In this document: positions 1 through 64,000 of the stretch, in pieces | Position numbering within the stretch: position 1 is the first letter of the stretch | How the letters are laid out: every line of letters starts with the position of its first letter | Source of the DNA: Actinomycetota bacterium | GTDB lineage: Bacteria > Actinomycetota > Acidimicrobiia > Acidimicrobiales > JACCXE01 | Reading direction: 5' to 3' | DNA length: 64,000 nucleotides | NCBI GenBank assembly: GCA_041166405.1 | Contig: JBEEFV010000013.1 | Location: 21,927 to 85,926, forward strand | Notes under the pieces: model-generated | The model's input: the letters and a program-made list of their open reading frames with translations, nothing else | The model's database searches: none | What the model was told of the DNA's origin: nothing | Translations under genes and position numbers: made by a program

Positions 1-352
1 GCGCCTGGCGTGGTGTTTGAACGCTGTGGCCCAGGTGCAGCTTGGCGTCCCAGATCGGATACCAGATGCGGTTGGCGATGTCGTCGATGTCGGAGCGCCC
101 GGTGTGGACGAGCATCACGTCGATGTCGCTGCCGGGGGCGAGTTCGGCTCGCCCGTAACCACCGACGGCGACGAGCGCGACGCCCTTCTCGTCGTCGGTC
201 GCCGCCTTGAGCAACCGCTCCAACCACCCGTCGACCAACTCGCTGTAGGCCGCGCACCACGCCGCGCCGGTGCGCGACGTGTCGGCCAACAGCGGCGCCC
301 GATCGAGTTCCACCGACCCAGCGTATGGAGCTATCCGCGGAAAAAAGGCCAC
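1..352 (-). CDS. glnD: PII uridylyl/adenylyl-transferase GlnD, N-terminal part. The gene starts inside the window and continues past position 1.
   Basis: This ORF is absent from the ORF track because it runs off the window. The reverse-complement translation of 1-313 reads VELDRAPLLADTSRTGAAWCAAYSELVDGWLERLLKAATDDEKGVALVAVGGYGRAELAPGSDIDVMLVHTGRSDIDDIANRIWYPIWDAKLHLGHSVQTPRQA. GGYGRxELxPxSDID..L.H is the GlnD nucleotidyltransferase motif. The frame opens after a TGA at about 362, and candidate GTG starts lie at 352 or 313. Confidence 0.7.
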   Translation of the reverse strand, partial: MAFFPRIAPYAGSVELDRAPLLADTSRTGAAWCAAYSELVDGWLERLLKAATDDEKGVALVAVGGYGRAELAPGSDIDVMLVHTGRSDIDDIANRIWYPIWDAKLHLGHSVQTPRQA

Positions 353-363
353 GGACGCGTCAG

Positions 364-401
364 TTCACATTGCCGAAACGGAAAGCAAACGAAAGCGAAA
401 T
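364..401. promoter_or_regulatory. Candidate GlnR box (a1-b1-a2-b2 arrangement) in the glnD/amtB divergent intergenic region
   Basis: The site reads TTCAC-attgcc-GAAAC-ggaaag-CAAAC-gaaagc-GAAAT. These are four 5-mers with 6-nt spacers, resembling the actinomycete GlnR consensus gTnAc-n6-GaAAc repeated twice. It lies about 100 nt upstream of the amtB start, in the most AT-rich stretch of this region. Confidence 0.4.
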
Positions 402-500
402 GCGACCTCCGTACGTTGCCCGTGCATGATCCGAACACGCATATCGCGACTCAAAGAGAAGGACACGCGCAAGCTGATCCTGATCTACGCCACAGGAAAG

Positions 501-2012
501 ATGCTCGGCGTCGCCGCCATGTTCGCGGCGATCAAGGGCATCGCCTGGTTCCTACCCACCGCGGCCGGCGCTGCCGACCTCAAGACACTGCACGAAACGA
601 CCGCGCAGATTCACACCTCCATCAGCGCGATCAACACCGCGTGGGTGCTGGTGACCGCGTTCCTCGTGTTCTTCATGCAAGCGGGCTTCATGGGACTCGA
701 AATCGGCTTCGCCCGGTCGAAGGAAACCGTGAACATCCTCATGGAGTGCGTGTTCGACACGTGCCTGTGCGGGATCCTCTACTGGGCGTTCGGCTTCGCG
801 TTCCAGTTCGGCGCCGGCAACGCGTTCATCGGCCACAACTACTTCTTCCTGCACGGCGCGCCGAACGTCTACAACTACGGCGGTGTGGGCGGCGGTGTGT
901 CGTACAACACCGGCGTCGCGTTCCTCGCGTTCTTCCTCTTCCAGTTCGCCTTCGCGGACACGGCGTCGACGATCACGTCAGGGGCCATGCTCGGACGCAC
1001 GAGCTTCAAGGGCGACATCCTGTATTCGGCGTGCGTCTCGGGCTTCTTCTATCCGATCTTCGGCCACTGGGCATGGGGTCCGGGTGGGTGGTTGCAGAAC
1101 CTGCACACCAGCGCCTTCTCCTTCATCCACAAGGGCATCTTCTTCCGTGACTTCGCCGGCTCAACGGTGGTGCACACCGTCGGCGGGGTGATCGCCCTTA
1201 CCGGCGCCATGGTGCTCGGGCCCCGTCTCGGGCGGAAGTTCAAGCGCGACGGAGGTGGCCCCACGCCACCGAGCGACCTCGTGTGGGGCGCCATCGGCGG
1301 CGTGATCCTGTGGTTCGGCTGGTACGGGTTCAACCCCGGCTCGACGTTGGCGGCGACCGACTTCACCGGCATCGCGCGGGTCGCGGCCAACACCACGCTC
1401 GCCGCAGCTGCCGGCGGCATGGTCGCTGTGTTCTTCGTCTATCCACGGTCGAAGAAGTGGGACCTCGGCATGTCGGTCAACGGGTTCCTCGGCGGCCTCG
1501 TCGCCATCACCGCCCCGTGCTACTTCGTGAGTCCGGGCTACGCGGTGCTGATCGGTGCGATCGCCGGCATCGTCGTGCCGCTTGCCGTCGACGCCATGGA
1601 GCATTTGCGGATCGACGACCCGATCGGTGCCGTCGCCGTGCACATGTGCTGCGGCGTCTGGGGCACGCTGAGCATCGGGTTGTTTGCCGACGAGCAGTAT
1701 CTCAGCGGGGTGAAGGGCCTCTTCAACGGCGGCGGCACGCAGCAGCTGATGGCGCAGGCCATCGGTAGCGCCGCGTGTCTCGTGATCATCGGCGGGCTCT
1801 CCTACATCGTGTTCCGGATCATCGCGACGCTGCCCGGTTCGTGGAACCTGCGACTCGAAGAAGACCTCGAGCTCGAAGGCATCGACATCACCGAGCACGG
1901 CACGCCGGCGTACCACGTCGAGTTCGGCCAAGGTATGACGTACACGACGCCGACCGGACTGCCACCTCGCGCACCGACCTCCGTGCCGGCGCCGCAGAAA
2001 GTCGAGGTGTAA
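501..2012 (+). CDS. amtB: Ammonium transporter AmtB
   Basis: This is the 270..2012 ORF trimmed to the ATG at 501, which is preceded by AGGAAAG. The N-terminus MLGVAAMFAAIKGIAWFLPTAAGAAD looks like a signal peptide. Amt motifs present include AWVLVTAFLVFFMQAGF, FAGSTVVH.VGG and WFGWYGFNPGS. GlnK follows 3 nt downstream. Confidence 0.9.
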   Translation: MLGVAAMFAAIKGIAWFLPTAAGAADLKTLHETTAQIHTSISAINTAWVLVTAFLVFFMQAGFMGLEIGFARSKETVNILMECVFDTCLCGILYWAFGFAFQFGAGNAFIGHNYFFLHGAPNVYNYGGVGGGVSYNTGVAFLAFFLFQFAFADTASTITSGAMLGRTSFKGDILYSACVSGFFYPIFGHWAWGPGGWLQNLHTSAFSFIHKGIFFRDFAGSTVVHTVGGVIALTGAMVLGPRLGRKFKRDGGGPTPPSDLVWGAIGGVILWFGWYGFNPGSTLAATDFTGIARVAANTTLAAAAGGMVAVFFVYPRSKKWDLGMSVNGFLGGLVAITAPCYFVSPGYAVLIGAIAGIVVPLAVDAMEHLRIDDPIGAVAVHMCCGVWGTLSIGLFADEQYLSGVKGLFNGGGTQQLMAQAIGSAACLVIIGGLSYIVFRIIATLPGSWNLRLEEDLELEGIDITEHGTPAYHVEFGQGMTYTTPTGLPPRAPTSVPAPQKVEV

Positions 2013-2015
2013 GCG

Positions 2016-2357
2016 ATGCCCTATCTCGTGACCGCCATCATCAAGCCGTTCAAGCTCGAAGAGGTCAAAGAGAACCTGCGGGCCGCCGGCATGCTCGGTC
2101 TCACCGTGAGCGAAGTGAGCGGCTACGGCCGCCAAGGCGGCAAGACCGAACAGTTCCGCGGCACCGAATACAAGATGGAGTTCGTGCCCAAGGTCAAGAT
2201 CGAAGTCTTGGTGTCGAGCACTGAAGTCGACAAAGTCGTCGACCTCATCGCATCGTCGGCGCACACGGGCAAGGTCGGCGACGGCAAGATCTGGGCCGTC
2301 GACCTGAGCCGTCTCATGCGCATCCGCACCAACGAACAAGGTGACGACGCGATCTAA
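2016..2357 (+). CDS. glnK: Nitrogen regulatory protein P-II (GlnK)
   Basis: The product is 113 aa: MPYLVTAIIKPFKLEEVKENL...GYGRQGGKTEQFRGTEYKMEFVPKVKIEVLV...TGKVGDGKIWAVDL. The T-loop Tyr (GTEYK) is present. The gene sits immediately after amtB. Confidence 0.95.
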   Translation: MPYLVTAIIKPFKLEEVKENLRAAGMLGLTVSEVSGYGRQGGKTEQFRGTEYKMEFVPKVKIEVLVSSTEVDKVVDLIASSAHTGKVGDGKIWAVDLSRLMRIRTNEQGDDAI

Positions 2358-2371
2358 AGCCCGAACCCTCG

Positions 2372-2424
2372 CCGAACTGGGCGCGTTAGATCGTGGTTTC
2401 CACGACCTGGCGCGCCCAGTTCGT
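2372..2424. terminator. Hairpin element, copy A (16-bp stem 2374-2389/2407-2422, 17-nt loop); member of the CGAACTGG-N35-CCAGTTCG family
   Basis: The sequence is CCGAACTGGGCGCGTTAG-atcgtggtttccacgac-CTGGCGCGCCCAGTTCG. It starts 15 nt after the glnK stop. It is 44/51 identical to the copy at 49072-49122. Confidence 0.6.
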
Positions 2425-2560
2425 TTATCGTGGCGGCGGCGAGCAGGTCGCCTCCGGTCCGCGGACAGGGCAGAGCCCACCTGAGATGTGCAGTGCAGAC
2501 AGAGTCCAACGCCTCCTTTCTGCTCGGTGATGCGGACCACCGGCGCCGAAAGGAGTCGCG

Positions 2561-3913
2561 TTGTCGACCGTCCAAACCATTCCGCTCCCCGAGCGAGCCA
2601 ATCTCGAGCAGCTCAAGAAGCGCGCCAAGGAGATTGCCGCTGAGTTGAAGGTGCCGCTGAGCGAGGCGCAGTTCCACATGGCGCAGGGCTACGGCTTCGC
2701 GTCGTGGCCCAAGCTGAAGCACCACGTCGAGCTCGTGATGGAACTCACCCGCGTGCCCGAAGGCGACAGCTTCCTCGCGCTGGCGTGCTATCCCGACGGC
2801 GTACGCGAACGCACCGAGCGCGCGGCCGCCATGCTTGCCGACGACCCGTCGTTGCGCGCGCGCGACATCTGGCACGCCGCCGCGTGCGCCAACGCCGACG
2901 GCATCGCTGGCGAAGAGAACGCCCTCGGCGGCCCGTTCGCGTGGGCGCCTTTGCTGTACCTCTGCTACTCGCGCATCGCGGCGTCGGAGTCAGACGTGCT
3001 GGCGACGGCGACGAAGTTGCTCGACGCCGGCGCCGATCCCAACGCCGGCTACCTGTGGCACGGATTGGTCCCGCCGTTCACCGCGTTGACCGGCGTGCTC
3101 GGCGAGGGCGAGTCCGACGACCCGGCGCACGAGTGGTGGGAACCGCTGGCGCGGCTACTGCTCGAACGCGGTGCGAACGCCAACGACGCGCAAGGCCTGT
3201 ACAACCGCCAGTTCCGCCGTGGCACCGCGCACTTCGAGTTGCTGTTCGAGTTCGGCCTTGGGGAGGGCGACGGCGGCCCCTGGAAGCGGCGCCTGGGCGA
3301 CCAGATGGAGTCGCCGTCCGAGATGGTGCAGCACCAACTGCGCTGGGCGATCCATCACAACCACCTCGACCGCGTGCAGCTGTTCGTCGACCGAGGTGTC
3401 GACCTCACCACGCCCTTCGACGGCACGCCGGCGTGGGCGCATCAGGCCGCGGGCAAAACGCCGCTCGAATGGGCGACGTTGTGCGGGCACACCGAGATCG
3501 TTGAGTTGCTGGCGGCGAGTGGCGCGGTCGGGAGCGAACTCGCGCCCGTCGACAGGTTCGTCGCCGACGTGATGGCGGGGCGCACGCCGAGCGGCGACGC
3601 GACGGCGGCGCGCGCGGCGCGCCCGTCGCTCGTGGTGCAAGCCGCGGCGACCAGCCGCTCGGACGCCGTCCGCGTCGCCGTCGAGCAGGGCTTCGACGTC
3701 AACGCGCTCGGCCGCGCCGACGCACCCGTCGAGCAACCCTGGCAAACGGCGCTGCACACCGCGGTCGAGCGCAATGACGCTGCGATGGTGCGTTTGCTGC
3801 TGGAGCTCGGAGCCGATCGGTCGATCGAAGACGCGCGGTTCCATGCGACGCCGCTGGGGTGGGCGGAGCACTTCGGTCACGAGGACATCGCCGCATTGTT
3901 ACGTTCGGACTGA
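2561..3913 (+). CDS. Ankyrin-repeat protein
   Basis: The start is TTG, preceded by AAAGGAG. Several ANK-like units are present, for example TPLEWATLCGHTEIVELLAASGA and TALHTAVERNDAAMVRLLLELGADRSIEDARFHATPLGWAEHFGHEDIAALL. The N-terminal LEQLKKRAKE...AQGYGFASWPKLKHHVE motif is common in actinobacterial ANK proteins. Confidence 0.8.
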   Translation: MSTVQTIPLPERANLEQLKKRAKEIAAELKVPLSEAQFHMAQGYGFASWPKLKHHVELVMELTRVPEGDSFLALACYPDGVRERTERAAAMLADDPSLRARDIWHAAACANADGIAGEENALGGPFAWAPLLYLCYSRIAASESDVLATATKLLDAGADPNAGYLWHGLVPPFTALTGVLGEGESDDPAHEWWEPLARLLLERGANANDAQGLYNRQFRRGTAHFELLFEFGLGEGDGGPWKRRLGDQMESPSEMVQHQLRWAIHHNHLDRVQLFVDRGVDLTTPFDGTPAWAHQAAGKTPLEWATLCGHTEIVELLAASGAVGSELAPVDRFVADVMAGRTPSGDATAARAARPSLVVQAAATSRSDAVRVAVEQGFDVNALGRADAPVEQPWQTALHTAVERNDAAMVRLLLELGADRSIEDARFHATPLGWAEHFGHEDIAALLRSD

Positions 3914-4335
3914 TGGAACTCGCCGATGCTCTCGAACACGCCCGCGCGCACAACCAGGGCGTGTTGATCACCCATCGCAAGGACGGGCGGGCGCAACCGT
4001 CCAACATCGTGCACGTGGTCGGCGACGACGGGCTCATCCGCATTTCGGTGACGGAAACGCGGGCCAAGACGAAGAACCTGCGGCGCGACCCGCGCTGTGA
4101 GCTGTACGTCGTGGGAGACAACTTCTGGAAGTACCTCGTGCTCGACGCGGAGTGCGAACTGTCACCGGTCGCGACCGATCCGAACGACGCCACCGCCGAG
4201 GAATTGGTCGCCTACTACCGGGCGGTGCGCGGCGAGCACGAAAACTGGGACGAGTACCGCCAGAACATGGTCGACGACCAGCGGCTCGTGGCGCGGCTGC
4301 GCCCGTCACGCGCCTACGGGATGTGGACCGCGTAA
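3913..4335 (+). CDS. PPOX-class (pyridoxamine 5'-phosphate oxidase-like), probable F420-dependent enzyme
   Basis: The ATG at 3913 overlaps the ankyrin stop (TGATG). The sequence MELADALEHARAHNQGVLITHRKDGRAQPSNIVHVVGDDGLIRISVTETRAKTKNLRRDPRCELYV resembles the split-barrel PPOX/F420 family. The assignment is by resemblance only. Confidence 0.65.
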   Translation: MELADALEHARAHNQGVLITHRKDGRAQPSNIVHVVGDDGLIRISVTETRAKTKNLRRDPRCELYVVGDNFWKYLVLDAECELSPVATDPNDATAEELVAYYRAVRGEHENWDEYRQNMVDDQRLVARLRPSRAYGMWTA

Positions 4336-4435
4336 TTACCCGGCCAATCCGCGCACTAAACGCGTCAATTGTTCGCAAGAATGGGCGATCCGCTGCGTTC
4401 TCGTGCTGCAACGTTCAATAGCTGAGGGAGCTTTC

Positions 4436-5254
4436 ATGCGTTCTGTTCTGACCACCGCGCGCCGCGTTCTGCCGGCGCTTGCCCTGGTAGGAGCCTTCAT
4501 CGGCGCCGTCCCCGCCGCCGGGAGCGCACCTCTGCCCGTCGCCTCCGGCGGCCGCCTGCTGCCCGTCGACCCGCACGCCGTGCTGCCGACGCGCCACGCC
4601 GACGTGCAGAGCCTCAACTGGTCCGGCTACGCCGCCATCGCGCCGGCGGGTCAGAAGATCACCGACGTCACGCAAAACTGGACGGTGCCGACGGTCAAGA
4701 ACGCGCCCGCCGGGTTCTCGTCGACGTGGGCCGGCATCGGTGGTTACAACACGCAGGACCTGATCCAAGCCGGCACCGAGTCCGACACCGCGCAGACGCC
4801 ATACGCCTGGTACGAGATCCTCCCCGCGAGCGAAACGCCGATCACGTCGGGTTGCGTCGGCGACAACGCCTGCACCGTCCGCCCCGGCGACAAGATGACC
4901 GTCACCATTCACAGCACCGGCGGCACCGGCTGGAACATCTCGATGAAGAACATCGGCCGCTGGACGTGGTCGCTGAACCTGAACTACCCGTCGACGTTCT
5001 CGTCGGCCGAGTGGATCCTCGAAGCACCGACGGTGGGCGCGCAGACCGTGCTCGCCAACGTCGGCACGCAGCTGTTCACCGGCGTCAACAACTACGTCGT
5101 CAACGGCGTGACCAAGAACATCAAGCAGGGCAACTCGGTGCGCATCCTGCTCAGCCCCGGTCTGCTGAACGAAGCAACGCCGTCGGCGCTCAACTCGACG
5201 GGCGACCGCTTCAACGACTGCGCCTACAAGCAGTCCTGCGCCGCCCCGGCGTAA
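4436..5254 (+). CDS. Secreted peptidase, family G1 (eqolisin / Peptidase_A4-like glutamic peptidase)
   Basis: The ATG at 4436 follows GAGGGAG. The signal peptide is MRSVLTTARRVLPALALVGAFIGAVPAAGSA. G1 hallmarks are SLNWSGYA, WAGIGGY...DLIQAGTE (candidate catalytic Gln), YAWYEILP and SAEWILEAP (candidate catalytic Glu). Confidence 0.75.
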   Translation: MRSVLTTARRVLPALALVGAFIGAVPAAGSAPLPVASGGRLLPVDPHAVLPTRHADVQSLNWSGYAAIAPAGQKITDVTQNWTVPTVKNAPAGFSSTWAGIGGYNTQDLIQAGTESDTAQTPYAWYEILPASETPITSGCVGDNACTVRPGDKMTVTIHSTGGTGWNISMKNIGRWTWSLNLNYPSTFSSAEWILEAPTVGAQTVLANVGTQLFTGVNNYVVNGVTKNIKQGNSVRILLSPGLLNEATPSALNSTGDRFNDCAYKQSCAAPA

Positions 5255-5270
5255 ACCACTTCTCTTCCTT

Positions 5271-5330
5271 CGAACTGGTCCTCCCCAGCACCGCCAGACG
5301 GTGATGGGGAGGACCAGTTCGCGTTTTTCG
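5271..5330 (+). terminator. Intrinsic terminator; hairpin element copy C (16-bp stem 5272-5287/5305-5320, 17-nt loop) followed by a T5 run
   Basis: The sequence is CGAACTGGTCCTCCCCA-gcaccgccagacggtga-TGGGGAGGACCAGTTCG-cgTTTTTcg. It starts 17 nt after the peptidase stop. It has the same termini and geometry as copies A and B. Confidence 0.7.
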
Positions 5331-5337
5331 ACACACT

Positions 5338-6231
5338 GTGGCCATGGCCACTCTCGACTGGTACGGCTGTGCGACCTTCCGCCTGAAGGCTGCCGGCCTC
5401 ACGATCTTCCTCGACGCGTACATCGACCGTGCGCCGGGCGCACCGGGCTCGGGCCTCTCGGCGGCCGATGTCACCGAGTGCGACTGGATCGTGATCGGTC
5501 ACTCGCACTTCGATCATCTGTCTGGTGCCGAGGTGATCATGGCGAACACCAACGCCACCCTCATCGGGAGTTACGAGACGGTGCGCGTACTCGAGGCCGC
5601 GGGCGTGCCCGTGGATCGGATGCTGTGCGTTTCCGGCGGAGAGACGGTCGATCTTGGCAACGGCGCTCGCGTCAGCGTCCACCCGAGCGTGCACAGCTGC
5701 GTGTGGGCGTCGGGCAAGACCCAGCCCGACGAAGTGTGCCTCGGCGACGTCGGCTTGTCATTGCAAGAACAGAAGGAGCGCATGGCGCAGTTCGGTCGCG
5801 GCATGCAGAACGCCATGGACGCCGGCGCCATCGAGCACCTACTGGGCTCGATGACCGCGCACAGCAACCGCGGCGACGGCGGCGCGCTGCTGTACCTCTT
5901 CGAGCTGCCGGAGGGAACGCTGCTGTATCAGGACACGAGCGGACACTGGACCGGCATCGTCGACGGCCTGCACGCCGATGTCGCCATCGTGGCGGCCGCC
6001 GGGCGCGCCAACGTCGACGGCGAGCCGATCCAAGGCGCGCTGGCGGAGTTCGTCGCCGACCACGTCGCCCGCGTACAGCCGCGGCGAGTCGTGCTCAGCC
6101 ATCACGACAACTGGCTGCCCGGCTTCTCCGTCGACACCGACGTCGCCCCGATCCACGCGGCGATCAAGGCGCGCTGCCCCGAGGTAGAAGTGCTCGACCT
6201 CGAGTACGTCGACGCGACGACGATCCTGTAG
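5338..6231 (+). CDS. MBL-fold metallo-hydrolase
   Basis: The sequence WIVIGHSHFDHLSG carries the HxHxDH motif. The beta-lactamase-fold context includes DWYGCATFRLKAAGLTIFLDAY. The start could be 5338 or the ATG at 5344. Confidence 0.8.
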   Translation: MAMATLDWYGCATFRLKAAGLTIFLDAYIDRAPGAPGSGLSAADVTECDWIVIGHSHFDHLSGAEVIMANTNATLIGSYETVRVLEAAGVPVDRMLCVSGGETVDLGNGARVSVHPSVHSCVWASGKTQPDEVCLGDVGLSLQEQKERMAQFGRGMQNAMDAGAIEHLLGSMTAHSNRGDGGALLYLFELPEGTLLYQDTSGHWTGIVDGLHADVAIVAAAGRANVDGEPIQGALAEFVADHVARVQPRRVVLSHHDNWLPGFSVDTDVAPIHAAIKARCPEVEVLDLEYVDATTIL

Positions 6232-6234
6232 CGC

Positions 6235-8568
6235 TCAGTCGTCGTTCGTCAGCGTGATCGTCGCCGCGGAGCGACCGAGCACCGCGCCGCCCGCCGGCGA
6301 CGACAGGCGCACCCTGAATGCTTCGTCAGGCTCGACGACGTGGTCGCCCTTGATCGAGATCGGGACGTAGACGACGGTCGAACCGGCCGGGATCGTGACC
6401 GTCCGGTTCACCGCGACGTAATCGAACCCGGCGGTCGCCGACATGTTCGCCGTCTTGACTACGAACGTCACATCGCTGGACGAAGGCGCGCTGAGCTTCA
6501 CGCGCAGTTGAATTGCGTGGGTCAGGTTGCCTTCGGGAACCGATTTGTCGAAGACGCTCAGCTTCGGTGATCCCGACGAAGTCGGCGTCGACAAGTCGCA
6601 AAGATCGCCGAGGTCGTCATGGTTCGCATCGGCCTGATTCGCGTTCGGCGTCAGCGGGCAGTTGTCCAGGGCATCTGAAACACCGTCCTGGTCGGTGTCG
6701 GCCGACGGGATTCGAACCGTCGAGAACGGAACGTCGTCGCCGGCGACGGCATCAAACGAACCCAGAGTGGTGTTAGTCATCCCGCATCCGGATTGCATCA
6801 AGTAGTGACCGGTGGCGAGCCCGTAGAACGAGAGATCCGCCGCGGGCGGGAGGTCCTGCCGGATGTACCCCACAAAGTCGCCCGCGTCGCGCACCACCTT
6901 GAAACACGGAGGCAGCGGCGCGCGCTTCCCAGTCGCATTGTCGACGATCGAGCCGTGCGCGGCTCCGCCTCGGCCAAGGCGTGCGCTCACAGTCGCGTTC
7001 GAAGTTACGCCGATGCTGACGAGTTGAGCGGACGCGCGATCGTTTGCGTTGTCGAACCATTCCGGAGCCAGGTCGTTGCCGTTGCCGCAAAAACTCACTC
7101 GGTACATGCCGGTCGGAAGCCCCTGGATTGTGTAGTTCCCGTTGGACTCGTTCACGCCAATGTTGCGAAAAACGAGGCCGTCGGTGCGCTCCGCACGTAC
7201 GCACGAGGGCGAGACCCCGTTGCCCGTCTCGTCGCTCATCTCGGCGCCGCTTATCTTCCCGCCGACGGGCAAGCGGAGATTCGCGGTGAATGTTCCCCCA
7301 CTGGCGAGCGCGACGACGGTTGCACCCGAGCGAGTCTCGTTCCCGTCGTACCACTGCGCGATGTGGGGCCCGGGCACGGTGTTGCACTCACCGCCCTGGA
7401 TCACCACAGGGACGGGCGGCACGGCGACGTGGTAGTAGCCCGTGGTCGAAACGCTCGCATTCGCAAGTGGCGCATCGGTCGCGCTGTCGAGGATGTGCAC
7501 GCATGACGCGAAGATCGTGCCGTTCGTCCCGGCCTCCCGCAGCGTCCCGACGATCGTCGCGTTTCGCGCCAACCCGGCATCGATGCCGTTCGTCGTTATC
7601 CCCGCGGACAGATTCACCACCGTCTCGCTCGCCGCGGCGAAGGCGCCGTCGTAGTACTCGGCGGCGTAGCCATCATTCGCGCAGCCACTGAACTTCACGG
7701 AATACGAACCCGGCGGCAGTTGCACGGCGTAGTAGCCCGTAACGGAGGTCGAGGTAGAAGAAAAAATTGGATCAGACGTCGTCGAATCGACGTTCACGCA
7801 GGCACCTCGTAGCGGCGCACCCGTGGCGCGGTCGGTGACGACACCTGTGAGCGCGGATGTGTCCAGCAGAATGTCAGGCCCCGCTGTGCTTCTGCCCTCC
7901 ACGGCGTAGGCGACGGTGCTCCACGGACGGGCGCGGCCTTGACGAAAGTCGCAGGTGGCCGTTTGGTACTCGCCGCTCGGCAGGCCATCGAATCGATATA
8001 CGCCGTCCGGACCGGCAACCGCGGAATACCGCTGACCAACCGCGGACAGCACGGATACGCACGCGTTCGCGAACGACTGCCCGGACTGTGCGTGCCGCAC
8101 GACGCCAGTCAGCGAACCACCGGCATTTGCCGTGAGAATCAGGGTGCCCGTCTGCCCGAGGAATCCGCCGGCTTCAATGAAATACGTCCGCCCGGCCTCC
8201 GTGTCGAACGTCAGCACTGAGCGTTGACGAGCCCCGTCGTCAACGCAGTTCGCCGGGCCGCTCGCCGAATCCCAGTGCATGGCGAGCACGGTGTCGAAGG
8301 AGCTGCCGCGCGTCTGAACAACGAGGTGGCCCGCCGCTGGCGCGGTGTATTTGAACCACACCGAGTTCTCCAAACCGCATCCTGAGGGGGCAACGCCGGA
8401 ATCGTCCGTTGCCCCCACGGTGCTTTCCGTCGCGCTGAACGGCAACGAAGCGATCGTGGTTGGCGAACTCGAGCTGTCGTTCGCCGGCGCGGTTGCGTTG
8501 GCCGGTGAAGCGACGCTGAACAGCGCGCCAGCTAGTACGACGAGCGCGAGCCAGCGCGCAATTCTCAT
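6235..8568 (-). CDS. Secreted multidomain surface protein: conserved N-terminal domain, CarboxypepD_reg-like beta-sandwich repeats, thrombospondin type-3 repeats and a C-terminal Calx-beta domain
   Basis: This is the 824-aa ORF trimmed to the ATG at 8568 (MRIARWLALVVLAGALFSVASPANA, with GGAG upstream). Repeats carry G.Y....LP.G.Y, for example VTGYYAVQLPPGSYSVKF. The TSP3 motif is DTDQDGVSDALDNCPLTPNANQADANHDDLGDLCD. The Calx-beta-like tail is VKTANMSATAGFDYVAVNRTVTIPAGSTVVYVPISIKGDHVVEPDEAFRVRLS. Confidence 0.8.
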   Translation of the reverse strand: MRIARWLALVVLAGALFSVASPANATAPANDSSSSPTTIASLPFSATESTVGATDDSGVAPSGCGLENSVWFKYTAPAAGHLVVQTRGSSFDTVLAMHWDSASGPANCVDDGARQRSVLTFDTEAGRTYFIEAGGFLGQTGTLILTANAGGSLTGVVRHAQSGQSFANACVSVLSAVGQRYSAVAGPDGVYRFDGLPSGEYQTATCDFRQGRARPWSTVAYAVEGRSTAGPDILLDTSALTGVVTDRATGAPLRGACVNVDSTTSDPIFSSTSTSVTGYYAVQLPPGSYSVKFSGCANDGYAAEYYDGAFAAASETVVNLSAGITTNGIDAGLARNATIVGTLREAGTNGTIFASCVHILDSATDAPLANASVSTTGYYHVAVPPVPVVIQGGECNTVPGPHIAQWYDGNETRSGATVVALASGGTFTANLRLPVGGKISGAEMSDETGNGVSPSCVRAERTDGLVFRNIGVNESNGNYTIQGLPTGMYRVSFCGNGNDLAPEWFDNANDRASAQLVSIGVTSNATVSARLGRGGAAHGSIVDNATGKRAPLPPCFKVVRDAGDFVGYIRQDLPPAADLSFYGLATGHYLMQSGCGMTNTTLGSFDAVAGDDVPFSTVRIPSADTDQDGVSDALDNCPLTPNANQADANHDDLGDLCDLSTPTSSGSPKLSVFDKSVPEGNLTHAIQLRVKLSAPSSSDVTFVVKTANMSATAGFDYVAVNRTVTIPAGSTVVYVPISIKGDHVVEPDEAFRVRLSSPAGGAVLGRSAATITLTNDD

Positions 8569-8698
8569 TTCAGATACTCCAGAGTGCTTGCCCCGAGCTT
8601 CCTTTCGGAAGCGATCGCGCAGAGTACAGGGTCCGCTGGACAATGCTGAACATATGTCGCCCGGTCTCCGATGGCTTCGCGCCGCGCAGTGGAGCGTC

Positions 8699-10678
8699 AT
8701 GGCAACCATCTCGGCGACTGTCCTGGCCTTTCATCCGCGGGCGGCGGACGCGTTCGGACTCACCAAGACGCTGGTACTGGCAATGGGCGCGACGGTCGCC
8801 GTCGCCTGTGTTGTCCTGTGGAAGGTCGAGTCGGGTCAGCCGTTCCCGCGGACGCCGGCGCTCGCGTGGCTTGCGGGTCTCGTGGCCGCGGTCGGCCTCG
8901 CCACCGCGACGTCCACGGTGCGCACCCTTTCGCTCGTCGGGTCGTACACGCGCTACGACGGGTTGGCCACGTTTGTCTTCCTCGGCTTGCTGAGCGCGGC
9001 GACTGCCGTGGCGTTCGCGTTCGACCCGCAGGCACGACGACGGGTGTTGTTCGTCATCGTCGCCGCCGCGGTCGTCGTCGCCGTCTACGCCATCTTGCAG
9101 CGCCTCGGCATCGACGCCTTCGACTTCCGCGACGTCACCGGCCTCAAGCCCGACTTTCCCGGAAGCACAGTCGGCAACTCGCTGTTCGCGGGGAGCGTCT
9201 GCGGCATGGCGCTGCCGGTCGCGGCCGTCGCCGCGACGCACAACCGTGGATGGGCGCGGCTACTGGACGGTGCGGCTGTCGTCGTGCTGGGCGCGGGGCT
9301 GTGGGCGACGTCGAGTCGCAGCGGCATGTTGGGCGCGCTCGCCGGACTCGCCGTGGTCGTTCTGCTCACACCGAACCGGTGGCAGCGGCTCCTGCGACGC
9401 GCTGCGGCCGCGGCCGTCGTCATCGTCGCCGTATTCGGCGTCATCGTCGTCTGGCACCCTGGGTTTGACCGCGCGCCCGGGGCGCTGGCGCAGCGCCAAG
9501 TCCTGCGTACCGAGAGCCTGACGATCCGAGGCGGCGAATGGTCGGCCGCGGTGCGCGTGTGGCAGCACCGCCCGCTGGTCGGCACGGGTCCCGACACGTT
9601 CGCCAACTCGTCGCCCCGCTATCGGTCACCGGATGACGCGCGCCGATTCGGGCTGCGCATCGCCGACAAGCCGCACAACCTCTTCCTCGAGTACCTCGCG
9701 GCGACCGGCGTCATCGGCTTGCTGGCGTTCGTCGGCTTCATCGTCGCGGTCGGACGAACCGCACGACGGTCATTGCCCGACGCCGATTCCATCGCGCTGT
9801 TGGCGGTGGTGACTTCTTACCTCGTGGCGGCGACGTTCAGCTTCGACACGCCGGCCACGACTCCTGTCGCCTTCGTCGCCGCCGCGCTGCTGATGGCCGC
9901 GGCGGCAACGCCGGGCAACCCTGCACCCGCACCGCTGCGGCTGCGCAGCACGAATCGGGTTTTGGCCCGCGTCGACAACAGCCCGTGGTTCACCCGCGTC
10001 GGCGCGGCGGTCGTCGTCGCCGTAGTCGTCACGTTCGCCGTTGCGCCACTCCGCGCCGACCTGGCTGCGGCGCAAGCGCAGCGCGCCGAGGGATCGACCG
10101 CCGCGTCGCTGGCGAAGGCCACTCGTCGCTTCGACGTCGCCATCGCCCGCAATCCGTGGGCGAGCACGTATCGCGCCGAAGCTGGCGACCTCGCCATGCG
10201 CTGGGCCGACACGGTGCAGTCGCAGGGTCGCCGCAGCGCGCTGCGCGTCGCGGTGGCGCGCTATCAGCAGGCGGTCGACGCCGAGCCGGGCAACGTCGTC
10301 TTCGCCCTCGGATTGGCGCAAGCACAAACGAACTACGCACTCGCCACCGCCAACGAAGAGGACTTCCTCGCGGCGGCGCACACATGGCGCGTCACGATCG
10401 CCCGCGACCGCGACGACTGGCAGTTACGCAACGCGCATGCGCTCGCGCTCAATACGTGGGCGAACGCGCTCAACAGCCCCACGTACCGACGGCAGGCCGC
10501 GACCGAACTGCGCGCCGTGGTCGCGGTGAAGCCTGACTACATGTCGGCGTGGATCAACCTCGCACGACTATCCATCGCGCTCGGCGACCGCGACACCGCG
10601 CGCGATGCGGCGCGTCACGCCTTGGCGCTGCATCCCGACGGCGGCGTCGTCGACGAACTGCGGGCGATCGCCGACTGA
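8699..10678 (+). CDS. O-antigen ligase (Wzy_C)-like polytopic membrane protein with a C-terminal TPR-like region
   Basis: There are multiple TM segments. The motif SRSGMLGALAGLAVVVLL...PHNLFLEYLAATGVIGLLAFVGFIV is typical of the O-antigen ligase family. The C-terminal approximately 230 aa is helical-repeat/TPR-like. The start is the ATG at 8699 (GGAG 4 nt upstream) or the ATG at 8654. The upstream part of the 777-aa track ORF overlaps the divergent gene. Confidence 0.75.
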   Translation: MATISATVLAFHPRAADAFGLTKTLVLAMGATVAVACVVLWKVESGQPFPRTPALAWLAGLVAAVGLATATSTVRTLSLVGSYTRYDGLATFVFLGLLSAATAVAFAFDPQARRRVLFVIVAAAVVVAVYAILQRLGIDAFDFRDVTGLKPDFPGSTVGNSLFAGSVCGMALPVAAVAATHNRGWARLLDGAAVVVLGAGLWATSSRSGMLGALAGLAVVVLLTPNRWQRLLRRAAAAAVVIVAVFGVIVVWHPGFDRAPGALAQRQVLRTESLTIRGGEWSAAVRVWQHRPLVGTGPDTFANSSPRYRSPDDARRFGLRIADKPHNLFLEYLAATGVIGLLAFVGFIVAVGRTARRSLPDADSIALLAVVTSYLVAATFSFDTPATTPVAFVAAALLMAAAATPGNPAPAPLRLRSTNRVLARVDNSPWFTRVGAAVVVAVVVTFAVAPLRADLAAAQAQRAEGSTAASLAKATRRFDVAIARNPWASTYRAEAGDLAMRWADTVQSQGRRSALRVAVARYQQAVDAEPGNVVFALGLAQAQTNYALATANEEDFLAAAHTWRVTIARDRDDWQLRNAHALALNTWANALNSPTYRRQAATELRAVVAVKPDYMSAWINLARLSIALGDRDTARDAARHALALHPDGGVVDELRAIAD

Positions 10679-10681
10679 GCG

Positions 10682-12682
10682 CTACGCGTGCTGCGTCGCG
10701 GCGTCGCAGGCGTTGCCAAGATCGTCGTTGTTGGAGTCGGCCTGCGACGGGTTTGGCGTCAACGGACAGTTGTCCGCACGATCGGCGATGCCGTCACCGT
10801 CGGCGTCCCGCGGCGTGACCTTGAGCGTACCGAGGTTGAGCGTCGAGCCCGGCGCGCCCCGGAACGTCGCCAGCGTCTGCGGATCCGGCTGGATGCCGGA
10901 GCCGCAGCCATACGCTTGCAGCGAGTACTGGGCGCCACCAATCTGGCCGAAGGACACGAAGCCCGTCGGTGAGGGGAACCCGTACTGCACGCCGTCCGGG
11001 TCCTGCGTGGGTGCGGTGATCGCGCACACCTCGGGGCGCTTGCCGGTCGACGGATCGACCAGCGTTGCACGCACGCGTCCTTCGCGAGCCAGGCTGGCGT
11101 TGACCGTGATGCGCCCGCCCCACGGCACGGTCACCGCGTCGGCGTCGGAACGCTCGGCCTTGTCGCGGTACCACTCCGGCGCCAGCGCGCTGCATCCGCC
11201 GAAGCGCACGTGATCCACGCCGGACGCGAGCCCACCGATCACGTAGAGCCCCGTCTCGCTGGCCTGGCCGAAGTGGTAGTTGCCGTCGCCGTCGAGAGCA
11301 AACACACACTCGCCAGCAGCGACGCCGCCGCCATCGCGGCGCAGGACGCCGGCGATCTCACTCGCCGGCGCGAGGTTGAAGCTGACGTTGCGAGTAATGC
11401 CGGGGTACAGCGCCACGGGCTGGGCGTCGGCTTTGGTCGAACCGTTGACGTACCACGCTGGCGCGAGCCCGCTCGACCCGTAGCCGCAATTATCGGCGCG
11501 CACGACGACACTCTGTGGCGCCAAGCCCGGGATGCGATACGACCCGGCGGGCACTTGGTCCGCGAAACCGAAACCGGCGAAGTCACCTGACTTCGCGCTG
11601 AACGCGGCGACGCACGCAGGGTTGACTCCGCGGCCGAACGTGTCGCGGACGGTGCCGACGATGGTCGACGCCCACCGCAGGCTGGCGTTGATGTTCGACG
11701 TCGTCGCGCCGTCGGTGACGGTGACATGCGTCGCGTCGGCGCGATCGAACACGCCGTTGAAGAACTCGGGTGCGTACCGATTGGGACCGCAGTCGTTGAA
11801 CGCGACGTCGACCGCGCCTGGCGCGACCTCCATACGGTAGAAGCCCGTGACTGTCGACAGTGCGCCCGCCAAGAAGTTGCCGTTGTGGTCGAGCGCCTGG
11901 ACACAGATCGAGCCGACGGCGCGATGGGTGAACCAGTCGGTGGTGTGGCCCTCGACGAAGCCGCTGAGAAGGGAGATGTCGGCGTGCCGGGTGACGCGCC
12001 CTTCGGCGACGTAGAAGGGCGCGGTGTTCCTGACGGTGCTGCCGTAACAGCCAGTCGGGAGGTACTCGGCCGCCGGTAGCCCATCGAGCGAGTAGAAGCC
12101 GGTCGCGGACGAGTACGCGTAGAAGGGCGCGTACGTGCTGGTGCCGGAGACGAACGAGACGCACGCGCCCGCGACCGGCGAACCGGTCGCGGCTCTGCGG
12201 ACGACGCCCGACAGCGAACCGCCGCGGTCCACCGTCAGCCGGAGGTGGCCGGTGGCGCCCAGGAAACCGGCGACCTGAATCAAGTAGGTCTGGCCCGCCT
12301 CCGGATAGAACGTGAGGACCGATCGCTGGCGCGCCGCGTCGTCGTTGCACTGCAACGGATACTCGGGTCTGCCGGCTTCCGATTCGAAGATCGTGAGGAC
12401 GGTGTCGTAGGAGGAGCCGCGTGTGTGGAGGACGACCGGACCGCCGGCGTTCGGCCGGAACTTGAACCACACCCCGGCGCCGCCGCCGTCGCAGAAGCTC
12501 GAGGGCGCGCGTGCGTCGTTGGTCGCGCCGGCCGTCTCTTGCTGGCCCACGAACGGCAGCGTGGTGATCGGCGTGGCGTGGCCGAAGGTGTCGTTGACCG
12601 GCGCGGCGGCGCGCGCCGGCGTACCGACGCTCCACAACATCCCCGCTAGAACGGTGACTACCAGCCACCGTGCGACCCGCAC
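10682..12682 (-). CDS. Secreted multidomain surface protein, paralog of 6235-8568 (no Calx-beta domain)
   Basis: The start is GTG. The signal peptide is MRVARWLVVTVLAGMLWSVGTPARA. The N-terminal domain is shared with the paralog (GVWFKFRP, TRGSSYDTVL, ARQRSVLTF, YLIQVAGFLGATG). CarboxypepD_reg-like repeats are present. The C-terminal TSP3 motif is DADGDGIADRADNCPLTPNPSQADSNNDDLGNACD. Confidence 0.8.
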   Translation of the reverse strand: MRVARWLVVTVLAGMLWSVGTPARAAAPVNDTFGHATPITTLPFVGQQETAGATNDARAPSSFCDGGGAGVWFKFRPNAGGPVVLHTRGSSYDTVLTIFESEAGRPEYPLQCNDDAARQRSVLTFYPEAGQTYLIQVAGFLGATGHLRLTVDRGGSLSGVVRRAATGSPVAGACVSFVSGTSTYAPFYAYSSATGFYSLDGLPAAEYLPTGCYGSTVRNTAPFYVAEGRVTRHADISLLSGFVEGHTTDWFTHRAVGSICVQALDHNGNFLAGALSTVTGFYRMEVAPGAVDVAFNDCGPNRYAPEFFNGVFDRADATHVTVTDGATTSNINASLRWASTIVGTVRDTFGRGVNPACVAAFSAKSGDFAGFGFADQVPAGSYRIPGLAPQSVVVRADNCGYGSSGLAPAWYVNGSTKADAQPVALYPGITRNVSFNLAPASEIAGVLRRDGGGVAAGECVFALDGDGNYHFGQASETGLYVIGGLASGVDHVRFGGCSALAPEWYRDKAERSDADAVTVPWGGRITVNASLAREGRVRATLVDPSTGKRPEVCAITAPTQDPDGVQYGFPSPTGFVSFGQIGGAQYSLQAYGCGSGIQPDPQTLATFRGAPGSTLNLGTLKVTPRDADGDGIADRADNCPLTPNPSQADSNNDDLGNACDAATQHA

Positions 12683-12692
12683 GGTCCCAGCT

Positions 12693-12836
12693 TACGCCTT
12701 TTCCGTCACGCCTTTCGGGGAGCGCTGCTTCATGAAGCCGCAACGTGATGGCCCCGGCCTCGCCAGCTAGCTCTCCTTGACGCCCTTCGGGGAGCGCTGC
12801 TTCATGAAGCCGAACATGTACCCGGCGACGCGGCGC
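12693..12836. repeat. Tandem duplication (period 72 nt) of the 3' end of the acyl-CoA dehydrogenase gene; the distal copy is a decaying gene fragment
   Basis: The cores 12708-12740 (ACGCCTTTCGGGGAGCGCTGCTTCATGAAGCCG) and 12780-12812 (ACGCCCTTCGGGGAGCGCTGCTTCATGAAGCCG) match at 32/33 positions. The proximal copy encodes GFMKQRSPKGVKES* of the real gene. The distal copy would encode GFMKQRSPKGVTEKA*. Similarity continues with indels on both flanks. Confidence 0.75.
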
Positions 12837-14038
12837 ATCTGGATCTCCTCGGCGCCTTCGGTGATGCGGTACCGGCGATGGTGACGGTAGATGTGCTCGA
12901 AGGGCATGTGGCGTGAGTAGCCGAGACCGCCGTAGGTCTGCATGGCGCGGTCGGCGGCTTCGCAACACAGGCGGTTCGAGAAGTAGTTGCACATCGACAC
13001 TTGCTCGGACTGGCTGAAGGCGCCGTACTTGTCCATCTTCCACGCCGTCTCGCGAATCAGGGAGCGCAGCATCGTCGCTTGCGTGTTGAGTTCGACGAGC
13101 GGGAACTGCACGCCTTGGTTGTGTGCGAGCGGCTTGCCGAACGGTTTGCGCTCCTGCGCGTACTGCACCGCCATGTCGATGCAGAACTGCGCGGCGCCGA
13201 GCGACGACGCCGCCTGGCGGATGCGGTTCTCGTTGAAGAACAACTGCGTGACGCCGAGCCCGCGCCCTTCGCCACCGAAGATCGACGAGTGCGGCACGCG
13301 CACGTCCGTGAGACGGATGTGGCCGTGATCCGTCGGCATGTTGAACGTCCAGAGGTACTCGAGGACTTCGAAGCCCGGCGAGTTCGTCGGCACGAGGAAC
13401 GCAGTGATGCCTTCGCCGTCGCCGTCGTTGCCGGACGTGCGCGCCATGATCATGTCGTACTGCGCGCGGTGGATCCCGGTGTTCCACGTCTTCTCGCCGT
13501 TGATGATCCACTCGTCGCCGTCGCGCACCGCGGTGGTTTCCATCCACGTCGCGTCGGACCCGTGGTTCGGCTCGGTAATACCGAACGCGAACCCGCCGGT
13601 GCCCTCGAGCAGTTTCGGGACCCACTCCGCCTTCTGCTCTTCCGTGCCGTGCTCGAGCATCAGCAGCAGACCGACGTTGTTGCCGACGATCGAGTTCTCG
13701 TTCTGCAGGTCGTTGTGCAGTCCGAGGCCCTTGTGCGCGAGGTGCTCACGGATGACGGCCATGCCGAGGTTGGTGCCGTCCTTGCCGCCGTACTCCTTCG
13801 GGAACGCGTAGCGGTAGTGACCGGCCTCGTCCGCGAGGTCGCGCATCTGGTGCAGCAACGCCTCCCACTCCTCGTTGGGCAGGCCGCCGCGCTCCCAGTC
13901 GGTGCGAGCGTCTTCTCGCCGGTGGTCGAAGAACCGGATGTTGTCGTCCTTGTTCTCGAGCGGTTTGATGACGGTCTCGATGAAGTCGTCGAGTTCGGCG
14001 AGGTAGTCGACGAGATCCTGCGGGAGGTCGAAGTCCAT
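12767..14038 (-). CDS. Acyl-CoA dehydrogenase
   Basis: This is the 688-aa track ORF trimmed to the ATG at 14038 (MDFDLPQDLVDYLAELDDFIE). ACAD motifs include FAFGITEPNHGSDA, INGEKTWNTG, QFPLVE...YGGLGY and RITEGAEEIQ. Confidence 0.9.
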   Translation of the reverse strand: MDFDLPQDLVDYLAELDDFIETVIKPLENKDDNIRFFDHRREDARTDWERGGLPNEEWEALLHQMRDLADEAGHYRYAFPKEYGGKDGTNLGMAVIREHLAHKGLGLHNDLQNENSIVGNNVGLLLMLEHGTEEQKAEWVPKLLEGTGGFAFGITEPNHGSDATWMETTAVRDGDEWIINGEKTWNTGIHRAQYDMIMARTSGNDGDGEGITAFLVPTNSPGFEVLEYLWTFNMPTDHGHIRLTDVRVPHSSIFGGEGRGLGVTQLFFNENRIRQAASSLGAAQFCIDMAVQYAQERKPFGKPLAHNQGVQFPLVELNTQATMLRSLIRETAWKMDKYGAFSQSEQVSMCNYFSNRLCCEAADRAMQTYGGLGYSRHMPFEHIYRHHRRYRITEGAEEIQMRRVAGYMFGFMKQRSPKGVKES

Positions 14039-14793
14039 TAGCGAAGTACTAGTCGGTAGAGCGTGAAGACGACGCCGAACACGACCAGGAACACGCCGAA
14101 GATTCGGCGTTGCACGCCCGCGCCGAATCCGGACGAGTAATGACCCCCGATCACGCTCGTGGGGATGACCCCCGCCGCGAACAATGCCGCGACCGCCCAG
14201 TCGACGTGACCGAGCGCAGCGTGCGTGATCAATGTCGGCACCGACAACGCGGCGACTACCAACAGCGACGTGCCCACCGCCTGGCGCATGCGCAAGCCGA
14301 ACACCAACAGGTACAGCGGCATTAGGAGAAAGCCGCCGCCGTTGGCGAGCAAGCCGGTCATGAACCCAACGCCCGCGGTCGCGGCGACCAGCAGCGGCCG
14401 GTTCTGGCGGCGCGCCGTGCCGACGTCGCGCGCTTCGTCGGTGATCGGCATCACCACGCGTACGCCGACGACGACGAGCATCACACCCGAGAGCACGAGC
14501 AGTCCGTCGCCGCCGACGGCGCGTGAGGCGTACGCGCCCACCACCGTCGCCGGCACCGCGCCGAGCAGCGACCAGCCAGCGGCTTTCGGTCGCGCTTCGC
14601 CCGACTTGTAATACGGCCGCACCGCGAGGATCGCACCCGGGATCGTCGCCGGCAGCGGCGACGCGACCGCCGCGAGGGCGCGCACACCGACCAGCGACAG
14701 CACCGGTGTGGCAACGGACGATCCGCCCACTCCGAACAGTCCGATCAAAACCCCGATCGCCGCACCGACGGCGACGACGGCAGCGGCGTGCAC
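14038..14793 (-). CDS. TauE/SafE (TSUP) family sulfite/anion exporter
   Basis: The product is 251 aa and polytopic. It carries GLFGVGGSSVATPVL near the N-terminus and GLLANGGGFLLMPL in the second half, matching the TSUP internal repeat. The stop overlaps the ACAD start (TAATG). Confidence 0.85.
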   Translation of the reverse strand: MHAAAVVAVGAAIGVLIGLFGVGGSSVATPVLSLVGVRALAAVASPLPATIPGAILAVRPYYKSGEARPKAAGWSLLGAVPATVVGAYASRAVGGDGLLVLSGVMLVVVGVRVVMPITDEARDVGTARRQNRPLLVAATAGVGFMTGLLANGGGFLLMPLYLLVFGLRMRQAVGTSLLVVAALSVPTLITHAALGHVDWAVAALFAAGVIPTSVIGGHYSSGFGAGVQRRIFGVFLVVFGVVFTLYRLVLR

Positions 14794-14810
14794 CGAGTAA
14801 AACTACGTGT

Positions 14811-16217
14811 ATGTCAGACCTGTCCATGATCATTGGTGGCGAGCGTCACCCCACCGAGAAGACGTTCGACGTCATCAACCCGGCGACCGGCGAAGTCTTC
14901 GCACAGGCGCCCGACTGCTCGAAGGAGCAACTCGACGCCGCGTTCGACGCCGCCAAGAAGGCGCAGCTCGACTGGCGTCGCGACGAGGAGACCCGTCGCC
15001 AGCTGTTGCGTGACGCCGCCAACAAGCTGTTCGCCAGCGCCGGTGAGATCGCCCCGCTGCTGACAACCGAGCAGGGCAAGCCGCTCGCCAAAGCCGGCGA
15101 AGAGGTCTTCGGGGCAGGAATCTGGTTCAACTACTACGCCGACCTCGAGGTCGAACCGCTGCAGATCCAGAGCGACGATTTCGCCGTCGCCCACGTGCAC
15201 CGTCGCCCGCTCGGCGTCGTCGCCGCCATCACGCCGTGGAACTTCCCGCTGATCCTGGCGTCGTGGAAGATCGCGCCCGCGCTGCGCGCCGGCAACACGA
15301 TGGTGCTGAAGCCGTCGCCCTACACGCCGCTCGCCACGATCAAGATGGTCGAGCTGCTCAACGAAGTGCTGCCGGCGGGCGTGCTCAACGTCGTGACAGG
15401 CGGCGACGAGCTCGGCAAGTGGATGACTTCGCACCCCACGCCCCGCAAGGTGTCCTTCACCGGTTCCGTCGCGGCCGGTAAGCACGTCGCCGCGGCGTGC
15501 GCGCCCGACCTCAAGCGCGTGACGCTCGAGCTCGGCGGCAACGACCCGGCGATCATCCTCGACGACGCCAACGCCTCCGAGGTAGCCGAGAAGATCTTTG
15601 CCGGTGCCTTCGAGAACTGCGGGCAGATCTGTTCCGCCATCAAGCGCGTGTACGTGCCCGAGGCCATGCACGCCGAGGTCGTCGAGGTACTGGCGGCCAA
15701 GGCGGCGGCGCTGAAGGTCGGTGAAGGTACCGAGGACGGCGTCCAGATGGGACCGATCAACAACGCGCCGCAGTTCGAGCGCGTCAAGGAACTCGTCGCC
15801 GATGCCATCAGCGGTGGCGCGACCGCCGTCACCGGTGGCGCGGCCATGGACCGTCCCGGCTACTTCTTCCAGCCGACGATCCTCGACAACGTGCACGACG
15901 GCCAGCGCATCGTCGACGAAGAGCAGTTCGGCCCGGCGCTGCCCGTCATCCCCTACCGCCATCTCGACGAAGCGATCGACCGTGCCAACGCCACGCACTT
16001 CGGGCTGTCGGGCTCGGTGTGGGGCACCGACATCGAGCGCGCGTCCGAGGTTGCCGATCAGCTCGAGTGCGGGACGTCGTGGGTCAACGCCCACCTCGTG
16101 TTGCAGCCGCACCAGCCGTTCGGCGGCTTCAAGTGGAGCGGCCTCGGCGTGGAGAACGGCCCGTGGGGTCTCGACGCGTTCACCGACATCCAGGTGCGGT
16201 ACACGTCGAAGATCTAA
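14811..16217 (+). CDS. NAD(P)-dependent aldehyde dehydrogenase
   Basis: The ATG is at 14811 (MSDLSMIIGGERH...). ALDH motifs include ITPWNFPL, FTGSVAAGKHV, LELGGNDP (catalytic Glu), ENCGQICSA (catalytic Cys) and EEQFGP. Confidence 0.9.
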   Translation: MSDLSMIIGGERHPTEKTFDVINPATGEVFAQAPDCSKEQLDAAFDAAKKAQLDWRRDEETRRQLLRDAANKLFASAGEIAPLLTTEQGKPLAKAGEEVFGAGIWFNYYADLEVEPLQIQSDDFAVAHVHRRPLGVVAAITPWNFPLILASWKIAPALRAGNTMVLKPSPYTPLATIKMVELLNEVLPAGVLNVVTGGDELGKWMTSHPTPRKVSFTGSVAAGKHVAAACAPDLKRVTLELGGNDPAIILDDANASEVAEKIFAGAFENCGQICSAIKRVYVPEAMHAEVVEVLAAKAAALKVGEGTEDGVQMGPINNAPQFERVKELVADAISGGATAVTGGAAMDRPGYFFQPTILDNVHDGQRIVDEEQFGPALPVIPYRHLDEAIDRANATHFGLSGSVWGTDIERASEVADQLECGTSWVNAHLVLQPHQPFGGFKWSGLGVENGPWGLDAFTDIQVRYTSKI

Positions 16218-16223
16218 CGCTTC

Positions 16224-17108
16224 GTGCCGTGGACTGAGAAAGACATCCCGGCGCTCGACGGCAAGACCGCCGTCATCACCGGCGCCAACTCCGGACTCGG
16301 CCTCGCCGCCGCGACACTGCTGGCGGCGCACGGCGCGCGCGTGATCATGGCGTGTCGCAACGCGGCGAAGGCCGAGGCGGCGGCGGAGCGCGTGCGCGCC
16401 ACCGCAACCGGGCCGGTCGAAGTGGTGTCGTTGGACCTCGCGTCGCTGGCGTCCGTCGACGCCTGCGCGTCGGCGTTGTTGCGCGATGAACAGTCGCTTG
16501 ACCTGCTGCTGAACAACGCGGGGCTGATGGCTGTCGATCATGCGCACACGGAGGACGGCTTCGAGATGCAGATCGGCGTCAACCACCTCGGGCACTTCGC
16601 GTTCACGGCGAAGCTGTATCCGTTGCTGGCGTCGACCCCCGGGTACCGCATCGTCAACCACGCGTCGATGGGCCATCGCGCCGCCGGGCGGTTCCGCGTC
16701 GACGACCTGTTCTTCGAACAGCGCGGCTACAAGCGCTGGCCTCCGTATTTCCAGTCGAAGCTGGCGAATCTGTTGTTCACGTCCGAACTGGATCGGCGCG
16801 GCGCCACGGCGTTGGCGGCCCACCCCGGCGGGTCGCGCACGGACCTCGGGTTCGAGGGAGGCGGCGCGTCGAATCGGTTCGTGCAGTTCGGACAGTTCGT
16901 GTTGCAGCCGGCGCGACTCGGCGCGATGCCGTTCGTGCGCGCCGCCGTCGACCCGTCGGCCAAGAGCGGTGAGTTCTACGGGCCCGCCGCGCTGGTGTGG
17001 GGACCGCCGCGACGGGAGAAGCCGTCGAAGCGGGCGCGCAACGCCGCCGACGCGCGAGCGCTGTGGGAGAAGTCCGAAGAACTAACCGGAGTGACGTTTA
17101 CCGTCTGA
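16224..17108 (+). CDS. Short-chain dehydrogenase/reductase (retinol-dehydrogenase-like SDR)
   Basis: The sequence shows KTAVITGANSGLGLAAA (TGxxxGxG) and NNAG. The Y..SK motif appears as YFQSKLANLLF. The gene starts 6 nt after the ALDH stop. Confidence 0.85.
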   Translation: MPWTEKDIPALDGKTAVITGANSGLGLAAATLLAAHGARVIMACRNAAKAEAAAERVRATATGPVEVVSLDLASLASVDACASALLRDEQSLDLLLNNAGLMAVDHAHTEDGFEMQIGVNHLGHFAFTAKLYPLLASTPGYRIVNHASMGHRAAGRFRVDDLFFEQRGYKRWPPYFQSKLANLLFTSELDRRGATALAAHPGGSRTDLGFEGGGASNRFVQFGQFVLQPARLGAMPFVRAAVDPSAKSGEFYGPAALVWGPPRREKPSKRARNAADARALWEKSEELTGVTFTV

Positions 17109-17466
17109 CCCAGACGAGGTCGACGACGAACACCAGCGTTTCGTTCGGACCGATCACGCCACCCGCGCCCTGCTTGCCGTAGGCGAGGTCGGGCGGGATC
17201 GTCAGGCGGCGGCGACCACCGACCTTCATACCGGCGACGCCGCGATCCCAACCCGAGATGACCTGTCCCGCACCGAGGCGGAACTCGAAGGTCTCGTCGC
17301 GATCCCACGACGCGTCGAACTGTTTCCCGTTGGCATACGCGACGCCGACGTAGTGGACCTCGACGAAGTCGCCGGGCTTGGCTTCGTCGCCGTCGCCGAC
17401 CGTGATGTCCTCGATGAGCAATTCGGCGGGCGCGGGAGCATCGGGAACCGTGACTTCGGGTTTCAT
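17098..17466 (-). CDS. FKBP-type peptidyl-prolyl cis-trans isomerase
   Basis: The sequence VHYVGVAYANGKQFDASWDRDETFEFRLGAGQVISGWDRGVAGMKVGGRRRLTIPPDLAYG matches the FKBP core. Confidence 0.9.
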   Translation of the reverse strand: MKPEVTVPDAPAPAELLIEDITVGDGDEAKPGDFVEVHYVGVAYANGKQFDASWDRDETFEFRLGAGQVISGWDRGVAGMKVGGRRRLTIPPDLAYGKQGAGGVIGPNETLVFVVDLVWVRR

Positions 17467-17489
17467 TCGCCCACGCTACGTTGCGCCGC

Positions 17490-18359
17490 ATGAGTGACAC
17501 CACGATCGAACTCCCCGACGGCCGGACGCTCGGGTACCAGGACTACGGGCCTGACGACGGCGTACCCGTGCTGTGGTGTCACGGCGGGCCGGGTAGCCGG
17601 TTCGAACCGAAAGCGATCGCCGCGGCCGCGTCGGAGCTCGGTCAGCGACTCGTGGGATTCGATCGGCCGGGATATGGACTGTCCACACCACGGCCCGGTC
17701 GGTCGATCGAGTCGTGCGTGCCCGACACGCTGTTGCTCGCCGATCACCTCGGGATCGAGCAGTTCTACGCGGTGGGTGTGTCGACGGGCGGCGCGTACGC
17801 GCTGTCGACGGCGGCGATCGCGCCCGACCGCGTGCTCGGCGTCGTCGCCTGTTGCGCGCTGACCGACCTGCGCAACGCCGACATCAAGAAACAGATCATG
17901 GCGATGAGCGAGTGGTCGAAGATCTTCGACGCGTCGTCGCGGGCCGAGGCGATGGAGCTCGCCGCCGGGCAATTCGGTGAAGACGGCTCGCGGTTGATGA
18001 ACCCGACCGACATGGGCGAGCAGAACATCCAACTCGCACCCGCCGACATTGCGATGTTCAGCGATGCTGCGTATCTCGCCGCAGTGATCGAGGGCGTGCC
18101 CGCGATGTTCGCGTGGGGCGTGCAGGGCTATGCCGACGATCGTCTCGCCGACGGCCCGGGCTGGGGTGGTTTCGACGTGAGCGCGCTGCGGTGTCCGGTC
18201 GTCGTGCTGCACGGCGAGGCCGACACGATCTGCCCCGTCGTCAACGCCTACAACACGGCGGAGATCGTGCCCAACGCCGAACTGCACATCACCACCGACG
18301 ACGGTCACTTCAGCATCATGCGTCACGTCCCCGAAGTGCTCGCGGAGATGATCTCGTGA
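17490..18359 (+). CDS. Alpha/beta-fold hydrolase
   Basis: The sequence shows LPDGRTLGYQDYGPDDGVPVLWCHGGPGSR and the nucleophile elbow GVSTGG. The C-terminal region reads LHGEADTICP...DGHFS. The ATG at 17490 is preferred over the TTG at 17481. Confidence 0.75.
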   Translation: MSDTTIELPDGRTLGYQDYGPDDGVPVLWCHGGPGSRFEPKAIAAAASELGQRLVGFDRPGYGLSTPRPGRSIESCVPDTLLLADHLGIEQFYAVGVSTGGAYALSTAAIAPDRVLGVVACCALTDLRNADIKKQIMAMSEWSKIFDASSRAEAMELAAGQFGEDGSRLMNPTDMGEQNIQLAPADIAMFSDAAYLAAVIEGVPAMFAWGVQGYADDRLADGPGWGGFDVSALRCPVVVLHGEADTICPVVNAYNTAEIVPNAELHITTDDGHFSIMRHVPEVLAEMIS

Positions 18360-19093
18360 TCACCGTCGAACGCGACGCCGATCTCGACGGGCTCGTGACG
18401 ATCACGCTCAATCGCCCGGAGAAACTCAACGCGCTCAACATCGAGTTGCACGACGCGTTGCAACCGGTGCTTGTCGAGCTGGAGACGGACGCATCGGCGC
18501 GGGTCGTGGTGTTGACCGGCGCCGGGCGCGCCTTCTCCGCCGGTGCCGATCTGAAGGCGCGGCGCGACGGCAAGCCGCTGAACGACATCGATCGCATGCA
18601 ACGCGCCCACATCGGCGGTCGCACGACAGAGTTGCTCGACCGTCTCCCTCAAGTCGTGATCGGTCAGATCAACGGGCTGGCGATCGGCGGCGCCGTCGTG
18701 TTCTTGACGGCATGCGACATCCGTCTCGCGGCAGAGTCGGCGTGGTTGTCGATTCCCGAAGTGGAACTCGGCATGCCGTTGACGTGGCAGGCGATCCCGC
18801 GCCTAATGCGGGAGCTCGGCCCGGCCCGGACGAAGGAACTGGTGATGGCGTGCGATCGCTTCACCGCACAGCAGGCGTACGAATGGGGGTTCGTCAACCA
18901 CGTCTACCCCGACGACCAGCTCGCCGGCGAAACGCGAGCGCTGGCGGCGAAGCTGCTGTCGATGGATCCGCTGTCGCTGTCGCTCACGAAGTCGGCGTGC
19001 GCGGCGGCGGCCAACACGATGGTCACCGTCGACACCAACTGGGCCGACGCCGAACTGATGCTCCACACCTACCGCCGCATGCGCGACCGCTAA
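18356..19093 (+). CDS. Enoyl-CoA hydratase/isomerase (crotonase family)
   Basis: The GTG at 18356 overlaps the preceding stop (GTGA). The sequence shows ITLNRPEKLNALN, VVVLTGAGRAFSAGADL and INGLAIGGAVVFLTACDIRLAAE. Confidence 0.85.
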   Translation: MITVERDADLDGLVTITLNRPEKLNALNIELHDALQPVLVELETDASARVVVLTGAGRAFSAGADLKARRDGKPLNDIDRMQRAHIGGRTTELLDRLPQVVIGQINGLAIGGAVVFLTACDIRLAAESAWLSIPEVELGMPLTWQAIPRLMRELGPARTKELVMACDRFTAQQAYEWGFVNHVYPDDQLAGETRALAAKLLSMDPLSLSLTKSACAAAANTMVTVDTNWADAELMLHTYRRMRDR

Positions 19094-19111
19094 CTGCGGC
19101 CGCTAACAAAC

Positions 19112-19152
19112 TTGTGTTTTGTCGCACACGAAACGTGTGCGACAGAACACAA
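19112..19152. terminator. AT-rich bidirectional terminator-like hairpin (18-bp stem, GAAAC loop) between convergent genes
   Basis: The sequence is TTGTGTTTTGTCGCACAC-gaaac-GTGTGCGACAGAACACAA, giving 17 Watson-Crick pairs plus one G-U pair. It lies between the stop at 19093 (+) and the stop at 19167 (-). Confidence 0.65.
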
Positions 19153-19166
19153 CTTTGGTGGTTGGG

Positions 19167-19652
19167 TTACGCGAAGACCATCCGGGTGATCCAGTCGGCG
19201 ACGAGGGCGGGCTTGTCTTCGCCTTCGATCTCGACGGTCAAGGTGTTCGTCATGTTGATGGCGTTGCCCTTGAGTTCGATGTCCTTGGTGACCGACGTGG
19301 CGCGGATCTTCGAGTTGACCTTCACCGGGTTGATGAAGCGGATCTTGTCGAAGCCGTAGTTGACGCCGGCGACCATGCCGGTGAAGTTCGGCGCCGGGCG
19401 CTCGTCGCCGCCCTTGAGCGACCCCTGGAGGTGCACGAGCAGCGACAGGGTCAAGAAGCCGTGGGCGATCGTCGTGCCGAACGGGCCTTGCGCAGCGCGC
19501 TCAGGATCGACGTGGATGAACTGATGGTCGAGCGTGACGTCGGCGAACTTGTTGATGAGGTCCTGGGTGACCTCGAACCAGTCGCCCGTCCCGTTGGACA
19601 GCCCGACGTTGCCCTTTACCGATTCGTACGCGGTCTCTGCATTGGTAGCCAT
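19167..19652 (-). CDS. MaoC-like (R)-specific enoyl-CoA hydratase / hot-dog fold dehydratase
   Basis: The track ORF is trimmed to the ATG at 19652 (MATNAETAY). The sequence shows FADVTLDHQFIHVDPERAAQGPFGTTIAHGFLTLSL. Confidence 0.85.
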   Translation of the reverse strand: MATNAETAYESVKGNVGLSNGTGDWFEVTQDLINKFADVTLDHQFIHVDPERAAQGPFGTTIAHGFLTLSLLVHLQGSLKGGDERPAPNFTGMVAGVNYGFDKIRFINPVKVNSKIRATSVTKDIELKGNAINMTNTLTVEIEGEDKPALVADWITRMVFA

Positions 19653-19665
19653 AGTGAACTGCTTT

Positions 19666-21453
19666 CTAGTTGATCTCGAGTCCGGCGAGGTCACCGGAAC
19701 TGCGCCACTTTTCGAGGATTTGGTAGAAGGCGATCGGCCCGCCGCCGTAGGGGCCGTTCTCGCCGACGAAGAACCCGTCGCCGGGCTTGCCTTCGTTGTT
19801 GTAGTAGCCGGGCGTGCACTCCTCGAAGAACGACGAGCGCGCCGGCGCCAACGAGCGGATCACGCCGACCCACTCCTCCACCGCCTCCGGCGTTGCCTCG
19901 ACGCGCGTCGCCCCGCGCTCGCGCAACGAGCCGATGACGTAGGCGAAGTGACGGCTCATCTCGTCGAGGTTGTGCGGGAAGTTCGGCGTGAACCCGCCCT
20001 GCGCGTTCTGCACGAGAAACAGATTGGGGAAGCCGTTGACGTGCATCGAGTGCAGCGTGCGCGTCCCCGTCGCCCACGCCTCGTCCAACGTGACGCCGTC
20101 AGCGCCGTGGATCGTGTAGCCGCTGCGTCGCTGATACGACGTGCCGACTTCGAAGCCCGTCGCGAAGATGATGCAGTCGACCGGGTACTCGACGCCGTTG
20201 GCGACGACGCCGTTCTCCGTGATGCGCTCGACGCCCCGGCCGTTCGTATCGACGAGGTCGACGTTGTAGCGGTTGAACGTGTCGAGGTACTCGTCGTGGA
20301 AGCACGGCCGCTTGCAGAACTGGCGGTAGTAGGGCTTCAGCGCCTCCGCTGTCTGCTTGTTGTCGACGATCGAATCGACCCGCTCCCGGATCTGGTTCAT
20401 CTTCTCGAAGTCGGCCAGCTCCATGTTGCGGGCCAAGCCCTCCGGCGTGAGGTCGTCGCCCTGGGCTTCGCGCAGGCGCACAAGCAGCTTGCCGATGATG
20501 TCGGTCCAGCCGTCGTCGACGAGGTCCTCTTCGGCGAAGCCACCCGACACGAGCGTGTTGAAGTTGTCCATGCGGTGCTTCTGCCACCCCGGCTGGAGCG
20601 AGCGCGCCCACTGCGGGTCGGTGTCGCGGTTGTTGCGCACGTCGATGGAAGACGGCGTGCGCTGGAACACGTAGAGGTGCTCAGCCCATTCGCCGAGGTG
20701 CGGGACGCACTGCACTGCGGTCGCGCCCGTACCGATGATCCCGACGCGCTTGCCTTGCAGACCGACGAGGCCACCGTCGGGATCGCCGCCGGTGTAGTCG
20801 TAGTCCCAACGTGACGTATGGAACGAGTGACCCTTGAACTCGGTGATTCCCGGGATGCCAGGCAGCTTGGCGCGGTGTAGCGGACCGCTCGACGAGATGA
20901 CGTAGCGCGCGCGCATCGCGTCGCCGCGGTTCGTCGAGACGATCCAGCGCTCGACCTCTTCGTCCCACGTGAGATCGGTGACCTCGGTCTGGAAGCACGC
21001 GTTGTCGTACAGACCGAAGTGCCTACCGATGTTGCGCGAGTGGGCGAGGATCTCGGGCGCGTGCGTGTACTTCTCCTTGGGCACGTAGCCGATCTCTTCG
21101 AGCAGCGGGAGATAGATGTAGGACTCGATGTCGCACATGGCGCCCGGGTAGCGGTTCCAGTACCACGTCCCGCCGAAGTCGCCGCCCTTCTCGACGAGAC
21201 GAATTTCCATCGCGTCGAGCCCGGCCTCGCGCAAACGCGCGCCGGCGAGGAGTCCGCCGAAGCCGCCGCCGATGACGAGCACTTCGACTTCGTCGGTCAG
21301 CGGCTCACGCTCGAGTGGGGTGTCGATGTACGGGTCCTCGACGTAGTGCGCGAACGCGCCCGCCACTTCGATGTACTGGTCGTTGCCGTCGTCGCGGAGG
21401 CGCTTGTCGCGCTCCTCGCGGTACTTCTGACGGAGTGCATCAACCTCCAGCAT
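19666..21453 (-). CDS. Baeyer-Villiger monooxygenase (type I, FAD/NADPH)
   Basis: The FAD GxGxxG motif is [11 protein letters not shown]. The sequence also shows [11 protein letters not shown]. The BVMO fingerprint FxGxxxHxxxW appears as [11 protein letters not shown]. The second Rossmann motif is [12 protein letters not shown]. Confidence 0.9.
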
Positions 21454-22987
21454 TGGCCTGGTCCCGAAGTACGCGCCGCAGAATCTTGCCGGACGCCGAC
21501 TTCGGCACGGCGTCGACGAAGATGACCTTGCCGAGTCGCTTGTAGGTCGCCACTTGGCTGGAGATGAATTCCTTGATCTCGTCCTCGGTCGCCTGCTGGC
21601 CTTCCTTCAGGACGACATAGCCCGCCGGGATCTCGCCCGCTTCGTCGTCGGGGATGCCGATGACGGCGGCATCGGCCACCTTCGGGTTGGTCAGCAGCAA
21701 CGCTTCGAGTTCCGCAGGCGGGACCTGGAAGCCCTTGAACTTGATGAGCTCCTTCAGGCGGTCGACGACGTAAAGGTGCCCGTCGGCATCCATGTGGCCG
21801 ATGTCGCCGGTGTGCAACCACCCCTCGTCGTCGATCGTGGACTTCGTCGCCGCTTCGTTGTTGAGGTAGCCCTTCATCACCTGTGGGCCGAGGATCCACA
21901 CCTCGCCGTCCTGTTCGAGATCGAGGTCCTCGCCCGTGCCGGGATCGACGATGCGCACCGACGTGTTGGGCACCGTCATGCCCGCCGAGCCGGCTTTGAA
22001 CTTGCCCGGTGGCGTGGCGTGCGTAACCGGCGACAGCTCCGTCATCCCGTACCCCTGCACGACCTCACAACCGAGCCGTTCGCCGCACTCGATGGCGAGC
22101 TCCGCCGACAGCGGGGCCGCGCCCGAGAAAATCGTCTTGAGCGACGACAGGTCGTAGTTGTCGACGATCGGGTGCTTCGCCAGCGCCACGACCATCGGCG
22201 GTGCCACGAAGGCGCGCGTGAGCTTGTGCTCCTGATGCAGGGCCAGGAACTGCTCGAGGTCGAAGCGCGGCATGGTGACGATGGTCGCTCCGGCCGAAAG
22301 GCCGAGGTTCATCAGCACTTGCATGCCGTAGATGTGGAAGAACGGCAACACCGCAACGAACGCTTCGTCCTCGCCGACGGGAATCGCGGCCAGCGACTGC
22401 ACGAGGTTGGCAACGCAGTTGCGGTGGGTGAGCATCACGCCTTTGGACAGGCCCGTCGTGCCCGACGAGTACGGGAGCACGACGACGTCGTCGACGTCGA
22501 CCGGCACCTGCTCCTCGAGTGGTTCGCCGAAGAGATCCTCGAGGTCTTCGAGGAGGACGATCTCCTTCACGCCGCTGTCGGCCGCAGCCGCGGTCGCCGT
22601 CTCCTGGAACATCGAGAACACGATGAGCTTGGTGGCACCGGCGTCGTTGAGCTGGTGGTGCACCTCGCGCTCGGTATAGGTCGGGTTGATCGTGGTGACG
22701 ACGCCGCCGGCCATGGCCACGCCGTGGAACACCACGGCGTAATCGGGACAGTTCGGCGCCATGATCGCGATCACCTCGCCCTTGGCGAGGCCGCGCTCGA
22801 GCAGGCCGCCGGCGAGGCGTTTCACGCGGTCGTAGAGAGCGGCGTACGACAACGGTTGGTCGGTCGTGCCGTCGATGAACGCGACCTTGTCACCGCGTTG
22901 CGCGGCTTTCTGGAACACGAACGGCGTCAGCGCCATGTCGGGGATGACAACGTCAGGAAGCGGGCTCTTGTGAATCACGGCGGTCAT
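21440..22987 (-). CDS. AMP-dependent acyl-CoA synthetase/ligase (4-coumarate-CoA-ligase-like)
   Basis: The track ORF is trimmed to the ATG at 22987 ([13 protein letters not shown]). The AMP-binding motif is [18 protein letters not shown]. The sequence also shows [36 protein letters not shown] and SASGKILRR. Confidence 0.9.
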
Positions 22988-23009
22988 TCTTTCGCAATAG
23001 CGTCGGGCG

Positions 23010-24470
23010 ATGCCCGCTCGTGAGGTCGTCACTGGATATTGCTGGCCGCAGTCGGTTACCGCGGGAGAGCCGGTCGATTTGCACTTGTCGTCGTCGGGCG
23101 GTCGGCCTGTCCGCGTGACCGTCAACGGCGAGACGTTCACCGTCGCAGCGGACGAGCACGCGACGCCGGCCGACGCGGCCGCCAGCGGCTGCGGTTGGCC
23201 TTCCGCGCACACCATCGCGACAGGCGCCGACTGGCCGTCGGGGTTCTACGAAGTCGTGCTCGAAATCGACGTCGACGGCAAGGTCCGGCGCGACTACGCG
23301 TTCTTCGTCGTGCGCCCGCGCGCCGGCACGAAGATCGTGTTGGCGCTGGCGTCGAACACGTGGGCTGCCTACAACGACTTCGGCGGCCCGAACCTCTACA
23401 CCGGCGGCACCACCGTGTCGTTTCAGCGGCCCATGGCCGCCGGGTACCTGTTCAAGCCGCCGGGCAAGGGCCGGCGGGTCACGGGCACGGGCGCGCCCGA
23501 CCCGCAGAACGCCGCCCACGTCGGCTACGTGCAACTCAACCACCTGTCGGGCTACGCCGGCTCGGCGGGATGGCCCGACTGGGAGGAGCCGTTCCTACGC
23601 TGGGCGAAGCGCGAGGGATTCGACATCGGCGTGTGCCTCAACGCCGATCTCGAGGAGCATCCCGAAGTCCTGGAGGGCGCGTCGCTGTACCTGTCGGTCG
23701 GCCACGACGAGTACTGGTCGAAGGGGATGCGCGACACCGTCGAGGCGTTCATCGCGGCCGGCGGCAACGCCGCGTTTTTCAGCGGCAACACGTCGCTGTG
23801 GCAAGTGCGTCTCGAGAACAATGCGATGGTCGGTTACAAGGGGTTCTTCAAGAACGATCCGCTGCACGACACCGATCGCATGCGAGAAGTCACCACGTTC
23901 TGGTCGGACCACATCGTCGCCCGACCCGAGAACCACATGACGGGCGTGAGCTTCGTGCGCGGCGGCTACCACCGCATCGGTCGCAACGTCACGAACGGCC
24001 TCGGCGGCTACACCGTCTACCGGCCTGACCACTGGCTGTTCGACGGGACCGACGTGCGCTTCGGCGACGTGCTCGGCAACGAGTCGACCGTCGTCGGTTA
24101 CGAGTGCGACGGCGCGGCGTTCACCTTCCGCGACGGCCTTCCGTACCCCACCTTCGAAGACGAGACGCCCGAGACCTTCGAGATCCTCGGCATGGTGCCC
24201 GTGCAGCACTTCACGCGCGAGTCGGCGCCGCGCCCGCCGCGTCCGGGTGAGCCGTCGGAGTTGGAGTACATCGCGTCACGGGTGTTCGACACGCGCGACG
24301 CCTGGGCCGTCGAGAAGATCCGCTACGGCCACGCCATGTTGGGCGCGTACACGAACGACGCCGGCGCGACGGTCGTCACCAGTGGTTCGACCGACTGGGC
24401 CCACGGCCTCGACGGCCGTTCCCCCAACATCGAACAGATCACGCGCAACGTGCTGTCGCGTCTGGGGTAG
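23010..24470 (+). CDS. N,N-dimethylformamidase beta-subunit-like family protein (function unknown)
   Basis: Motifs remembered from this family are LASNTWAAYNDFGGPNLY, LSVGHDEYWS and AAFFSGNTSLWQVR. The assignment is by recollection of the family consensus and is not verified. Confidence 0.5.
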   Translation: MPAREVVTGYCWPQSVTAGEPVDLHLSSSGGRPVRVTVNGETFTVAADEHATPADAAASGCGWPSAHTIATGADWPSGFYEVVLEIDVDGKVRRDYAFFVVRPRAGTKIVLALASNTWAAYNDFGGPNLYTGGTTVSFQRPMAAGYLFKPPGKGRRVTGTGAPDPQNAAHVGYVQLNHLSGYAGSAGWPDWEEPFLRWAKREGFDIGVCLNADLEEHPEVLEGASLYLSVGHDEYWSKGMRDTVEAFIAAGGNAAFFSGNTSLWQVRLENNAMVGYKGFFKNDPLHDTDRMREVTTFWSDHIVARPENHMTGVSFVRGGYHRIGRNVTNGLGGYTVYRPDHWLFDGTDVRFGDVLGNESTVVGYECDGAAFTFRDGLPYPTFEDETPETFEILGMVPVQHFTRESAPRPPRPGEPSELEYIASRVFDTRDAWAVEKIRYGHAMLGAYTNDAGATVVTSGSTDWAHGLDGRSPNIEQITRNVLSRLG

Positions 24471-25264
24471 TGGTCAAGCTCCTGGCGACGGATCTCGACG
24501 GGACGCTGCTGCTGCCGGACGCGACGGTGTCGCCGCGGGTTGCTGCCGCGATCGCGGCGGCGGAGGATGCGGGCATCGAGGTCGTCATCCTCACGGCACG
24601 AAGTTGGCGATCGTTGCGGTTGCTGGCGCAGGACGCGATCCCGCGCGGCATCGCCGTGTGCTCGAACGGCGCGGTCGTCTACGACCTCGCAACCGACGAG
24701 ATCGTGCGAACGCATCACATCGAGCCGGCGACGCTGCGGGCGTTTCTCGCACGGGCTTCCGAAGAACTCGACGTCGCCATCGCATGGGAGACGGCGAGGC
24801 GCGTGTTCCGGACGCAGCGCTACCACGAGCTGCGCGGCTCGGATCACCTCCCCGCGGCGTACGTCGCATCTATCGAGTTCGCGGAAGATATCGGCGACGA
24901 CCACGAGGTGACGAAGGTTCTCGTCGGCCACGCGTCGCTCAGCCCGGACGAACTGTTCGCGGCGCTCGCCCCCTTCGCCGACGGGGTGACGACCACCGTG
25001 TCGGGAGGACCGTTCGTCGAAGTGATGGCCGCCGGGGTGACCAAGGCACTCGCGCTCGCGGCGATCTGTGACGAACGCGGCATCGACGCCGCCGACGTCG
25101 TCGCCGTCGGCGATCACACGAACGACCTGCCGATGCTCCGCTGGGCCGGCCGCGGGATCGCCATGGGCAACGCGCACCCGTCGGTCCTCGCCGAGATCGA
25201 GGAGCACACCGCCAGCAACGTCGACGACGGCCTCGCCCTCGTGATCGAGGGCTTGCTCGCTTAG
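24470..25264 (+). CDS. Cof-type HAD-IIB phosphatase
   Basis: The GTG overlaps the preceding stop (TAGTG). The sequence shows LLATDLDGTLL (DxD motif) and VVAVGDHTNDLPMLRWAGRGIAMGNA. Confidence 0.85.
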   Translation: MVKLLATDLDGTLLLPDATVSPRVAAAIAAAEDAGIEVVILTARSWRSLRLLAQDAIPRGIAVCSNGAVVYDLATDEIVRTHHIEPATLRAFLARASEELDVAIAWETARRVFRTQRYHELRGSDHLPAAYVASIEFAEDIGDDHEVTKVLVGHASLSPDELFAALAPFADGVTTTVSGGPFVEVMAAGVTKALALAAICDERGIDAADVVAVGDHTNDLPMLRWAGRGIAMGNAHPSVLAEIEEHTASNVDDGLALVIEGLLA

Positions 25265-26013
25265 AGGTCGGCGACCGAGATCAGTTCGATGCCGCGTGCT
25301 TCGACGACCTTGCGCACTTCGGGCGCGCAGATCGCGTCGAGATCGGGCACGCGCGTGGACTCCACCCAGAAATAGTTCTCGGCGTCTTCGGGCGTGACGG
25401 CGCGCAGCTCTTCACTCGCCACCGCGGGGTGGCTCTGGACCATGTGCGTGCCCGGACCGAGCTGTTCGAGAAAGTCGGCGAACCACGCGCCGCGATCACG
25501 GCGCGACTGCACGCTCAGCACCGTGATCGAGTCGAACGTGTGATGCGGGTTCACACCGGGATACATGAACTTGAGCCCGAGGCGCGCGCACGCCGCTTCG
25601 TAGGCCGGGATGATCGACAGGCCCATGTGCGGGTCGACGTATTCGAGCGAGAGACCAAACGAAAGGGCTCGATCGATCTGCGCGTTCGCCTCGGCGACGC
25701 CGTCTTCATCAGTCCCCTCTGCCGCGCCCTTCACCGTGCGTTTGAACAGACCGTCGGTGTCGCGCAGTGACGTCGCCGCCGTGAGCGGCCCCCACCGCAA
25801 GTACTCCCAGTCGCACGTGAGCGTCACGTGCAGGCCCGTCGCGATGCCGAGTCGTTTGGTCATCAGCGCGCCTTCGGCGAACCACGGCGTCGGCGCCATG
25901 ACGGAGGTTTGCGTGAGGATCCCGTCGGTCTTCGCCAACGCAATCCCTTCGTTGACGGCGCGGCACATGCCGCAGTCGTCGGCCTGCACGATCAACCTCA
26001 CGTCGCCGCCCAT
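25261..26013 (-). CDS. YdjC/ChbG-family carbohydrate deacetylase
   Basis: The sequence MGGDVRLIVQADDCGMCRAVNEGIALAKTDGILTQTSVM matches the YdjC N-terminal consensus (ADDfG...N.gI). The start is at 26013, or at 26034 if the longer form is used. Confidence 0.7.
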   Translation of the reverse strand: MGGDVRLIVQADDCGMCRAVNEGIALAKTDGILTQTSVMAPTPWFAEGALMTKRLGIATGLHVTLTCDWEYLRWGPLTAATSLRDTDGLFKRTVKGAAEGTDEDGVAEANAQIDRALSFGLSLEYVDPHMGLSIIPAYEAACARLGLKFMYPGVNPHHTFDSITVLSVQSRRDRGAWFADFLEQLGPGTHMVQSHPAVASEELRAVTPEDAENYFWVESTRVPDLDAICAPEVRKVVEARGIELISVADL

Positions 26014-26032
26014 GGACGGCAGACTACGAAAC

Positions 26033-26773
26033 ATGAGCTCTCGCCGGGTTGCGATTGTCAGTGATGCCGCGAGCTACGTCGGCCCGAACCTCGCCCGCGT
26101 GCTCGCCGACCGCGGCCACGACCTCGTCGTCGGCGATCCCGCCGAAGGACTCGTCGCCGACCTCAAGCAACGCGGCGCGCACGTGGCCTCGGTGGGGAAC
26201 ACGCGCGACTTGTCGAAGCACGACGCGTCCGAGCGATTGGTCGCCGCCGCGCTCGAGCACTTCGGCCGCGTCGACGCTGCCGCGGCGTTCACCGGCCGCA
26301 TCGTCGTCGGGCGATTCCTGAAGTCGTCGCTCGACGACCTGCACGCCGTGCTCGGCGGCTGCGTCGACGCGCCCTACAACTTCTTGCGCGCCGTCGTGCC
26401 GCAGATGGTCGAGCAGGGCGACGGGCAGGTGCTCGTGTTCACGAGCGCCGCCGGCGCCCGTCCGACGCCGGGGGCGCCGCTGTATTCGTCGGCGCGCGCC
26501 GCTGCGAACATGCTCGTGCGCAACGTCGCCGCCGAGGTCGCCGACAAGGGCGTGCAGGTCAACGCCGTCGGCACGAACTTCATGGACTTCCCCGAGTTCT
26601 TGAAGGCGAACCGCGCCGAAGACGCCGACGGGCGCGCCCGCGTCGAGGCGCAGGTTCCGATGGGGCGTCTCGGCGAACTCGACGAGCTCGCACACTTCGC
26701 CGCGGTGTTCGTGGACGGAACGAGCCGGTTCCAGACCGGCCAGTTCGTGTCGTTCTCAGGCGGCTGGGGCTGA
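26033..26773 (+). CDS. SDR-family oxidoreductase
   Basis: The ATG is at 26033 (MSSRRVAIVSDAASYVGPNLARVL). The sequence shows YSSARAAANMLVRNVA (YxxxR/K-like active-site region) and VNAVGTNFMDFPEF. Confidence 0.75.
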   Translation: MSSRRVAIVSDAASYVGPNLARVLADRGHDLVVGDPAEGLVADLKQRGAHVASVGNTRDLSKHDASERLVAAALEHFGRVDAAAAFTGRIVVGRFLKSSLDDLHAVLGGCVDAPYNFLRAVVPQMVEQGDGQVLVFTSAAGARPTPGAPLYSSARAAANMLVRNVAAEVADKGVQVNAVGTNFMDFPEFLKANRAEDADGRARVEAQVPMGRLGELDELAHFAAVFVDGTSRFQTGQFVSFSGGWG

Positions 26774-26811
26774 CGCTAAACCTGAGAGTCGTGTCAGGTT
26801 TTGCTAGCGTC
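26772..26811. terminator. Bulged hairpin with a T-run, between the SDR stop and the TetR start
   Basis: The sequence is GACGCTAAACCTGA-gagtcgtg-TCAGGTTT-tgct-AGCGTC. The 8-bp inner stem is perfect, the 6-bp outer stem sits across a 4-nt bulge, and the right arm runs into TTTT. It could alternatively be a TetR operator. Confidence 0.4.
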
Positions 26812-26816
26812 GGTAC

Positions 26817-27461
26817 GTGGAAGCAGTTCGGCGGGAGGGTGATCGCGTCGTGCCCGCTGGGCCGAAGGCCCGGCGCACGCGTGCGCAGCTGATCGAGGCC
26901 GCCACCACCGTGTTCGCGGAGCAAGGCTTTCAGAACTCCGCGGTGGCGCAGATCGCCGAGCGCGCCGGCGTGAGCCTCGGCACCTTCTACCAGTACTTCC
27001 GCAACCGCGACGAGGTGCTGACGGCGATGGTCAACGCCCAACTCGAGTGGATCCGCACCGGGCAAGGCGACGGTTGGCATGTGCGCGACGGCGTCGCCGG
27101 ACTCGAACGCGTGTTGCTCGTGTACGTGAAGGCGTACACGCGCGCCATCGACATGTCGCGCGTGTGGGAGTCGGTCAGCCAGACGGAGCCCGACATGATC
27201 GAGCTACGACGCGCCGCAGGTCGTCGCATCACGGACGGATTCGCGCGCGAGCTGCTGCGCGCCGGCAAGGCCGGTGAGATGCGCACGATGTCGCGACGCG
27301 AAGCGCACCTCACCGCACGCGCGCTTGCGGGGATGATCGACCGCATGTGCTTCGACATGTTCGCGTTCGACCCACCGGAACCGGCGCCGACCGAAGCAGA
27401 GGTGGCGGCGTTGGTCGCGCGGTTGTGGGCGACGGCGCTGGGCTTACAGACCGAAGAGTGA
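26817..27461 (+). CDS. TetR-family transcriptional regulator
   Basis: The TetR HTH is RTRAQLIEAATTVFAEQGFQNSAVAQIAERAGVSLGTFYQYFRNRDEV. The 3' end overlaps the convergent amidohydrolase by 18 nt. Confidence 0.85.
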   Translation: MEAVRREGDRVVPAGPKARRTRAQLIEAATTVFAEQGFQNSAVAQIAERAGVSLGTFYQYFRNRDEVLTAMVNAQLEWIRTGQGDGWHVRDGVAGLERVLLVYVKAYTRAIDMSRVWESVSQTEPDMIELRRAAGRRITDGFARELLRAGKAGEMRTMSRREAHLTARALAGMIDRMCFDMFAFDPPEPAPTEAEVAALVARLWATALGLQTEE

Positions 27462-28565
27462 CGCGGCGTTCGTCCCGAGCACGCGCGTACGCGCGTCGAC
27501 GGACAACGGCGACAGCGCGGTGACGATCGCGTCGTTGGCGTTGACGTCGGCGTCGATGTGCGGGAAGTCACTGCCCCACAGCACGTGATCGGTGCCGACG
27601 AGCTCAACGACTGACGGAATCGTCTTCTCGTGCGGCTCGGCGACGTACCAGACGTTGTTGCGCAGGTAGTCCGACGGTTTCTGCTTGGTCGCTTCCATGA
27701 CGAGGCCGCCGAGGCGACGGAACTTGTCGTCGAGACGGTCCATCACGAACGGCGCCCACCCGCAGCCGGCTTCGACGCACACCACCTTGAGCGTGGGGTG
27801 ACGGTCGAAGACGCGGTCGAGCACCATCGTCGACAGCGTGGGGATCAGCTGGCCCGGCGCGGTGAGGGCGAAACCGAACAGGAGCCCGGGCATCGTCTCG
27901 GACCACGCCGGATAGGGCACGCCTCCGCCGCCGAAGCGCACGACGACGTGCAAGCACACCGGGACGCCGGCCTCGGCGCAACGCGCCCAGATCGGATCGA
28001 AGGCGGCGTCGCCGGGGCGCATCCCGTTGACGGGTTCGGGCGGGAGGAAGACGCCGCGGAAACCCGCCGCAATGCAGGCGTCCAACTCGCGCGCGGCCTC
28101 GGCGGGATCACCGAAGTTGAGCGACGCGATCGGCAGGATGCGCTGCGGCGCCACGGACGCGAACTCGGCCTGCCAGCGGTTGTAGGCGCGGCAGTACGCC
28201 GACTTGAGCGCCTCGTCTTCCGACGGCACCGGGAGAATGCCGATCGTCGGGAACACGACGCCGGCGGTGATGCCCTGCGCGTCGTACATGGCGACGCGGG
28301 CGTGGGGGTCGTACGACGCCGGAGGGTTGCCGTCCTCGTACTTGTAGCCGCTGGTGAACGCCTCCATCGGGTCGAGGTGCGAACCCCCGAGACCGGCGAG
28401 GCTGCCGGTGAGCACCGGCACGTCGGCGATGACGAGCGACTCGACGCCGTCGTTGGTCTCGATGCGAATGGCGCGATCGCGGAACTCGGCCTCGAGATAC
28501 GTCGTCCACAGATCCCGGGGCTCGAGCACGTGCGAGTCGGCGTCGACGACGACACCGTTCAACAC
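27444..28565 (-). CDS. Amidohydrolase_2 (TIM-barrel metal-dependent hydrolase, ACMSD-like)
   Basis: The GTG at 28565 is preceded by AAAGGTGA. The sequence shows VVDADSHVLEP, and near the C-terminus VLWGSDFPHID. This is the last gene of the overlapping 11-gene unit. Confidence 0.8.
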   Translation of the reverse strand: MLNGVVVDADSHVLEPRDLWTTYLEAEFRDRAIRIETNDGVESLVIADVPVLTGSLAGLGGSHLDPMEAFTSGYKYEDGNPPASYDPHARVAMYDAQGITAGVVFPTIGILPVPSEDEALKSAYCRAYNRWQAEFASVAPQRILPIASLNFGDPAEAARELDACIAAGFRGVFLPPEPVNGMRPGDAAFDPIWARCAEAGVPVCLHVVVRFGGGGVPYPAWSETMPGLLFGFALTAPGQLIPTLSTMVLDRVFDRHPTLKVVCVEAGCGWAPFVMDRLDDKFRRLGGLVMEATKQKPSDYLRNNVWYVAEPHEKTIPSVVELVGTDHVLWGSDFPHIDADVNANDAIVTALSPLSVDARTRVLGTNAASLFGL

Positions 28566-28966
28566 GAGATCACCTTTGGAACCGACGGAGGCCGGCCCGC
28601 GTCGTGTTTGAGGAACTTGTCGACGGCGCGCAGATAACCGAGCATGGCTTTGCGTCCGTCGTACACGCCGGGCGACGTGCAGTCCGTCAGCGTGTACGCG
28701 GTGACGGCGGAGTACGCGGCCGCCTGAAGCATCACCGTGCAACGTGGCGACGCACCGTGGTGCTTGCGGCACGCGGCGCCCGCCAGGCGTAGCTTCGTCG
28801 AGATGTCGGCGACGGTTTGACCGGCGCGGGCGCTCGTGACGAACCGCTTGTTGTCGTTCAGCTTGCCGATGCTGTCGTGGACGGCCGAGGGCTTGTCGCC
28901 GCGCACGATGAGGAACGCACCGGTGGCGAGTACGGCCAGCGCGATCAGCAACGCGACGCGCGTCAC
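28559..28966 (-). CDS. Small membrane-anchored hypothetical protein (4 Cys)
   Basis: The GTG start overlaps the upstream stop (GTGA). The N-terminal TM is MTRVALLIALAVLATGAFLIV. I recognised no family. Confidence 0.55.
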   Translation of the reverse strand: MTRVALLIALAVLATGAFLIVRGDKPSAVHDSIGKLNDNKRFVTSARAGQTVADISTKLRLAGAACRKHHGASPRCTVMLQAAAYSAVTAYTLTDCTSPGVYDGRKAMLGYLRAVDKFLKHDAGRPPSVPKVISC

Positions 28967-29481
28967 TTCAGCAGACCAGCCGACAGCTGGTACTCGAGCA
29001 CGTCTCCGGCGATGTCGTCGGGAGCGACCTTGCCCGCCTTGACCTGCAACACCTCGAACAACTTCGGACCGAACCAGAGATACAGCGTGTGGTCAGCGGC
29101 GCTGCTCGACAGCACCTTCAAGTTGCCGACGTAGATGGTGTCGAAACGCGCGCCCGTCATGACGCCGTCGATGATCTGCTTGCGGTCCGCGGCGCGTGTG
29201 AGGTCGACATCGTTCTTCACCGTGCTCGCCTGCAGGGTGCCCACGAGCGTCTGGCCTTTGCGGATCGCCCACACGCGCCCGTCGGCCACGAGCGACGACG
29301 CTCCCGCTTTGGCAAACCGACCGCGCGCCGGCGCGTACTCCCCCACCGTGATGCCGTCGCCGAGGATCTTCGGCGCGAGTTCGGCCGACACGCGCGCCGG
29401 TGCCGCGATCGGCGCGCTGCCGTTGCCGCACGCGCCGGCGAAAAACGCCAGCGCGAGCACGCCGATCACGAGGCGTCTCAC
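28963..29481 (-). CDS. Hypothetical lipoprotein
   Basis: The GTG at 29481 overlaps the upstream stop (GTGA). The signal and lipobox read VRRLVIGVLALAFFAGAC. I recognised no family. Confidence 0.65.
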   Translation of the reverse strand: MRRLVIGVLALAFFAGACGNGSAPIAAPARVSAELAPKILGDGITVGEYAPARGRFAKAGASSLVADGRVWAIRKGQTLVGTLQASTVKNDVDLTRAADRKQIIDGVMTGARFDTIYVGNLKVLSSSAADHTLYLWFGPKLFEVLQVKAGKVAPDDIAGDVLEYQLSAGLLK

Positions 29482-30506
29482 GGAGTCGCCGCCTCGAGCG
29501 GCTTGATCGAGTCGTAGGTGCTGTCGTAATTCAGCACGATCGCCGTCGTGCCCGCCATGGTCGACGTGTGGATGTGCTGCTGGAGGAACAGGCCGTGCAG
29601 CGTGTCGACGCGGTAGACGTTCGGGTCCTGCGCGTCGGTGTCGGAGCGGAAACCCGTCTGCAGGTTGACGATGTGCTCGTTGGAGATCACTTCGTAGGTG
29701 TCGTACAGGGTGCCGCAGACGTCGACGTTCACTCGGCGGTTCACGCTGCCGCTCACGACCATCGACGTACCGGTCTTCTCGTCGGTCCCAGCCGAGTTCC
29801 ACGTCGTGCCCTCGCCCTGACGCAGCGCCATGATCGTGACCGGCGGGTCCGGCGTGAAATCGAGCGTGCCCGACGCCGACTTGATCACGAGATGCGTGAT
29901 GTCGACCTCGCCTTCGGGCGCACGGTTGCCGGTCGCCGTCTGGGTCACCGTCCCCACGGTCGTCGCCGGCGAGTACGTGACCTTGTAGCTCGTCGTCGTC
30001 CCGCCGTCGAGCGAGGGCACGAAGATGTCGTAGGTGTCGACCTCGGTCAGGCCGTTCACTGGGTCATCGGTCGTCGTGTGCGCGAGGTTCTGGATCTGCA
30101 GCAGGCCGTGCGCGGGCATCGGCAGGGTCGCTTGCGTCGGCGGCGTGCCGATCGTGATCTGCCCCTTGCCGTGGGTCGTGTACGTCCCCGCGGGCGGCGC
30201 GTGGCGAATGAACACGGTCGCGGGCTGCTCGGGTGTGTCGTCGGGCGCGGCGACAGGGCAACCGGGAAGCTTCGGCAGCGTGGGTGCGAGCTTCGGCGCG
30301 ACGAAGCCCGGCGCGAGGAACAACGCCTCGTTGGGCACGACGAACTGCGACGGCGTCGTCGGCAGCGGAATGGTTTCGTCCTTGTACGACAGGTCGAGCG
30401 CCAGCCGTTTGAAACCGATGGTGAAGTCGGGACCGTGGCCCCCACCGCACGCCGTCGCTACGAGCGACAGCGCGATGAGGACGACGCCGAGCGAACGCCG
30501 ACGCAT
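29478..30506 (-). CDS. Hypothetical lipoprotein (Thr/Gly-rich beta-type extracytoplasmic protein)
   Basis: The ATG at 30506 is preceded by GAAGGAGG and overlaps the upstream stop (TGATG). The signal and lipobox read MRRRSLGVVLIALSLVATAC. I recognised no family. Confidence 0.7.
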   Translation of the reverse strand: MRRRSLGVVLIALSLVATACGGGHGPDFTIGFKRLALDLSYKDETIPLPTTPSQFVVPNEALFLAPGFVAPKLAPTLPKLPGCPVAAPDDTPEQPATVFIRHAPPAGTYTTHGKGQITIGTPPTQATLPMPAHGLLQIQNLAHTTTDDPVNGLTEVDTYDIFVPSLDGGTTTSYKVTYSPATTVGTVTQTATGNRAPEGEVDITHLVIKSASGTLDFTPDPPVTIMALRQGEGTTWNSAGTDEKTGTSMVVSGSVNRRVNVDVCGTLYDTYEVISNEHIVNLQTGFRSDTDAQDPNVYRVDTLHGLFLQQHIHTSTMAGTTAIVLNYDSTYDSIKPLEAATP

Positions 30507-32719
30507 CACGGCACCTCCTTCGAATACGGCTGCTGCAGTGACAGTCGGGTCAAGTACGACAGGACGCGGGTCTGCAACGGCTGGGCACGGAACAAGCGGC
30601 GCCGCAGCGAGTCGGCGAGCGAGCGCGCCGCGGCGACGTCGGTCGGCGTCATCTCGTCGCGCAACTCGCCGTACAACGCCTTGGTGACGAGCCACGCGAA
30701 CTCCTCGTGCTCGTCGTCCTCGACGACGTAGTCGAGGAACTCGATGGGCGTGGCATACGGGTCGCCGACGCCGAGGTCGGTGGCAAGGTCGCGCAATTCG
30801 CAGTACTCGACGGCAACCTCCGCGGATGGCCCGCGCTCGCGCGCCCAGCGCTGGCGGCGCGCCCGTCGCAACGACTTCTGCCCGTAGGGCAGAGAGAGCC
30901 GACCGACAGCCACGAGCAGCAGCAGCGGCAGGATCGTGCGGAGGATGTCGCGTATCTGCTGGTACAAGGCGCGATAGCTGCGCACTTTGATCGGTACGTA
31001 GATCTGCACGGCGACGGCGTCGCCCGCTTCGATGTTCTTGTCGAACTTGGCGTCGTCGTTGTTGAGTTCGGCCTTCGCCTTCGGCGGCTGCGTGATGATC
31101 GGGATCCACCCGCGGCCCGCAAAGTTCACTTCGAGCCACTGCGACGCGTTGCGCGGCCGCACAGTGTTGACGCCGCCCTCTTGTTGCGAGCCGTCGAAGC
31201 CGAACCCGATGCGAGACGGCACGCCCGCCCAGCGAGCCAGCATTGCTTGGGCGGCGACAAGTTCGAACGGCGAACCCTCGTGGTTGCCGACGAGGATCGT
31301 CTCGACCTTGTGCGGCGTGACGTCCTTCGGCGTACCGCTGCCCACGGCCACTTCGACGGCCGTCAGTTTCTTCAGGAGAAAGTCGACGCGATGGAACGGA
31401 TCCTCCGGCGCCTGCTCGAGCAACGCCTTCACCGCCGGAGGCGCCTTCGGGATCTTGCGATAGACGGGGTCGAGGTGCGTGCCCGCCGTGGCGTCGAACA
31501 ACTGATCCTGCGTCGGGTAGCTCGGTAGCGACTCGGTGTAGACGAGCCCGCCCGGCACGCGCCCTGACGACACGCGGAAGCTTCCGGCGCGCGGGTCGAA
31601 GACAAGTTTCTGCCCACCGGTGAGCACGATCTTCGTCGGCCCGGTGACGCCCGGCAGGTTCGTGTTGTCACCGAAGTCGCGGATCGTGAACTTGACCGTG
31701 ACGTCGCCGTTGCGCGCCGCGTCGATCACGCCGTCGGGCGGCACCTTCACGAACGACTTCGGGTTGAACGGCGGCAGGCGCCAGGTCTTGCCGTCGTAGT
31801 CGTCGAGCGACCCGACTTTCCACGGGCCCGTGATGGGTCCGTCGACTTCGAACAGCACGCGATCGGCAGCGGCGTTGAGCGGGATCGGCTTCGGCTTCTG
31901 CGCCTTTTGCGCCGGGTCGTACGCCGGCGCCGGGAACAGCACGTTGGTGCTGTTCAGCATCACGATGACCGCGAGGATGCCCGCCAAGTAGACGACGGCC
32001 TTGACGATGCGTCGGACCTCGAACTCGCGCGTGAGCCCGCTCACGCCGCCTTGATCGCCGAAGAGCACGGTCAGCCCGGCGATGACGGGAACGACGGCGA
32101 GAACGCCCGCCAGCGCCTCGCCGCTCTTCGGTTGGCTGATGGCGGTGAGGCCGAGCAGTGGCAGCGGGATGACCAGCGCCAGGCGTGGTCGCTCGAGCGT
32201 CGTCCCCGCAGTACCGGCCGCGAAGCCGAGCAGCACCATCACGACGACGAGGATCGGCCGCCATCCGGCGTCGAAGGGGATGGGCGGACGCAGCGCACGC
32301 CCCGCGTCGATGGCGTCGCGCACGAGCGACGGCAAATGCGACGGGCCGGCGGCGGATCCGATCGTCACGCTGAGGACGGCGAGGCCGAAGGCGACGACCG
32401 GCAGCAGCAGCTGCATCGACTGGCGGCGCCGCGACCGCGCGCACACCCACGACCAACCGATGCCGACGAGTGCGGCCACCACGCACAGCAGGCGTGCGCC
32501 CCACGAACCGAAGATGCCGCCGACGGTGAGCGCGGTCCCGAGCATCGAGAACGCCGCCACGATCAGCGGGCGCAGCGGGACGTCGATCGGCCCCTCGTCC
32601 TCAGGTTCTGGGCGCGCAGAATCCGGGTTTCCGGGATCTGACGCGCCCAGTTCGCCGAGGAGCGTCGTCGTGTCGAGAACGTCGGTCTCTTCGGTCGGTG
32701 GTGTGAGCGTGGTCGCCAT
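30506..32719 (-). CDS. Polytopic transglutaminase-like protein (TgpA-like architecture: N-terminal TM bundle, TGase-like core, extra TM, DUF4129-like tail); the core is apparently non-catalytic
   Basis: The ATG is at 32719 (MATTLTPPTEE). There are about 6 N-terminal TM segments. The core GSPFELVAAQAMLARWAGVPSRIGFGF...SQWLEVNFAGRGWIPIITQP aligns by eye to G.C..FA......LR..GIPAR.V.G...HAW.EV...G.GW..FDPT. It has Pro, Ser and Ile at the Cys, His and Asp positions. Confidence 0.8.
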   Translation of the reverse strand: MATTLTPPTEETDVLDTTTLLGELGASDPGNPDSARPEPEDEGPIDVPLRPLIVAAFSMLGTALTVGGIFGSWGARLLCVVAALVGIGWSWVCARSRRRQSMQLLLPVVAFGLAVLSVTIGSAAGPSHLPSLVRDAIDAGRALRPPIPFDAGWRPILVVVMVLLGFAAGTAGTTLERPRLALVIPLPLLGLTAISQPKSGEALAGVLAVVPVIAGLTVLFGDQGGVSGLTREFEVRRIVKAVVYLAGILAVIVMLNSTNVLFPAPAYDPAQKAQKPKPIPLNAAADRVLFEVDGPITGPWKVGSLDDYDGKTWRLPPFNPKSFVKVPPDGVIDAARNGDVTVKFTIRDFGDNTNLPGVTGPTKIVLTGGQKLVFDPRAGSFRVSSGRVPGGLVYTESLPSYPTQDQLFDATAGTHLDPVYRKIPKAPPAVKALLEQAPEDPFHRVDFLLKKLTAVEVAVGSGTPKDVTPHKVETILVGNHEGSPFELVAAQAMLARWAGVPSRIGFGFDGSQQEGGVNTVRPRNASQWLEVNFAGRGWIPIITQPPKAKAELNNDDAKFDKNIEAGDAVAVQIYVPIKVRSYRALYQQIRDILRTILPLLLLVAVGRLSLPYGQKSLRRARRQRWARERGPSAEVAVEYCELRDLATDLGVGDPYATPIEFLDYVVEDDEHEEFAWLVTKALYGELRDEMTPTDVAAARSLADSLRRRLFRAQPLQTRVLSYLTRLSLQQPYSKEVP

Positions 32720-33945
32720 CAGCCCATCCCCGCGCCGACGGAATGACGGAACGCGACGGCGAGTGGCACGTTCGGGCGGATCTCGACGACCTGTGCCCCG
32801 AGGGCGGACGCGCGCGCCAGGGTCTCGGCCGACTCGTCGCCCCACATGAGCGCGGCGATCAGCACGGACGTGCCGCGCTGCAACACGAGGTCGAGGCGCG
32901 CCGCGCTGGCGGCGTCGAGGCGGGGCGTGACCACGACCAAGTGCGTGTTGGCGCCGCCGCCGTTGTTGATGACGCGCGACAACGCGTCGGCCAGCGGCGC
33001 CTTGACGCGCTCGACGCGCGCCAACGCGTCGAGCATCGGGATCTGCGCCGCCGGGCCGCGCAACGGCACCACGAGGCGGTCAGTCGAACCCTCGAGCAGC
33101 ACTGAGAAGCCGTCGCGCAAGTCGCGAACGCCGACCGACGCCGCCACCTTCACGCCGGCTTCGAACGATCCGCTCACCTCGCCGCGACTGTGGAAGGTGA
33201 CGTCCTGGTCGAGCAGGATCGTGACCTTGTCGGTGATGCCCTGCTCCGCTTCGCGGACGAGCAACTGGCCGGTGCGGGCATACGCGCGCCACACGATGCG
33301 GCGCACGTCGTCGCCGGGCGAGTACTGACGCATCCCGTAGAACTCGAAGCCGCTCGGCCACGGCCGGCTGACGGGCGGGCGGAAGGGCGGGTCCTCGAAC
33401 ATGCGCGTGAGCGGGCGGTCGCTCACCTCTTCCACCATCGGATGCACCAGCACCTCGACGGGTTCGACGAGCGTCATCTCGCGTCGCGTCAAACCGAACG
33501 GGTCGCCGTAGCGAGCCACGAGCGGACCGAGTTCGTACAGACCACGGCGACGGCACGTGAGGTTGTACGTGTGCTCGACGCTCTCGTCCGGCTCGATCAC
33601 GGCGACGGGCAGCGGCGCGGCTTCACCGAGCGCCGGCGGCACGATTTCCTCGACGACGAACGTCGAGACGCGCCGCGGCGCCCGCAGCGTGATTTCCATC
33701 GGCAGGGTTTCACCGACGCGCAGGCGCGGCCGGCTTTCCGATCGCTGCGCCTCGACCGGGATCGGGCGACGGCCGATGACGTAACTGGCGACGAGCAACA
33801 CCACGAGCGTGTAGCTGACGATGTACAGCGGGCGTCCGCCGATGAACCGCGCGATGCCCCACGCCACCACGGCCAAGGCCGCGACGATCAAGCCCGACGA
33901 CGTCAGGCCTGTTCGTTGCGTGACGAGCTCGCGCCAGCGCGTCAT
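32719..33945 (-). CDS. DUF58-domain protein (MoxR-associated, vWA-like)
   Basis: There are two N-terminal TM segments. The DUF58 signature is FEFYGMRQYSPGDDVRRIVWRAYARTGQLLVREAEQ. Start and stop overlap both neighbours. Confidence 0.85.
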   Translation of the reverse strand: MTRWRELVTQRTGLTSSGLIVAALAVVAWGIARFIGGRPLYIVSYTLVVLLVASYVIGRRPIPVEAQRSESRPRLRVGETLPMEITLRAPRRVSTFVVEEIVPPALGEAAPLPVAVIEPDESVEHTYNLTCRRRGLYELGPLVARYGDPFGLTRREMTLVEPVEVLVHPMVEEVSDRPLTRMFEDPPFRPPVSRPWPSGFEFYGMRQYSPGDDVRRIVWRAYARTGQLLVREAEQGITDKVTILLDQDVTFHSRGEVSGSFEAGVKVAASVGVRDLRDGFSVLLEGSTDRLVVPLRGPAAQIPMLDALARVERVKAPLADALSRVINNGGGANTHLVVVTPRLDAASAARLDLVLQRGTSVLIAALMWGDESAETLARASALGAQVVEIRPNVPLAVAFRHSVGAGMG

Positions 33946-34949
33946 TACGAGGCGCGTGCCTTGCGGGCTCGGGTGGTCTTGGCGGGTGCGCCGTTGCTCG
34001 ACGTAACGCCGAGCGGCGGCTTGATCTGGCCGACGACGCGGTCGAGCACGTCGTCGATGGCCTCGCCGCGCAGCACGGCGTCGGGCGTCATCATCATGCG
34101 GTGCGCGAGCACGGGACGCAGCAGCGCCTTGACGTCCTCGGGATAGACGCGGGCGCGCCCGTCGGCCGCGGCCGCGACCTTCGACGCCTTCAACAACGCG
34201 ATCGACGCACGGGGGCCGGCACCGAGTAGCAGCGCCGGGTCCTTGCGGGTCGCCTGCGTGATCTCGAGGATGTAAGTCTCGACGGGATCGCTGACTTCGA
34301 CGTCGCCGGCGAAGTTGATCATCTCGAGGATGTCCTTGGTGCCGATGACGGGCTCGAGGCCTTCGACTTCGAGGTTCTTGGCGTTGCCGCGAATGACCTG
34401 GCGCTCGGCCTCGAGGTCGGGGTAGCCCATCGTCAGCTTGAACAGGAAGCGGTCGAGCTGGGCTTCGGGCAGCGGGAACGTGCCCGCGAGCTCAACGGGG
34501 TTCTGCGTTGCCAGCACCATGAACGGCTTGGGCAGCGGGTGGGTCACGCCGTCGACGGTGACGTTCTTTTCCGCCATGGCTTCGAGCAGCGCCGACTGGG
34601 TCTTTGGGGTGGCGCGGTTGATCTCGTCGACCAGCAACACGTTGGCGAACACCGGCCCCTCGCGGAACACGAACTTCATCGACTTCGTGTCGATGATCGA
34701 GCTACCGGTGATGTCGCCGGGCAGCATGTCGGGTGTGCACTGCACACGCGACGTGTCGGCCCGGATCGACTGGCTGATGGCACGGGCGAGCATCGACTTA
34801 CCGACGCCGGGCACGTCCTCGAACAGGATGTGGCCACCGGCGCAGATGGCGGTCATCGACATGCGCACCACGTCGTCCTTGCCGTGGATGACGGTGTTGA
34901 TGTTGTCGACGATCTTGTTGAAGACGGTCGAGAATTGTGTGGCGTTCAT
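33945..34949 (-). CDS. MoxR-family AAA+ ATPase
   Basis: The sequence shows VIHGKDDVVRMSMTAICAGGHILFEDVPGVGKSMLARAI (Walker A) and VLLVDEINRATPKTQSALLEAMAE (Walker B/sensor). It also shows FMVLATQNP and the C-terminal AAA lid region. Confidence 0.95.
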   Translation of the reverse strand: MNATQFSTVFNKIVDNINTVIHGKDDVVRMSMTAICAGGHILFEDVPGVGKSMLARAISQSIRADTSRVQCTPDMLPGDITGSSIIDTKSMKFVFREGPVFANVLLVDEINRATPKTQSALLEAMAEKNVTVDGVTHPLPKPFMVLATQNPVELAGTFPLPEAQLDRFLFKLTMGYPDLEAERQVIRGNAKNLEVEGLEPVIGTKDILEMINFAGDVEVSDPVETYILEITQATRKDPALLLGAGPRASIALLKASKVAAAADGRARVYPEDVKALLRPVLAHRMMMTPDAVLRGEAIDDVLDRVVGQIKPPLGVTSSNGAPAKTTRARKARAS

Positions 34950-37891
34950 GAGATTCCTCCAGAACGATTGATGGCTTCTTCGCTCGTACCGAGGTACGAC
35001 GCGACGACTTGTGGGTGTTCGAGTACGGCGCTCGCTTCGCCGCGGGTAACGACGGCGCCGAGTTCGAGGGCGAGCAGTTCGTCCGACACGGCTTGGATCA
35101 GCGGCATGTCGTGCTCGATGACGAGCAACGAGCAGCCCGTCTCGTAGCGGATGCGGCTGAGCAGCGGGCCCAGCTCCTCGGCTTCCTTCTGCGCGATGCC
35201 GGACGACGGTTCGTCGAGCAGGAGTACCTGCGGCTCGGCCGCCATGACGCAGGCCATGTCGACGATGCGGCGTTGACCGGTCGACAGCTCGCGGACGAAC
35301 TTGTCGCGTGCGACTCCGAGGGCGAACAGCTCGATCAGACGGTCGACGCGTTCGCTGACCTTCGCCTCGGCGCGGCGCACGTTCGGCAGGCGCAGCGCGC
35401 CGGCGGCGACGCTGCGCACTTCGAGGTGACGCTCGAGCGCGATGGCGATGTTTTCCTTCACCGTCAGCGACGGGAACAGGCGCGCGTCCTGGAACGAGCG
35501 CAGCAGCCCGTGGTTGACGCGCTGGTCGGGCGTCAGGTCGGTGATGTCTTCGCCGAGCAATTCGATCGTGCCTGCGGTCGGCGGCACGAAGCCCGAGATG
35601 ATGTCGAAGAGCGTGGTCTTGCCCGCCCCGTTCGGACCGATGATCCCGAGCGCCGTGCCCTGGTCGAGGGTGAAGCTGACGTCGTTGACGGCGCGGATGC
35701 CGCCGAAGTGCACGCTCACGTTTCGCACGTCGAGCGCTTTCGCGGCGTGCGCGTCGACCGCCGCGGTCTCGTACGTGCGCACGGCGATACGGCCTCGGCC
35801 CACGCCGGATCCCTTGAGGTACACCGAGCGCAGGATGTCGGGCCGGCGCAGCAACTCGGCGGTCGAGCCCGTGAACTTCACTTCGCCCTTCTCCATGAAC
35901 ACGGCACGCTTGGCAAGCGTCAGCGCGACGTTGACCGACTGCTCGACCAGGATGATCGTCGTGCCCTGCGCGGCGATGGCGCGCACGATCTCGAGAAGTT
36001 GCTCGACCACGACGGGCGCGAGACCGAGCGACAGCTCGTCGATGATCAACAGCCGAGGCCGCGCCAGGAACGCTTGGGCGAGCGTGAGCATCTGCTGCTC
36101 ACCGCCCGACAGGTTCGACGCGTCGTCACCGGACCGCTCACGCAGGATCGGGAAGTAACCGAACACGACCTCGTGGTCCACGGGCTCGTCGCCGTCGCGC
36201 CGCGCGAACGACGCCATCTTGAGGTTCTCGGCAACGGTGAGGCCGCCGAAGACGCCCTTGCCTCCGGGCACGACGGAGATGCCGCGCGTGACGTGTTCGT
36301 GCGGCGGCAGATACGTGATGTCCTCGCCGTCGTAGAAGATGGCGCCGTTGCTTGGAGCGGTGATCCCGCCGATGGCGCGCAGCAACGTCGACTTGCCGGC
36401 GCCGTTCGTCCCGAGCAGCGCCACGATCTCGCCCTCGTCGACTTCGAAGTCGACGTTGAACAGCACCTGCCCGGTCCCGTACTTCACGTCGACGTCACGG
36501 CACACCAGCAACTTCGCCTGGCCGCTCGCCTTGGCGTCGCGCGACACCTGCGCCGCCATGGCGGCGGCGAGCGCGGCGCGGATGTCGGCCTCGACGCTGG
36601 CGCCACCCGACATGAGGATGAAGGCACCGATCAGGAAGATCGGTGTGAGCACGAGAATGCCGCCGCGCAAACCGAAGTGGTCACCGATTGCACCGGCGAT
36701 CGCGAAGATCACGTAGCCGGGCACGATCGCCAGTACGCCGATCGCCAACGCCAGGCCGCGCACGCGCGCGGGGATCACGACGGTGATCAGCGCCTGCGTG
36801 GCGGGGCCGAGGACGTAGGCCGTGAACGAGAAGACGCAAGCGAACAACACCGCCATCGGCAGCACCGGCGAGATAGCGACGAGCGCGCACGACAGGCCCG
36901 ACACCACGGCCATGCCGCCGGCGTAGGAGATGACGCGTCCCGGTCGCTCCGACATCAAGCGCGATGCGATCGACGAACTGACGAGCAGGCCGAGCATGGC
37001 CGCGCCCTGGCTGAGCCCGACGATGACGCCGCGGCCGCCAGGCCCGACGTGGAACACGTCGTCGAAGAACAGCGAGAACAGCGTCAGGATCGCCAGGCCG
37101 GGGCCGACGAGGAACGGGAGGGCGTACAGAATGCGCCGCAGCGTGCGGACGTTCCAGGCGACGCGGAACGCCTCGCCCACCGACGGCGGTCGCTCCTCCA
37201 CGAGCGCGTCCTCTTCGCTCGCACCTTGCAGGCGACGCTCCCACGCGCCGCGTACGGGCTCACGCAGACGCGCCGCGGCAACAGCGAGGATGATCGCCGG
37301 GACCGCGAGCACGATGAACACGAGTTGCCACGGCGCGAACGACGCGATGAACCCCGCCAGCACCGGGCCGAGCGCGCCGCCGGCGAGCATCGCGAACTGG
37401 CGGTACGCGAACACACTGGCGCGGGCGTCCGGCGGGTAGTAGTCGGCGAGTAGCGACGAGTGCGCAGGCGCGAATGCTTGGCCGGCGCCCGAGCCGACGC
37501 GCATCAAGGTGAACAACAGCAGCGTCGGCGCCAAGCCCGTGAAGATCCCGAACACGCCGATGGCAAGCGCGCCCACGGCGGTCAGGCGCGTGCGCGACCA
37601 GCGGTCCGACGCGATGCCCATCGGCACCGCGAGGACCAGTGTCAGGACACCGGTCAGCGCGACGAGGAACGTGACGCGGGTGACGTCGAGGCCGAAGTAG
37701 TCGCGGATCTCGGGCGTGAGCACGCCGAGCGCGCCCTTGTCCATCTCGTCGATGAGCACGATGGCGAACAGCACGACCATCGGCAACAGCGGCAAGCCTG
37801 CGAATTGCGCCAGCGCCCGCCGCATCTGGTTTCGGCTCTGGCCTGGTTCCGGTACGGAATCGAGACCAGTTCGCTCGAGGAGGTCGGTCAT
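34946..37891 (-). CDS. Triple-fusion protein: 12-TM MFS domain + LivF-like ABC ATPase + LivG-like ABC ATPase
   Basis: The ATG at 37891 has GGAGG 5 nt upstream. The MFS part spans approximately 36600-37800 and carries the motif A-like GIASDRWSRTRL. NBD1 spans approximately 35815-36511 (GTNGAGKSTLL, LSGGEQQML, LLIIDELSLGLAP, ...RSVYL). NBD2 spans approximately 34949-35737 (FGGIRAVNDVSF, GPNGAGKTTLF, LSTGQRRIV, LLLDEPSSG, VVASYLG). Confidence 0.85.
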   Translation of the reverse strand: MTDLLERTGLDSVPEPGQSRNQMRRALAQFAGLPLLPMVVLFAIVLIDEMDKGALGVLTPEIRDYFGLDVTRVTFLVALTGVLTLVLAVPMGIASDRWSRTRLTAVGALAIGVFGIFTGLAPTLLLFTLMRVGSGAGQAFAPAHSSLLADYYPPDARASVFAYRQFAMLAGGALGPVLAGFIASFAPWQLVFIVLAVPAIILAVAAARLREPVRGAWERRLQGASEEDALVEERPPSVGEAFRVAWNVRTLRRILYALPFLVGPGLAILTLFSLFFDDVFHVGPGGRGVIVGLSQGAAMLGLLVSSSIASRLMSERPGRVISYAGGMAVVSGLSCALVAISPVLPMAVLFACVFSFTAYVLGPATQALITVVIPARVRGLALAIGVLAIVPGYVIFAIAGAIGDHFGLRGGILVLTPIFLIGAFILMSGGASVEADIRAALAAAMAAQVSRDAKASGQAKLLVCRDVDVKYGTGQVLFNVDFEVDEGEIVALLGTNGAGKSTLLRAIGGITAPSNGAIFYDGEDITYLPPHEHVTRGISVVPGGKGVFGGLTVAENLKMASFARRDGDEPVDHEVVFGYFPILRERSGDDASNLSGGEQQMLTLAQAFLARPRLLIIDELSLGLAPVVVEQLLEIVRAIAAQGTTIILVEQSVNVALTLAKRAVFMEKGEVKFTGSTAELLRRPDILRSVYLKGSGVGRGRIAVRTYETAAVDAHAAKALDVRNVSVHFGGIRAVNDVSFTLDQGTALGIIGPNGAGKTTLFDIISGFVPPTAGTIELLGEDITDLTPDQRVNHGLLRSFQDARLFPSLTVKENIAIALERHLEVRSVAAGALRLPNVRRAEAKVSERVDRLIELFALGVARDKFVRELSTGQRRIVDMACVMAAEPQVLLLDEPSSGIAQKEAEELGPLLSRIRYETGCSLLVIEHDMPLIQAVSDELLALELGAVVTRGEASAVLEHPQVVASYLGTSEEAINRSGGIS

Positions 37892-40074
37892 CAGTACCTC
37901 CACCCAGGGCCGGACTGGCTGGCGCCGGTCGTGCGGATACGAGACGGCTGGCGGTAGTTGGCGCCGACGGGTTCCGGGTCGGCTTTCGGCGTGAGCGGCG
38001 CGCGGTCGACGACGCCCGCGGCGGCGGCGTAATCGGTCAGCAGGCTCGGCACCCAGATGCGGCGACGGATGGCGATACGACGCAGCACCGCATCACGCGC
38101 CGCGTACGCCATCGACCCGAGACCGCCCGGGAACGCGTACAGCACGATCAGCACGCCGAAGGCGCTCGCGAACAGGCGCCCGATGTCGCCGTGGATCGTG
38201 AAGTTGACGATGGCGAAATACAGCGCGCCGAGCAGCGCGCCCTGCACAGAACCGAGCCCGCCGATGACGGCGGTGAGAAAGATCTGCACGCTCGCTTCGG
38301 GGCCGAACGACTGGGCGTCGAGCGCGTGCTCGTGCGCCACGAACAAGACGCCGGCGGCCGACGCCATGAAGCCCGAGAGCGCGAACGTGAGCAGGCGCGT
38401 GCGCACGAGGTTGACGCCGTAGGACTGCGCGGCGCGTTCGTTGTCGCGCATGGCGATGAGCACGCGGCCCGTGCGCGACTTGCGCAGACCCGTTGCCGCG
38501 AACACGGCAAGCGCTAAACCGACCAGACACACGTAGTAGTACGCGCGGTTGTCGTCGGTCTTGATGAAGAGCATCACTGGGCGGCTGACGCTGCGCGGGG
38601 CGTACTTCCCGAGGTGCGACTGGTCGAGGATGATCGTGTTCGTGACGATGGCGAACGCCAGCGTCGTGACCGCGAGGTACAGCCCTCGAATGCGCAGCGC
38701 CGTGAGACCGAGAATCATCGCCACGACGGCGCCGGCGGACGCACCGGCGAACAGCGCGATCAGGAACGGCAGGTGCAGCTTCCCGATGCAGATACCGCCG
38801 ATGAGCGCACCGACACCGACGAGCGCGTACTGCCCAAGGCTCACTTGACCGCCCCAACCCGTCAGCATCACGAGGCTGATCACGACGATCCCGTCGATGA
38901 GCACGAGGCTGCCGAGGTTCACCTGGCTCGGCGACATCACCAACGGGAACGCGAGGACGACGACGACGAGGAGCCCGACGAACCGGCGCACACCCGTCTT
39001 CACGATGTTGAGGTTGGCCAACTCGGTGGGTATGGGCCTGACCTCTTCGGTCGCCGACCACGTCGAACTCGACGACTCGTCGGTGCGGCCCAGTCGCTTC
39101 CGCTGCACCAAGAAGCCGACGAGGATGACACCGAGCAGTACCGCGTTCACGACGGCGCTGTCGTGGTAGTGGTAGGACGACGCGTCGACGACGAACGAGA
39201 TGCCGACCGAGGCCGCGATCGTGAGCGGAAGGCTGTCCATGCCGGCGACGACACCGGCGGCCAACGCGATCAGCAGCGACACGCCAATGGTCGACGTCGC
39301 TGCATTGGGGCTGTAGCCGTAGATCGGGATCTGCAGCGCGGCGGCCAAGCCGGCCAGGAGTCCCGCGATCGTCCACACGATCGTCGACAGCGACCGCACG
39401 TTCACACCGAGCTCGCTCGCACGATCGCTGTTCTGCGCCGCGCCGCGCACCGCCACGCCGAGCTTCGTGTAGCGCAAGAACGCGCCGAGCCCGAGCAGCG
39501 CGGCGGACGCCAACACGAGCAACATCGCCCAGTCACCGCGGAACAGCGAGCCGCCCCAGTGGAACTTGGAGTTGAACAGCGGCGAGCGGAAGAACACCAC
39601 CGGGTCGTCCTTGTGGCCGATCCAACCGGGGAAGGCGCCCGAGATGCCGCCGAGCAATTGCGCGACGCCGAGCGTGACCACCGCCAGGATCAACCGCGCC
39701 GAGCGGAAGAACCGGCGGACGAACATCAGCTCGACCAACGCGCCTGCTGCACCCGCGGCCAGCACCGCCGCCGGCAGTGCGATCCAGTACGAGACGTCGA
39801 GCGACGCGGCGAGCCCGTAGAACAGGACGTAGGCGACGGCGAAGAATCCGCCGTGCGCGAAGTTGATGACGCGACTGGCGCGGTACACGAGAACCAGGCC
39901 GACGGCGAACAGCGCGTCGAGCAGCCCGACGGCTACGGACGTGAACAGGAGCGGCCACATGCGGCCGCGCGCGATAGGCGTGTGCTGGTGGATGATCGAG
40001 AGCGCCTCGACCGTCGCCAGCAGCACCAGCGCGAGCGCGACCGCCCCACCGCGCCGGAGCGCGTTCGAGTTCAC
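37891..40074 (-). CDS. Fused LivH-LivM-type branched-chain-amino-acid-family ABC permease
   Basis: The GTG at 40074 overlaps the upstream stop (GTGA). The first half is LivH-like (VLVYRASRVINFAHGGFFAV...RGAAQNSDRASELGVNV). The second half is LivM-like (LTGWGGQVSLGQYALVGVGA...GRVLIAMRDNERAAQSYGVN). The upstream 414 codons of the 1141-aa track ORF are read-through of another frame. Confidence 0.85.
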   Translation of the reverse strand: MNSNALRRGGAVALALVLLATVEALSIIHQHTPIARGRMWPLLFTSVAVGLLDALFAVGLVLVYRASRVINFAHGGFFAVAYVLFYGLAASLDVSYWIALPAAVLAAGAAGALVELMFVRRFFRSARLILAVVTLGVAQLLGGISGAFPGWIGHKDDPVVFFRSPLFNSKFHWGGSLFRGDWAMLLVLASAALLGLGAFLRYTKLGVAVRGAAQNSDRASELGVNVRSLSTIVWTIAGLLAGLAAALQIPIYGYSPNAATSTIGVSLLIALAAGVVAGMDSLPLTIAASVGISFVVDASSYHYHDSAVVNAVLLGVILVGFLVQRKRLGRTDESSSSTWSATEEVRPIPTELANLNIVKTGVRRFVGLLVVVVLAFPLVMSPSQVNLGSLVLIDGIVVISLVMLTGWGGQVSLGQYALVGVGALIGGICIGKLHLPFLIALFAGASAGAVVAMILGLTALRIRGLYLAVTTLAFAIVTNTIILDQSHLGKYAPRSVSRPVMLFIKTDDNRAYYYVCLVGLALAVFAATGLRKSRTGRVLIAMRDNERAAQSYGVNLVRTRLLTFALSGFMASAAGVLFVAHEHALDAQSFGPEASVQIFLTAVIGGLGSVQGALLGALYFAIVNFTIHGDIGRLFASAFGVLIVLYAFPGGLGSMAYAARDAVLRRIAIRRRIWVPSLLTDYAAAAGVVDRAPLTPKADPEPVGANYRQPSRIRTTGASQSGPGWRY

Positions 40075-41117
40075 TGGCCCGTCACCGTCGTCACGAGTTC
40101 GCCCAACGTGTGCACGCGCACGGTGCCGCGCCGGCCGGGCTTCTTGATAACGACAGCATTTGGCGCAGGCGCCAAGTCGAGGCTGAGCGTGAGGTCGCCG
40201 CGATCGATGCTCGTCAGTTGCTGGCGCAGCTTCACTTCGAAGCGTTTCAAGTCGCCGTGCGTGTCGAGCCAGAACTTGGCTGGGAAGACGCGGCGGGTGA
40301 CCGCATTGGCTTTGAACTCTTTGTCGAGCACTTTGCGCGCGTGTTCGCTCAGGCCCCGCTCCGCTTTGTCGCGGCTGACATTGGCGTCGTAGCGCACGAG
40401 GCTCTCGCGCTCGGCGCCGCGCCGTTCGATGCTGCCGGTCAGCACACCCTTGGTGAGGCGCAACAGGTCGACGGGATTGACGGCGATGCTGCCGGCGTGC
40501 TTGGTCTTGTCGTGATCGGCGATGCCCGCGTAGTCGAACGCCGCCCATTCGCGCACGATCTGCACGCGGCGGCGCAGCAACGACGGTGCGGCCGTGGTGC
40601 TGGTCGTCGTGGTCGTCGGCAGCGTGAAGTTCGGTGATGCGATCGACGAACTCGTCGTGGCGCCGGTCGTCGCTGGCTCGGGCGCGGGCACGAGCTGGCT
40701 GCTGTACTCCGCGGCGAGTGCGTTGAAGTTGCTGGGCACACTCGCCGTGAGACGGTTGCCGGCGACCTGCACCGACTTCGCCGCGATGCGCTGGTAGATC
40801 GCGCCACCGGCGAACAAGATCGCCGGTTTCCCGCTGGGAGTGTTCGTGCCGACTTCTGCCGTCCGCGCGGGAGCGTTGATCACGACGCCGATCTCGTTGA
40901 CATGCTCCGGCGCGATGCGCGCCGGGCCCGGAGCGATCGGCTTGTCGGACTTCACGATTTGCACGCGCGCTTCGAGGACACCGGTGACCGACGGTGCCTT
41001 CAGCAAACGCTCGCCGGCGTGGACGATGCGCGTCGCTTGCGCGTCGCGCTCGCCGAGCCCGCACGCGCCACTCACGACGGCGACCACCAACACCAGGCCG
41101 ATGCACGTGCGGGTCAT
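40071..41117 (-). CDS. Hypothetical two-domain lipoprotein embedded in the ABC transporter gene set
   Basis: The ATG overlaps the SBP stop (ATGA). The signal and lipobox read MTRTCIGLVLVVAVVSGAC. A Thr/Ser/Pro-rich linker (PAPEPATTGATTSSSIASPNFTLPTTTTTSTTAAPS) sits between two halves. I recognised no family. Confidence 0.7.
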   Translation of the reverse strand: MTRTCIGLVLVVAVVSGACGLGERDAQATRIVHAGERLLKAPSVTGVLEARVQIVKSDKPIAPGPARIAPEHVNEIGVVINAPARTAEVGTNTPSGKPAILFAGGAIYQRIAAKSVQVAGNRLTASVPSNFNALAAEYSSQLVPAPEPATTGATTSSSIASPNFTLPTTTTTSTTAAPSLLRRRVQIVREWAAFDYAGIADHDKTKHAGSIAVNPVDLLRLTKGVLTGSIERRGAERESLVRYDANVSRDKAERGLSEHARKVLDKEFKANAVTRRVFPAKFWLDTHGDLKRFEVKLRQQLTSIDRGDLTLSLDLAPAPNAVVIKKPGRRGTVRVHTLGELVTTVTGQ

Positions 41118-42775
41118 ACCGGCGCCAGCGAGATGCTCGACGGTTTGTTGTCGAAGACGTCAGGGTCTTCGGAGGGCCACTGGTCGTACGTGTAGCGCTG
41201 CCCGCCGCGCACCCAGCGGTACGTGCCCTTCTGACCGTCCGAACCCATGGCGTTGCGGTCCCACCAGATCTCGGCGGCCCAGTCGGGGTACGTGTGGTCG
41301 TTGATGTCGTACCCACCGGCCATGTGCCACGGCGGGTTCGGCGACAGCTTCGGCTGCTTGACGAGCGCCGACTTCAGCGATTCCGCACTGAGTTTCGGTC
41401 CGGCGTTCTGCATGGCGCCGAACAGCTGCACCATGTCGCCCCACATGTACGTGCACATGCCGCTATCGGGGTCGTTGCTCGGGTCGATCTCGTGGTACGC
41501 CTTGTAGCACTCGGTCTCTTCGTCGGGCTTCGGGATCTCGTAGAGCGAGAAGCCGAACGCGTGGCTCCACTCGTCCTGGTCGTAGTCACGCGCGATGTGC
41601 CCCGTGTCGACGCCACCGAAGCCGGGGATGAACCACTCGGGGAAGTAGTTGTCGGACTTTGCGATCTGCGTGAAGGGCACGGCGCTGATGAGGTCGCCGA
41701 GATAGAAGATCGTTGTGACCTGCGCGGTCTGCATGGTGCCGATGGCCGACGCCAGCCCCTGGACGTTGTCCTTGGCGAGGTCGTACGTCACCACGGGGTC
41801 GATGTCGACGTTGCACTCGGACTTGAGCAGCGCCTTGATGGTCGGGCCCGGGTTGTCGTAGGCCGGCAGGTTGTAGACGATGGCGCCGACCTTGCGCACC
41901 TTCTTGAGCGACAGTGTCGGATCGTCGGTGAACTTCGGCGGCTTGCCGGCGAGCTTCTTGCAGTAGTACTCGGCGCCGAGACGGATGTCCTGGCTGCCCG
42001 ACGGCGTGAAACTCCAGAGGTACGGGTCGTGATCGGCGAACCACTTCTCCGGGGTCTGCGCCTGCGTGAAGTGCAGGATGCCGCGCTTGGCGAGTTCGTC
42101 CGACGCCGCGGGGTTCGTCTCCTGCACGGCGGCGAAGCAGTGATCGGTGTCCTTCGCCTTGTCGGCCCGCGCGCGCGCCTGCGCGTCGTCCTGCTTCGAG
42201 TTGTCGTTCGTCGGATAGAAGAAGTGCAGCTGCCGCCCGTAGAACTGGTAGCGCGAGTTGAAGTAGTCGCGCAGCACTTTGTAGGTGCGCATGTTCGCCG
42301 AGTCGTTCGGCGCGACCGGGCCCTTCATCTCGCCGTCGCTGCTGACGGTGCCCGTCAACTCCGCGAGGTAACAGACGTTGATCGAGTCCGCGGTGACGCC
42401 GAACGCCGTCGCCCCACCGTTGTCGCCGGTGAAGGCCGGCGCGCACGGCGGCGAGTAGATCGACTCGATCTGGCGCGGCGGGTCACCGAAGCCGTACGGG
42501 CATGCCGACGACCTCTTGTTCTTCTTCGGCGGGATCGTCGTGGTCGGTTCGGGCTCGACGCCCGCGGCGGTGCCGCTGCGCGCCGAGTTGAACGACGAGA
42601 ACACCGACGGCTGGTTCTTGTCGGGCGGGGCATCGGGCGAGAACGCGCTCGACGTCTGGGGCTGGTCCTGCGGCGGCCGCAGCACGGACGGCAGGATCAT
42701 CAACCCGAGGATGAGCGCGAGCGCACCGGCCAGCGCGGGCGCCAGCCGATCACTGCGCTTCGGACCGCGCCCCAC
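41114..42775 (-). CDS. Membrane-anchored ABC substrate-binding protein (divergent type-1 periplasmic-binding fold, LivK-like)
   Basis: The start is GTG. The N-terminal anchor is LAPALAGALALILGLMILPSVL, followed by a low-complexity linker. The body is about 440 aa with an alternating beta-alpha pattern and conserved Cys pairs. The position immediately upstream of the Liv-type permease and ATPases supports the call. The fold assignment is inferred. Confidence 0.65.
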   Translation of the reverse strand: MGRGPKRSDRLAPALAGALALILGLMILPSVLRPPQDQPQTSSAFSPDAPPDKNQPSVFSSFNSARSGTAAGVEPEPTTTIPPKKNKRSSACPYGFGDPPRQIESIYSPPCAPAFTGDNGGATAFGVTADSINVCYLAELTGTVSSDGEMKGPVAPNDSANMRTYKVLRDYFNSRYQFYGRQLHFFYPTNDNSKQDDAQARARADKAKDTDHCFAAVQETNPAASDELAKRGILHFTQAQTPEKWFADHDPYLWSFTPSGSQDIRLGAEYYCKKLAGKPPKFTDDPTLSLKKVRKVGAIVYNLPAYDNPGPTIKALLKSECNVDIDPVVTYDLAKDNVQGLASAIGTMQTAQVTTIFYLGDLISAVPFTQIAKSDNYFPEWFIPGFGGVDTGHIARDYDQDEWSHAFGFSLYEIPKPDEETECYKAYHEIDPSNDPDSGMCTYMWGDMVQLFGAMQNAGPKLSAESLKSALVKQPKLSPNPPWHMAGGYDINDHTYPDWAAEIWWDRNAMGSDGQKGTYRWVRGGQRYTYDQWPSEDPDVFDNKPSSISLAPV

Positions 42776-42870
42776 AGATCGAACACTCGTTATTGCAGGT
42801 CCCCCAACCGGTAATTCAGAAATCTGACGCTACTCTCAGGTTCGGGCACTGGTCAACGCGGGCAGGCAAG

Positions 42871-43500
42871 ATGCGCGTTATGGACAAGTCGCAGATCTGG
42901 GCCACCATCCACGCCGAACGCAAGGCGCTCGCGGCCGACCTCGAAGGCCTCACCGAGCAGCAGTGGGCGACCCCGTCGTTGTGCACTGGTTGGACCGTAC
43001 GAGACGTGCTCGCCCACATGACAGGTACAGCGGAAAAGACGACGCTCAACTTCTTCCCAAGTCTCGTCGCCAACGGTTTTTCGCTGTCGAAGCTCCAGAA
43101 CAAGGACATCAAACGCGTCGAGGCAACGGGCGACGTGCTCGGCGCGTTCAAGGGCGCGATGGGCAAGTCGACATCGCCCCCCGGCCCGACGATGACGTGG
43201 CTCGGCGAGACCCTCGTGCACGGCGACGACATCCGTCGGCCGCTCGGCATCACCTACGACTATCCCGCTGACGCCGCCGCCGCGGTCGCGGATTCCTACA
43301 AGGCGACGAACCTCGTCATGGGGTCGAAGAGGCGCATCGCCGGCGTGAAACTCGTCGCCACGGACACCGACTGGTCACACGGCGACGGACCCGAAGTGCG
43401 CGGACCGATGATGGCCCTGCTGATGGCGATGGCGGGCCGCGCCGCGGCGATGAGCGACCTGTCCGGCGAAGGCGCGCAGACGCTCAGCGCGCAGCTGTAG
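42871..43500 (+). CDS. DinB/MDMPI-family (mycothiol-dependent maleylpyruvate isomerase N-terminal domain) protein
   Basis: The sequence shows ERKALAADLEGLTEQQWATPSLCTGWTVRDVLAHMTG. The start is the ATG at 42871 or 42880. Confidence 0.75.
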   Translation: MRVMDKSQIWATIHAERKALAADLEGLTEQQWATPSLCTGWTVRDVLAHMTGTAEKTTLNFFPSLVANGFSLSKLQNKDIKRVEATGDVLGAFKGAMGKSTSPPGPTMTWLGETLVHGDDIRRPLGITYDYPADAAAAVADSYKATNLVMGSKRRIAGVKLVATDTDWSHGDGPEVRGPMMALLMAMAGRAAAMSDLSGEGAQTLSAQL

Positions 43501-44449
43501 CGCGCGCGAACGCTTCGTTGCGGAAGCGGTTGATCCGCTTGGACGACGGCGCGGCGGGGTTGTAGTTCTCCGACGCGTGGAACGCGCCGGGCGTCACGAG
43601 TAGTTCGGTCGGCACACCCGCCTGCAACAACTTCTGGGCGTATTCGATGTCTTCATCGCGGAAGGCGTCGAGTTCGCCGACGTCGATCGACGTGGGCGGC
43701 AGACCCCGCAATTGTTCGGCAGTGGCGCGCGCCGGCGCGGCGTAGATGTCGATATCGTCGGCGCCCGCGCGTCCTGCGAGATACGACGACCACCCGTACT
43801 GGTTCTTGTCGCGACTCCAGAACTGTGGCCACGTGACTTCGATGTTCGAGGGCGTCGCGTCGCGGTCGTCGATCATCGGGAAGAACAGGATCTGCGCGCT
43901 CGGCGTGATCTCACCGAGGTCGCGCGCCAACAAACAGGTACCCGCGGCCAGCCCTCCACCGGCGCTACCGCCGGCGACGACGATCCGCGCCGGATCGACG
44001 CCGAGCTCGGCGGCGTTGCGGTGCAGCCATCGCAGGCCGGCGTAGCAATCCTCGAGCGGGGCGGGATACGGATGCTCGGGCGCGAGGCGGTACTCGACGG
44101 AGAGCACGACGGCACCGAAGCGCGACGCCCACACCTTGTTCATGTAGGCGTCGCCGTCGTAGTGGCCGAGCACCATGCCGCCACCGTGGATCCAGTAGAT
44201 GACGGCGTCGGTCGTGCGTGCGTCGGGCTCGTAGATGCGGACGAGGACATTGGCGTCGCCCTCGGCGTAGCCGGGAACCTCGATGTCGCGGAACGAAACG
44301 TTCGGCACTTCGGGCATCTCGATCGCTTGCTGCATCTCGGTGTACGCCTTGCGCACGACGTCGATGCCGAGCGAGAAGTCGAGCACGCGCGGCGGCAGGC
44401 CGTCGAGCACCTTGCGCACCTCGGGATCAACCCGGTCGATGAACTCCAC
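43484..44449 (-). CDS. Alpha/beta hydrolase fold-3 carboxylesterase (HSL family)
   Basis: The oxyanion motif is HGGG (YWIHGGGMVLG). The nucleophile motif is GGSAGGGLA. The C-terminal region reads DAFRDE...FH. Confidence 0.85.
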   Translation of the reverse strand: MEFIDRVDPEVRKVLDGLPPRVLDFSLGIDVVRKAYTEMQQAIEMPEVPNVSFRDIEVPGYAEGDANVLVRIYEPDARTTDAVIYWIHGGGMVLGHYDGDAYMNKVWASRFGAVVLSVEYRLAPEHPYPAPLEDCYAGLRWLHRNAAELGVDPARIVVAGGSAGGGLAAGTCLLARDLGEITPSAQILFFPMIDDRDATPSNIEVTWPQFWSRDKNQYGWSSYLAGRAGADDIDIYAAPARATAEQLRGLPPTSIDVGELDAFRDEDIEYAQKLLQAGVPTELLVTPGAFHASENYNPAAPSSKRINRFRNEAFARATAAR

Positions 44450-44462
44450 GTCTGTTCCCCCT

Positions 44463-45272
44463 CTACCGAAGTCGAATGACGTTACCGGTGACGAGGCGCG
44501 CCGCGTCGGTGCACAACCACGCGATCACTTCGGCGACCTCGGCCGGCGCGGCGACGTGGATGTGGTCGCTCGACTGTGCGACGAAGGCGCGGACGTCGTC
44601 GGTGACCCATCCGGTGTCGGTGACGGGCGGATACACGACGTTGGCGGTGACACCGAAGTCGGCGAGTTCGATCGACGCCGTCATCGTGTAGTTGTCGAGC
44701 GCCGCCTTCGCCGCGCCGTAGCTCGCTTCACTGGGAAAGCCCATCGGGCCACCCGACGTCAGGCTGACGATGCGCCCCCACGACGCGTCGCGCGCCGCGA
44801 GGCTCTGCGCGTACGCGGAGATGAGCAGCCCGCCGCCGCGCGCGTTGATGAGGAACTGCGCGTCGTGTGTCGCGGCGTCGACCATCGGCGACGGACGCCC
44901 GACCGGATTGGACGCGCCGACGCGGAACGTGTCGTGACCGACGCCGCTGGCGTTGTTGACGAGGATGTCGATGGGCCCGAGCGAATCGTGGGCGGCGGCG
45001 AACAGCTCGTGCGGGGCGTCTACTTGGCGAAAGTCGGCCTCGAAGGCGAAGGCGCGGCATCCGAGATCCGCAATGGCGTCGACTACCGCTGAGCCGTCCT
45101 TGCGGCGCTCGTCAGCGAAGGCGGCGGGATACTCGTCGGCCAGTTCGTCCGTCTGGAAGTAACTGATGGCGACGTCGGCGCCGAGCCGCGCCAGCGCGAT
45201 GGCTGCGGCGGCGCCGATCCCCTGGTTCGCGCCGGTGACGAGCGCGACGCGTCTGCTCAGTTCACCGGCCAT
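44463..45272 (-). CDS. SDR-family oxidoreductase
   Basis: The sequence shows VALVTGANQGIGAAAA, NNASG and YGAAKAAL. Confidence 0.85.
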   Translation of the reverse strand: MAGELSRRVALVTGANQGIGAAAAIALARLGADVAISYFQTDELADEYPAAFADERRKDGSAVVDAIADLGCRAFAFEADFRQVDAPHELFAAAHDSLGPIDILVNNASGVGHDTFRVGASNPVGRPSPMVDAATHDAQFLINARGGGLLISAYAQSLAARDASWGRIVSLTSGGPMGFPSEASYGAAKAALDNYTMTASIELADFGVTANVVYPPVTDTGWVTDDVRAFVAQSSDHIHVAAPAEVAEVIAWLCTDAARLVTGNVIRLR

Positions 45273-45284
45273 AGGCCGAGGAAC

Positions 45285-46088
45285 TTATAAGCCGCGACGC
45301 CGCGCGCCGAATGCAATCAGGCGATGCAGGACCGAGCCGGGCAGGCGCGCCAGGAAATCGATGACGTTGGCGTCGGGACCGACGAGCGCGCGCCGGCGGT
45401 CCGCCTTGACCGCGGCGAGGATCTCGCGCGCCGCGCGATCGGGCTTCGTCATGGCGATGCGCTCGAAGTTCTCGGCCATCGCGTGCTCGCCGCGCATGTT
45501 CTTGGCGATGTTCGTCTTGATGCCGCCGGGGTGCACCGTCGTCGCCGACACACCGCAGCGTTCGACGTCGAGTTCGATGCGCAGCGCGTCGGTGAACCCG
45601 CGCACCGCGAACTTGGCGGCGTTGTACGCCGACTGCGACGGAATCGACGCCAGACCGAACACGCTCGAGACGTTGACGACGTGGCCGTCACCCGTCGACT
45701 TGAGATGCGGCAGGAACGCCTGCGTGCCGTGGACGACGCCCCAGAAGTTGACGTTCATCAGCCACTCGAAGTCGACGATGTTCATCGCCTCGACCGTCGC
45801 CGAAAGGGCGACGCCCGCGTTGTTGAAGATGAGGTTGACCTTGCCGTGTTCCGCCACGACCTGTTCGGCCCACGCGAACACGGCGTCACGGTCGGCGACG
45901 TCGACGCGTTGCTGCGTCACCTTGACACCGTGGCCTTCGCACAGCGCGACGGTCTCGGCGAGGCTCGCTTCGTCGATATCGCTCAGCGCCAGCGCGCAAC
46001 CGGCGCCGGCGAGGTTGACGGCGAGGGCGCGACCGATGCCACTGCCTGCGCCGGTGATCGCTGCCACTTTGCCGGCGAAGGAGTTCAC
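45285..46088 (-). CDS. SDR-family oxidoreductase
   Basis: The GTG at 46088 overlaps the monooxygenase stop (GTGA). The sequence shows KVAAITGAGSGIGRALA, NNAGV and YNAAKFAVRGF. Confidence 0.85.
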   Translation of the reverse strand: MNSFAGKVAAITGAGSGIGRALAVNLAGAGCALALSDIDEASLAETVALCEGHGVKVTQQRVDVADRDAVFAWAEQVVAEHGKVNLIFNNAGVALSATVEAMNIVDFEWLMNVNFWGVVHGTQAFLPHLKSTGDGHVVNVSSVFGLASIPSQSAYNAAKFAVRGFTDALRIELDVERCGVSATTVHPGGIKTNIAKNMRGEHAMAENFERIAMTKPDRAAREILAAVKADRRRALVGPDANVIDFLARLPGSVLHRLIAFGARRRGL

Positions 46089-47530
46089 GCGAAGACCATC
46101 TCGGCGTCGGTGATCGGCTTGAGCTTCATGGCGCGATAGTCGGCGATGTAGCTCTGCTTGACCTGCCACGGGAACGACGCGCCCTGGCGCGGCAAGCGAT
46201 CGACGGCGCGGTTGATGTAGCCGGAGTTCAGCCCGAAGACGCTGGCGTCGCTCTCCTCGGCGTTTGACGCGTCGGGCGTCGCTTGGCGGAGGCCTTCGTG
46301 GTGCATGTGGTTGAGCATGCGCGTCACGTAGTCGCACGTGAGGTCGCACTTCAGCGTCCACGACGCGTTGGTGTATCCGATGGCGAAGGCCAAGTTCGGC
46401 ACGCCGTCGAGCATCATGCCCTTGTAGGTGAGCTTGTCGTGCGGGACCACTGCTTCACCGTCGACGGAGAGTTCGATGCCGCCGAGGAACAGCAGGTCGA
46501 GTCCGGTCGCGGTCACGATGATGTCGGCGTCGAGGTGCTTACCGGAGTCGAGCGCGATGCCGGTCTCGTCGAACGTCTTGATCGTGTCGGTGACAACCGA
46601 CGCCTTGCCGACGGAGATCGCCTTGAACAGGTCGCCGTTGGGCACGAGGCACAGCCGCTGATCCCACGGGTTGTACCGCGGCGTGAAGTGGGCGTCGACG
46701 TCGTAACCGGCGGGAAGCTGGCGAGCGACTTGACGCTTGAGGACCGACTTCACGAACTCGGGGCGGCGCTTGCTCAAGAAGTACGACGCCTGTGTCGTCA
46801 GCGCCTTGAACCAACGGATGATCGGTCCGCTGACGCGCGTCGGCAAGTAGCGCCGCAGCGCATTGGCCAATGGATCCGACTCGGGCATCGAGACGATGTA
46901 CGTCGGCGAGCGCTGCAGCATCGTGACCTGCGCCGCCTTGTCGGCGAGCGACGGGATCAACGTGACCGCGGTCGCACCGCTACCGATCACGACAATTTTC
47001 TTGCCGGCGTAGTCGAGGTCTTCGGGCCAGTGCTGCGGGTGGATGACGGTGCCGCCGAACGCGTCGCGCCCTGCGAACTCCGGGGTGTAGCCCTCGTCGT
47101 AGCGGTAGTAACCCGTGCAGCTGAAGATGAAGCCGGCGGTGAGCTGGAACGTCTCACCGGTGTCGGAGCGACGGGCCGTGACGCGCCAGTGGCCGTCGTC
47201 GGACGACCAGTCGGTCGACACGATCTTGTGGTTGAAGCGGATGTGCTTGTCGACGCCCGTCTCGCGCGCTGTGTCTTCGATGTAGCGCAAGATCGACGGA
47301 CCATCGGCGATCGACTTCTCGCCGTCCCACGGACGGAACGAGTAGCCGAGCGTGAACATGTCGGAGTCAGAGCGAATGCCGGGATAGCGGAAGAGGTCCC
47401 ACGTCCCGCCGATGGCGTCGCGCGCTTCGAACAACGCGTAAGTCGCCCACGGACACTTGTCCTGCAAGTAGGCGCCGGCGCCGATGCCCGAAAGCCCGGC
47501 GCCGACCACCAATACATCGAGATGCTCCAT
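46085..47530 (-). CDS. EthA-like flavin-dependent (Baeyer-Villiger type) monooxygenase
   Basis: The sequence shows VLVVGAGLSGIGAG, GGTWDLFRYPGIRSD and the fingerprint FGGTVIHPQHW. The second Rossmann motif is VVIGSGATAVT. Confidence 0.9.
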   Translation of the reverse strand: MEHLDVLVVGAGLSGIGAGAYLQDKCPWATYALFEARDAIGGTWDLFRYPGIRSDSDMFTLGYSFRPWDGEKSIADGPSILRYIEDTARETGVDKHIRFNHKIVSTDWSSDDGHWRVTARRSDTGETFQLTAGFIFSCTGYYRYDEGYTPEFAGRDAFGGTVIHPQHWPEDLDYAGKKIVVIGSGATAVTLIPSLADKAAQVTMLQRSPTYIVSMPESDPLANALRRYLPTRVSGPIIRWFKALTTQASYFLSKRRPEFVKSVLKRQVARQLPAGYDVDAHFTPRYNPWDQRLCLVPNGDLFKAISVGKASVVTDTIKTFDETGIALDSGKHLDADIIVTATGLDLLFLGGIELSVDGEAVVPHDKLTYKGMMLDGVPNLAFAIGYTNASWTLKCDLTCDYVTRMLNHMHHEGLRQATPDASNAEESDASVFGLNSGYINRAVDRLPRQGASFPWQVKQSYIADYRAMKLKPITDAEMVFA

Positions 47531-47534
47531 CGGA

Positions 47535-48386
47535 CTACGCGGCCGCGCCGGCGAGCTTGTCGTTCAAGGTGCCGTTCGCACCGAACAACTCCTCGCGCCA
47601 TTCGGCGACCAGGCCCGTGTGCTCCGACTGGTTCGGGTGGAAGTCGGGACGGTTGTAGTCCTTCAGCTGGTTCCACAGCTTCTTCGACAGCAGCGGAGAC
47701 TTGCGGACGCGGCGCAGGCTCTTCAGGACCTTCCGCGGCTGACGGCGTGCGTCCTTGTCGAGCAGCAGCGACACGATCACCTGTCCGGCGATCGCGATCG
47801 GAAAGCCGAAGCGCAGCGCGTTCATCGTGAACACGCGCATGCGTTCCTTGCCGCCCGTCACCTTGTAGACGTCGAAGGCGACCGCCTTGTGCTCCGACTC
47901 TTCGAGCGCGTGCCAGAGGAAGAGGTTCTTCACGGTCTCGTCACCGAACATGTCACGCGCTTCGGGGTCGCTGAGGATCAACTCGGCGAGCGTCGCCGTG
48001 AAGTGCTCGAGCGCCGCGGTCGTCGCCAGGTTGATGCTCGCCGGCGCGAACTTCGTGCGCAGCTCGAGGCCCTTACGCGTCATCTTCTCGACGACGCGCG
48101 TGGGGTAGCCCATCGACTGGAAGTGCGCGTTGAGCACCCGGTGCTCCCGACCGTGGATCGACTCCTGCCCGATGAAGCCGCCGACTTGGCGCTTGAGTTC
48201 GGGATCGGTGAGTTGGTCGCGGTAGTGACGCACCGAGCGCACGAAGAAGTCCTCGCCGTCCGGGAACACCGACGACAGCGCAACGGCAATGTGGCTCGAC
48301 ACGACGTCGCCGTCCTTGCCGAAGTGCTTGGGCACGGTCTGGATGGCGTCTTCGAAATTGATTCTGCGTACGGGGATATCCGTCAT
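47535..48386 (-). CDS. Predicted metal-dependent hydrolase (PF10118-like)
   Basis: His/Glu-rich motifs are GQESIHGREH and WHALEESEHKAVAFDVY. This family is often adjacent to EthA-like monooxygenases. The assignment is from memory of the family. Confidence 0.6.
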   Translation of the reverse strand: MTDIPVRRINFEDAIQTVPKHFGKDGDVVSSHIAVALSSVFPDGEDFFVRSVRHYRDQLTDPELKRQVGGFIGQESIHGREHRVLNAHFQSMGYPTRVVEKMTRKGLELRTKFAPASINLATTAALEHFTATLAELILSDPEARDMFGDETVKNLFLWHALEESEHKAVAFDVYKVTGGKERMRVFTMNALRFGFPIAIAGQVIVSLLLDKDARRQPRKVLKSLRRVRKSPLLSKKLWNQLKDYNRPDFHPNQSEHTGLVAEWREELFGANGTLNDKLAGAAA

Positions 48387-48405
48387 GCTTGCAATAGTAG
48401 ATCAG

Positions 48406-48430
48406 TTGAGTGATTGAATCAATCCCTCAA
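48406..48430. promoter_or_regulatory. Candidate TetR operator: 25-bp imperfect palindrome in the divergent promoter region
   Basis: The sequence is TTGAGTGATTGA-A-TCAATCCCTCAA, with 11/12 arm complementarity. It lies in the AT-rich gap between the start at 48386 (-) and the TetR start at 48450 (+). Confidence 0.5.
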
Positions 48431-48449
48431 TTCTGGTAATCTTGACGGC

Positions 48450-49058
48450 GTGACGAAGGGAGCAAAGACCCGCGAGGCAATCCTCCGCGCCGCCATCGTC
48501 CGTTTCGCGCGTGACGGGTTCCGCGCCACGTCGGTCGCCGACATCGCTCGCGACGCCGGCGTGTCGGGCACGCTGGCCTACGCCTACTTCCCCAACAAAG
48601 AGGCGCTGTTTCTTGCGGCCGTCGATGAAGACGCCGCCGGTCTCATCCAGCTCGCCGTCGACCACCTCAACTCCCTGCACGACGTGAACGACTTCGACTG
48701 GCGGTCGTCGCTGCTGCTCACGCTCGTCGACGCCGTCGACGACCACCCGCTCGCCAAGCGGCTGCTCGGGGGCCTCGAGCCCGATGTCACCGACCGCGTT
48801 CTTGCCATCCCCACGCTCCAAGAGTTACGCAAGGTCGTCGGCGAACGCCTGCGCAGCGAACAGCTCAGCGACATGGTGCGCGCCGACATCGATCCCTACG
48901 AAGTCGGCAGCGGACTCGTGTCGATCTTCCTCGCACTGCTGATGTCGGTCACCCAGATCGGCCGCGACGCGATCGCGACGTATGCGCCGGGCATCGTGTC
49001 GGTCACCGACGCCGCGCTGCGCCCGCCGACCAAGCCTGCGCCCCGCAAGCGCCGCTAG
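48450..49058 (+). CDS. TetR-family transcriptional regulator
   Basis: The GTG at 48450 is preferred so that the palindrome is not inside the CDS; the track start is 48414. The HTH is TREAILRAAIVRFARDGFRATSVADIARDAGVSGTLAYAYFPNKEALF. Confidence 0.85.
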   Translation: MTKGAKTREAILRAAIVRFARDGFRATSVADIARDAGVSGTLAYAYFPNKEALFLAAVDEDAAGLIQLAVDHLNSLHDVNDFDWRSSLLLTLVDAVDDHPLAKRLLGGLEPDVTDRVLAIPTLQELRKVVGERLRSEQLSDMVRADIDPYEVGSGLVSIFLALLMSVTQIGRDAIATYAPGIVSVTDAALRPPTKPAPRKRR

Positions 49059-49070
49059 CGGGCAATACCT

Positions 49071-49123
49071 CCGAACTGGGCGCGTCAGATCACGTTTTCC
49101 GGGACCTGACGCGCCCAGTTCGT
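49071..49123. terminator. Hairpin element, copy B (perfect 16-bp stem 49073-49088/49106-49121, 17-nt loop) between convergent genes
   Basis: The sequence is CCGAACTGGGCGCGTCAG-atcacgttttccgggac-CTGACGCGCCCAGTTCG. It begins 13 nt after the TetR stop and abuts the esterase stop codon (49123-49125). Confidence 0.6.
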
Positions 49124-50142
49124 CAGTGCTCGAAGAACTCCCAGGCGGCGGCGGTGACGTCGGGGCCCGCGGGGTCGGTGAAGGTCGCGGCGTAGTCGCC
49201 GTTGGGGTAGTCGTGGTTGAGGCCGTGCACGACCCACCACTCGACGGCGACCCGGCCACCGGCGTCGTTCCAGCGCTTCACGGTGTACGGGTAGCTCTGC
49301 CACCCGGTCACACCGGCGGCGCACGGGAAGTTGTCGTGCGGACCGACGCACGGGTTCCCGCCGCCGGGATTGAGTGACCCGACGGCGGCGTGCTGCGTCG
49401 TCGACGTCGGCGTCGGAGGCAACCCGCGCATGCCGACGTGCTGGCGAAGCAACGTCTCGCCCAATGCGACGTTGTTGAGCATGTCGGCGTCGCCCTGCAC
49501 GATCATCGCGGGGCCGGGTGCTCGGCCTGCGAGCTCTTTGGTGGCGAGCGCGCCGTTGACGTCGCCGCACGCGGCGTACGCGCAACCAGCGAACAGTGCG
49601 CTGGCGCGGAACACGTCGGGATACGTGATGTCGAGGATGTTGGCCATGTCGGCGCCCGCCGACGCGCCCGACACATAAATGCGAGACGGGTCGACGCCGT
49701 TGGCGGCGGCGACCTGCTGTGTCAGTGCGGCGAGCAGCGCGGGCTCGCCGGCGCCGCGGTGCATGTTCTGGTCGAGGAACCAGTTCCAGCACGACGCGCC
49801 GTTGCCGTCGACGCGTTCGGGATGGTCCATGTCGTATGGCGCCTCGAGGGGGTAGAGCACGACGGCGCCGACCTTGGCGGCGAGCTCGTTCCAACGGGTC
49901 CCGAACGCGAGCTGCGGATCGGTGGCGTTGTTCTGCGTGCAGCCGTGCAGGTACACGACCAGCGGACGCCCGCTCGGCGGAGGCGTCCCCGCGGGGACGT
50001 ACAGCCAGTAGTCGCGCGCTCCCCCGCCGACGAACTGCCACGACTCGGCGGTGGCGACGGCGCGCGTCGCGGGCATGCCCGCGCCGAACACGCACACCAG
50101 CAGCGCAACGAAGATCCCCAGACGACGCACTTCGTCGTTCAT
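49123..50142 (-). CDS. Secreted PHB-depolymerase-family esterase (LpqC-like)
   Basis: The product has a signal peptide. The sequence shows PLVVYLHGCTQN...CWNWF...RIYVSGASAGADMA. A C-terminal extension of about 100 aa follows. Confidence 0.75.
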   Translation of the reverse strand: MNDEVRRLGIFVALLVCVFGAGMPATRAVATAESWQFVGGGARDYWLYVPAGTPPPSGRPLVVYLHGCTQNNATDPQLAFGTRWNELAAKVGAVVLYPLEAPYDMDHPERVDGNGASCWNWFLDQNMHRGAGEPALLAALTQQVAAANGVDPSRIYVSGASAGADMANILDITYPDVFRASALFAGCAYAACGDVNGALATKELAGRAPGPAMIVQGDADMLNNVALGETLLRQHVGMRGLPPTPTSTTQHAAVGSLNPGGGNPCVGPHDNFPCAAGVTGWQSYPYTVKRWNDAGGRVAVEWWVVHGLNHDYPNGDYAATFTDPAGPDVTAAAWEFFEH

Positions 50143-50897
50143 TCTGCCTTAGTTGCGACCACCAGGACCTTGTCCCACCGCGCGCGGAACTCCCCGGCTG
50201 CCGTGCGCGCACGTTGTTCGGCGATCCACGCCTCCCCGACCGCGGCGTCGATGCGGCCGTCGTCAACGGCTCGTCGGAGGATCCCGCGGGCGTCGAACGG
50301 GAGCCGCTCGAGGGCGTACCCCCGCGACGACTCCGTGACCACGTCGTCGATCCGGAAACCCCGCGCCTGGAGGAGCGACGGCATCGTCGTGCCGAGTCCG
50401 ACGTGACGGGCGCGCAGGAACCGGGCGGGAAAGCATCCGTCGGGCGCGATGTCGCTGTCGACGCGCAGCGTCGTGTTGTCCGGTTCCAATACGGCGAGAA
50501 AGCCGCGCGGCCGCACTACACGCGCGATCTCGTCGAGGACTGCGCACGGGTCCGATACGTGTTGCAGCGTGCGCTCGATGCGGCACCCGTCGATGATGTT
50601 GTCGGCGAATGGCAGCTGCGCCGCGTCGCCAAGCACGAGCGGGGCCGCGCCCGCGGCGCGGGTGAGAAACGCCCGACTGCTGTCGAGGCCGATCGGACGC
50701 AACCCGGCGTCTGCGAGGCGGCGGACGTCGTGCCCGAGACCGCAGCCGACGTCGAGGACGGTGCCATCCGGAACCGCCCGGGCCGCCGCGGCGACGATGT
50801 ACGCCTTCAACGCCGACAGGCTCCCGTCCGTGGCGTCGAGGTAATCAGCGAGCGCCACCGCAGAACCGCTGGCGTCCACGTTCGAGAAGTGCGACAT
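50139..50897 (-). CDS. Class I SAM-dependent methyltransferase
   Basis: The ATG at 50897 has GGAGGA upstream. Motif I is VLDVGCGLGHD, and the sequence also shows FADNIIDGC. The stop overlaps the esterase start (ATGA). Confidence 0.85.
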   Translation of the reverse strand: MSHFSNVDASGSAVALADYLDATDGSLSALKAYIVAAAARAVPDGTVLDVGCGLGHDVRRLADAGLRPIGLDSSRAFLTRAAGAAPLVLGDAAQLPFADNIIDGCRIERTLQHVSDPCAVLDEIARVVRPRGFLAVLEPDNTTLRVDSDIAPDGCFPARFLRARHVGLGTTMPSLLQARGFRIDDVVTESSRGYALERLPFDARGILRRAVDDGRIDAAVGEAWIAEQRARTAAGEFRARWDKVLVVATKAE

Positions 50898-51004
50898 GGC
50901 TCCTCCGAAGAGAGGCCCAGGCGGTCGGCCAATCCTTAGACGCTTCCCGGCGGTGAGACCCACCCTCTGCCCGCCAGTCGCAAGTGGCAATAGTCTCCCA
51001 CGCC

Positions 51005-51691
51005 ATGGCACGGGTTTCTTATGAATGCGAAGGCGGCATCGCCACGATCACGATGGACGACGGCAAGGTCAACGCGCTGTCGCCCGACATGCAGGCCGAG
51101 ATCAACGGCGCGCTCGACAAGGCGGAGGCCGACCAAGCCATCGTCATCCTGACGGGCAACCAGAAGGCGTTGTCGGCGGGCTTCGACCTGTCGATCATCA
51201 CGACGCCGGGGCCCGAGTCGGTCGCCATGTTGCGCGGCGGGTTCCTGCTCAGCGAGCGGCTGCTGTCGTTCCCGACGCCCGTGATCATCGCGGCGTCGGG
51301 CCACGCCATCGCCATGGGCTTCTTCCTGCTGCTGTCGGGCGACTATCGCATCGGCGTCGACAAGCCCGTGAAGCTCGTCGCCAACGAAGTCGCGATCGGC
51401 ATGACGCTGCCGTGGGCAGCGATCGAGATCACGCGCCACCGCCTGACGAAGAACGCCTACCAGCGCATGCTCGACCTCGCTGAGCCGATCGCTGTGAGCG
51501 ACGCCGTCGCCGCGGGCGTCCTCGACGCCGTCGTCGCCGAGGATCAACTGATGACGACGGCGCGCGACGTGGCGACGCGCTTCGCGTCGACGCTGAACAT
51601 GGAAGCGCACCGCGGCACGAAGGCGCGCGTGCGCGCCGAGATGCTCAAGGCAATTCGCGAAGCGAACGACGCGGAGTTCCCGCCGAGCTAA
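51005..51691 (+). CDS. Crotonase/enoyl-CoA hydratase superfamily protein
   Basis: The sequence shows IATITMDDGKVNALS, ILTGNQKALSAGFDL and AASGHAIAMGFFLLLSGDYRIG. Confidence 0.8.
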   Translation: MARVSYECEGGIATITMDDGKVNALSPDMQAEINGALDKAEADQAIVILTGNQKALSAGFDLSIITTPGPESVAMLRGGFLLSERLLSFPTPVIIAASGHAIAMGFFLLLSGDYRIGVDKPVKLVANEVAIGMTLPWAAIEITRHRLTKNAYQRMLDLAEPIAVSDAVAAGVLDAVVAEDQLMTTARDVATRFASTLNMEAHRGTKARVRAEMLKAIREANDAEFPPS

Positions 51692-52293
51692 GCGGCGAGC
51701 GTCTTCTGGAGACGCGCCGCGCTGCGCAGGTCGGCGACGAGGCCGTCCATCGCCGCGTGCCGCGCGTCGCCGTCGCGCTCGCGCAACACCGACGACGGGT
51801 GGATCGTCGTGACGACGGGTCGCCCCTCGTACTCGAGCACCTGCCCGTGCGACTTGCCGACGCGGAACGACGAGCCGAACATCGACTGGCCGGCGACGGC
51901 GCCCAACGCCACGATCACGCCGGGCTTCACCAACTCGAGCTCGCGCGCGAGCCATTGGTGACAGGCGACGATCTCGGTCCCGTTCGGACGCTGGTGGATG
52001 CGGCGCTTCCCGCGCGGCTCCCACTTGAAGTGCTTCACGGCGTTCGTGAGGTACACGCCGTCGCGACGAATCGACGCGGCTTCGAGCGCGGCATCGAGAA
52101 TTCGTCCGGCCGGACCGACAAACGGCTGGCCTTCCTTGTCCTCGTGGTCGCCGGGTTGTTCCCCGATCAGAAATAGCGGCGCGTGCGCCGCGCCTTCGCC
52201 GAACACGACCTGGGTGGCGTTGGCGTACAGGTCGCAGGCCGTACAGCCGGCGGCTTGCGCCGCAACCCCGCGGAGTGCCTTCGGCAGCGCCAT
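51688..52293 (-). CDS. udgX: UdgX-like family-4 uracil-DNA glycosylase-related protein (KRRIH motif)
   Basis: The ATG is at 52293. The sequence reads GCTACDLY...FLIGEQPGDHEDKEGQPFVGPAGRILD...YLTNAVKHFKWEPRGKRRIHQRPN...TIHPSSVLR. GEQPGD plus KRRIH (nt 51994-52008) are the features that distinguish UdgX from ordinary family-4 UDGs. Confidence 0.85.
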   Translation of the reverse strand: MALPKALRGVAAQAAGCTACDLYANATQVVFGEGAAHAPLFLIGEQPGDHEDKEGQPFVGPAGRILDAALEAASIRRDGVYLTNAVKHFKWEPRGKRRIHQRPNGTEIVACHQWLARELELVKPGVIVALGAVAGQSMFGSSFRVGKSHGQVLEYEGRPVVTTIHPSSVLRERDGDARHAAMDGLVADLRSAARLQKTLAA

Positions 52294-52380
52294 GAAGTTG
52301 TGATGCCCTCGCTCGGAACCGACTACACGCGGCGGCGACGGGTACGCCAAAGGACGCACGACTTCAGGGAGGTCATCACC

Positions 52381-52956
52381 ATGGCAACACCCGCCACACT
52401 TTCGGCGACGCAGCTGCTGCGGCAGCGGCACAAGGAAATCGAAGATCTGTTCACCCGCACGTTGGCGGCTGCGGGCGACGAACGACGCGAGTTGTTCGAT
52501 TGTCTGCGAGCAACGCTCGCGGTGCACGAAACAACAGAAGAGCTGTTCCTGCACCCGCTTGCCCGCGCGTACGGCGACGACGCGACGCGCATCGTCGAGT
52601 CGCGCCTCGCAGAGGAGAACCAGGCGAAGCACACGCTCGCAGAGCTCGAGGAACTCGGCCCCGACGGCGACCAGTTCGCCACGAAGCTCACGACGTTCCA
52701 GCGCGCCGTGCTCGAACACGCCGAAAAGGAAGAGCAGGAGCTGTTCCCGATCGTCGATTCGAACTGCGGGCAGGACGACCTGGCGCACCTCGCGGACGCG
52801 ATCCTCGCCGGTGAGCAACTCGCACCGACGCATCCGCATCCCCACGCCGGCGAGAACCCGGTGGTGTTGATGCTCGTCGGCCCGTTCGCCTCAATGCTCG
52901 ACAAGACGCGGGACCACTTCAGCGATTGGACGCGGTCCCGCACCAAGAGCAACTAG
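52381..52956 (+). CDS. Hemerythrin (HHE cation-binding) domain protein
   Basis: The ATG at 52381 follows AGGGAGG. The H/E pattern is [10 protein letters not shown]...[14 protein letters not shown]...[13 protein letters not shown]. Confidence 0.75.
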
Positions 52957-52962
52957 CTGTTC

Positions 52963-53033
52963 GGCGCGCGTCGCGCGCGCCGTCCTCCCCGGTGCGCATA
53001 GCCGCGTAACGTGCCGCGCACAGGGGAGGACGG
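52963..53033 (+). promoter_or_regulatory. Two tandem hairpins after the hemerythrin stop; the second (52980-53033) sequesters the amidase Shine-Dalgarno sequence
   Basis: Hairpin 1 is GGCGCGCG-tcg-CGCGCGCC (52963-52981). Hairpin 2 is CCGTCCTCCCCGGTGCGC-(18 nt)-GCGCACAGGGGAGGACGG, with 17/18 pairs. GGAGGA at 53025-53030 lies inside the right arm, 9 nt upstream of the ATG at 53040. Confidence 0.55.
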
Positions 53034-53039
53034 CAGACC

Positions 53040-54470
53040 ATGTACGGGTCCGAACAAACGAAAACCGCCGCGTTCGAAGTCGGCCGACTCGACGCGGTCG
53101 CGCAACGCGCGCTCGTGGAGCGCGGTGAGGTCAAGGCGACCGAACTCGTCGAGTGGGCGCGCCAGCGCGCCGATGCGCTCAATCCGCAACTGAACGCCAT
53201 CATCACGCCCATGGACGAGGCCGGCGACGGTGGCGTTCCGATGGTGCTGAAGGACCTCGTCGTCGAGGTGCCGGGCGTGCCGTTCGCCGAGGGGTCCCGC
53301 TTCGTGAAGGGAACGGTGTCAGAGTTCGAGTCCGAACTCGTGGCGCGGTACCGGCGCGCCGGACTCGTCGCCATCGGCAAGACGAACACGCCCGAGTTCG
53401 GCATGGCGCCCCACTGTGAACCGGCGGCGTTCGGCGCGACGCACAACCCGTGGAGTCTCGGCCATACCACTGCGGGTTCGAGCGGTGGTTCGGCGGCGGC
53501 GGTGGCGTCGGGCATCGTGCCGATCGGCCACGCCAGCGACGCTGGCGGCTCCATTCGCTACCCGGCATCGTGCTGCGCGTTGTTCGGGCTCAAGCCGACG
53601 CGGGCGCGCAATCCCATGGGTCCCGAGTACGGCGACGCGCTCGGTGGTGCTGCGGTCGAGCACGTGCTGACGCGCACGGTGCGCGACAGCGCGTTCGCGC
53701 TCGACGCGACTTCGGGTTCCGACAAAGGCGATCCGTACTGCGCGCCCGTGAACCCGCGCCCGTTCGTCGACGAAGTCGGCGCCGAGCCGGGGCAGTTGCG
53801 CGTCGCTTACAGCCGTACGTCGGCGGAAGGCACCGACCTGCATCCTGACTGCCTCGCCGCGCTCGATGCCACGCTGGCCTTGTTGGAATCGCTCGGGCAC
53901 CGCGTCACCGAAGCACCGTTCACACAGATCGACGAACGGACCGGCTCGGCTATCGGGACGCTGATCAACGGATCGACCGCGTGGATCGCGGCGTACTGGA
54001 TCCGCCGCCTTGGACGCGAGCCGCAGCCCGGCGAACTCGAACCGTCGACGGTGGCCATGATCGACGCCGGCCGCCGCACCAGCGCCGCCGATTGGCTGAT
54101 CGCCCAGGACGACATCAACGCCTTCACACGCCGAAGCGCGCGCTTCTTCGACGACTACGACGTGTTCCTGTGTCCGACGGTGACGACGCCGCCGCTCGCG
54201 CTCGGTCTCATGAGCGCGGGCACCGAGGACGAACCGTTCAAGGGCCTGGCCGAGGCGGGCACCATGATCCGCAACGCCGGCGTGATCGCCAACATCACCG
54301 GCAACCCCGCGATGTCGGTGCCGCTGTTCTGGAACGGCGAAGGCCTGCCCATCGGCTCGCACTTCCTGGCGCCGTTCGGCGGCGAAGCGACCGTGCTCCG
54401 GTTGGCGTCGCAACTCGAGACGGCGCAGCCCTGGGCCGACAAGTGGCCCGGCGTTAGCGTCGGTGCGTGA
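53040..54470 (+). CDS. Amidase (amidase-signature family)
   Basis: The sequence shows GKTNTPEFG and the AS signature [14 protein letters not shown]...[12 protein letters not shown]. Confidence 0.9.
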
Positions 54471-55660
54471 ACTGGCCTGACGGGTTTATTTGGGGCACCG
54501 GCGCGTCGTCGTCGCAAACGGAAGGCGCGGCGCCGGAGTCGGATGCGATCGATCGTGAACGCGCCGGGCACATGCCGGTGTCGGGAACCGGCAACGACTT
54601 CGGCACGCGTTACCCCGAAGACTTCGCGCTGTACGCGTCGCTCGGGCTGACACATCACCGCCTGTCGATCGAGTGGGCGCGCATCGAACCGGCCGACGGC
54701 GAGCGCGATCCCGAGGCGATCGCTCACTACCGCGACATGCTCGCGGCGGCGCACGACGCCGGCGTCGTCCCCTGGATCTGCCTGCACCACTTCACGCTCC
54801 CGCGCTGGTTCTCCGACGCTGGCGGCTTCGCCGTCGACGCCAACCGCACGCAGTTCTGGAGCCGCCACGTCGACTTCATGGCCGACACATTCGGCGACCT
54901 CGCCGGCGGCTGGAAGCCGGTCAACGAGGTCAACTACTACGGCGGCATCAGCGGCAGCCCGACGATGGGGTCGGGTTTCACGCGCGAACAACAACGCGTC
55001 GTCGACACGCAGATCCACCTCGCCAACGCCGAAGCCGCCGCGACCTTGCGACAGACCGACAAGCCGGTGTGCTCGATCTTCGGCCTCAGCGCGGCGATCG
55101 CGCTCGACGATCATCCGGGCACGCTCGCCGGTTGTGAGAAGTACTACCGGAACAACTGGGACCGCGGCCTCACCTTGTTTCGCGACGGGGTGCTCAACAC
55201 ACGCGACGGGAACGTCGTCGAGCGGGCGGATTTGCAAGGGTGCTTCGACTACATCGGCTTCTCGTACTACTCGTCGTTCGCGTTTCGCCAGGGCGAGTTC
55301 GTCGGCGTGTACCCGGAGGACACCGCACGCTCGCCGCTCGGCTACGGCATCTGGGCCGACGGCCTCGGCCTCGTCCTCGATCGCCTGCACGACGAGGTTC
55401 CGGGCGCGCCGTTGATCGTCAGCGAGTACGGCATCGGCACCGACGACGACGCGCAGCGCGCCGCGTACGTCGAGCGCGGGTTGCAGATCGCGCACGACGC
55501 CATCGACCGCGGCGTGAACGTCCGCGGGTTCTTCTCGTGGACCGGCGTCGACAACTACGAGTGGACCCACGGCTACGACGTGAAGTTCGGCATCATCGAC
55601 GCCGACCGCAAGCTGAAACCCAGTGCCCACGTCTTCGCGCGAGAGGCGCTCGGAAGTTGA
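54467..55660 (+). CDS. Glycoside hydrolase family 1 (beta-glucosidase-like)
   Basis: The GTG overlaps the amidase stop (GTGA). The sequence shows FIWGTGASSSQTEG, LHHFTLPRWF, the acid/base region VNEVNYY and the nucleophile region IVSEYGIG. Confidence 0.8.
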   Translation: MNWPDGFIWGTGASSSQTEGAAPESDAIDRERAGHMPVSGTGNDFGTRYPEDFALYASLGLTHHRLSIEWARIEPADGERDPEAIAHYRDMLAAAHDAGVVPWICLHHFTLPRWFSDAGGFAVDANRTQFWSRHVDFMADTFGDLAGGWKPVNEVNYYGGISGSPTMGSGFTREQQRVVDTQIHLANAEAAATLRQTDKPVCSIFGLSAAIALDDHPGTLAGCEKYYRNNWDRGLTLFRDGVLNTRDGNVVERADLQGCFDYIGFSYYSSFAFRQGEFVGVYPEDTARSPLGYGIWADGLGLVLDRLHDEVPGAPLIVSEYGIGTDDDAQRAAYVERGLQIAHDAIDRGVNVRGFFSWTGVDNYEWTHGYDVKFGIIDADRKLKPSAHVFAREALGS

Positions 55661-56739
55661 CCGCCGAAGACCCGTTCACCGCCCCGTTGGTGCCGCTGCC
55701 GGCGCAGCCCGCCGGCACGCCGTGGCCGACGGATGCGTGGCCAACCGGTCCCGCGCCCGAAGGCGTTGCGGTCGAAGCGTTGCTCGACGAGCTCTTCGAC
55801 GACGGCGGTCCGCTGGCGACGACGTTCGCCGCCGTCGTCATCCACCGAGGACGCCTGGTCGCGCAGCGCTACGCCCACGCCATCGAACACTTCGACCGCG
55901 ACCCGGAAACCATCACCGCCGCCACTCCGCTGTTGAGCTGGTCGATGGCGAAGTCGATGCTGCACGCGGTGGTCGGCATGCTGGTCGCGGAAGGGCGGGT
56001 GCTTCTCGACGCGCCCACCGACGTGCCGGAGTGGCGCGACGCTGGCGACGGCCGCGAGACCATCACGCTGCAGCAGCTGCTCGAGATGCGCGACGGACTC
56101 GACTTCGTCGAGGACTACGTCGACGACACGCGGTCCGACGTGATCGAGATGCTTTTCGGAACGGGCGCACGCGACGTTGCGCACTTCGCCGCGGATCGAT
56201 CGCTCGTCGCCGCGCCGGGCGAGCGGTTCAACTACTCGAGCGGGACGACCAACATCGTGTCAGCCATCGTGCGGCGAGTGGTCGGCTCGCGCGACGCCTA
56301 CGAACGGCTGCTCGACGATCGCTTGTTCGGCCCCCTGGGCATGCGCACCGCCACGGCGCGGTTCGACGACGCCGGAACGTGGATCGCCAGTTCGTACGTG
56401 TACTGCAGCGCCCAGGACTTCGCGCGGTTCGGCTACCTCTACATGCGCGACGGAGTGTGGAACGGCGAACGGGTGCTCCCTGCGGGATGGGTCGACCACG
56501 CGCGCCGCGTGAGATCCTTCGATCCCGACGGCGGCAACTACTACGGCGCCCACTGGTGGCTCTACGGCGACGCGCACGGGACGTTCGCCTGTATCGGCTA
56601 CGAGGGTCAGTACATCTGGTGCGTACCGGCGCTCGACCTCGTCGTCGTGCGACTCGGCAAGACCCCCTCGGAGCAACGCGCGCAGCTCACCGACTGGCGG
56701 CGCCGCATCACCGACGCGTTCGCGACGGCGAGCGGTTAG
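55657..56739 (+). CDS. Serine hydrolase (beta-lactamase/transpeptidase-like fold)
   Basis: The TTG at 55657 overlaps the GH1 stop (TTGA). The SxxK motif is SWSMAKS, and the sequence also shows YSSGTTN. The start choice is inferred. Confidence 0.75.
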   Translation: MTAEDPFTAPLVPLPAQPAGTPWPTDAWPTGPAPEGVAVEALLDELFDDGGPLATTFAAVVIHRGRLVAQRYAHAIEHFDRDPETITAATPLLSWSMAKSMLHAVVGMLVAEGRVLLDAPTDVPEWRDAGDGRETITLQQLLEMRDGLDFVEDYVDDTRSDVIEMLFGTGARDVAHFAADRSLVAAPGERFNYSSGTTNIVSAIVRRVVGSRDAYERLLDDRLFGPLGMRTATARFDDAGTWIASSYVYCSAQDFARFGYLYMRDGVWNGERVLPAGWVDHARRVRSFDPDGGNYYGAHWWLYGDAHGTFACIGYEGQYIWCVPALDLVVVRLGKTPSEQRAQLTDWRRRITDAFATASG

Positions 56740-56748
56740 CGCGGTCGC

Positions 56749-57276
56749 CTAAACGGCGACGCGCAGCGGCGTCGGCTGCTCCTCGTCGTCGTTGCCCTTG
56801 CCATACGCCAGTTCGCCGCCGATGTAGCCGCCGACGGTCACCGCCGACGCACCGAGCAGGCCGACGAGAATGCCGCGAACGCGCTTGCCGCGCAGACGCA
56901 GAAGGAACGACCACAAGTAGAAGATCGTGCCGATGGTGTTGCTGACCGTGTGCACGACCGCGGTCTTGCGCTTGTCGTCGTCGGTTCCGATCTTCTCGAA
57001 CTCGACGAGTCCGGCTGCGACCGTCGGCGCCGCCGCGGCGACGCCGAGCCCGACGAAGGCCGCGCTGGCGCGCCGCGACTTGCGCCCGCCGAAAAAGTCG
57101 AGCAGGAACGATGTGGTCCAGAACCCGATTGGCAGATCGGTGAGGACGGGATGCAGCGGGTGACCGAGCCAGTCTCCGCCGAGGAAGGAGCGGGCCTTGG
57201 CAGGCATCGCCTCCACGGCCTGGTCCATGACCGCTTCGACCTTTTCTTCGACCGCTTCCATCGTCTCCATGACCAC
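56749..57276 (-). CDS. DUF2231-domain membrane protein
   Basis: The sequence shows GHPLHPVLTDLPIGFWTTSFLLD, and there are four predicted TM segments. The N-terminal start among several Met codons is uncertain. Confidence 0.6.
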   Translation of the reverse strand: MVMETMEAVEEKVEAVMDQAVEAMPAKARSFLGGDWLGHPLHPVLTDLPIGFWTTSFLLDFFGGRKSRRASAAFVGLGVAAAAPTVAAGLVEFEKIGTDDDKRKTAVVHTVSNTIGTIFYLWSFLLRLRGKRVRGILVGLLGASAVTVGGYIGGELAYGKGNDDEEQPTPLRVAV

Positions 57277-57390
57277 GAAATACCCGGAAACACGAGAAGT
57301 TGTACCTGTCGACGCGGATTACGCGATCGCGCGGCCGACGCGAGCATGCAATGGTTGTGCGGCGCGTTCGCTCGAACTGGGAGTCAAGTG

Positions 57391-59082
57391 ATGGACCTCG
57401 TCATTCGCAACGGCACGGTGATCGACGGCACGGGCGCCGATGCGCGCACGGCGGATGTCGGCGTCGACAACGGCGTCATCGTCGAGGTCGGCAAGGTTGT
57501 CGGCCGCGGCGCACAGGAGATCGACGCCGACGGCGCGCTGGTAACGCCTGGTTTCGTCGACATTCACACGCACTACGACGGCCAAGCGGTGTGGGATGAG
57601 CGGCTCCAGCCGTCGTCGCTGCACGGCGTGACGACCGTCGTGATGACCAACTGCGGTGTCGGGTTCGCGCCGGTGCGCCCCGAGGATCGCCAGCGACTCG
57701 TCGAACTGATGGAAGGCGTCGAAGACATCCCGGGCACAGCCATCCACGAAGGCCTCACCTGGGAATGGGAGAGCTTCGGCGAGTACCTCGACGCCCTCGA
57801 CCGCCGCGCCCACGACATCGACTTCGCGACGCAGGTGCCACACGGACCGCTGCGGCTCTACGTCATGGGCGATCGCGGCGGGCGCGGCGACACGGCGACG
57901 CCCGAAGAGATCGCCGAGATGGGCCGGCTGGCGGCGGAGGCCGTCGACGCCGGCGCGCTCGGGTTCACGACGTCGCGCACGCGCAACCACCGCACGGTGA
58001 AGGGCGAGCCGACGCCGACGCTGAAGGCGCCGCGGGAGGAACTCGTCGGCATCGCGCAGGCGCTCGGCCACCTCGGCAAGGGCGTGCTGCAAGTCGTGTC
58101 CGACTTCCTCGACGTCGACGACGAGTTCGGCACCGTGCGCGCCATGGCCGAGCAATCGGGACGCCCGATCTCGATTTCGTTGACGCAGGTGCCGTTCGCA
58201 CCGCAGCAGTACAAGACGCTGCTCGACAACATCACCCAAGCGAACGAAGACGGTGTCGTCGTGCGCGCGCAGGTGGCGCCGCGCGCCGTTGGTCTGCTGC
58301 TCGGGCTGCAGGCGTCGATGAACCCCTTCCTCGGCAACCCGGCGTACATGGAGATCGCGTCGCTACCGCTCGCCGATCGCGTCGCCGCCATGCGCGAGCC
58401 GGGCCGACGTGAGGCGATTCTCGCCGCCGCGCAAGGCCACAACGGCATCTTCGGTTTCGACCGCATCTTCGACCTCGGCGACCCGCCGAACTACGAGCCC
58501 GCCGCCGACGAGTCGATCGCCGCGCAGGCGGCGCGCGCCGGTCGGACCGCGCAAGAACTGGCGTACGACATGATGCTCGCCGACGAAGGCAAGGCGTTGC
58601 TGTACACACCGTTCCTGAACTACGCCGACGGCAACCTCGACGCCGCGCGCGAGATGCTCGCCCACCCCTACACAGTGCCGGGTCTCGGCGACGGCGGCGC
58701 ACACGTGGGCACGATCTGCGACGCGTCGTTCATCACGACGCTGCTCACGCACTGGGGCCGTGACCGTAAGGACGGCCGCTTCGCGCTCCCCTACCTCGTG
58801 CAGCAACACTGCCGCGACACGGCGCGCACCGTCGGGCTGTACGACCGCGGCGTTCTCGCACCCGGGTACCGAGCCGACGTCAACGTCATCGACTTCGACA
58901 ACCTGCGGCTCGAACGCCCCGAGATCCACCACGACCTTCCGGCGGGCGGGCGTCGTCTGCTGCAGGGTGTGCGCGGCTACAAGCACACGGTCGTCGCCGG
59001 CGTCGAGACCTACCGCGACGGCGAAGCCACCGGCGCGCTCCCGGGCAAGCTCGTGCGGGGCGCGCAACCAATCCCGGCATAG
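57391..59082 (+). CDS. N-acyl-D-amino-acid deacylase (D-aminoacylase) family amidohydrolase
   Basis: The ATG is at 57391. The sequence shows MDLVIRNGTVIDGTG...VGVDNGVIVEVG...DADGALVTPGFVDIHTHYDGQ. Confidence 0.85.
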   Translation: MDLVIRNGTVIDGTGADARTADVGVDNGVIVEVGKVVGRGAQEIDADGALVTPGFVDIHTHYDGQAVWDERLQPSSLHGVTTVVMTNCGVGFAPVRPEDRQRLVELMEGVEDIPGTAIHEGLTWEWESFGEYLDALDRRAHDIDFATQVPHGPLRLYVMGDRGGRGDTATPEEIAEMGRLAAEAVDAGALGFTTSRTRNHRTVKGEPTPTLKAPREELVGIAQALGHLGKGVLQVVSDFLDVDDEFGTVRAMAEQSGRPISISLTQVPFAPQQYKTLLDNITQANEDGVVVRAQVAPRAVGLLLGLQASMNPFLGNPAYMEIASLPLADRVAAMREPGRREAILAAAQGHNGIFGFDRIFDLGDPPNYEPAADESIAAQAARAGRTAQELAYDMMLADEGKALLYTPFLNYADGNLDAAREMLAHPYTVPGLGDGGAHVGTICDASFITTLLTHWGRDRKDGRFALPYLVQQHCRDTARTVGLYDRGVLAPGYRADVNVIDFDNLRLERPEIHHDLPAGGRRLLQGVRGYKHTVVAGVETYRDGEATGALPGKLVRGAQPIPA

Positions 59083-59084
59083 CG

Positions 59085-59507
59085 ATGGCCGACGTCACCA
59101 CGACGACGCTCATCGAGAAACCGCTTACGGTCGTCGCCGACTACGTAACCGATCCCGGCAACGCGCCGGAGTGGTACGAGAACATCACGTCGATCGAATG
59201 GGAGACCGATCCCCCGCTGCAGCTGGGCTCACGCATGCGCTTCGTGGCCCGGTTCCTCGGACGCACGATGCGATACACGTACGAAGTCGCGGAATACGAA
59301 CCTCGGATCCGGCTCGTCATGCGCACCACCGCTGGCCCGGCGATGGAGACGACCTACGAGTGGGAAGAGGCGCAATACGGAACGACGCGCATGACACTGC
59401 GCAACCGCGGCGGACCGGCCTTGCTCTCTCCGCTCATGGCGCGCGCGATGCGGCGCGCCAACACCAAGGACCTCGCGAAACTAAAGCGCCTTCTCGAGTC
59501 GCGCTAG
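59085..59507 (+). CDS. SRPBCC (START/polyketide-cyclase-like) family protein
   Basis: The product is 140 aa. The sequence IEKPLTVVADYVTDPGNAPEWYENI... is a pattern typical of the SRPBCC fold. The gene starts 2 nt after the preceding stop. Confidence 0.7.
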   Translation: MADVTTTTLIEKPLTVVADYVTDPGNAPEWYENITSIEWETDPPLQLGSRMRFVARFLGRTMRYTYEVAEYEPRIRLVMRTTAGPAMETTYEWEEAQYGTTRMTLRNRGGPALLSPLMARAMRRANTKDLAKLKRLLESR

Positions 59508-62500
59508 CAACTCTTCCGCCAACGCGACGAACGGCGGCGCGCCGATGCGCGTGAACTCGTCGCGCGCCGCCGTGCCGAACGTGATCGCCTCATCCGTGCG
59601 CCCTTGCGCCTCGCGCAAGCGGGCGAACCAGTAGTCGACGTGTCCCGCGTCGAATGCGTTGGGGTCGTTCTCGACGCCCGAGCGCGCCGCGGTGAAGTGG
59701 CGTTCGGCGGCGTCGACATCGCCCGCGGTGAACGCGACCATGCCGGCGAGCCGGTCCACCATCAGGAGGTCGAACGCGCCGTAGCGATAGCGCAAGCCTT
59801 CCGCCTGCGCTGCCGCGTACCACTCGCGGGCGCGCTCTCGATCCTCGGTGACGGCCACGGCTTGGAGCCCCGCCCAGAACTTGAAGTGCGCGCCGGCGGG
59901 CGACGGCGCCGTGTCGGACGGAGGATCGAAGAGCCCGCTGCGGAGGGCGGCGCGGCATTCTTCGAGGTCCCCCGCGGCGATGTGGACGAGCAGCTCGGCG
60001 GCTTCACCGAGGCCCGTCCACGCCGACGGAGGAATGAGCTCTCGGCACTTCGCCGCCTCGGCGAGCGCGTCGTCGATGCGGCCGCGCCACGTGTAAATCG
60101 TCGACAACCACGCGTGGCTCAACGCCACCCACGGTGAGTTCACCCCCGTCAGCATCTCGTTCTCCTCGAGCGCGACGCGTTCGAGCTCGTCGAGGTCGAG
60201 GTGCTGTGTGGCGCGGGCAAGTGCCCGCGAGCGCATCGCGAGCGCCTGGGTCCCGATGTGACCGACGCGCGCGGCCAACTCGATGCCTTCCTCGGCGTAG
60301 GCGAGCCCTTCGGCGACCTTGCCGCTCCAGATGAGCGGCCACGCCGTCCAGCACAGCGCGTCGGCAAGGCCCCACGCGTCAGTCGTGCGGCGCAAGTGCT
60401 CGACGGCGGCCTTACTGTCGGCCTCCGCCTCGGGGAGGTACGCCCAGTTCCATTGAGCGATGCAGCGCGACCACATCGCGATCCCCAGGCTGCGATCGTC
60501 GGCCGCATCACCGACCGCGGCGATGGCGGCGTCGATGCCGGCGACGGCTTGGTCGTAGTCGAGGAACGAAAGCAAGCCGCCGTAACCAGAGCTGACGAGG
60601 AGTCGCTCCGGCGTCTTGATGTCGCCGACGACCTCGAGGGCGCGGTTGCACGTCACGAACGCTTCGGTCAGCTGTCCGAGCCAGATCTGCGACACGCCCA
60701 TCGTCCAGAACACGCGCGCGGCGTCGTTCACTTCGCCGTCGGCGATGTAATGGTCGACAGACCGGTTCCACGCGTCCACGCACGCCTCGAAGCGACCGAG
60801 GGCGCGGAGCGCCTGGCCGCGCAGTTCCCAGAGCGCGCCGAGCTTGGCGTGGTCGTGCTCGTCGAGCAGCGCCAGGGCGTCGTCGGTGAGCCGCAACACA
60901 GTCTCGAATGCCGCGCCCGCCATGGCGCGCTCGGAGGCGGTCGTAAGCCGCTCGATGAGACGACCGCGGTCGGCCGAGGCCCCCGCTTTCATGAGGTGAT
61001 CGGCGATCTCCTGCGAGCGCGTGACAACCGCGTCCTCGTCAAGCTTTTCGATGGCGTCGGCGACTCGCAGGTGCAATCGCTGGCGCCGCAAGACCGAAAG
61101 GCTCGACAGCAGTGTCTGGCGGATCAACTCGTGGGCGAAGGAGAAGACGACCTCGCCGTCGCGCTCTTCGGACACCAGCACTTGCGCGTTCTCCGCTTCG
61201 TCGACGACGTCGACCAAGTCGTCGACCTGGAGATCGCTGATGACTTCGAGGAGGCGGAACGAGAAGGCGCGGCCGATCACGGCGGCGGCCGCCAGCGCCT
61301 TGTGCGCGTCCGGACCGAGACGTTCGAGTCGGCGGCCGACGACGAGACGCACGCTTTCGGGGACTTCGAGTTCCGAGATCTTCAGGTCCGTGCGGAACTC
61401 ACCGTTGGCGTCGAAGACGCGGCCCTCTTCGACGAAATGCCGGTACACCTCGCCGACGAAGAACGGGTTGCCTTCGGTTTCGGAATACACGGCGTCGACG
61501 ATCGCCTGCGGCGGCGTGCGGCCCGAGAGCGCCGCGAGCACGTTGGCCACACCCGACGCGTCGAACCGCGACACGTGGAGACGCTCCACTGTCTGGGCTC
61601 GCACCATGCGTTCGAGGCTGGCGGCGAGCGGCCGCGACACTTCGAGCTCGACGTCGCGGTAGGTGCCGATGGCGAGGATGCGTTCCTGCGGGATGCGCGC
61701 CGCGATGTGCTCGATCAACAACAACGTGGACTCGTCAGCCCAGTGCACGTCGTCGATGACCATGACGAGCGGGAATCGCTTCGCGCCGCGTGCGATGAAG
61801 TCGGCCACGGCGTTGAAGAAGTAGCGCCGCTGCTGATCGGGCGGGATGTCGAGTGGCTCGGCGATGTCGGGGAACCGGCGGCGGAGTTCGGGGACCATCC
61901 GCGCCACTTCGGGCGCGGAGTCGCCCATGTCTTCCATGACGACGTCGGCGGGCATCACCGACAGCGCTTGTTCGAGCATCTCGACGAACGGCGCGTACGC
62001 GACCGTTCCCTCCGACTCGTAGCAGCGGCCGAACACGCTGAGCGCACCCCGCCGTTCCGCTTCGGAGATCATCTGCTTCACGAGCGCCGTCTTGCCGACG
62101 CCGGGCTCGCCGCCGACGAGCACGACGGATCCGCGGCCGTCGAGCGCGGCGCTGAGGCGATCGCGCAGCAGGCGGAGTTGATCGTCGCGGCCGACGAACG
62201 GCGGCGCCTTCGGCGCCGTCTCACGCACCCACAGGACTTCCCACAGCCGCCACGGGTCGGGGAAGCCCTTGAGTGTGTGCTCGCCGGTGTCGCGATAACT
62301 GACGTCCGGCATCGTTCCCGCGAGCTGGCGCGTCACGTCCGACACGAAGACCTGGCCGCCGTCGGCAGCGCTGCACACGCGCGACGCCGCGTGAACCGTC
62401 TCGCCTGACACTTGCCCAACGGCCTGCGTCACTTCGCCGGTGTTGAGACCGATGCGGACTCGCAGCGGTGGGCCGGAACGCTGCCGGTTGAACTCGTCGA

Positions 62501-62765
62501 ACGCCTTTTGGATGGCGACAGCACACGCCAGCGCGCGCTTCGTCGAGACGAAGACTGCGAGGAATCCGTCGCCCAGCGCCGCGTGCTGGTCGTAGCCCTG
62601 ATGATCGGCGATCTGCTTGCGGATCAGCTCGTCGTGCGACGCGAACAGGTCGTCGGCGCCGCTATCGCCCAACGAGGTGCGGAGCGCGGTCGACCCCTCG
62701 ATATCGGTGAACATGATCGTTACCGGCCCCTCGGGCAGCGGGGGTGCGTGCTGCAAATCCGTCAC
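59481..62765 (-). CDS. Class III adenylate/guanylate cyclase fused to an AAA (STAND-type) ATPase and a long TPR-like C-terminal region
   Basis: The cyclase domain shows TIMFTDIEGSTAL...GDGFLAVF...RIGLNTGE. The P-loop is VVLVGGEPGVGKTALV, followed by VIDDVHWADE. About 600 aa of helical repeats follow, and no C-terminal LuxR-type HTH is visible. Confidence 0.85.
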   Translation of the reverse strand: MTDLQHAPPLPEGPVTIMFTDIEGSTALRTSLGDSGADDLFASHDELIRKQIADHQGYDQHAALGDGFLAVFVSTKRALACAVAIQKAFDEFNRQRSGPPLRVRIGLNTGEVTQAVGQVSGETVHAASRVCSAADGGQVFVSDVTRQLAGTMPDVSYRDTGEHTLKGFPDPWRLWEVLWVRETAPKAPPFVGRDDQLRLLRDRLSAALDGRGSVVLVGGEPGVGKTALVKQMISEAERRGALSVFGRCYESEGTVAYAPFVEMLEQALSVMPADVVMEDMGDSAPEVARMVPELRRRFPDIAEPLDIPPDQQRRYFFNAVADFIARGAKRFPLVMVIDDVHWADESTLLLIEHIAARIPQERILAIGTYRDVELEVSRPLAASLERMVRAQTVERLHVSRFDASGVANVLAALSGRTPPQAIVDAVYSETEGNPFFVGEVYRHFVEEGRVFDANGEFRTDLKISELEVPESVRLVVGRRLERLGPDAHKALAAAAVIGRAFSFRLLEVISDLQVDDLVDVVDEAENAQVLVSEERDGEVVFSFAHELIRQTLLSSLSVLRRQRLHLRVADAIEKLDEDAVVTRSQEIADHLMKAGASADRGRLIERLTTASERAMAGAAFETVLRLTDDALALLDEHDHAKLGALWELRGQALRALGRFEACVDAWNRSVDHYIADGEVNDAARVFWTMGVSQIWLGQLTEAFVTCNRALEVVGDIKTPERLLVSSGYGGLLSFLDYDQAVAGIDAAIAAVGDAADDRSLGIAMWSRCIAQWNWAYLPEAEADSKAAVEHLRRTTDAWGLADALCWTAWPLIWSGKVAEGLAYAEEGIELAARVGHIGTQALAMRSRALARATQHLDLDELERVALEENEMLTGVNSPWVALSHAWLSTIYTWRGRIDDALAEAAKCRELIPPSAWTGLGEAAELLVHIAAGDLEECRAALRSGLFDPPSDTAPSPAGAHFKFWAGLQAVAVTEDRERAREWYAAAQAEGLRYRYGAFDLLMVDRLAGMVAFTAGDVDAAERHFTAARSGVENDPNAFDAGHVDYWFARLREAQGRTDEAITFGTAARDEFTRIGAPPFVALAEELLARLEKAL

Positions 62766-62822
62766 TAGGTGACCAACGGTAGAGAGTGCACGGTTATCGC
62801 GCTAGTAGTGCAAAGTGCACGG

Positions 62823-64000
62823 GTGATTCTCGTAGACGCCGCCGGTGTCACCATGAGCCGTCCGGGGCGGCCGTTGTTCCGCGATCTATCGGTGACGGTG
62901 GCGACGGGCGACCGCATCGGCGTCGTCGGATTGAACGGATGCGGCAAGTCAACGTTGTTGAACGTCCTGACGGGTGCCGCCGAGCCCGAGGCGGGCGCGG
63001 TCCGACGCGGCCGCGACGTCCGGATCGCCTACCTCGACCAGCGGCCGATCCTGCCCGAAGGGACTGTCCGCCAGGCGGTCGGGCGCGCCTGGGAAGGCGA
63101 AGCGGTGCTCGATCGGCTGGGAATGACCCCGCTGCTCGACGCTCCGGTGTCGCAGCTGTCGGGCGGTCAGGCAAAGCGCACGGCGCTGGCGCGCGTGCTC
63201 GTCGACGAGTCGGACTTGCTCGTGCTCGACGAACCGACGAACCATCTCGACGTTGCGGCGATCGCGTGGTTGGAGGAGCGGCTCGCTGCGTATCGGGGCG
63301 GCCTGCTGCTGGTCACACACGACCGCCACGTCCTCGACCGGGTCACGACGCGGATTCTCGAACTCGACCGCGGCGCCGGATTCGTGCACGACGGCGGGTA
63401 CGCCGGTTACCTCGAAGCCAAGCAGCTGCGCGAGGACCAGGCGGCGACGGCGGAGACGACGCGCCGCAACCTGGCGCGCAAGGAGCTGGCGTGGCTGCGC
63501 CGTGGCGCGCCGGCGCGCACGCGCAAGCCGCGGGCGCGTATCGCGGCGGCCACCGCCATCGTCGAGGGGCGCGCGCAGGCCGCGGCGCGCGCCGACGAAC
63601 TGAACATGCACATGGGCACGCCGCGCCTCGGTGACAAGGTGATCGAACTCGAAGCAGTCGGTCACCACTACGACGACGCGCCGCCGCTGTTCTCGGGGCT
63701 CGACTACATGGTCGACCCGCGCGAGCGCCTCGGGCTGGTCGGGCCGAACGGCGCCGGAAAGTCGACGCTGCTCGACATCATCGCGGGTCGCCGCACCCCC
63801 ACCGCCGGCAGCGTCGGGCGGGGCCCGACGGTGCGGCTCGGCTACTACGACCAGGTCGGGGTCGAACTCGATCCGGCGCAGCGCGTGCGTGACGCCGTCG
63901 CCGGTCCCACGCGCGCCGCCGACTGGACCGACGGCGCGCTGCTCGAGCGGTTCTGGTTCGACGGTGACGCGCAGTGGGCGCCCATCGGCACGCTGTCGGG
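62823..64000 (+). CDS. ABC-F family ATPase (Uup/EttA-like), 5' part; continues beyond the window end
   Basis: This ORF is absent from the track because it has no stop in the window. The frame opens at 62769. The translation reads VILVDAAGVTMSRPGRPLFRDLSVTVATGDRIGVVGLNGCGKSTLLNVL...LSGGQAKRTALARVL...LVLDEPTNHLD. A charged linker and a second P-loop (GLVGPNGAGKSTLL) follow. The start could be the GTG at 62823, the GTG at 62808 or the ATG at 62851. Confidence 0.85.
   Translation, partial: MILVDAAGVTMSRPGRPLFRDLSVTVATGDRIGVVGLNGCGKSTLLNVLTGAAEPEAGAVRRGRDVRIAYLDQRPILPEGTVRQAVGRAWEGEAVLDRLGMTPLLDAPVSQLSGGQAKRTALARVLVDESDLLVLDEPTNHLDVAAIAWLEERLAAYRGGLLLVTHDRHVLDRVTTRILELDRGAGFVHDGGYAGYLEAKQLREDQAATAETTRRNLARKELAWLRRGAPARTRKPRARIAAATAIVEGRAQAAARADELNMHMGTPRLGDKVIELEAVGHHYDDAPPLFSGLDYMVDPRERLGLVGPNGAGKSTLLDIIAGRRTPTAGSVGRGPTVRLGYYDQVGVELDPAQRVRDAVAGPTRAADWTDGALLERFWFDGDAQWAPIGTLS

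Follow-up and report, generated by a model that had tools for sequence, protein, structure and literature searches.

The window analyzed here, 64,000 nucleotides of DNA from an uncultured soil actinobacterium, carries a unit of 11 minus-strand genes (g1–g11, positions 27444–42775; Table 1), and the first nine of these are a conserved unit in Acidimicrobiales-type Actinomycetota, in which ABC importer genes and MoxR-DUF58-transglutaminase (TGase)-like genes are genuinely co-inherited. The first-pass annotation had taken all 11 genes as one unit; comparison across genomes reduces the conserved part to nine, with g10 occasional and g11 linked in the two closest relatives only. On balance we favor the view that g1–g9 encode one membrane system, in which the importer would be equipped with a dedicated MoxR-powered accessory complex on its outer face. 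The composition and linkage of the unit, the co-divergence of its genes, intact ATPase motifs, a dead active site and g7–g9 fusions are all directly observed. Many related genomes show the same pairing, and with it a likely working partner of the MoxR module is named for the first time; we found no earlier description of an importer plus MoxR-module unit.

Among the MFS-LivF-LivG fusion loci of GTDB species genomes, the MoxR module lies directly downstream in 18 of 52 determinable cases (class A, loci with the module; class B, those without it). A transporter of the same type is found without an adjacent MoxR module at 34 loci, including cultured Nonomuraea, which makes the module a clade-specific addition that transporters of this type do not generally require for assembly. 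In the reverse test, starting from the TGase-like g7, g3/g4 were found in 25/25 fully flanked metagenome loci (ABC genes upstream of g7 in 23 and downstream in two). Set against the pattern that the first pass named as refuting, ABC and MoxR genes at unlinked positions in related genomes, the proposed linkage stands. The 18 class-A loci are spread over at least 12 species-level metagenome-assembled genomes (MAGs), one of which has four diverged copies (L008, L014, L018, and L021) and another three, and all class-A carriers found are uncultured. Synteny of g1–g9 is kept at 81, 60, 54, and 52% g4 identity, with g1 at the 3′ end in two loci, and linkage is kept from 100% g4 identity down to about 45%, and down to about 33% for g7. 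It also withstands a permuted module order (the MoxR module, then ABC, also in further cut loci), relocation of g1 and an ancient duplication of the whole cluster; in L119 the ABC genes sit between g8 and g9, and in L149 g3 is followed directly by MoxR and g4 is absent. In a neighbor-joining tree the class-A g4 sequences form one clade plus a deep branch, L067. When pairwise distances of ABC genes are compared with those of MoxR-module genes, the correlations are 0.78–0.89, as high as the within-module values and in part due to shared phylogeny. Divergence is fastest in the extracytoplasmic g1, g2, and g8 (25–40% identity) and slowest in the cytoplasmic members (MoxR 59–71% between same-genome copies), a pattern that fits copies differing in outer-face specificity.

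Table 1 Coordinates of the genes (predicted products), junctions (shared nucleotides) and bordering region of the unit, numbered along the window
Feature	Position	Strand	Description
g1	41114..42775	(-)	membrane-anchored LivJ-type (Peripla_BP_6-like) substrate-binding protein, 553 aa
g2	40071..41117	(-)	lipoprotein, 348 aa; signal peptide and lipobox Cys
g3	37891..40074	(-)	fused LivH-LivM (UrtB-UrtC-like) ABC permease, 727 aa
g4	34946..37891	(-)	MFS (Spinster-like) domain fused to two ATPase domains, LivF-type then LivG-type, 981 aa
g5	33945..34949	(-)	MoxR-type AAA+ ATPase, 334 aa
g6	32719..33945	(-)	DUF58 protein, two N-terminal TM helices, 408 aa
g7	30506..32719	(-)	polytopic TgpA-like protein, dead transglutaminase-fold domain, 737 aa
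g8	29478..30506	(-)	lipoprotein, disordered tether and all-beta domain, 342 aa
g9	28963..29481	(-)	small alpha/beta lipoprotein, 172 aa; partner domain of g7
g10	28559..28966	(-)	small N-terminally anchored protein, 135 aa; one TM segment
g11	27444..28565	(-)	Amidohydrolase_2 family protein, 373 aa; Amidohydro_2 116 bits
g1>g2	41114-41117	(-)	ATGA
g2>g3	40071-40074	(-)	GTGA
g3>g4	37889-37893	(-)	TGATG
g4>g5	34946-34949	(-)	ATGA
g5>g6	33943-33947	(-)	TAATG
g6>g7	32717-32721	(-)	TGATG
g7>g8	30504-30508	(-)	TGATG
g8>g9	29478-29481	(-)	GTGA
g9>g10	28963-28966	(-)	GTGA
g10>g11	28559-28565	(-)	GTGTTGA
Region 5′ of g1	42776..42880	(.)	divergent intergenic region; the only gap without coding sequence next to the unit on the 5′ side

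All eleven minus-strand frames were re-derived (length a multiple of three, a single terminal stop, ATG or GTG start), and the window sequence has overlaps at 10/10 junctions, with every junction string of the first pass in its place. The chosen starts match full-length alignments to the L001 orthologs, and the signal peptides of g2, g8, g9, and g10 begin at them; the JGI prediction of g9 (P0187, 168 aa) starts four codons later, which would turn the overlap into a short gap but leaves the signal peptide without its Arg-Arg n-region. In 16 related loci an overlap is possible at 56 of the 94 junctions from g3 to g9, including g3>g4 in 16/16 and g8>g9 in 14/15, and junctions across related loci overlap or are spaced by ≤75 nt, with one exception; the unbroken chain in the window stands at the far end of a trend seen more widely and is not a unique property. 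The ABC/MoxR seam, g4>g5, overlaps in 2/16 loci and has a 3–61 nt gap elsewhere, which makes it the junction least often overlapping, and because it is usually a short gap, g1–g4 and g5–g9 may be regulated separately. A search for sigma-70-like promoters inside the unit found none, and its 13 terminator-like hairpins (8.4 ± 3.1 in shuffled sequence, so no excess) are all weak and all within coding sequence. In the region 5′ of g1, the presumed promoter region of the unit, searches found neither a sigma-70 consensus nor an Rfam element. It seems highly improbable to us that these are two functionally independent operons that travel together, by hitch-hiking or shared regulation, with no physical or mechanistic coupling: the modules do occur apart (the class-B transporters; the PA2875–PA2872 MoxR-DUF58-TgpA operon, PMC3507681) and the seam between them is the loosest junction, but the linkage persists to the g4 and g7 identities given above, through permutation, relocation and duplication, and at every locus of the reverse test.

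Pfam and NCBIfam searches bear out the earlier domain assignments (LivJ-type, LivH-LivM, MFS-LivF-LivG, MoxR, DUF58, and TgpA-like). The g1 protein has a single N-terminal TM segment and no lipobox. The window g1 had no match in a Pfam search, 9/16 members of its family match Peripla_BP_6 (best E 1.2e-12), and a profile of the family finds weak matches among LivJ-like binding proteins of the PDB. The call of g1 as a divergent LivJ-type binding protein holds, and the gene is kept in all class-A loci with varying position and strand. The g2 family (15 members) has no Pfam match and no PDB sequence match. It is present in nearly all class-A loci (L067 has no tblastn match and the upstream flank of L007 is missing) and also in some MoxR-less class-B loci (L026, L033, L046, and L049), and therefore g2 travels with the transporter. 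Gene 3 of the unit encodes two BPD_transp_2 stretches (199.5 bits) and about 18–22 hydrophobic segments, its N half UrtB/LivH-like and its C half UrtC/LivM-like by NCBIfam. The g4 protein matches MFS_1 (127.7 bits) and, twice, ABC_tran (209.9 bits), with a UrtE/LivF-like ATPase domain followed by a LivG/UrtD-like one. All 50/50 family members keep the Walker A motif, the signature and the D-E of Walker B, and the Asp/Arg residues of MFS motif A are conserved. No substrate is assignable by NCBIfam, as permease equivalog scores are all far below cutoff and the only ATPase match above cutoff sums two domains. Comparison of class-A and class-B g4 revealed no class-specific insertion that could be a docking site.

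Within the unit, conservation is highest for g5 (69–87% identity; AAA_3 204 bits, AAA_lid_2 68 bits), and both its Walker motifs, A (GVGKS/GTGKT) and B (DE), are kept in all 17 sequences examined. The g6 protein (DUF58 39.9 bits, cutoff 23.4; TM segments at 18–52) has LLDQDxxxHS, not DxSxS, at the expected MIDAS position. The g7 protein matches TgpA_N (33.5 bits) and Transglut_core (28.9 bits), and relative to Pseudomonas aeruginosa TgpA (6g49) it has Pro at the Cys position, Ser at the His position and Ile at the Asp position. This Pro484 is invariant in the 16/16 sequences of alignment A8, the Cys-equivalent is Pro in 86/86 g7 relatives (17/17 class-A and 69/69 metagenome), and the fold residues around it are invariant. 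Because the Cys-His-Asp triad is missing throughout the family, g7 is not a transglutaminase-type enzyme, and its TGase-fold domain is a pseudoenzyme.

Lipoprotein g8 has its lipobox Cys at residue 20 and two further invariant Cys residues. Its AlphaFold2 model has a mean pLDDT of 80.7 (>90 in the beta domain, about residues 105–331), Foldseek finds weak likeness (TM ≤ 0.41) to the beta-barrel-like proteins YmcC-like, DynF, and LmcA, and all 66 homologs are annotated as hypothetical. For g9 (lipobox Cys18, mean pLDDT 83.2) the matches are to roadblock/PsbP/TiME-like folds and are also weak (TM ≤ 0.49). The g7 and g9 sequences are in one ORF in 22 of the 28 loci with the order g7-g9 (one subclade), and g9 also occurs as the C-terminal domain of 640–1400 aa proteins, and seven of the long matches scanned carry Transglut_core; gene callers, too, independently predicted long TgpA-like proteins with g9 as their last domain. 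One might suppose that the unit is not a nutrient importer and that its ABC and MoxR motors move an amphipathic component of the envelope, a lipid or lipoprotein, between membrane and wall, where it would be handled by the Spinster-like MFS domain and a beta-barrel-like lipoprotein. We consider this quite improbable. Spinster-family lipid transporters are the nearest solved relatives of the MFS domain, the top g8 matches bind lipid or hydrophobic ligands, and the unit has three lipoproteins, but those g8 matches are weak, NCBIfam puts the MFS domain nearest to anion:cation symporters (below threshold only), HAAT-family systems with LivJ-type binding proteins import small polar or aromatic solutes, and up to four diverged copies per genome look more like nutrient diversification.

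In the coupled system that we favor, module 1 would be an ABC importer of the HAAT family (Liv/Urt-type) built of two large polypeptides, g3 and g4, with the anchored LivJ-type binding protein g1 and lipoprotein g2. Module 2 would comprise the cytoplasmic MoxR (g5), the membrane-anchored DUF58 adaptor (g6) and polytopic TgpA-like g7, whose outward-facing TGase-fold domain, its triad lost, would serve as a binding scaffold with which lipoproteins g8 and g9 sit on the outer face of the membrane. ATP hydrolysis by MoxR may be passed via the DUF58 and TgpA-like proteins to the outer-face proteins, and their action could remodel, load, reset or gate the substrate-capture side of the matching importer, so that module 2 would be a specificity-matched helper, neither a general assembly chaperone nor an enzyme. 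The action could also run the other way, the importer then serving the MoxR module. Counted against a coupled system are the 34 module-less transporter loci, the lack of a class-specific g4 insertion, the g4>g5 gap, L149 with no g4, and the weak structural matches of g8 and g9.

MoxR/vWA pairs such as NorQ/NorD, CbbQ/CbbO, and CoxD/E are maturation factors of specific complexes, and each transporter copy here keeps its own MoxR set, so g5–g9 might serve only in the folding, insertion or maturation of the unusually large transporter (two polypeptides, >30 TM) and stay outside the transport cycle. This is rather unlikely, given that the 34 class-B loci have the same transporter architecture and size without the module, which also argues against the first-pass idea of a transporter type that needs a MoxR chaperone for assembly, that g4 has no class-specific insertions, and that extracytoplasmic domains are present in three of the module's five members (g8, g9, and, with its TGase-fold domain, g7), more than a cytoplasmic insertion helper needs. 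We are similarly doubtful of a signal-transducing regulator, in which the dead TGase-fold domain and lipoproteins would sense an extracellular cue and MoxR/DUF58 would switch the importer from the cytoplasm. The former active-site cleft of g7 is conserved, a short gap is usual at the seam where the MoxR module sits, and related actinobacterial MoxR-DUF58-TGase clusters, the Bifidobacterium PFNA cluster among them, have been discussed as signaling modules tied to a Ser/Thr kinase (PMC8430577), but the unit has no conserved kinase, response regulator or DNA-binding gene and an AAA+ motor would be a costly switch; this explanation also overlaps the coupled system, as gating is among the options of both.

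Homologs of g10 follow g9 in L001 and L007, lie beside g2 in L011, L016, L020, and L022, and are absent from the remaining class-A loci; thus, while g2, g8, and g9 hold up as members among the four uncharacterized envelope proteins of the first pass, g10 is an occasional accessory. Linkage of g11 behind g9 is confined to the two closest relatives, L001 (86% identity) and L007 (64%), and L105 has a 65% homolog on the opposite strand about 2.4 kb past g9. The g11 gene is a lineage-specific passenger, which leaves little comparative support for the proposal that the terminal amidohydrolase processes the imported compound. The TetR and catabolic genes that flank the unit are likewise local neighbors, specific to the lineage.

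Like LivJ/LivHMGF and UrtABCDE (HAAT, TC 3.A.1.4), the importer has two BPD_transp_2 domains, LivG/LivF-type ATPases and a Peripla_BP_6-type binding protein; unlike them, it has its permeases in one chain (g3), its ATPases fused together and to an N-terminal 11–12 TM MFS domain (g4), and a TM-anchored binding protein about 150 aa longer (g1). Among relatives with a solved structure, the best for the MFS domain are Spinster-family proteins (bacterial HnSpns 6e8j, human SPNS1, and SPNS2; E 1.4e-21 and 3.3e-18), a likeness mainly in the N-terminal half that makes g4 a candidate family member, and no Spinster protein is known to carry ABC ATPase domains. RavA-ViaA, NorQ-NorD, CbbQ-CbbO, and CoxD-CoxE are likewise MoxR AAA+ ATPases and adaptors encoded beside the genes of a client complex, and their clients are redox or carbon-fixation enzymes; g5 and g6 also adjoin another complex’s genes, but here the neighbor is a transporter, the adaptor is a DUF58 protein with a non-canonical MIDAS, and the module crosses the membrane. 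In P. aeruginosa the MoxR, DUF58 and TgpA genes of PA2875-PA2874-PA2873/TgpA-PA2872 are co-transcribed (PMC3507681), the same triad in the same order (MoxR AAA+, DUF58, polytopic TgpA_N plus Transglut_core protein), and TgpA, like g7, has its large domain outside the cytoplasm (PMC3507681). TgpA keeps the Cys-His-Asp triad and in vitro transglutaminase activity, whereas g7 has Pro, Ser/Ala, and Ile/Val/Leu in every relative examined, and the Pseudomonas operon has no reported ABC importer neighbor and no g8/g9 lipoproteins. The Bifidobacterium PFNA cluster (pkb2-fn3-aaa-atp-duf58-tgm; PMC8430577) is also an actinobacterial MoxR-DUF58-transglutaminase-like triad within a larger conserved cluster that includes surface proteins, but there the triad is accompanied by a Ser/Thr kinase and an FN3 adhesin, which are not conserved with g1–g9, where the partner is a transporter.

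The eleven consecutive minus-strand reading frames proposed in the first-pass annotation stand, each with an ATG or GTG start and one terminal stop, and the ten junction strings it described are all present where it placed them. Its domain calls likewise agree with Pfam and NCBIfam. In gene order the products are a LivJ-type binding protein (g1), a lipoprotein (g2), a LivH-LivM permease (g3), an MFS-LivF-LivG fusion (g4), MoxR (g5), a DUF58 protein (g6), a TgpA-like protein (g7), two further lipoproteins (g8 and g9), a small anchored protein (g10) and an Amidohydrolase_2 protein (g11); g5 to g9 are called the MoxR module here. The chosen starts match end-to-end alignments with the orthologues of one related contig, and the signal peptides of g2, g8, g9 and g10 begin at the chosen start codons; the g9 start is the soft point, as a JGI call four codons shorter leaves a short gap instead of an overlap. 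Simple scans saw no sigma-70-type promoter in the unit, and terminator-like hairpins are no more frequent there than in shuffled sequence. In related loci that carry both the ABC genes and the MoxR module (class A) the junctions are compact throughout, with overlaps at g3>g4 in 16 of 16 and at g8>g9 in 14 of 15, and the seam between the ABC and MoxR parts is mostly a gap of 3-61 nt. The unbroken chain of overlaps in the window is the extreme case of this general class-A pattern.

The flanks of the unit look catabolic (TetR, YdjC, two short-chain dehydrogenases, an Abhydrolase_3 esterase, an MDMPI-like protein and a DMFA2_C protein), and flanking genes vary from locus to locus. A second copy of the system was looked for within the window and is absent, and a search upstream of g1 for a riboswitch or other Rfam element, as a clue to the substrate, found none. 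Positions in the window and in three related loci (L-numbers denote loci from GTDB species genomes or metagenomes) are collected in the table.

Coordinates of the unit, of nearby features in the window and of atypical arrangements in related loci
Feature	Sequence	Position	Strand	Remark
Eleven-gene unit, g1-g11	window	27444-42775	-	
g11, Amidohydrolase_2 gene	window	27444-28565	-	last gene of the unit
TetR-family regulator gene	window	26817-27461	+	converges on g11; 3' ends share 18 nt
DMFA2_C protein	window	23001-24470		flank of the unit
ZMP/ZTP riboswitch (RF01750)	window	50908-50991	-	full-length match scoring 49 bits (gathering score 39); no relation to the unit
Second Peripla_BP_6 gene and another ABC ATPase gene	L001	20568-22943		after the unit
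Permease gene, with only the C-terminal third of a TgpA-like gene directly after it	L144	8181-10867		g4, g5 and g6 absent; derived by deletion, or else chimeric through assembly
Order g1-g3-MoxR-DUF58-g7	L149	1-9000		no g4 match in the 18 kb of the locus

The family of the MFS-LivF-LivG fusion has more than 3,400 matches; the best 120 are mostly from Acidimicrobiales MAGs, and nearly all of these are about 950-1050 aa long with the same architecture, apart from a few truncated entries. On four contigs with g4 homologs at 81, 60, 54 and 52% identity, the genes for MoxR, DUF58, the TgpA-like protein, g8 and g9 lie directly downstream in every case and g2 and g3 lie upstream of g4. BLASTP finds g1 in all four, moved in two of them to the 3' end after g9, and g10 and g11 occur only in the closest relative (81% g4 identity). 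An alignment of the MFS domain run against one genome per GTDB species recovered 80 loci, and tblastn mapping of g1 to g11 determined 18 of them as class A, with g3 to g9 contiguous and g1/g2 nearby. Another 34 (class B) carry the same transporter type without an adjacent MoxR module and have only g3-g4-g1, at times with g2; their carriers include Microthrixaceae, Aldehydirespiratoraceae, Ilumatobacter and two cultured Nonomuraea. In a neighbor-joining tree of g4, class A makes up one clade and one deep branch. Class-B transporters often have two tandem binding-protein genes (L024, L031, L043, L047).

The reverse comparison scanned metagenomes with the TgpA-like protein alignment and recovered 78 loci; those in which g7 has 8 kb or more of flank on each side make up the strict set. 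The ABC genes g3/g4 are present in all 25 loci of this set, in 23 of them ahead of the MoxR module. The permuted order g5-g6-g7-g8-g3-g4 is found in the other two, as well as in several loci cut by contig ends, and in one locus (L119) the ABC genes lie between g8 and g9. Four loci of the looser set lack an ABC match, and in all four the contig ends on the side expected to hold the ABC genes. Thus, the linkage of ABC and MoxR genes that the first-pass annotation anticipated in relatives is borne out, and the unlinked positions that would have spoken against it do not occur. The two modules might be thought to travel together by pure hitch-hiking, but this is unlikely because the association persists through the permutations and relocations and in every strict locus. 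The amidohydrolase g11 fared differently: it had been put forward as a pathway enzyme of the unit but was rejected as a core member, since only the closest relatives show the linkage. A few loci (L009, L087, L088, L105) do have Amidohydro_2 genes loosely nearby.

The two parts have also diverged together. Pairwise distances of g3 and g4 correlate with those of g5, g6 and g7 at r = 0.78-0.89 across 17 clusters, and this correlation between the ABC genes and the MoxR module is as strong as that within each module. Conservation is highest in the cytoplasmic components and lowest in those of the outer face. One MAG holds four class-A clusters (L008, L014, L018, L021) and another holds three (L009, L012, L019), both MAGs being bins in which foreign contigs are possible. 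Identity between copies in one genome is 59-71% for MoxR, 55-61% for g4 and 34-40% for g1, and every gene has diverged, which indicates that the clusters were anciently duplicated as units and have stayed complete. With three or four full and deeply diverged copies, the nine-gene unit takes up about 55 kb of a genome of about 4 Mb; since such genomes invest so heavily in it, the system is likely important for substrate acquisition by these abundant uncultured soil actinobacteria.

The transporter part has the features of the HAAT (Liv/Urt) family, namely two BPD_transp_2 domains, LivG/LivF ATPases and a Peripla_BP_6-type binding protein. Gene 3 of the unit (g3) scores 199.5 bits against PF02653 (BPD_transp_2) over two stretches, with one half UrtB/LivH-like and the other UrtC/LivM-like, and is a fused LivH-LivM (UrtB-UrtC-like) permease. 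The window's own g1 has no Pfam match; nevertheless, it is taken to be a divergent TM-anchored LivJ-type binding protein because 9 of 16 family members match Peripla_BP_6 (PF13458; best E 1.2e-12), and the family profile gives weak matches to LivJ-like PDB entries. In g4 an MFS domain is followed by a LivF/UrtE-like (residues 464-694) and a LivG/UrtD-like (residues 718-969) ATPase domain, with Walker A, signature and Walker B motifs intact here and kept in 50 of 50 homologs. The MFS_1 domain (127.7 bits, 11 hydrophobic peaks) has a motif-A-like D-R-x-x-R between TM2 and TM3, whose D96, R97 and R100 are invariant in our alignment A1; across 50 sequences D96 and R100 are conserved at 100% and R97 at 98%. 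Its closest solved relatives by PDB profile matches are of the Spinster family, with coverage mainly of residues 38-222. The joining of an MFS domain to a pair of Liv-type ATPases is an unusual transporter architecture, and it is widespread in Acidimicrobiales.

Substrate clues for the importer are weak. No single domain of the transporter attains the cutoff of any NCBIfam equivalog model; UrtE exceeds its cutoff by adding the scores of two ATPase domains, and identity as a urea transporter was rejected as the permease and UrtD remain below theirs. On the MFS domain an anion:cation symporter model ranked first, far below cutoff. As marks of a docking site for the MoxR module, class-A-specific insertions and a large number of discriminating residues were sought in g4, which has none of the former and only 2 discriminating positions.

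The MoxR protein g5 matches AAA_3 (204 bits) and AAA_lid_2 (68.4 bits), and its Walker A (GVGKS/GTGKT) and Walker B (DE) motifs are kept in all 17 sequences examined. It is directly followed by g6 in every class-A locus with an intact region and wherever a metagenome locus has sufficient flank. The g6 protein has two N-terminal TM helices and a DUF58 domain (39.9 bits against a cutoff of 23.4), and at the expected MIDAS position it reads LLDQDxxxHS rather than DxSxS, though DxSxS may not be the canonical DUF58 norm; in the family only the first Asp is largely kept there, and the His-Ser after it is almost always kept (one Thr). The g7 protein consists of a polytopic TgpA_N region (33.5 bits, cutoff 30) and then Transglut_core (28.9 bits, cutoff 23). 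Pseudomonas aeruginosa TgpA has a conserved triad and transglutaminase activity (PMC3507681). Aligned with the periplasmic domain of that protein (6g49), g7 has Pro in place of the triad Cys, Ser in place of His and Ile in place of Asp. Pro occupies the Cys position in every one of the 17 class-A sequences and of the 69 metagenome relatives; at the His position Ala and Ser predominate, and the Asp position holds Val, Ile or Leu. Fold residues around the former active site (ARWAGVPSRIGFGFDG, QWLEV, GW.P) are nearly invariant. The initial description of g7 as transglutaminase-like thus does not extend to an active enzyme: judged by these residues it is a pseudoenzyme that keeps the transglutaminase fold, and the invariant Pro and conserved surroundings point to a conserved non-catalytic role of the domain, probably in binding. 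The comparison shows a whole branch of TgpA-like proteins to be pseudoenzymes.

Pfam scans and profile searches of PDB sequences with 15-17 members each of g2, g8 and g9 returned chance-level matches only, profile-profile comparison among the three found no mutual homology, and g10 had no match in Pfam or among PDB sequences. AlphaFold2 models based on 53 homologs of g8 and 44 of g9 have mean pLDDT values of 80.7 (above 90 in the beta domain) and 83.2, respectively; g8 is modeled as a disordered tether of about 60 residues and a large antiparallel all-beta domain, and g9 as a small alpha/beta sandwich. Foldseek found weak likenesses of g8 to YmcC-like proteins, DynF and mycobacterial LmcA and of g9 to roadblock-like proteins, PsbP and TiME, and assignment to a fold family was rejected for both since, despite confident models, TM scores were too low (at most 0.49).

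In the subclade with g9 after g7, 22 of 28 loci have the two in one uninterrupted frame, with a connecting stretch made up of an Arg-rich segment and a hydrophobic helix, in most cases with the lipobox kept, and four loci join g7 to g8 in a like manner. A search of 1.84 billion representative proteins with the g9-family profile found 271 members; among the best 150, 28 are proteins of 640-1400 aa with a C-terminal g9 domain, and Transglut_core was present in seven of the long matches scanned. These fusions argue that g9 works in physical contact with the TgpA-like protein, and g8 probably does so as well. They fit a topology with the transglutaminase-fold domain outside, the C-terminal domain of g7 inside and g9 outside again. 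Linkers with an Arg-rich n-region, a hydrophobic helix and the lipobox Cys occur in eight g7::g9 fusions (L108, L116, L121, L127, L129, L147, L152, L162) and two g7::g8 fusions (L093, L095). One possibility is that such a linker is an internal lipoprotein signal, cut after membrane insertion to free the lipoprotein from the polytopic protein. One TgpA-like::g9 fusion among the database proteins (P0341, 1397 aa) has an extra C-terminal DUF4434 domain (86 bits). We regard g8 and g9 as two new lipoprotein families, one of which behaves like a separable domain of the TgpA-like protein.

Taken together, the comparisons of sequence and gene order firmly support the reading of g1-g9 as a conserved, co-duplicated unit of a HAAT-type ABC importer and a dedicated MoxR-DUF58-pseudo-TgpA-lipoprotein complex. 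In such a unit the MoxR motor would act through DUF58 and the polytopic TgpA-like protein on proteins of the outer face, and this action would remodel, load, reset or gate the matched importer. The module could instead be a general assembly chaperone for the transporter, but this is less likely because the same transporter architecture occurs without the module in the 34 class-B loci and class-specific insertions in g4 are absent. A role in handling envelope lipids is a further, unlikely alternative. A more specific form of the outer-face model, to which we would give only a small chance, is that MoxR-DUF58-pseudo-TgpA-g8-g9 is a trans-membrane energy transducer in a monoderm, in which AAA+ work would be passed to the lipoproteins for the active extraction or handover of a bound, possibly amphipathic or polymer-derived substrate to the matched ABC importer. 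If this were true, the transducer would be functionally equivalent to energised capture of the TonB or Sus type, and the widespread MoxR-DUF58-TgpA triad would for the first time have a defined client and task.

In the loci compared here, the triad stays tied to one recognizable partner, an ABC importer, even where the sequences have diverged deeply, the gene order has been permuted or the whole cluster has been duplicated. This linkage provides a concrete hypothesis on the target of the triad and a group of proteins that can be tested jointly. The finding is of interest because it names a candidate client for an enigmatic and widespread module, though the uncultured hosts limit that interest. 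A literature search turned up no account of either a MoxR-ABC importer unit or an MFS-LivFG fusion. Of the triads described so far, the P. aeruginosa PA2875-PA2872 operon and the Bifidobacterium PFNA cluster come closest, and neither includes a transporter; the importer and the MoxR triad are each of a known kind.

Follow-up and report, generated by a model that had tools for sequence, protein, structure and literature searches.

An MFS transporter domain fused to the LivF- and LivG-type ATPases of a Liv/Urt-type ABC importer in Acidimicrobiia

A 64,000-nucleotide stretch of actinobacterial DNA, called the window here, carries on its minus strand an open reading frame (34946..37891) whose product joins an MFS transporter domain to two ABC ATPase domains. 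The locus raises the question of whether such a protein is real and, if so, what a secondary transporter would be doing on the ATPases of a binding-protein-dependent importer. No published description of an MFS–ABC ATPase hybrid was found in the literature.

The stop codon of the fusion gene is at 34946–34948, and the frame has no internal stop. In the list of open reading frames, the frame extends over 34946..37903 on the minus strand (985 aa), starting from a GTG further upstream. Translation probably starts from the ATG at 37891, for a product of 981 aa; this codon has a GGAGG about 8 nt to its 5′ side and shares 1 nt with the stop codon of the preceding gene, livHM (TGATG). A database protein of 981 aa, P0001, is 100% identical to the product, and a preliminary description of this DNA, which had seen one uninterrupted polypeptide here, is borne out. 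Pfam matches are MFS_1 (127.7 bits versus a cutoff of 33.4, E 6e-37) and two copies of ABC_tran (E 2.5e-62). The nearest NCBIfam models are UrtE/LivF for aa 468–684 and LivG/UrtD for aa 722–973, and the order of the ATPase domains is therefore F then G. The preliminary description had recognized this order as the reverse of the canonical one; in the proteobacterial loci L064–L070, the G-like match precedes the F-like match. Its domain coordinates agree with ours within a few bases, with the MFS core at nt 36602–37795, NBD1 starting at about aa 460 (nt 36514), and NBD2 at about aa 716–719 (nt 35737–35746). The chain thus consists of a 12-helix MFS domain, a helical stalk of fixed length, a LivF-type NBD, a flexible linker, and a LivG-type NBD, in that order; the pTM of the AF2 model is 0.63.

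The core of the MFS domain, aa 33–430 (36602..37795, minus strand), is complete. The AF2 model has 12 TM helices (pLDDT 80–94) in two six-helix lobes separated by a cytoplasmic loop. The N-lobe helices span aa 36–66, 70–97, 100–120, 124–151, 154–185, and 188–207, and those of the C-lobe, after the loop, aa 249–280, 284–315, 318–340, 344–372, 375–~400, and ~401–430. The MFS_1 match and the model together uphold the earlier claim of a complete 12-TM MFS transporter and rule out an unrelated polytopic domain. The motif pointed out earlier, GIASDRWSRTRL at aa 92–103, is MFS motif A. Its residues 92–102, GIASDRWSRTR, read G92-IAS-D96-R97-WS-R100, in agreement with the pattern GxxxDRxGR[RK] between TM2 and TM3, and D96, R97, and R100 are invariant in 60/60 fusions. 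Further features are a DYYPPxxR motif at aa 150–157 and a 39-residue charged central loop at aa 214–252. While the mean identity of the MFS domains is only 34%, D96/R97/R100 of motif A, D150/Y152/R157, and R378 are 98–100% conserved, and the C-lobe counterpart of motif A is conserved along with motif A, as in working transporters. Family-wide conservation clusters on the cytoplasmic face of the domain, and no mid-membrane or cavity residue is conserved across the whole family in the alignment of 60 fusions. The missing universal mid-membrane residue would fit diversified substrates and would fit the loss of a defined binding site equally well.

The solved structures nearest to the MFS domain are those of HnSpns (6e8j, E 6e-9), for which the match spans the N-lobe only, and DgoT (6e9o, E 2e-8). 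Both share with it the 12-TM fold, motif A, and a DYYPPxxRA motif at the TM4–TM5 turn, but the similarity is weak, and the charged central loop and post-TM12 stalk set the fusion's subfamily apart. To our knowledge, no Spns or ACS protein has NBDs. The domain reaches 79 bits with TIGR00893, whose cutoff is 395. Since the ACS model stays under its cutoff and the HnSpns match is confined to the N-lobe, the fusion's MFS is treated here as a putative separate subfamily, with the Spns and ACS families as its nearest relatives. Stand-alone members of this subfamily are found away from ABC genes. These relatives, too, have the conserved central loop and the beginning of the stalk, which are thus hallmarks of the subfamily, not proof of an interface with an NBD. 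The motif conservation and the stand-alone relatives suggest that the MFS domain is still an active transporter that works by alternating access.

How the MFS is joined to the ATPases is informative. The post-TM12 helical stalk that leads to NBD1 (aa 431–459; 36515..36601, minus strand) belongs, in the AF2 model, to a single continuous helix, H390–455, running up to strand E460. D436 of the stalk is invariant, R438 is invariant or almost so, and the junction is conserved in sequence and fixed in length across the family: the spacing from D436 to G494 is 59 residues in 58 of 60 fusions. By comparison, the linker between NBD1 and NBD2 (aa 689–715; 35747..35827, minus strand) is flexible, with pLDDT below 50 for aa 689–713, and the R683–G730 spacing across it varies among homologues, from 43 to 58 residues or more. 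Divergence of the MFS correlates with that of NBD1 (Spearman 0.75) and of NBD2 (0.63). Because the connector is predicted to be one helix of fixed length, the domains co-diverge, and the architectural variants described below always keep the MFS with LivF, our reading is that the MFS is integrated with NBD1 and not loosely tethered to it.

NBD1, a LivF/UrtE-like ATPase (aa 460–688; 35828..36514, minus strand), has the Walker A sequence GTNGAGKST, the signature LSGGEQQ, the Walker B sequence IDE, and the LivF-type switch VEQS; its models are TIGR03410 (UrtE) and NF008626 (LivF), and its nearest solved structure is 1ji0 (E 3e-51). NBD2, a LivG/UrtD-like ATPase (aa 716–981; 34949..35746, minus strand), matches NF008449 (LivG) and TIGR03411 (UrtD) and has Walker A GPNGAGKTT, Q-loop Q801, signature LSTGQ, Walker B LDE, and H-switch H927. 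In both domains, the Walker A, Q-loop, signature, and Walker B-Glu positions are at least 95% conserved, and both ATP sites look competent. The LivG, LivF, and UrtD models match strongly yet remain under their equivalog cutoffs, and only UrtE is above (321.8 bits, cutoff 285.8). It follows that a substrate cannot be transferred from the Liv/Urt systems.

The partners of these ATPases are encoded next to them. Directly upstream, at 37891..40074 on the minus strand, lies the gene for a 727-aa fused LivH–LivM (UrtB–UrtC-like) permease with two BPD_transp_2 halves (E 7e-59), one UrtB/LivH-like (aa 26–308) and the other UrtC/LivM-like (aa 350–637). The JGI gene call agrees; a longer, 1141-aa ORF over this gene was rejected as a high-GC artefact. 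The livHM gene is immediately upstream of the fusion in every genome or metagenome locus that includes such DNA. The adjacent permease had been described correctly as a LivH–LivM fusion, and the predicted complex would consequently hold three membrane modules, namely the MFS and both halves of LivH–LivM, as was also proposed. Further upstream, at 41114..42775 on the minus strand, is the gene for p553, a predicted membrane-anchored, divergent LivJ-type binding protein of the type-I PBP (Peripla_BP_6) fold, with an N-terminal TM helix (aa 14–32) followed by a Pro-rich disordered linker. The p553 sequence itself has no Pfam match; PF13458 is matched by 24 of its 32 homologues, and the profile of the family matches the Leu/Ile/Val-binding protein 8wch (E 1.3e-4). 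The AF2 model of p553 (pLDDT 85, pTM 0.80) gives Foldseek TM scores of about 0.7 to LivJ (4gnr) and to aromatic-acid binding proteins (4ey3, 4evs), and its structural neighbours bind amino acids, aromatic acids, urea, and fatty acids. The p553 gene adjoins the transporter in most loci. With the NBD pair, the LivHM permease, and p553 all present, no part of the importer is missing, and the MFS comes on top as a third membrane module. Between p553 and livHM, at 40071..41117 on the minus strand, is the gene for a predicted 348-aa lipoprotein (lipobox VSGAC) with no Pfam match and no family assignment. Its C-terminal half is kept upstream of livHM in the window's clade, and tblastn finds relatives in 11 loci, including a 203-aa protein of L082.

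More than 120 full-length homologues of the fusion exist, at 50–100% identity. The same architecture is present at about 60 genome loci and 61 metagenome loci, and the independent assemblies with the uninterrupted fusion number more than 200; they stem from several projects, and identity falls as low as about 41%. This number of occurrences answers, without need of read pile-ups, the earlier concern that assembly might have created the fusion. The carriers belong to Acidimicrobiia and Candidatus Dormibacteria, and a single genome often encodes several paralogues. Variants include MFS–LivF alone (a class of about 700 aa), MFS–LivF with LivH–LivM–LivG (L063), LivHM with LivF–LivG (L055), and the stand-alone MFS. 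In these Rosetta-stone variants the MFS always stays with LivF; since L055 has LivHM and LivF–LivG without an MFS, the ABC part evidently works without need of it. On this evidence, the fusion is no one-off: its family is large and old, comes with multiple paralogues, and includes split and stand-alone variants. The gene is widely conserved in Acidimicrobiia soil bacteria. We conclude from the sequence comparisons that the ORF is genuine and anciently fused and that its product is a predicted subunit of a HAAT-type (Liv/Urt) ABC importer that depends on a binding protein.

Downstream of the fusion, the operon continues with genes of another kind, all on the minus strand. The gene for a MoxR-type AAA+ ATPase (33945..34949; AAA_3, E 9e-61, and AAA_lid_2) is preceded by GGAGGA, and its ATG overlaps the TGA of the fusion gene (ATGA). 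It is followed by the genes for a DUF58 protein (32719..33945; PF01882), DUF58 being the usual partner of MoxR, and for a TgpA-like membrane protein with a transglutaminase fold (30506..32719, a JGI gene call; TgpA_N and Transglut_core), both conserved neighbours. Three small secreted proteins or lipoproteins of 342, 168, and 135 aa are called after TgpA (28559..30506). The 342- and 168-aa proteins have no Pfam match, and all three are without a family assignment but conserved in the window's clade by tblastn. In L082, TgpA is 1100 aa long and has the 342-aa homologue as its C-terminal part, and the MoxR triad sits between the NBD gene and the binding-protein gene. The overlapping codons indicate that, in the window's clade, the fusion gene is translationally coupled to MoxR–DUF58–TgpA, and MoxR is kept beside the transporter in about 40 genome loci. 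The triad is absent within 6 kb of the transporter in 80/80 metagenome loci and so cannot be a general partner. This coupling, like the operon's own LivJ-type binding protein and the large, old family with its variants, adds to what the preliminary description contained. Triads of MoxR, DUF58, and transglutaminase are known from Actinobacteria, in the bifidobacterial PFNA cluster and the mycobacterial moxR1 operon (PMC12067865, PMC8430577). In the window, the fusion is followed by this same set of three genes, here translationally coupled to a transporter gene; descriptions of the published clusters mention no Liv-type or MFS transporter (PMC12067865, PMC8430577).

Among known transporters, the closest in parts are E. 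coli LivJ/K–LivHMGF and the cyanobacterial and corynebacterial UrtABCDE systems (HAAT, TC 3.A.1.4), with which the window's system shares the TMD family BPD_transp_2, a pair of LivF/UrtE-like and LivG/UrtD-like NBDs including the LivF-type VEQ switch, and a type-I PBP (Peripla_BP_6) binding protein. The canonical HAAT organization, with separate subunits, G before F, and no further membrane domain, is not found here. Instead, LivH is fused to LivM, LivF and LivG are fused in reversed order, an entire MFS transporter is N-terminal to LivF, and p553 exceeds its counterparts by about 150 aa, has a TM anchor, and has diverged too far for a Pfam match of its own. Structurally, the C-terminal 520 aa are matched best by OppD (Rv1281c) and DppD of Mycobacterium tuberculosis (PDB 8j5q, 8wdb). 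Foldseek values for the tandem NBDs (TMt 0.54–0.62, E 1e-23 to 1e-26) indicate a similar NBD fold and arrangement, and these proteins likewise carry two NBDs in a single chain serving an actinobacterial binding-protein-dependent importer; however, they are of another ABC family (peptide/Opp type), lack an MFS, and are only ~22–26% identical. The classical precedent of a secondary carrier able to join up with an ATPase made of two homologous nucleotide-binding halves is the ArsA–ArsB arsenite pump. ArsB lies outside the MFS, ArsA lies outside the ABC ATPases, and the two are separate polypeptides; in contrast to ArsA, the NBDs of the fusion already have an ABC permease of their own.

What, then, would the MFS contribute? 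From what is known of the family, the NBDs would form the usual LivF/LivG heterodimer beneath LivH–LivM, where ATP hydrolysis would power uptake of the solute delivered by p553; proteins of its fold class bind amino acids, urea, amides, and aromatic acids. The anatomy of the fusion suggests a conformationally active MFS transporter, no dead anchor, which the stalk would keep at a defined geometry beside the LivF NBD. It may provide a second, chemically related route, either for low-affinity uptake or for efflux of a product or counter-solute, with its cycle coordinated with that of the ATPase via the stalk and the conserved cytoplasmic face. We give about an even chance to this proposal, in which the MFS is an integral module, still active, that sits on the LivF ATPase at fixed geometry and offers a second, coordinated translocation route.

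The fusion may, with a lesser but real probability, be a loose one of the Rosetta-stone kind. The MFS would then work autonomously, carrying a metabolite of the same pathway by proton coupling, and the tether would serve only co-expression, co-localisation, and 1:1 stoichiometry, with no conformational cross-talk with the ATPase. The stand-alone members in unrelated gene contexts, the intact classical MFS switch motifs, and the MFS-free ABC system of L055 all agree with it. A passive tether, however, should tolerate variation in length, as the true flexible linker between NBD1 and NBD2 does, whereas the helix predicted to connect the MFS to NBD1 is unbroken and invariant in length, with D436 and R438 invariant or nearly so.

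That the MFS no longer transports, and has become a sensor or regulator ("transceptor") or a scaffold in the membrane that serves to gate the ATPase, to hold the TM-anchored binding protein in place, or to bring in partners such as TgpA, DUF58, and MoxR, we regard as unlikely. The fixed geometry relative to NBD1, the conservation on the cytoplasmic face with no universal cavity residue, and, in the window's clade, the operon's tight coupling to DUF58 and TgpA, both membrane proteins, would suit such a role. Motif A and its C-lobe counterpart are nevertheless conserved as in working transporters, the stand-alone relatives are presumably transporters, and the 80 metagenome loci lack the MoxR triad within 6 kb. 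It is tempting to go beyond coordination and propose that ATP-dependent closure of the LivF/LivG dimer is transmitted through the rigid TM12 stalk of fixed length, in the manner of the TM6–NBD link of ABC exporters, so that the ABC ATPase mechanically drives or gates the MFS; we consider this quite improbable. Finally, an assembly chimera, sequencing frameshift, or pseudogene joining separate MFS, livF, and livG genes, considered solely because the window comes from a single metagenomic assembly, has a negligible chance of being correct given the many independent assemblies, the conserved sequence and length of the junction, and the SD–ATG start and overlapping stop and start codons typical of a real operon.

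The fusion is, thus, a hybrid of the two main transporter classes, uniting a transporter of the proton type (MFS) with both ATP-hydrolysing subunits of a Liv/Urt system. If its MFS were indeed driven by the ATPase, it would be an ATP-powered, or ATP- and pmf-dual-energised, MFS transporter sharing its motor with a classical permease dependent on a binding protein, and one ATPase would drive two translocation pathways from two superfamilies.

The fusion gene lies on the minus strand in a part of the window with about 68% G+C. Its longest open form (34946..37903, 985 amino acids) begins at the most upstream GTG. The likely start is the ATG at 37891, which is preceded by GGAGG and gives a protein of 981 residues (34946..37891, minus strand) identical to the database protein P0001 and to the JGI gene call. 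The preliminary description had proposed that one uninterrupted frame encodes an MFS transporter domain and two ABC ATPases, and this is borne out. That is, the single minus-strand ORF matches Pfam MFS_1 with 127.7 bits (cutoff 33.4) and ABC_tran twice, all sequence and structure tests, the HMM check included, place the N-terminal part within the MFS, and the motif singled out there, GIASDRWSRTRL, is MFS motif A at residues 92–103. The order of the two nucleotide-binding domains was also read correctly. By NCBIfam, residues 468–684 (NBD1) are nearest to UrtE/LivF and residues 722–973 (NBD2) are nearest to LivG/UrtD; the order can be called reversed because proteobacterial loci found in the same scan (L064–L070) run from a G-like to an F-like NBD. 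The adjacent gene, as had been noted, encodes a fused LivH-LivM permease (UrtB-UrtC-like; 37891..40074, minus strand) with two BPD_transp_2 halves, referred to here as LivHM, and the ATG of the fusion shares one base with its stop codon (TGATG).

A database search for the same architecture, which had been suggested as a check, found it repeatedly in genome and metagenome loci. A word-indexed search of JGI, ENA, NCBI, and Logan assemblies gave at least 120 full-length homologues with 50–100% identity, all with the MFS plus two-ABC composition. Scanning one genome per species yielded about 60 complete-fusion loci at 41–80% identity, and the taxonomic labels, as given by the MAG depositors, are Acidimicrobiia/Actinomycetota, three Candidatus Dormibacteria, and one Burkholderiales-binned contig. 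The latter, L026 (CAZCVW010000166.1), is a 7.3-kb contig binned as “uncultured Burkholderiales”; since every other fusion locus is labeled Actinomycetota (Acidimicrobiia) or Dormibacteria, its label probably reflects misbinning and not a true presence in Proteobacteria. Three genomes (CAVRKD01, CAZCSK01, and DATLFP01) have three or more fusion paralogues each, and in JAHWKU01 two copies are separated by 16 kb. An exhaustive HMMER search queried with only the MFS domain returned 213 clusters (50% identity) at E<=1e-30, and when a metagenome scan was seeded with stand-alone MFS relatives, 61 of the 80 loci recovered were MFS-F-G fusions. The pairwise identities of the domains are correlated among 60 fusions (Spearman 0.75 for MFS versus NBD1 and 0.63 for MFS versus NBD2), which matches the prediction of one old fusion followed by co-divergence. 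The fusion is a genuine, ancient, and multi-paralogue protein that combines a complete MFS domain with both NBDs and is accompanied by a complete cognate importer. An artefact or frameshift is ruled out by the recurrence of the architecture across assemblies, and we assign this explanation practically no chance. The family is already in the databases under automatic names, “MFS transporter” at NCBI and “branched-chain amino acid transport ATP-binding protein” or “.../MFS family permease” at JGI, which conceal the fusion architecture. No description of an MFS-LivF/LivG fusion was found in a full-text literature search.

The fusion gene belongs to a minus-strand operon whose genes overlap or abut, as follows. 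The first listed gene encodes p553 (41114..42775), a TM-anchored binding protein of 553 amino acids, and is followed by genes for a 348-aa lipoprotein (40071-41117), LivHM, the fusion, MoxR, DUF58, a TgpA-like transglutaminase, and three small secreted proteins or lipoproteins of 342, 168, and 135 amino acids (29478-30506, 28963-29469, and 28559-28966). The MoxR-DUF58-TgpA triad (30506-34949) is translationally coupled to the fusion gene, the MoxR start lying in an ATGA overlap with the fusion stop and having its own SD. Scanning the operon for promoters and terminators was uninformative: promoter-like sites numbered 0, and those resembling terminators did not exceed the shuffled background. 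The 348-, 342-, 168-, and 135-aa proteins have no Pfam family, sequence searches of the lipoproteins against Pfam giving nothing useful; three of the four have lipobox-like signals, and all are conserved within the window’s clade. At L082, a locus on a 4.1-Mb contig, the homologue of the 342-aa protein forms the C-terminal part of an 1100-aa TgpA, and in the sister clade a homologue fills a TgpA-LivHM gap of about 1.2 kb. Elsewhere in the window, a ZMP/ZTP riboswitch (RF01750, 50908-50991, minus strand; 49 bits, gathering score 39) precedes genes for a class-I SAM-dependent methyltransferase (~50139-50900) and a PHB-depolymerase-type esterase (49123-50142), which are not the usual purine/folate set.

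Two longer reading frames were considered and rejected. A 1141-aa ORF (37891..41316, minus strand) that extends LivHM upstream is a high-GC open-frame artefact: its first ~400 residues are Arg/Pro/Thr-rich nonsense, and the genuine genes for the lipoprotein and p553 overlap this stretch in other frames. LivHM actually starts at 40074. Open frames from LivHM into the fusion are present in several metagenome loci; a giant LivH-LivM-MFS-F-G polypeptide is ruled out, since LivHM is always in the +1 frame with overlapping stop and start. When the window neighbors were searched against all loci by tblastn, LivHM was directly upstream of the fusion at every locus that included the DNA there, and a p553 homologue was near the fusion in most loci.

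No Pfam match was obtained for p553 itself; Peripla_BP_6 matches are found in 24 of 32 homologues, and the family profile matches a Leu/Ile/Val-binding protein. Structures of LivJ-type and of aromatic-acid binding proteins match the AF2 model of p553 (pLDDT 85, pTM 0.80) with a TM-score of ~0.7. Sequence searches of p553 and LivHM against the PDB gave nothing useful, with no detectable solved homologue of LivHM. Since p553 is a LivJ-type binding protein, the ABC importer is complete without the MFS domain. The system has the components of a HAAT-family ABC importer but departs from the canonical organization, and it would be expected to work like one. From knowledge of the family, LivF and LivG would form a dimer under LivH-LivM and drive import of the solute that p553 binds. 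The N-terminal TM anchor of p553 leads into a disordered Pro-rich tether; just past the anchor, at residues 28–51, there is a nearly invariant juxtamembrane motif, LPSxLRPP...SPDAPPD, through which p553 may dock onto a membrane partner. The loci L007, L018, L044, L046, and L053 each have two to three p553 paralogues.

The anatomy of the fusion was modeled with AF2 from a 40-sequence alignment (pLDDT 80.4, pTM 0.63). The model has twelve confident TM helices from residue 36 to ~430, an unusually well-ordered cytoplasmic TM6-TM7 loop (pLDDT 79–92), and a TM12 prolonged as a single helix (H390-455) directly into the first NBD1 β-strand at residue 460. The NBD1-NBD2 linker (residues 689–713) is disordered. 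Foldseek ranks highest the tandem NBDs of DppD and OppD from M. tuberculosis, both single-chain, along with an archaeal A2 component; an importer served by two NBDs on one chain thus has an actinobacterial precedent. In sequence comparisons, HnSpns (6e8j), a bacterial Spinster homologue that shares the DYYPPxxRA motif, and DgoT of the ACS family come closest to the MFS domain; the domain scores far under every subfamily cutoff and tests as a member of neither ACS nor Spns.

The ATP sites of both NBDs are canonical, and their motifs are conserved to at least 95% among the 60 fusions, with Walker A, LSGGEQQ, D618-E619, and the LivF-type E650-Q651 in NBD1 and Walker A, Q801, LSTGQ, D893-E894, and H927 in NBD2. 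In the MFS domain, for which mean identity is 34%, nearly all family-wide conserved residues are on the cytoplasmic face: motif A (D96/R97/R100), D150-Y-Y-P..R157, R378, the charged loop LREPxRGxxERR..G..EE..E.PPS..E..R...RT.RR, and D436 and R438 of the stalk, the helical connector (residues 431–459) between TM12 and NBD1. No mid-membrane MFS residue is universally conserved in this set. The spacing from D436 to the Walker-A glycine of NBD1 is exactly 59 residues in 58 of 60 fusions, and a central TM6-TM7 loop of 39 residues is likewise found in 58 of 60. Between NBD1 and NBD2, the spacer varies from 43 to 58 residues or more.

Several variants show how the modules can be divided. At L063 (9302-14823), one ORF encodes MFS-LivF and a second encodes LivH-LivM-LivG, which implies that LivG would be placed next to the LivM C-terminus and MFS-LivF on the LivH side. 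There are also MFS-LivF-only proteins of ~680–720 residues with natural C-termini. At L055 (7599-11599, Candidatus Dormibacterota), LivHM is followed by a 553-aa LivF-LivG fusion lacking the MFS; therefore, the F-G fusion can exist independently of it. Stand-alone MFS proteins of 450–480 residues from the same subfamily are encoded at L087, L089, L118, L127, L134, L156, L157, and L161, with P0257, P0264, P0273, P0274, and P0292 as further members. They retain motif A and DYYP..R as well as the charged central loop of 39 residues, and they end in a short “xDI” helix corresponding to the start of the stalk. Their genes are in unrelated contexts away from ABC genes, and the neighbors at L127 and L118, which include GGDEF, ADH, and CitMHS (all at L127) as well as LysR, are uninformative as to substrate. 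It follows from these variants that the MFS, when fused, is always fused to LivF; judged from gene content, the ABC core can presumably work without the MFS, and the MFS subfamily evidently would work alone.

As to the function of the MFS domain, all that we say is what we infer. The domain has probably kept its conformational competence, given that its switch motifs do not vary at such low overall identity and that stand-alone relatives exist. The stalk, predicted to be rigid and of invariant length, would set the MFS at a defined geometry on NBD1. On these two grounds we favor the proposal, to which we give about an even chance, that the MFS is an integrated third membrane module, offering a second and related path for translocation that works in coordination with the cycle of the ATPase. 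It might instead be an autonomous transporter that is merely tethered; the stand-alone MFS relatives and the MFS-less systems speak for this, a helical connector of fixed length speaks against it, and we consider it somewhat unlikely. The purely cytoplasmic pattern of conservation would suit a non-transporting sensor or scaffold, a role that is improbable given that the transporter motifs are intact. Conservation of the central loop is weakened as an argument for an NBD interface, because the stand-alone relatives have the same loop. Transport by the MFS that is driven or gated by ATP through the stalk is improbable.

About 40 genome loci (L002-L061, L082) have the triad beside the LivHM-fusion pair, with two gene orders represented; at L082, the triad is flanked by the fusion gene and the gene for the binding protein. 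It is consistently adjacent in the window’s clade and in the sister clade. It is absent within 6 kb in 80 of 80 metagenome loci, where the order is LivHM-fusion-SBP, and is ruled out as an obligatory partner in general. Thus, the core module is LivHM, the fusion, and p553, and the triad is a clade-specific, possibly functional, addition. Published work on bifidobacteria and mycobacteria describes a MoxR-DUF58-transglutaminase triad without a transporter of this kind (PMC12067865). The link to a transporter is a new handle on this widespread triad.

No transporter superfamilies are larger than the MFS (secondary transporters) and the ABC family (primary transporters), whose mechanisms are kept apart in textbooks. 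Here, a complete MFS member is covalently and, according to the model, rigidly joined to an ABC motor. The arrangement is old and under purifying selection, and in soil and freshwater Acidimicrobiia, which are abundant, it has expanded to several paralogues per genome. Should the modules communicate, the fusion would be a natural system for cross-talk between pmf-driven and ATP-driven transport and a template for engineering hybrid transporters. Even as a mere stoichiometric tether, the fusion would point to an uncharacterized MFS subfamily and a divergent Liv-type importer being functional partners, a prediction that is transferable to genomes in which the genes are separate.
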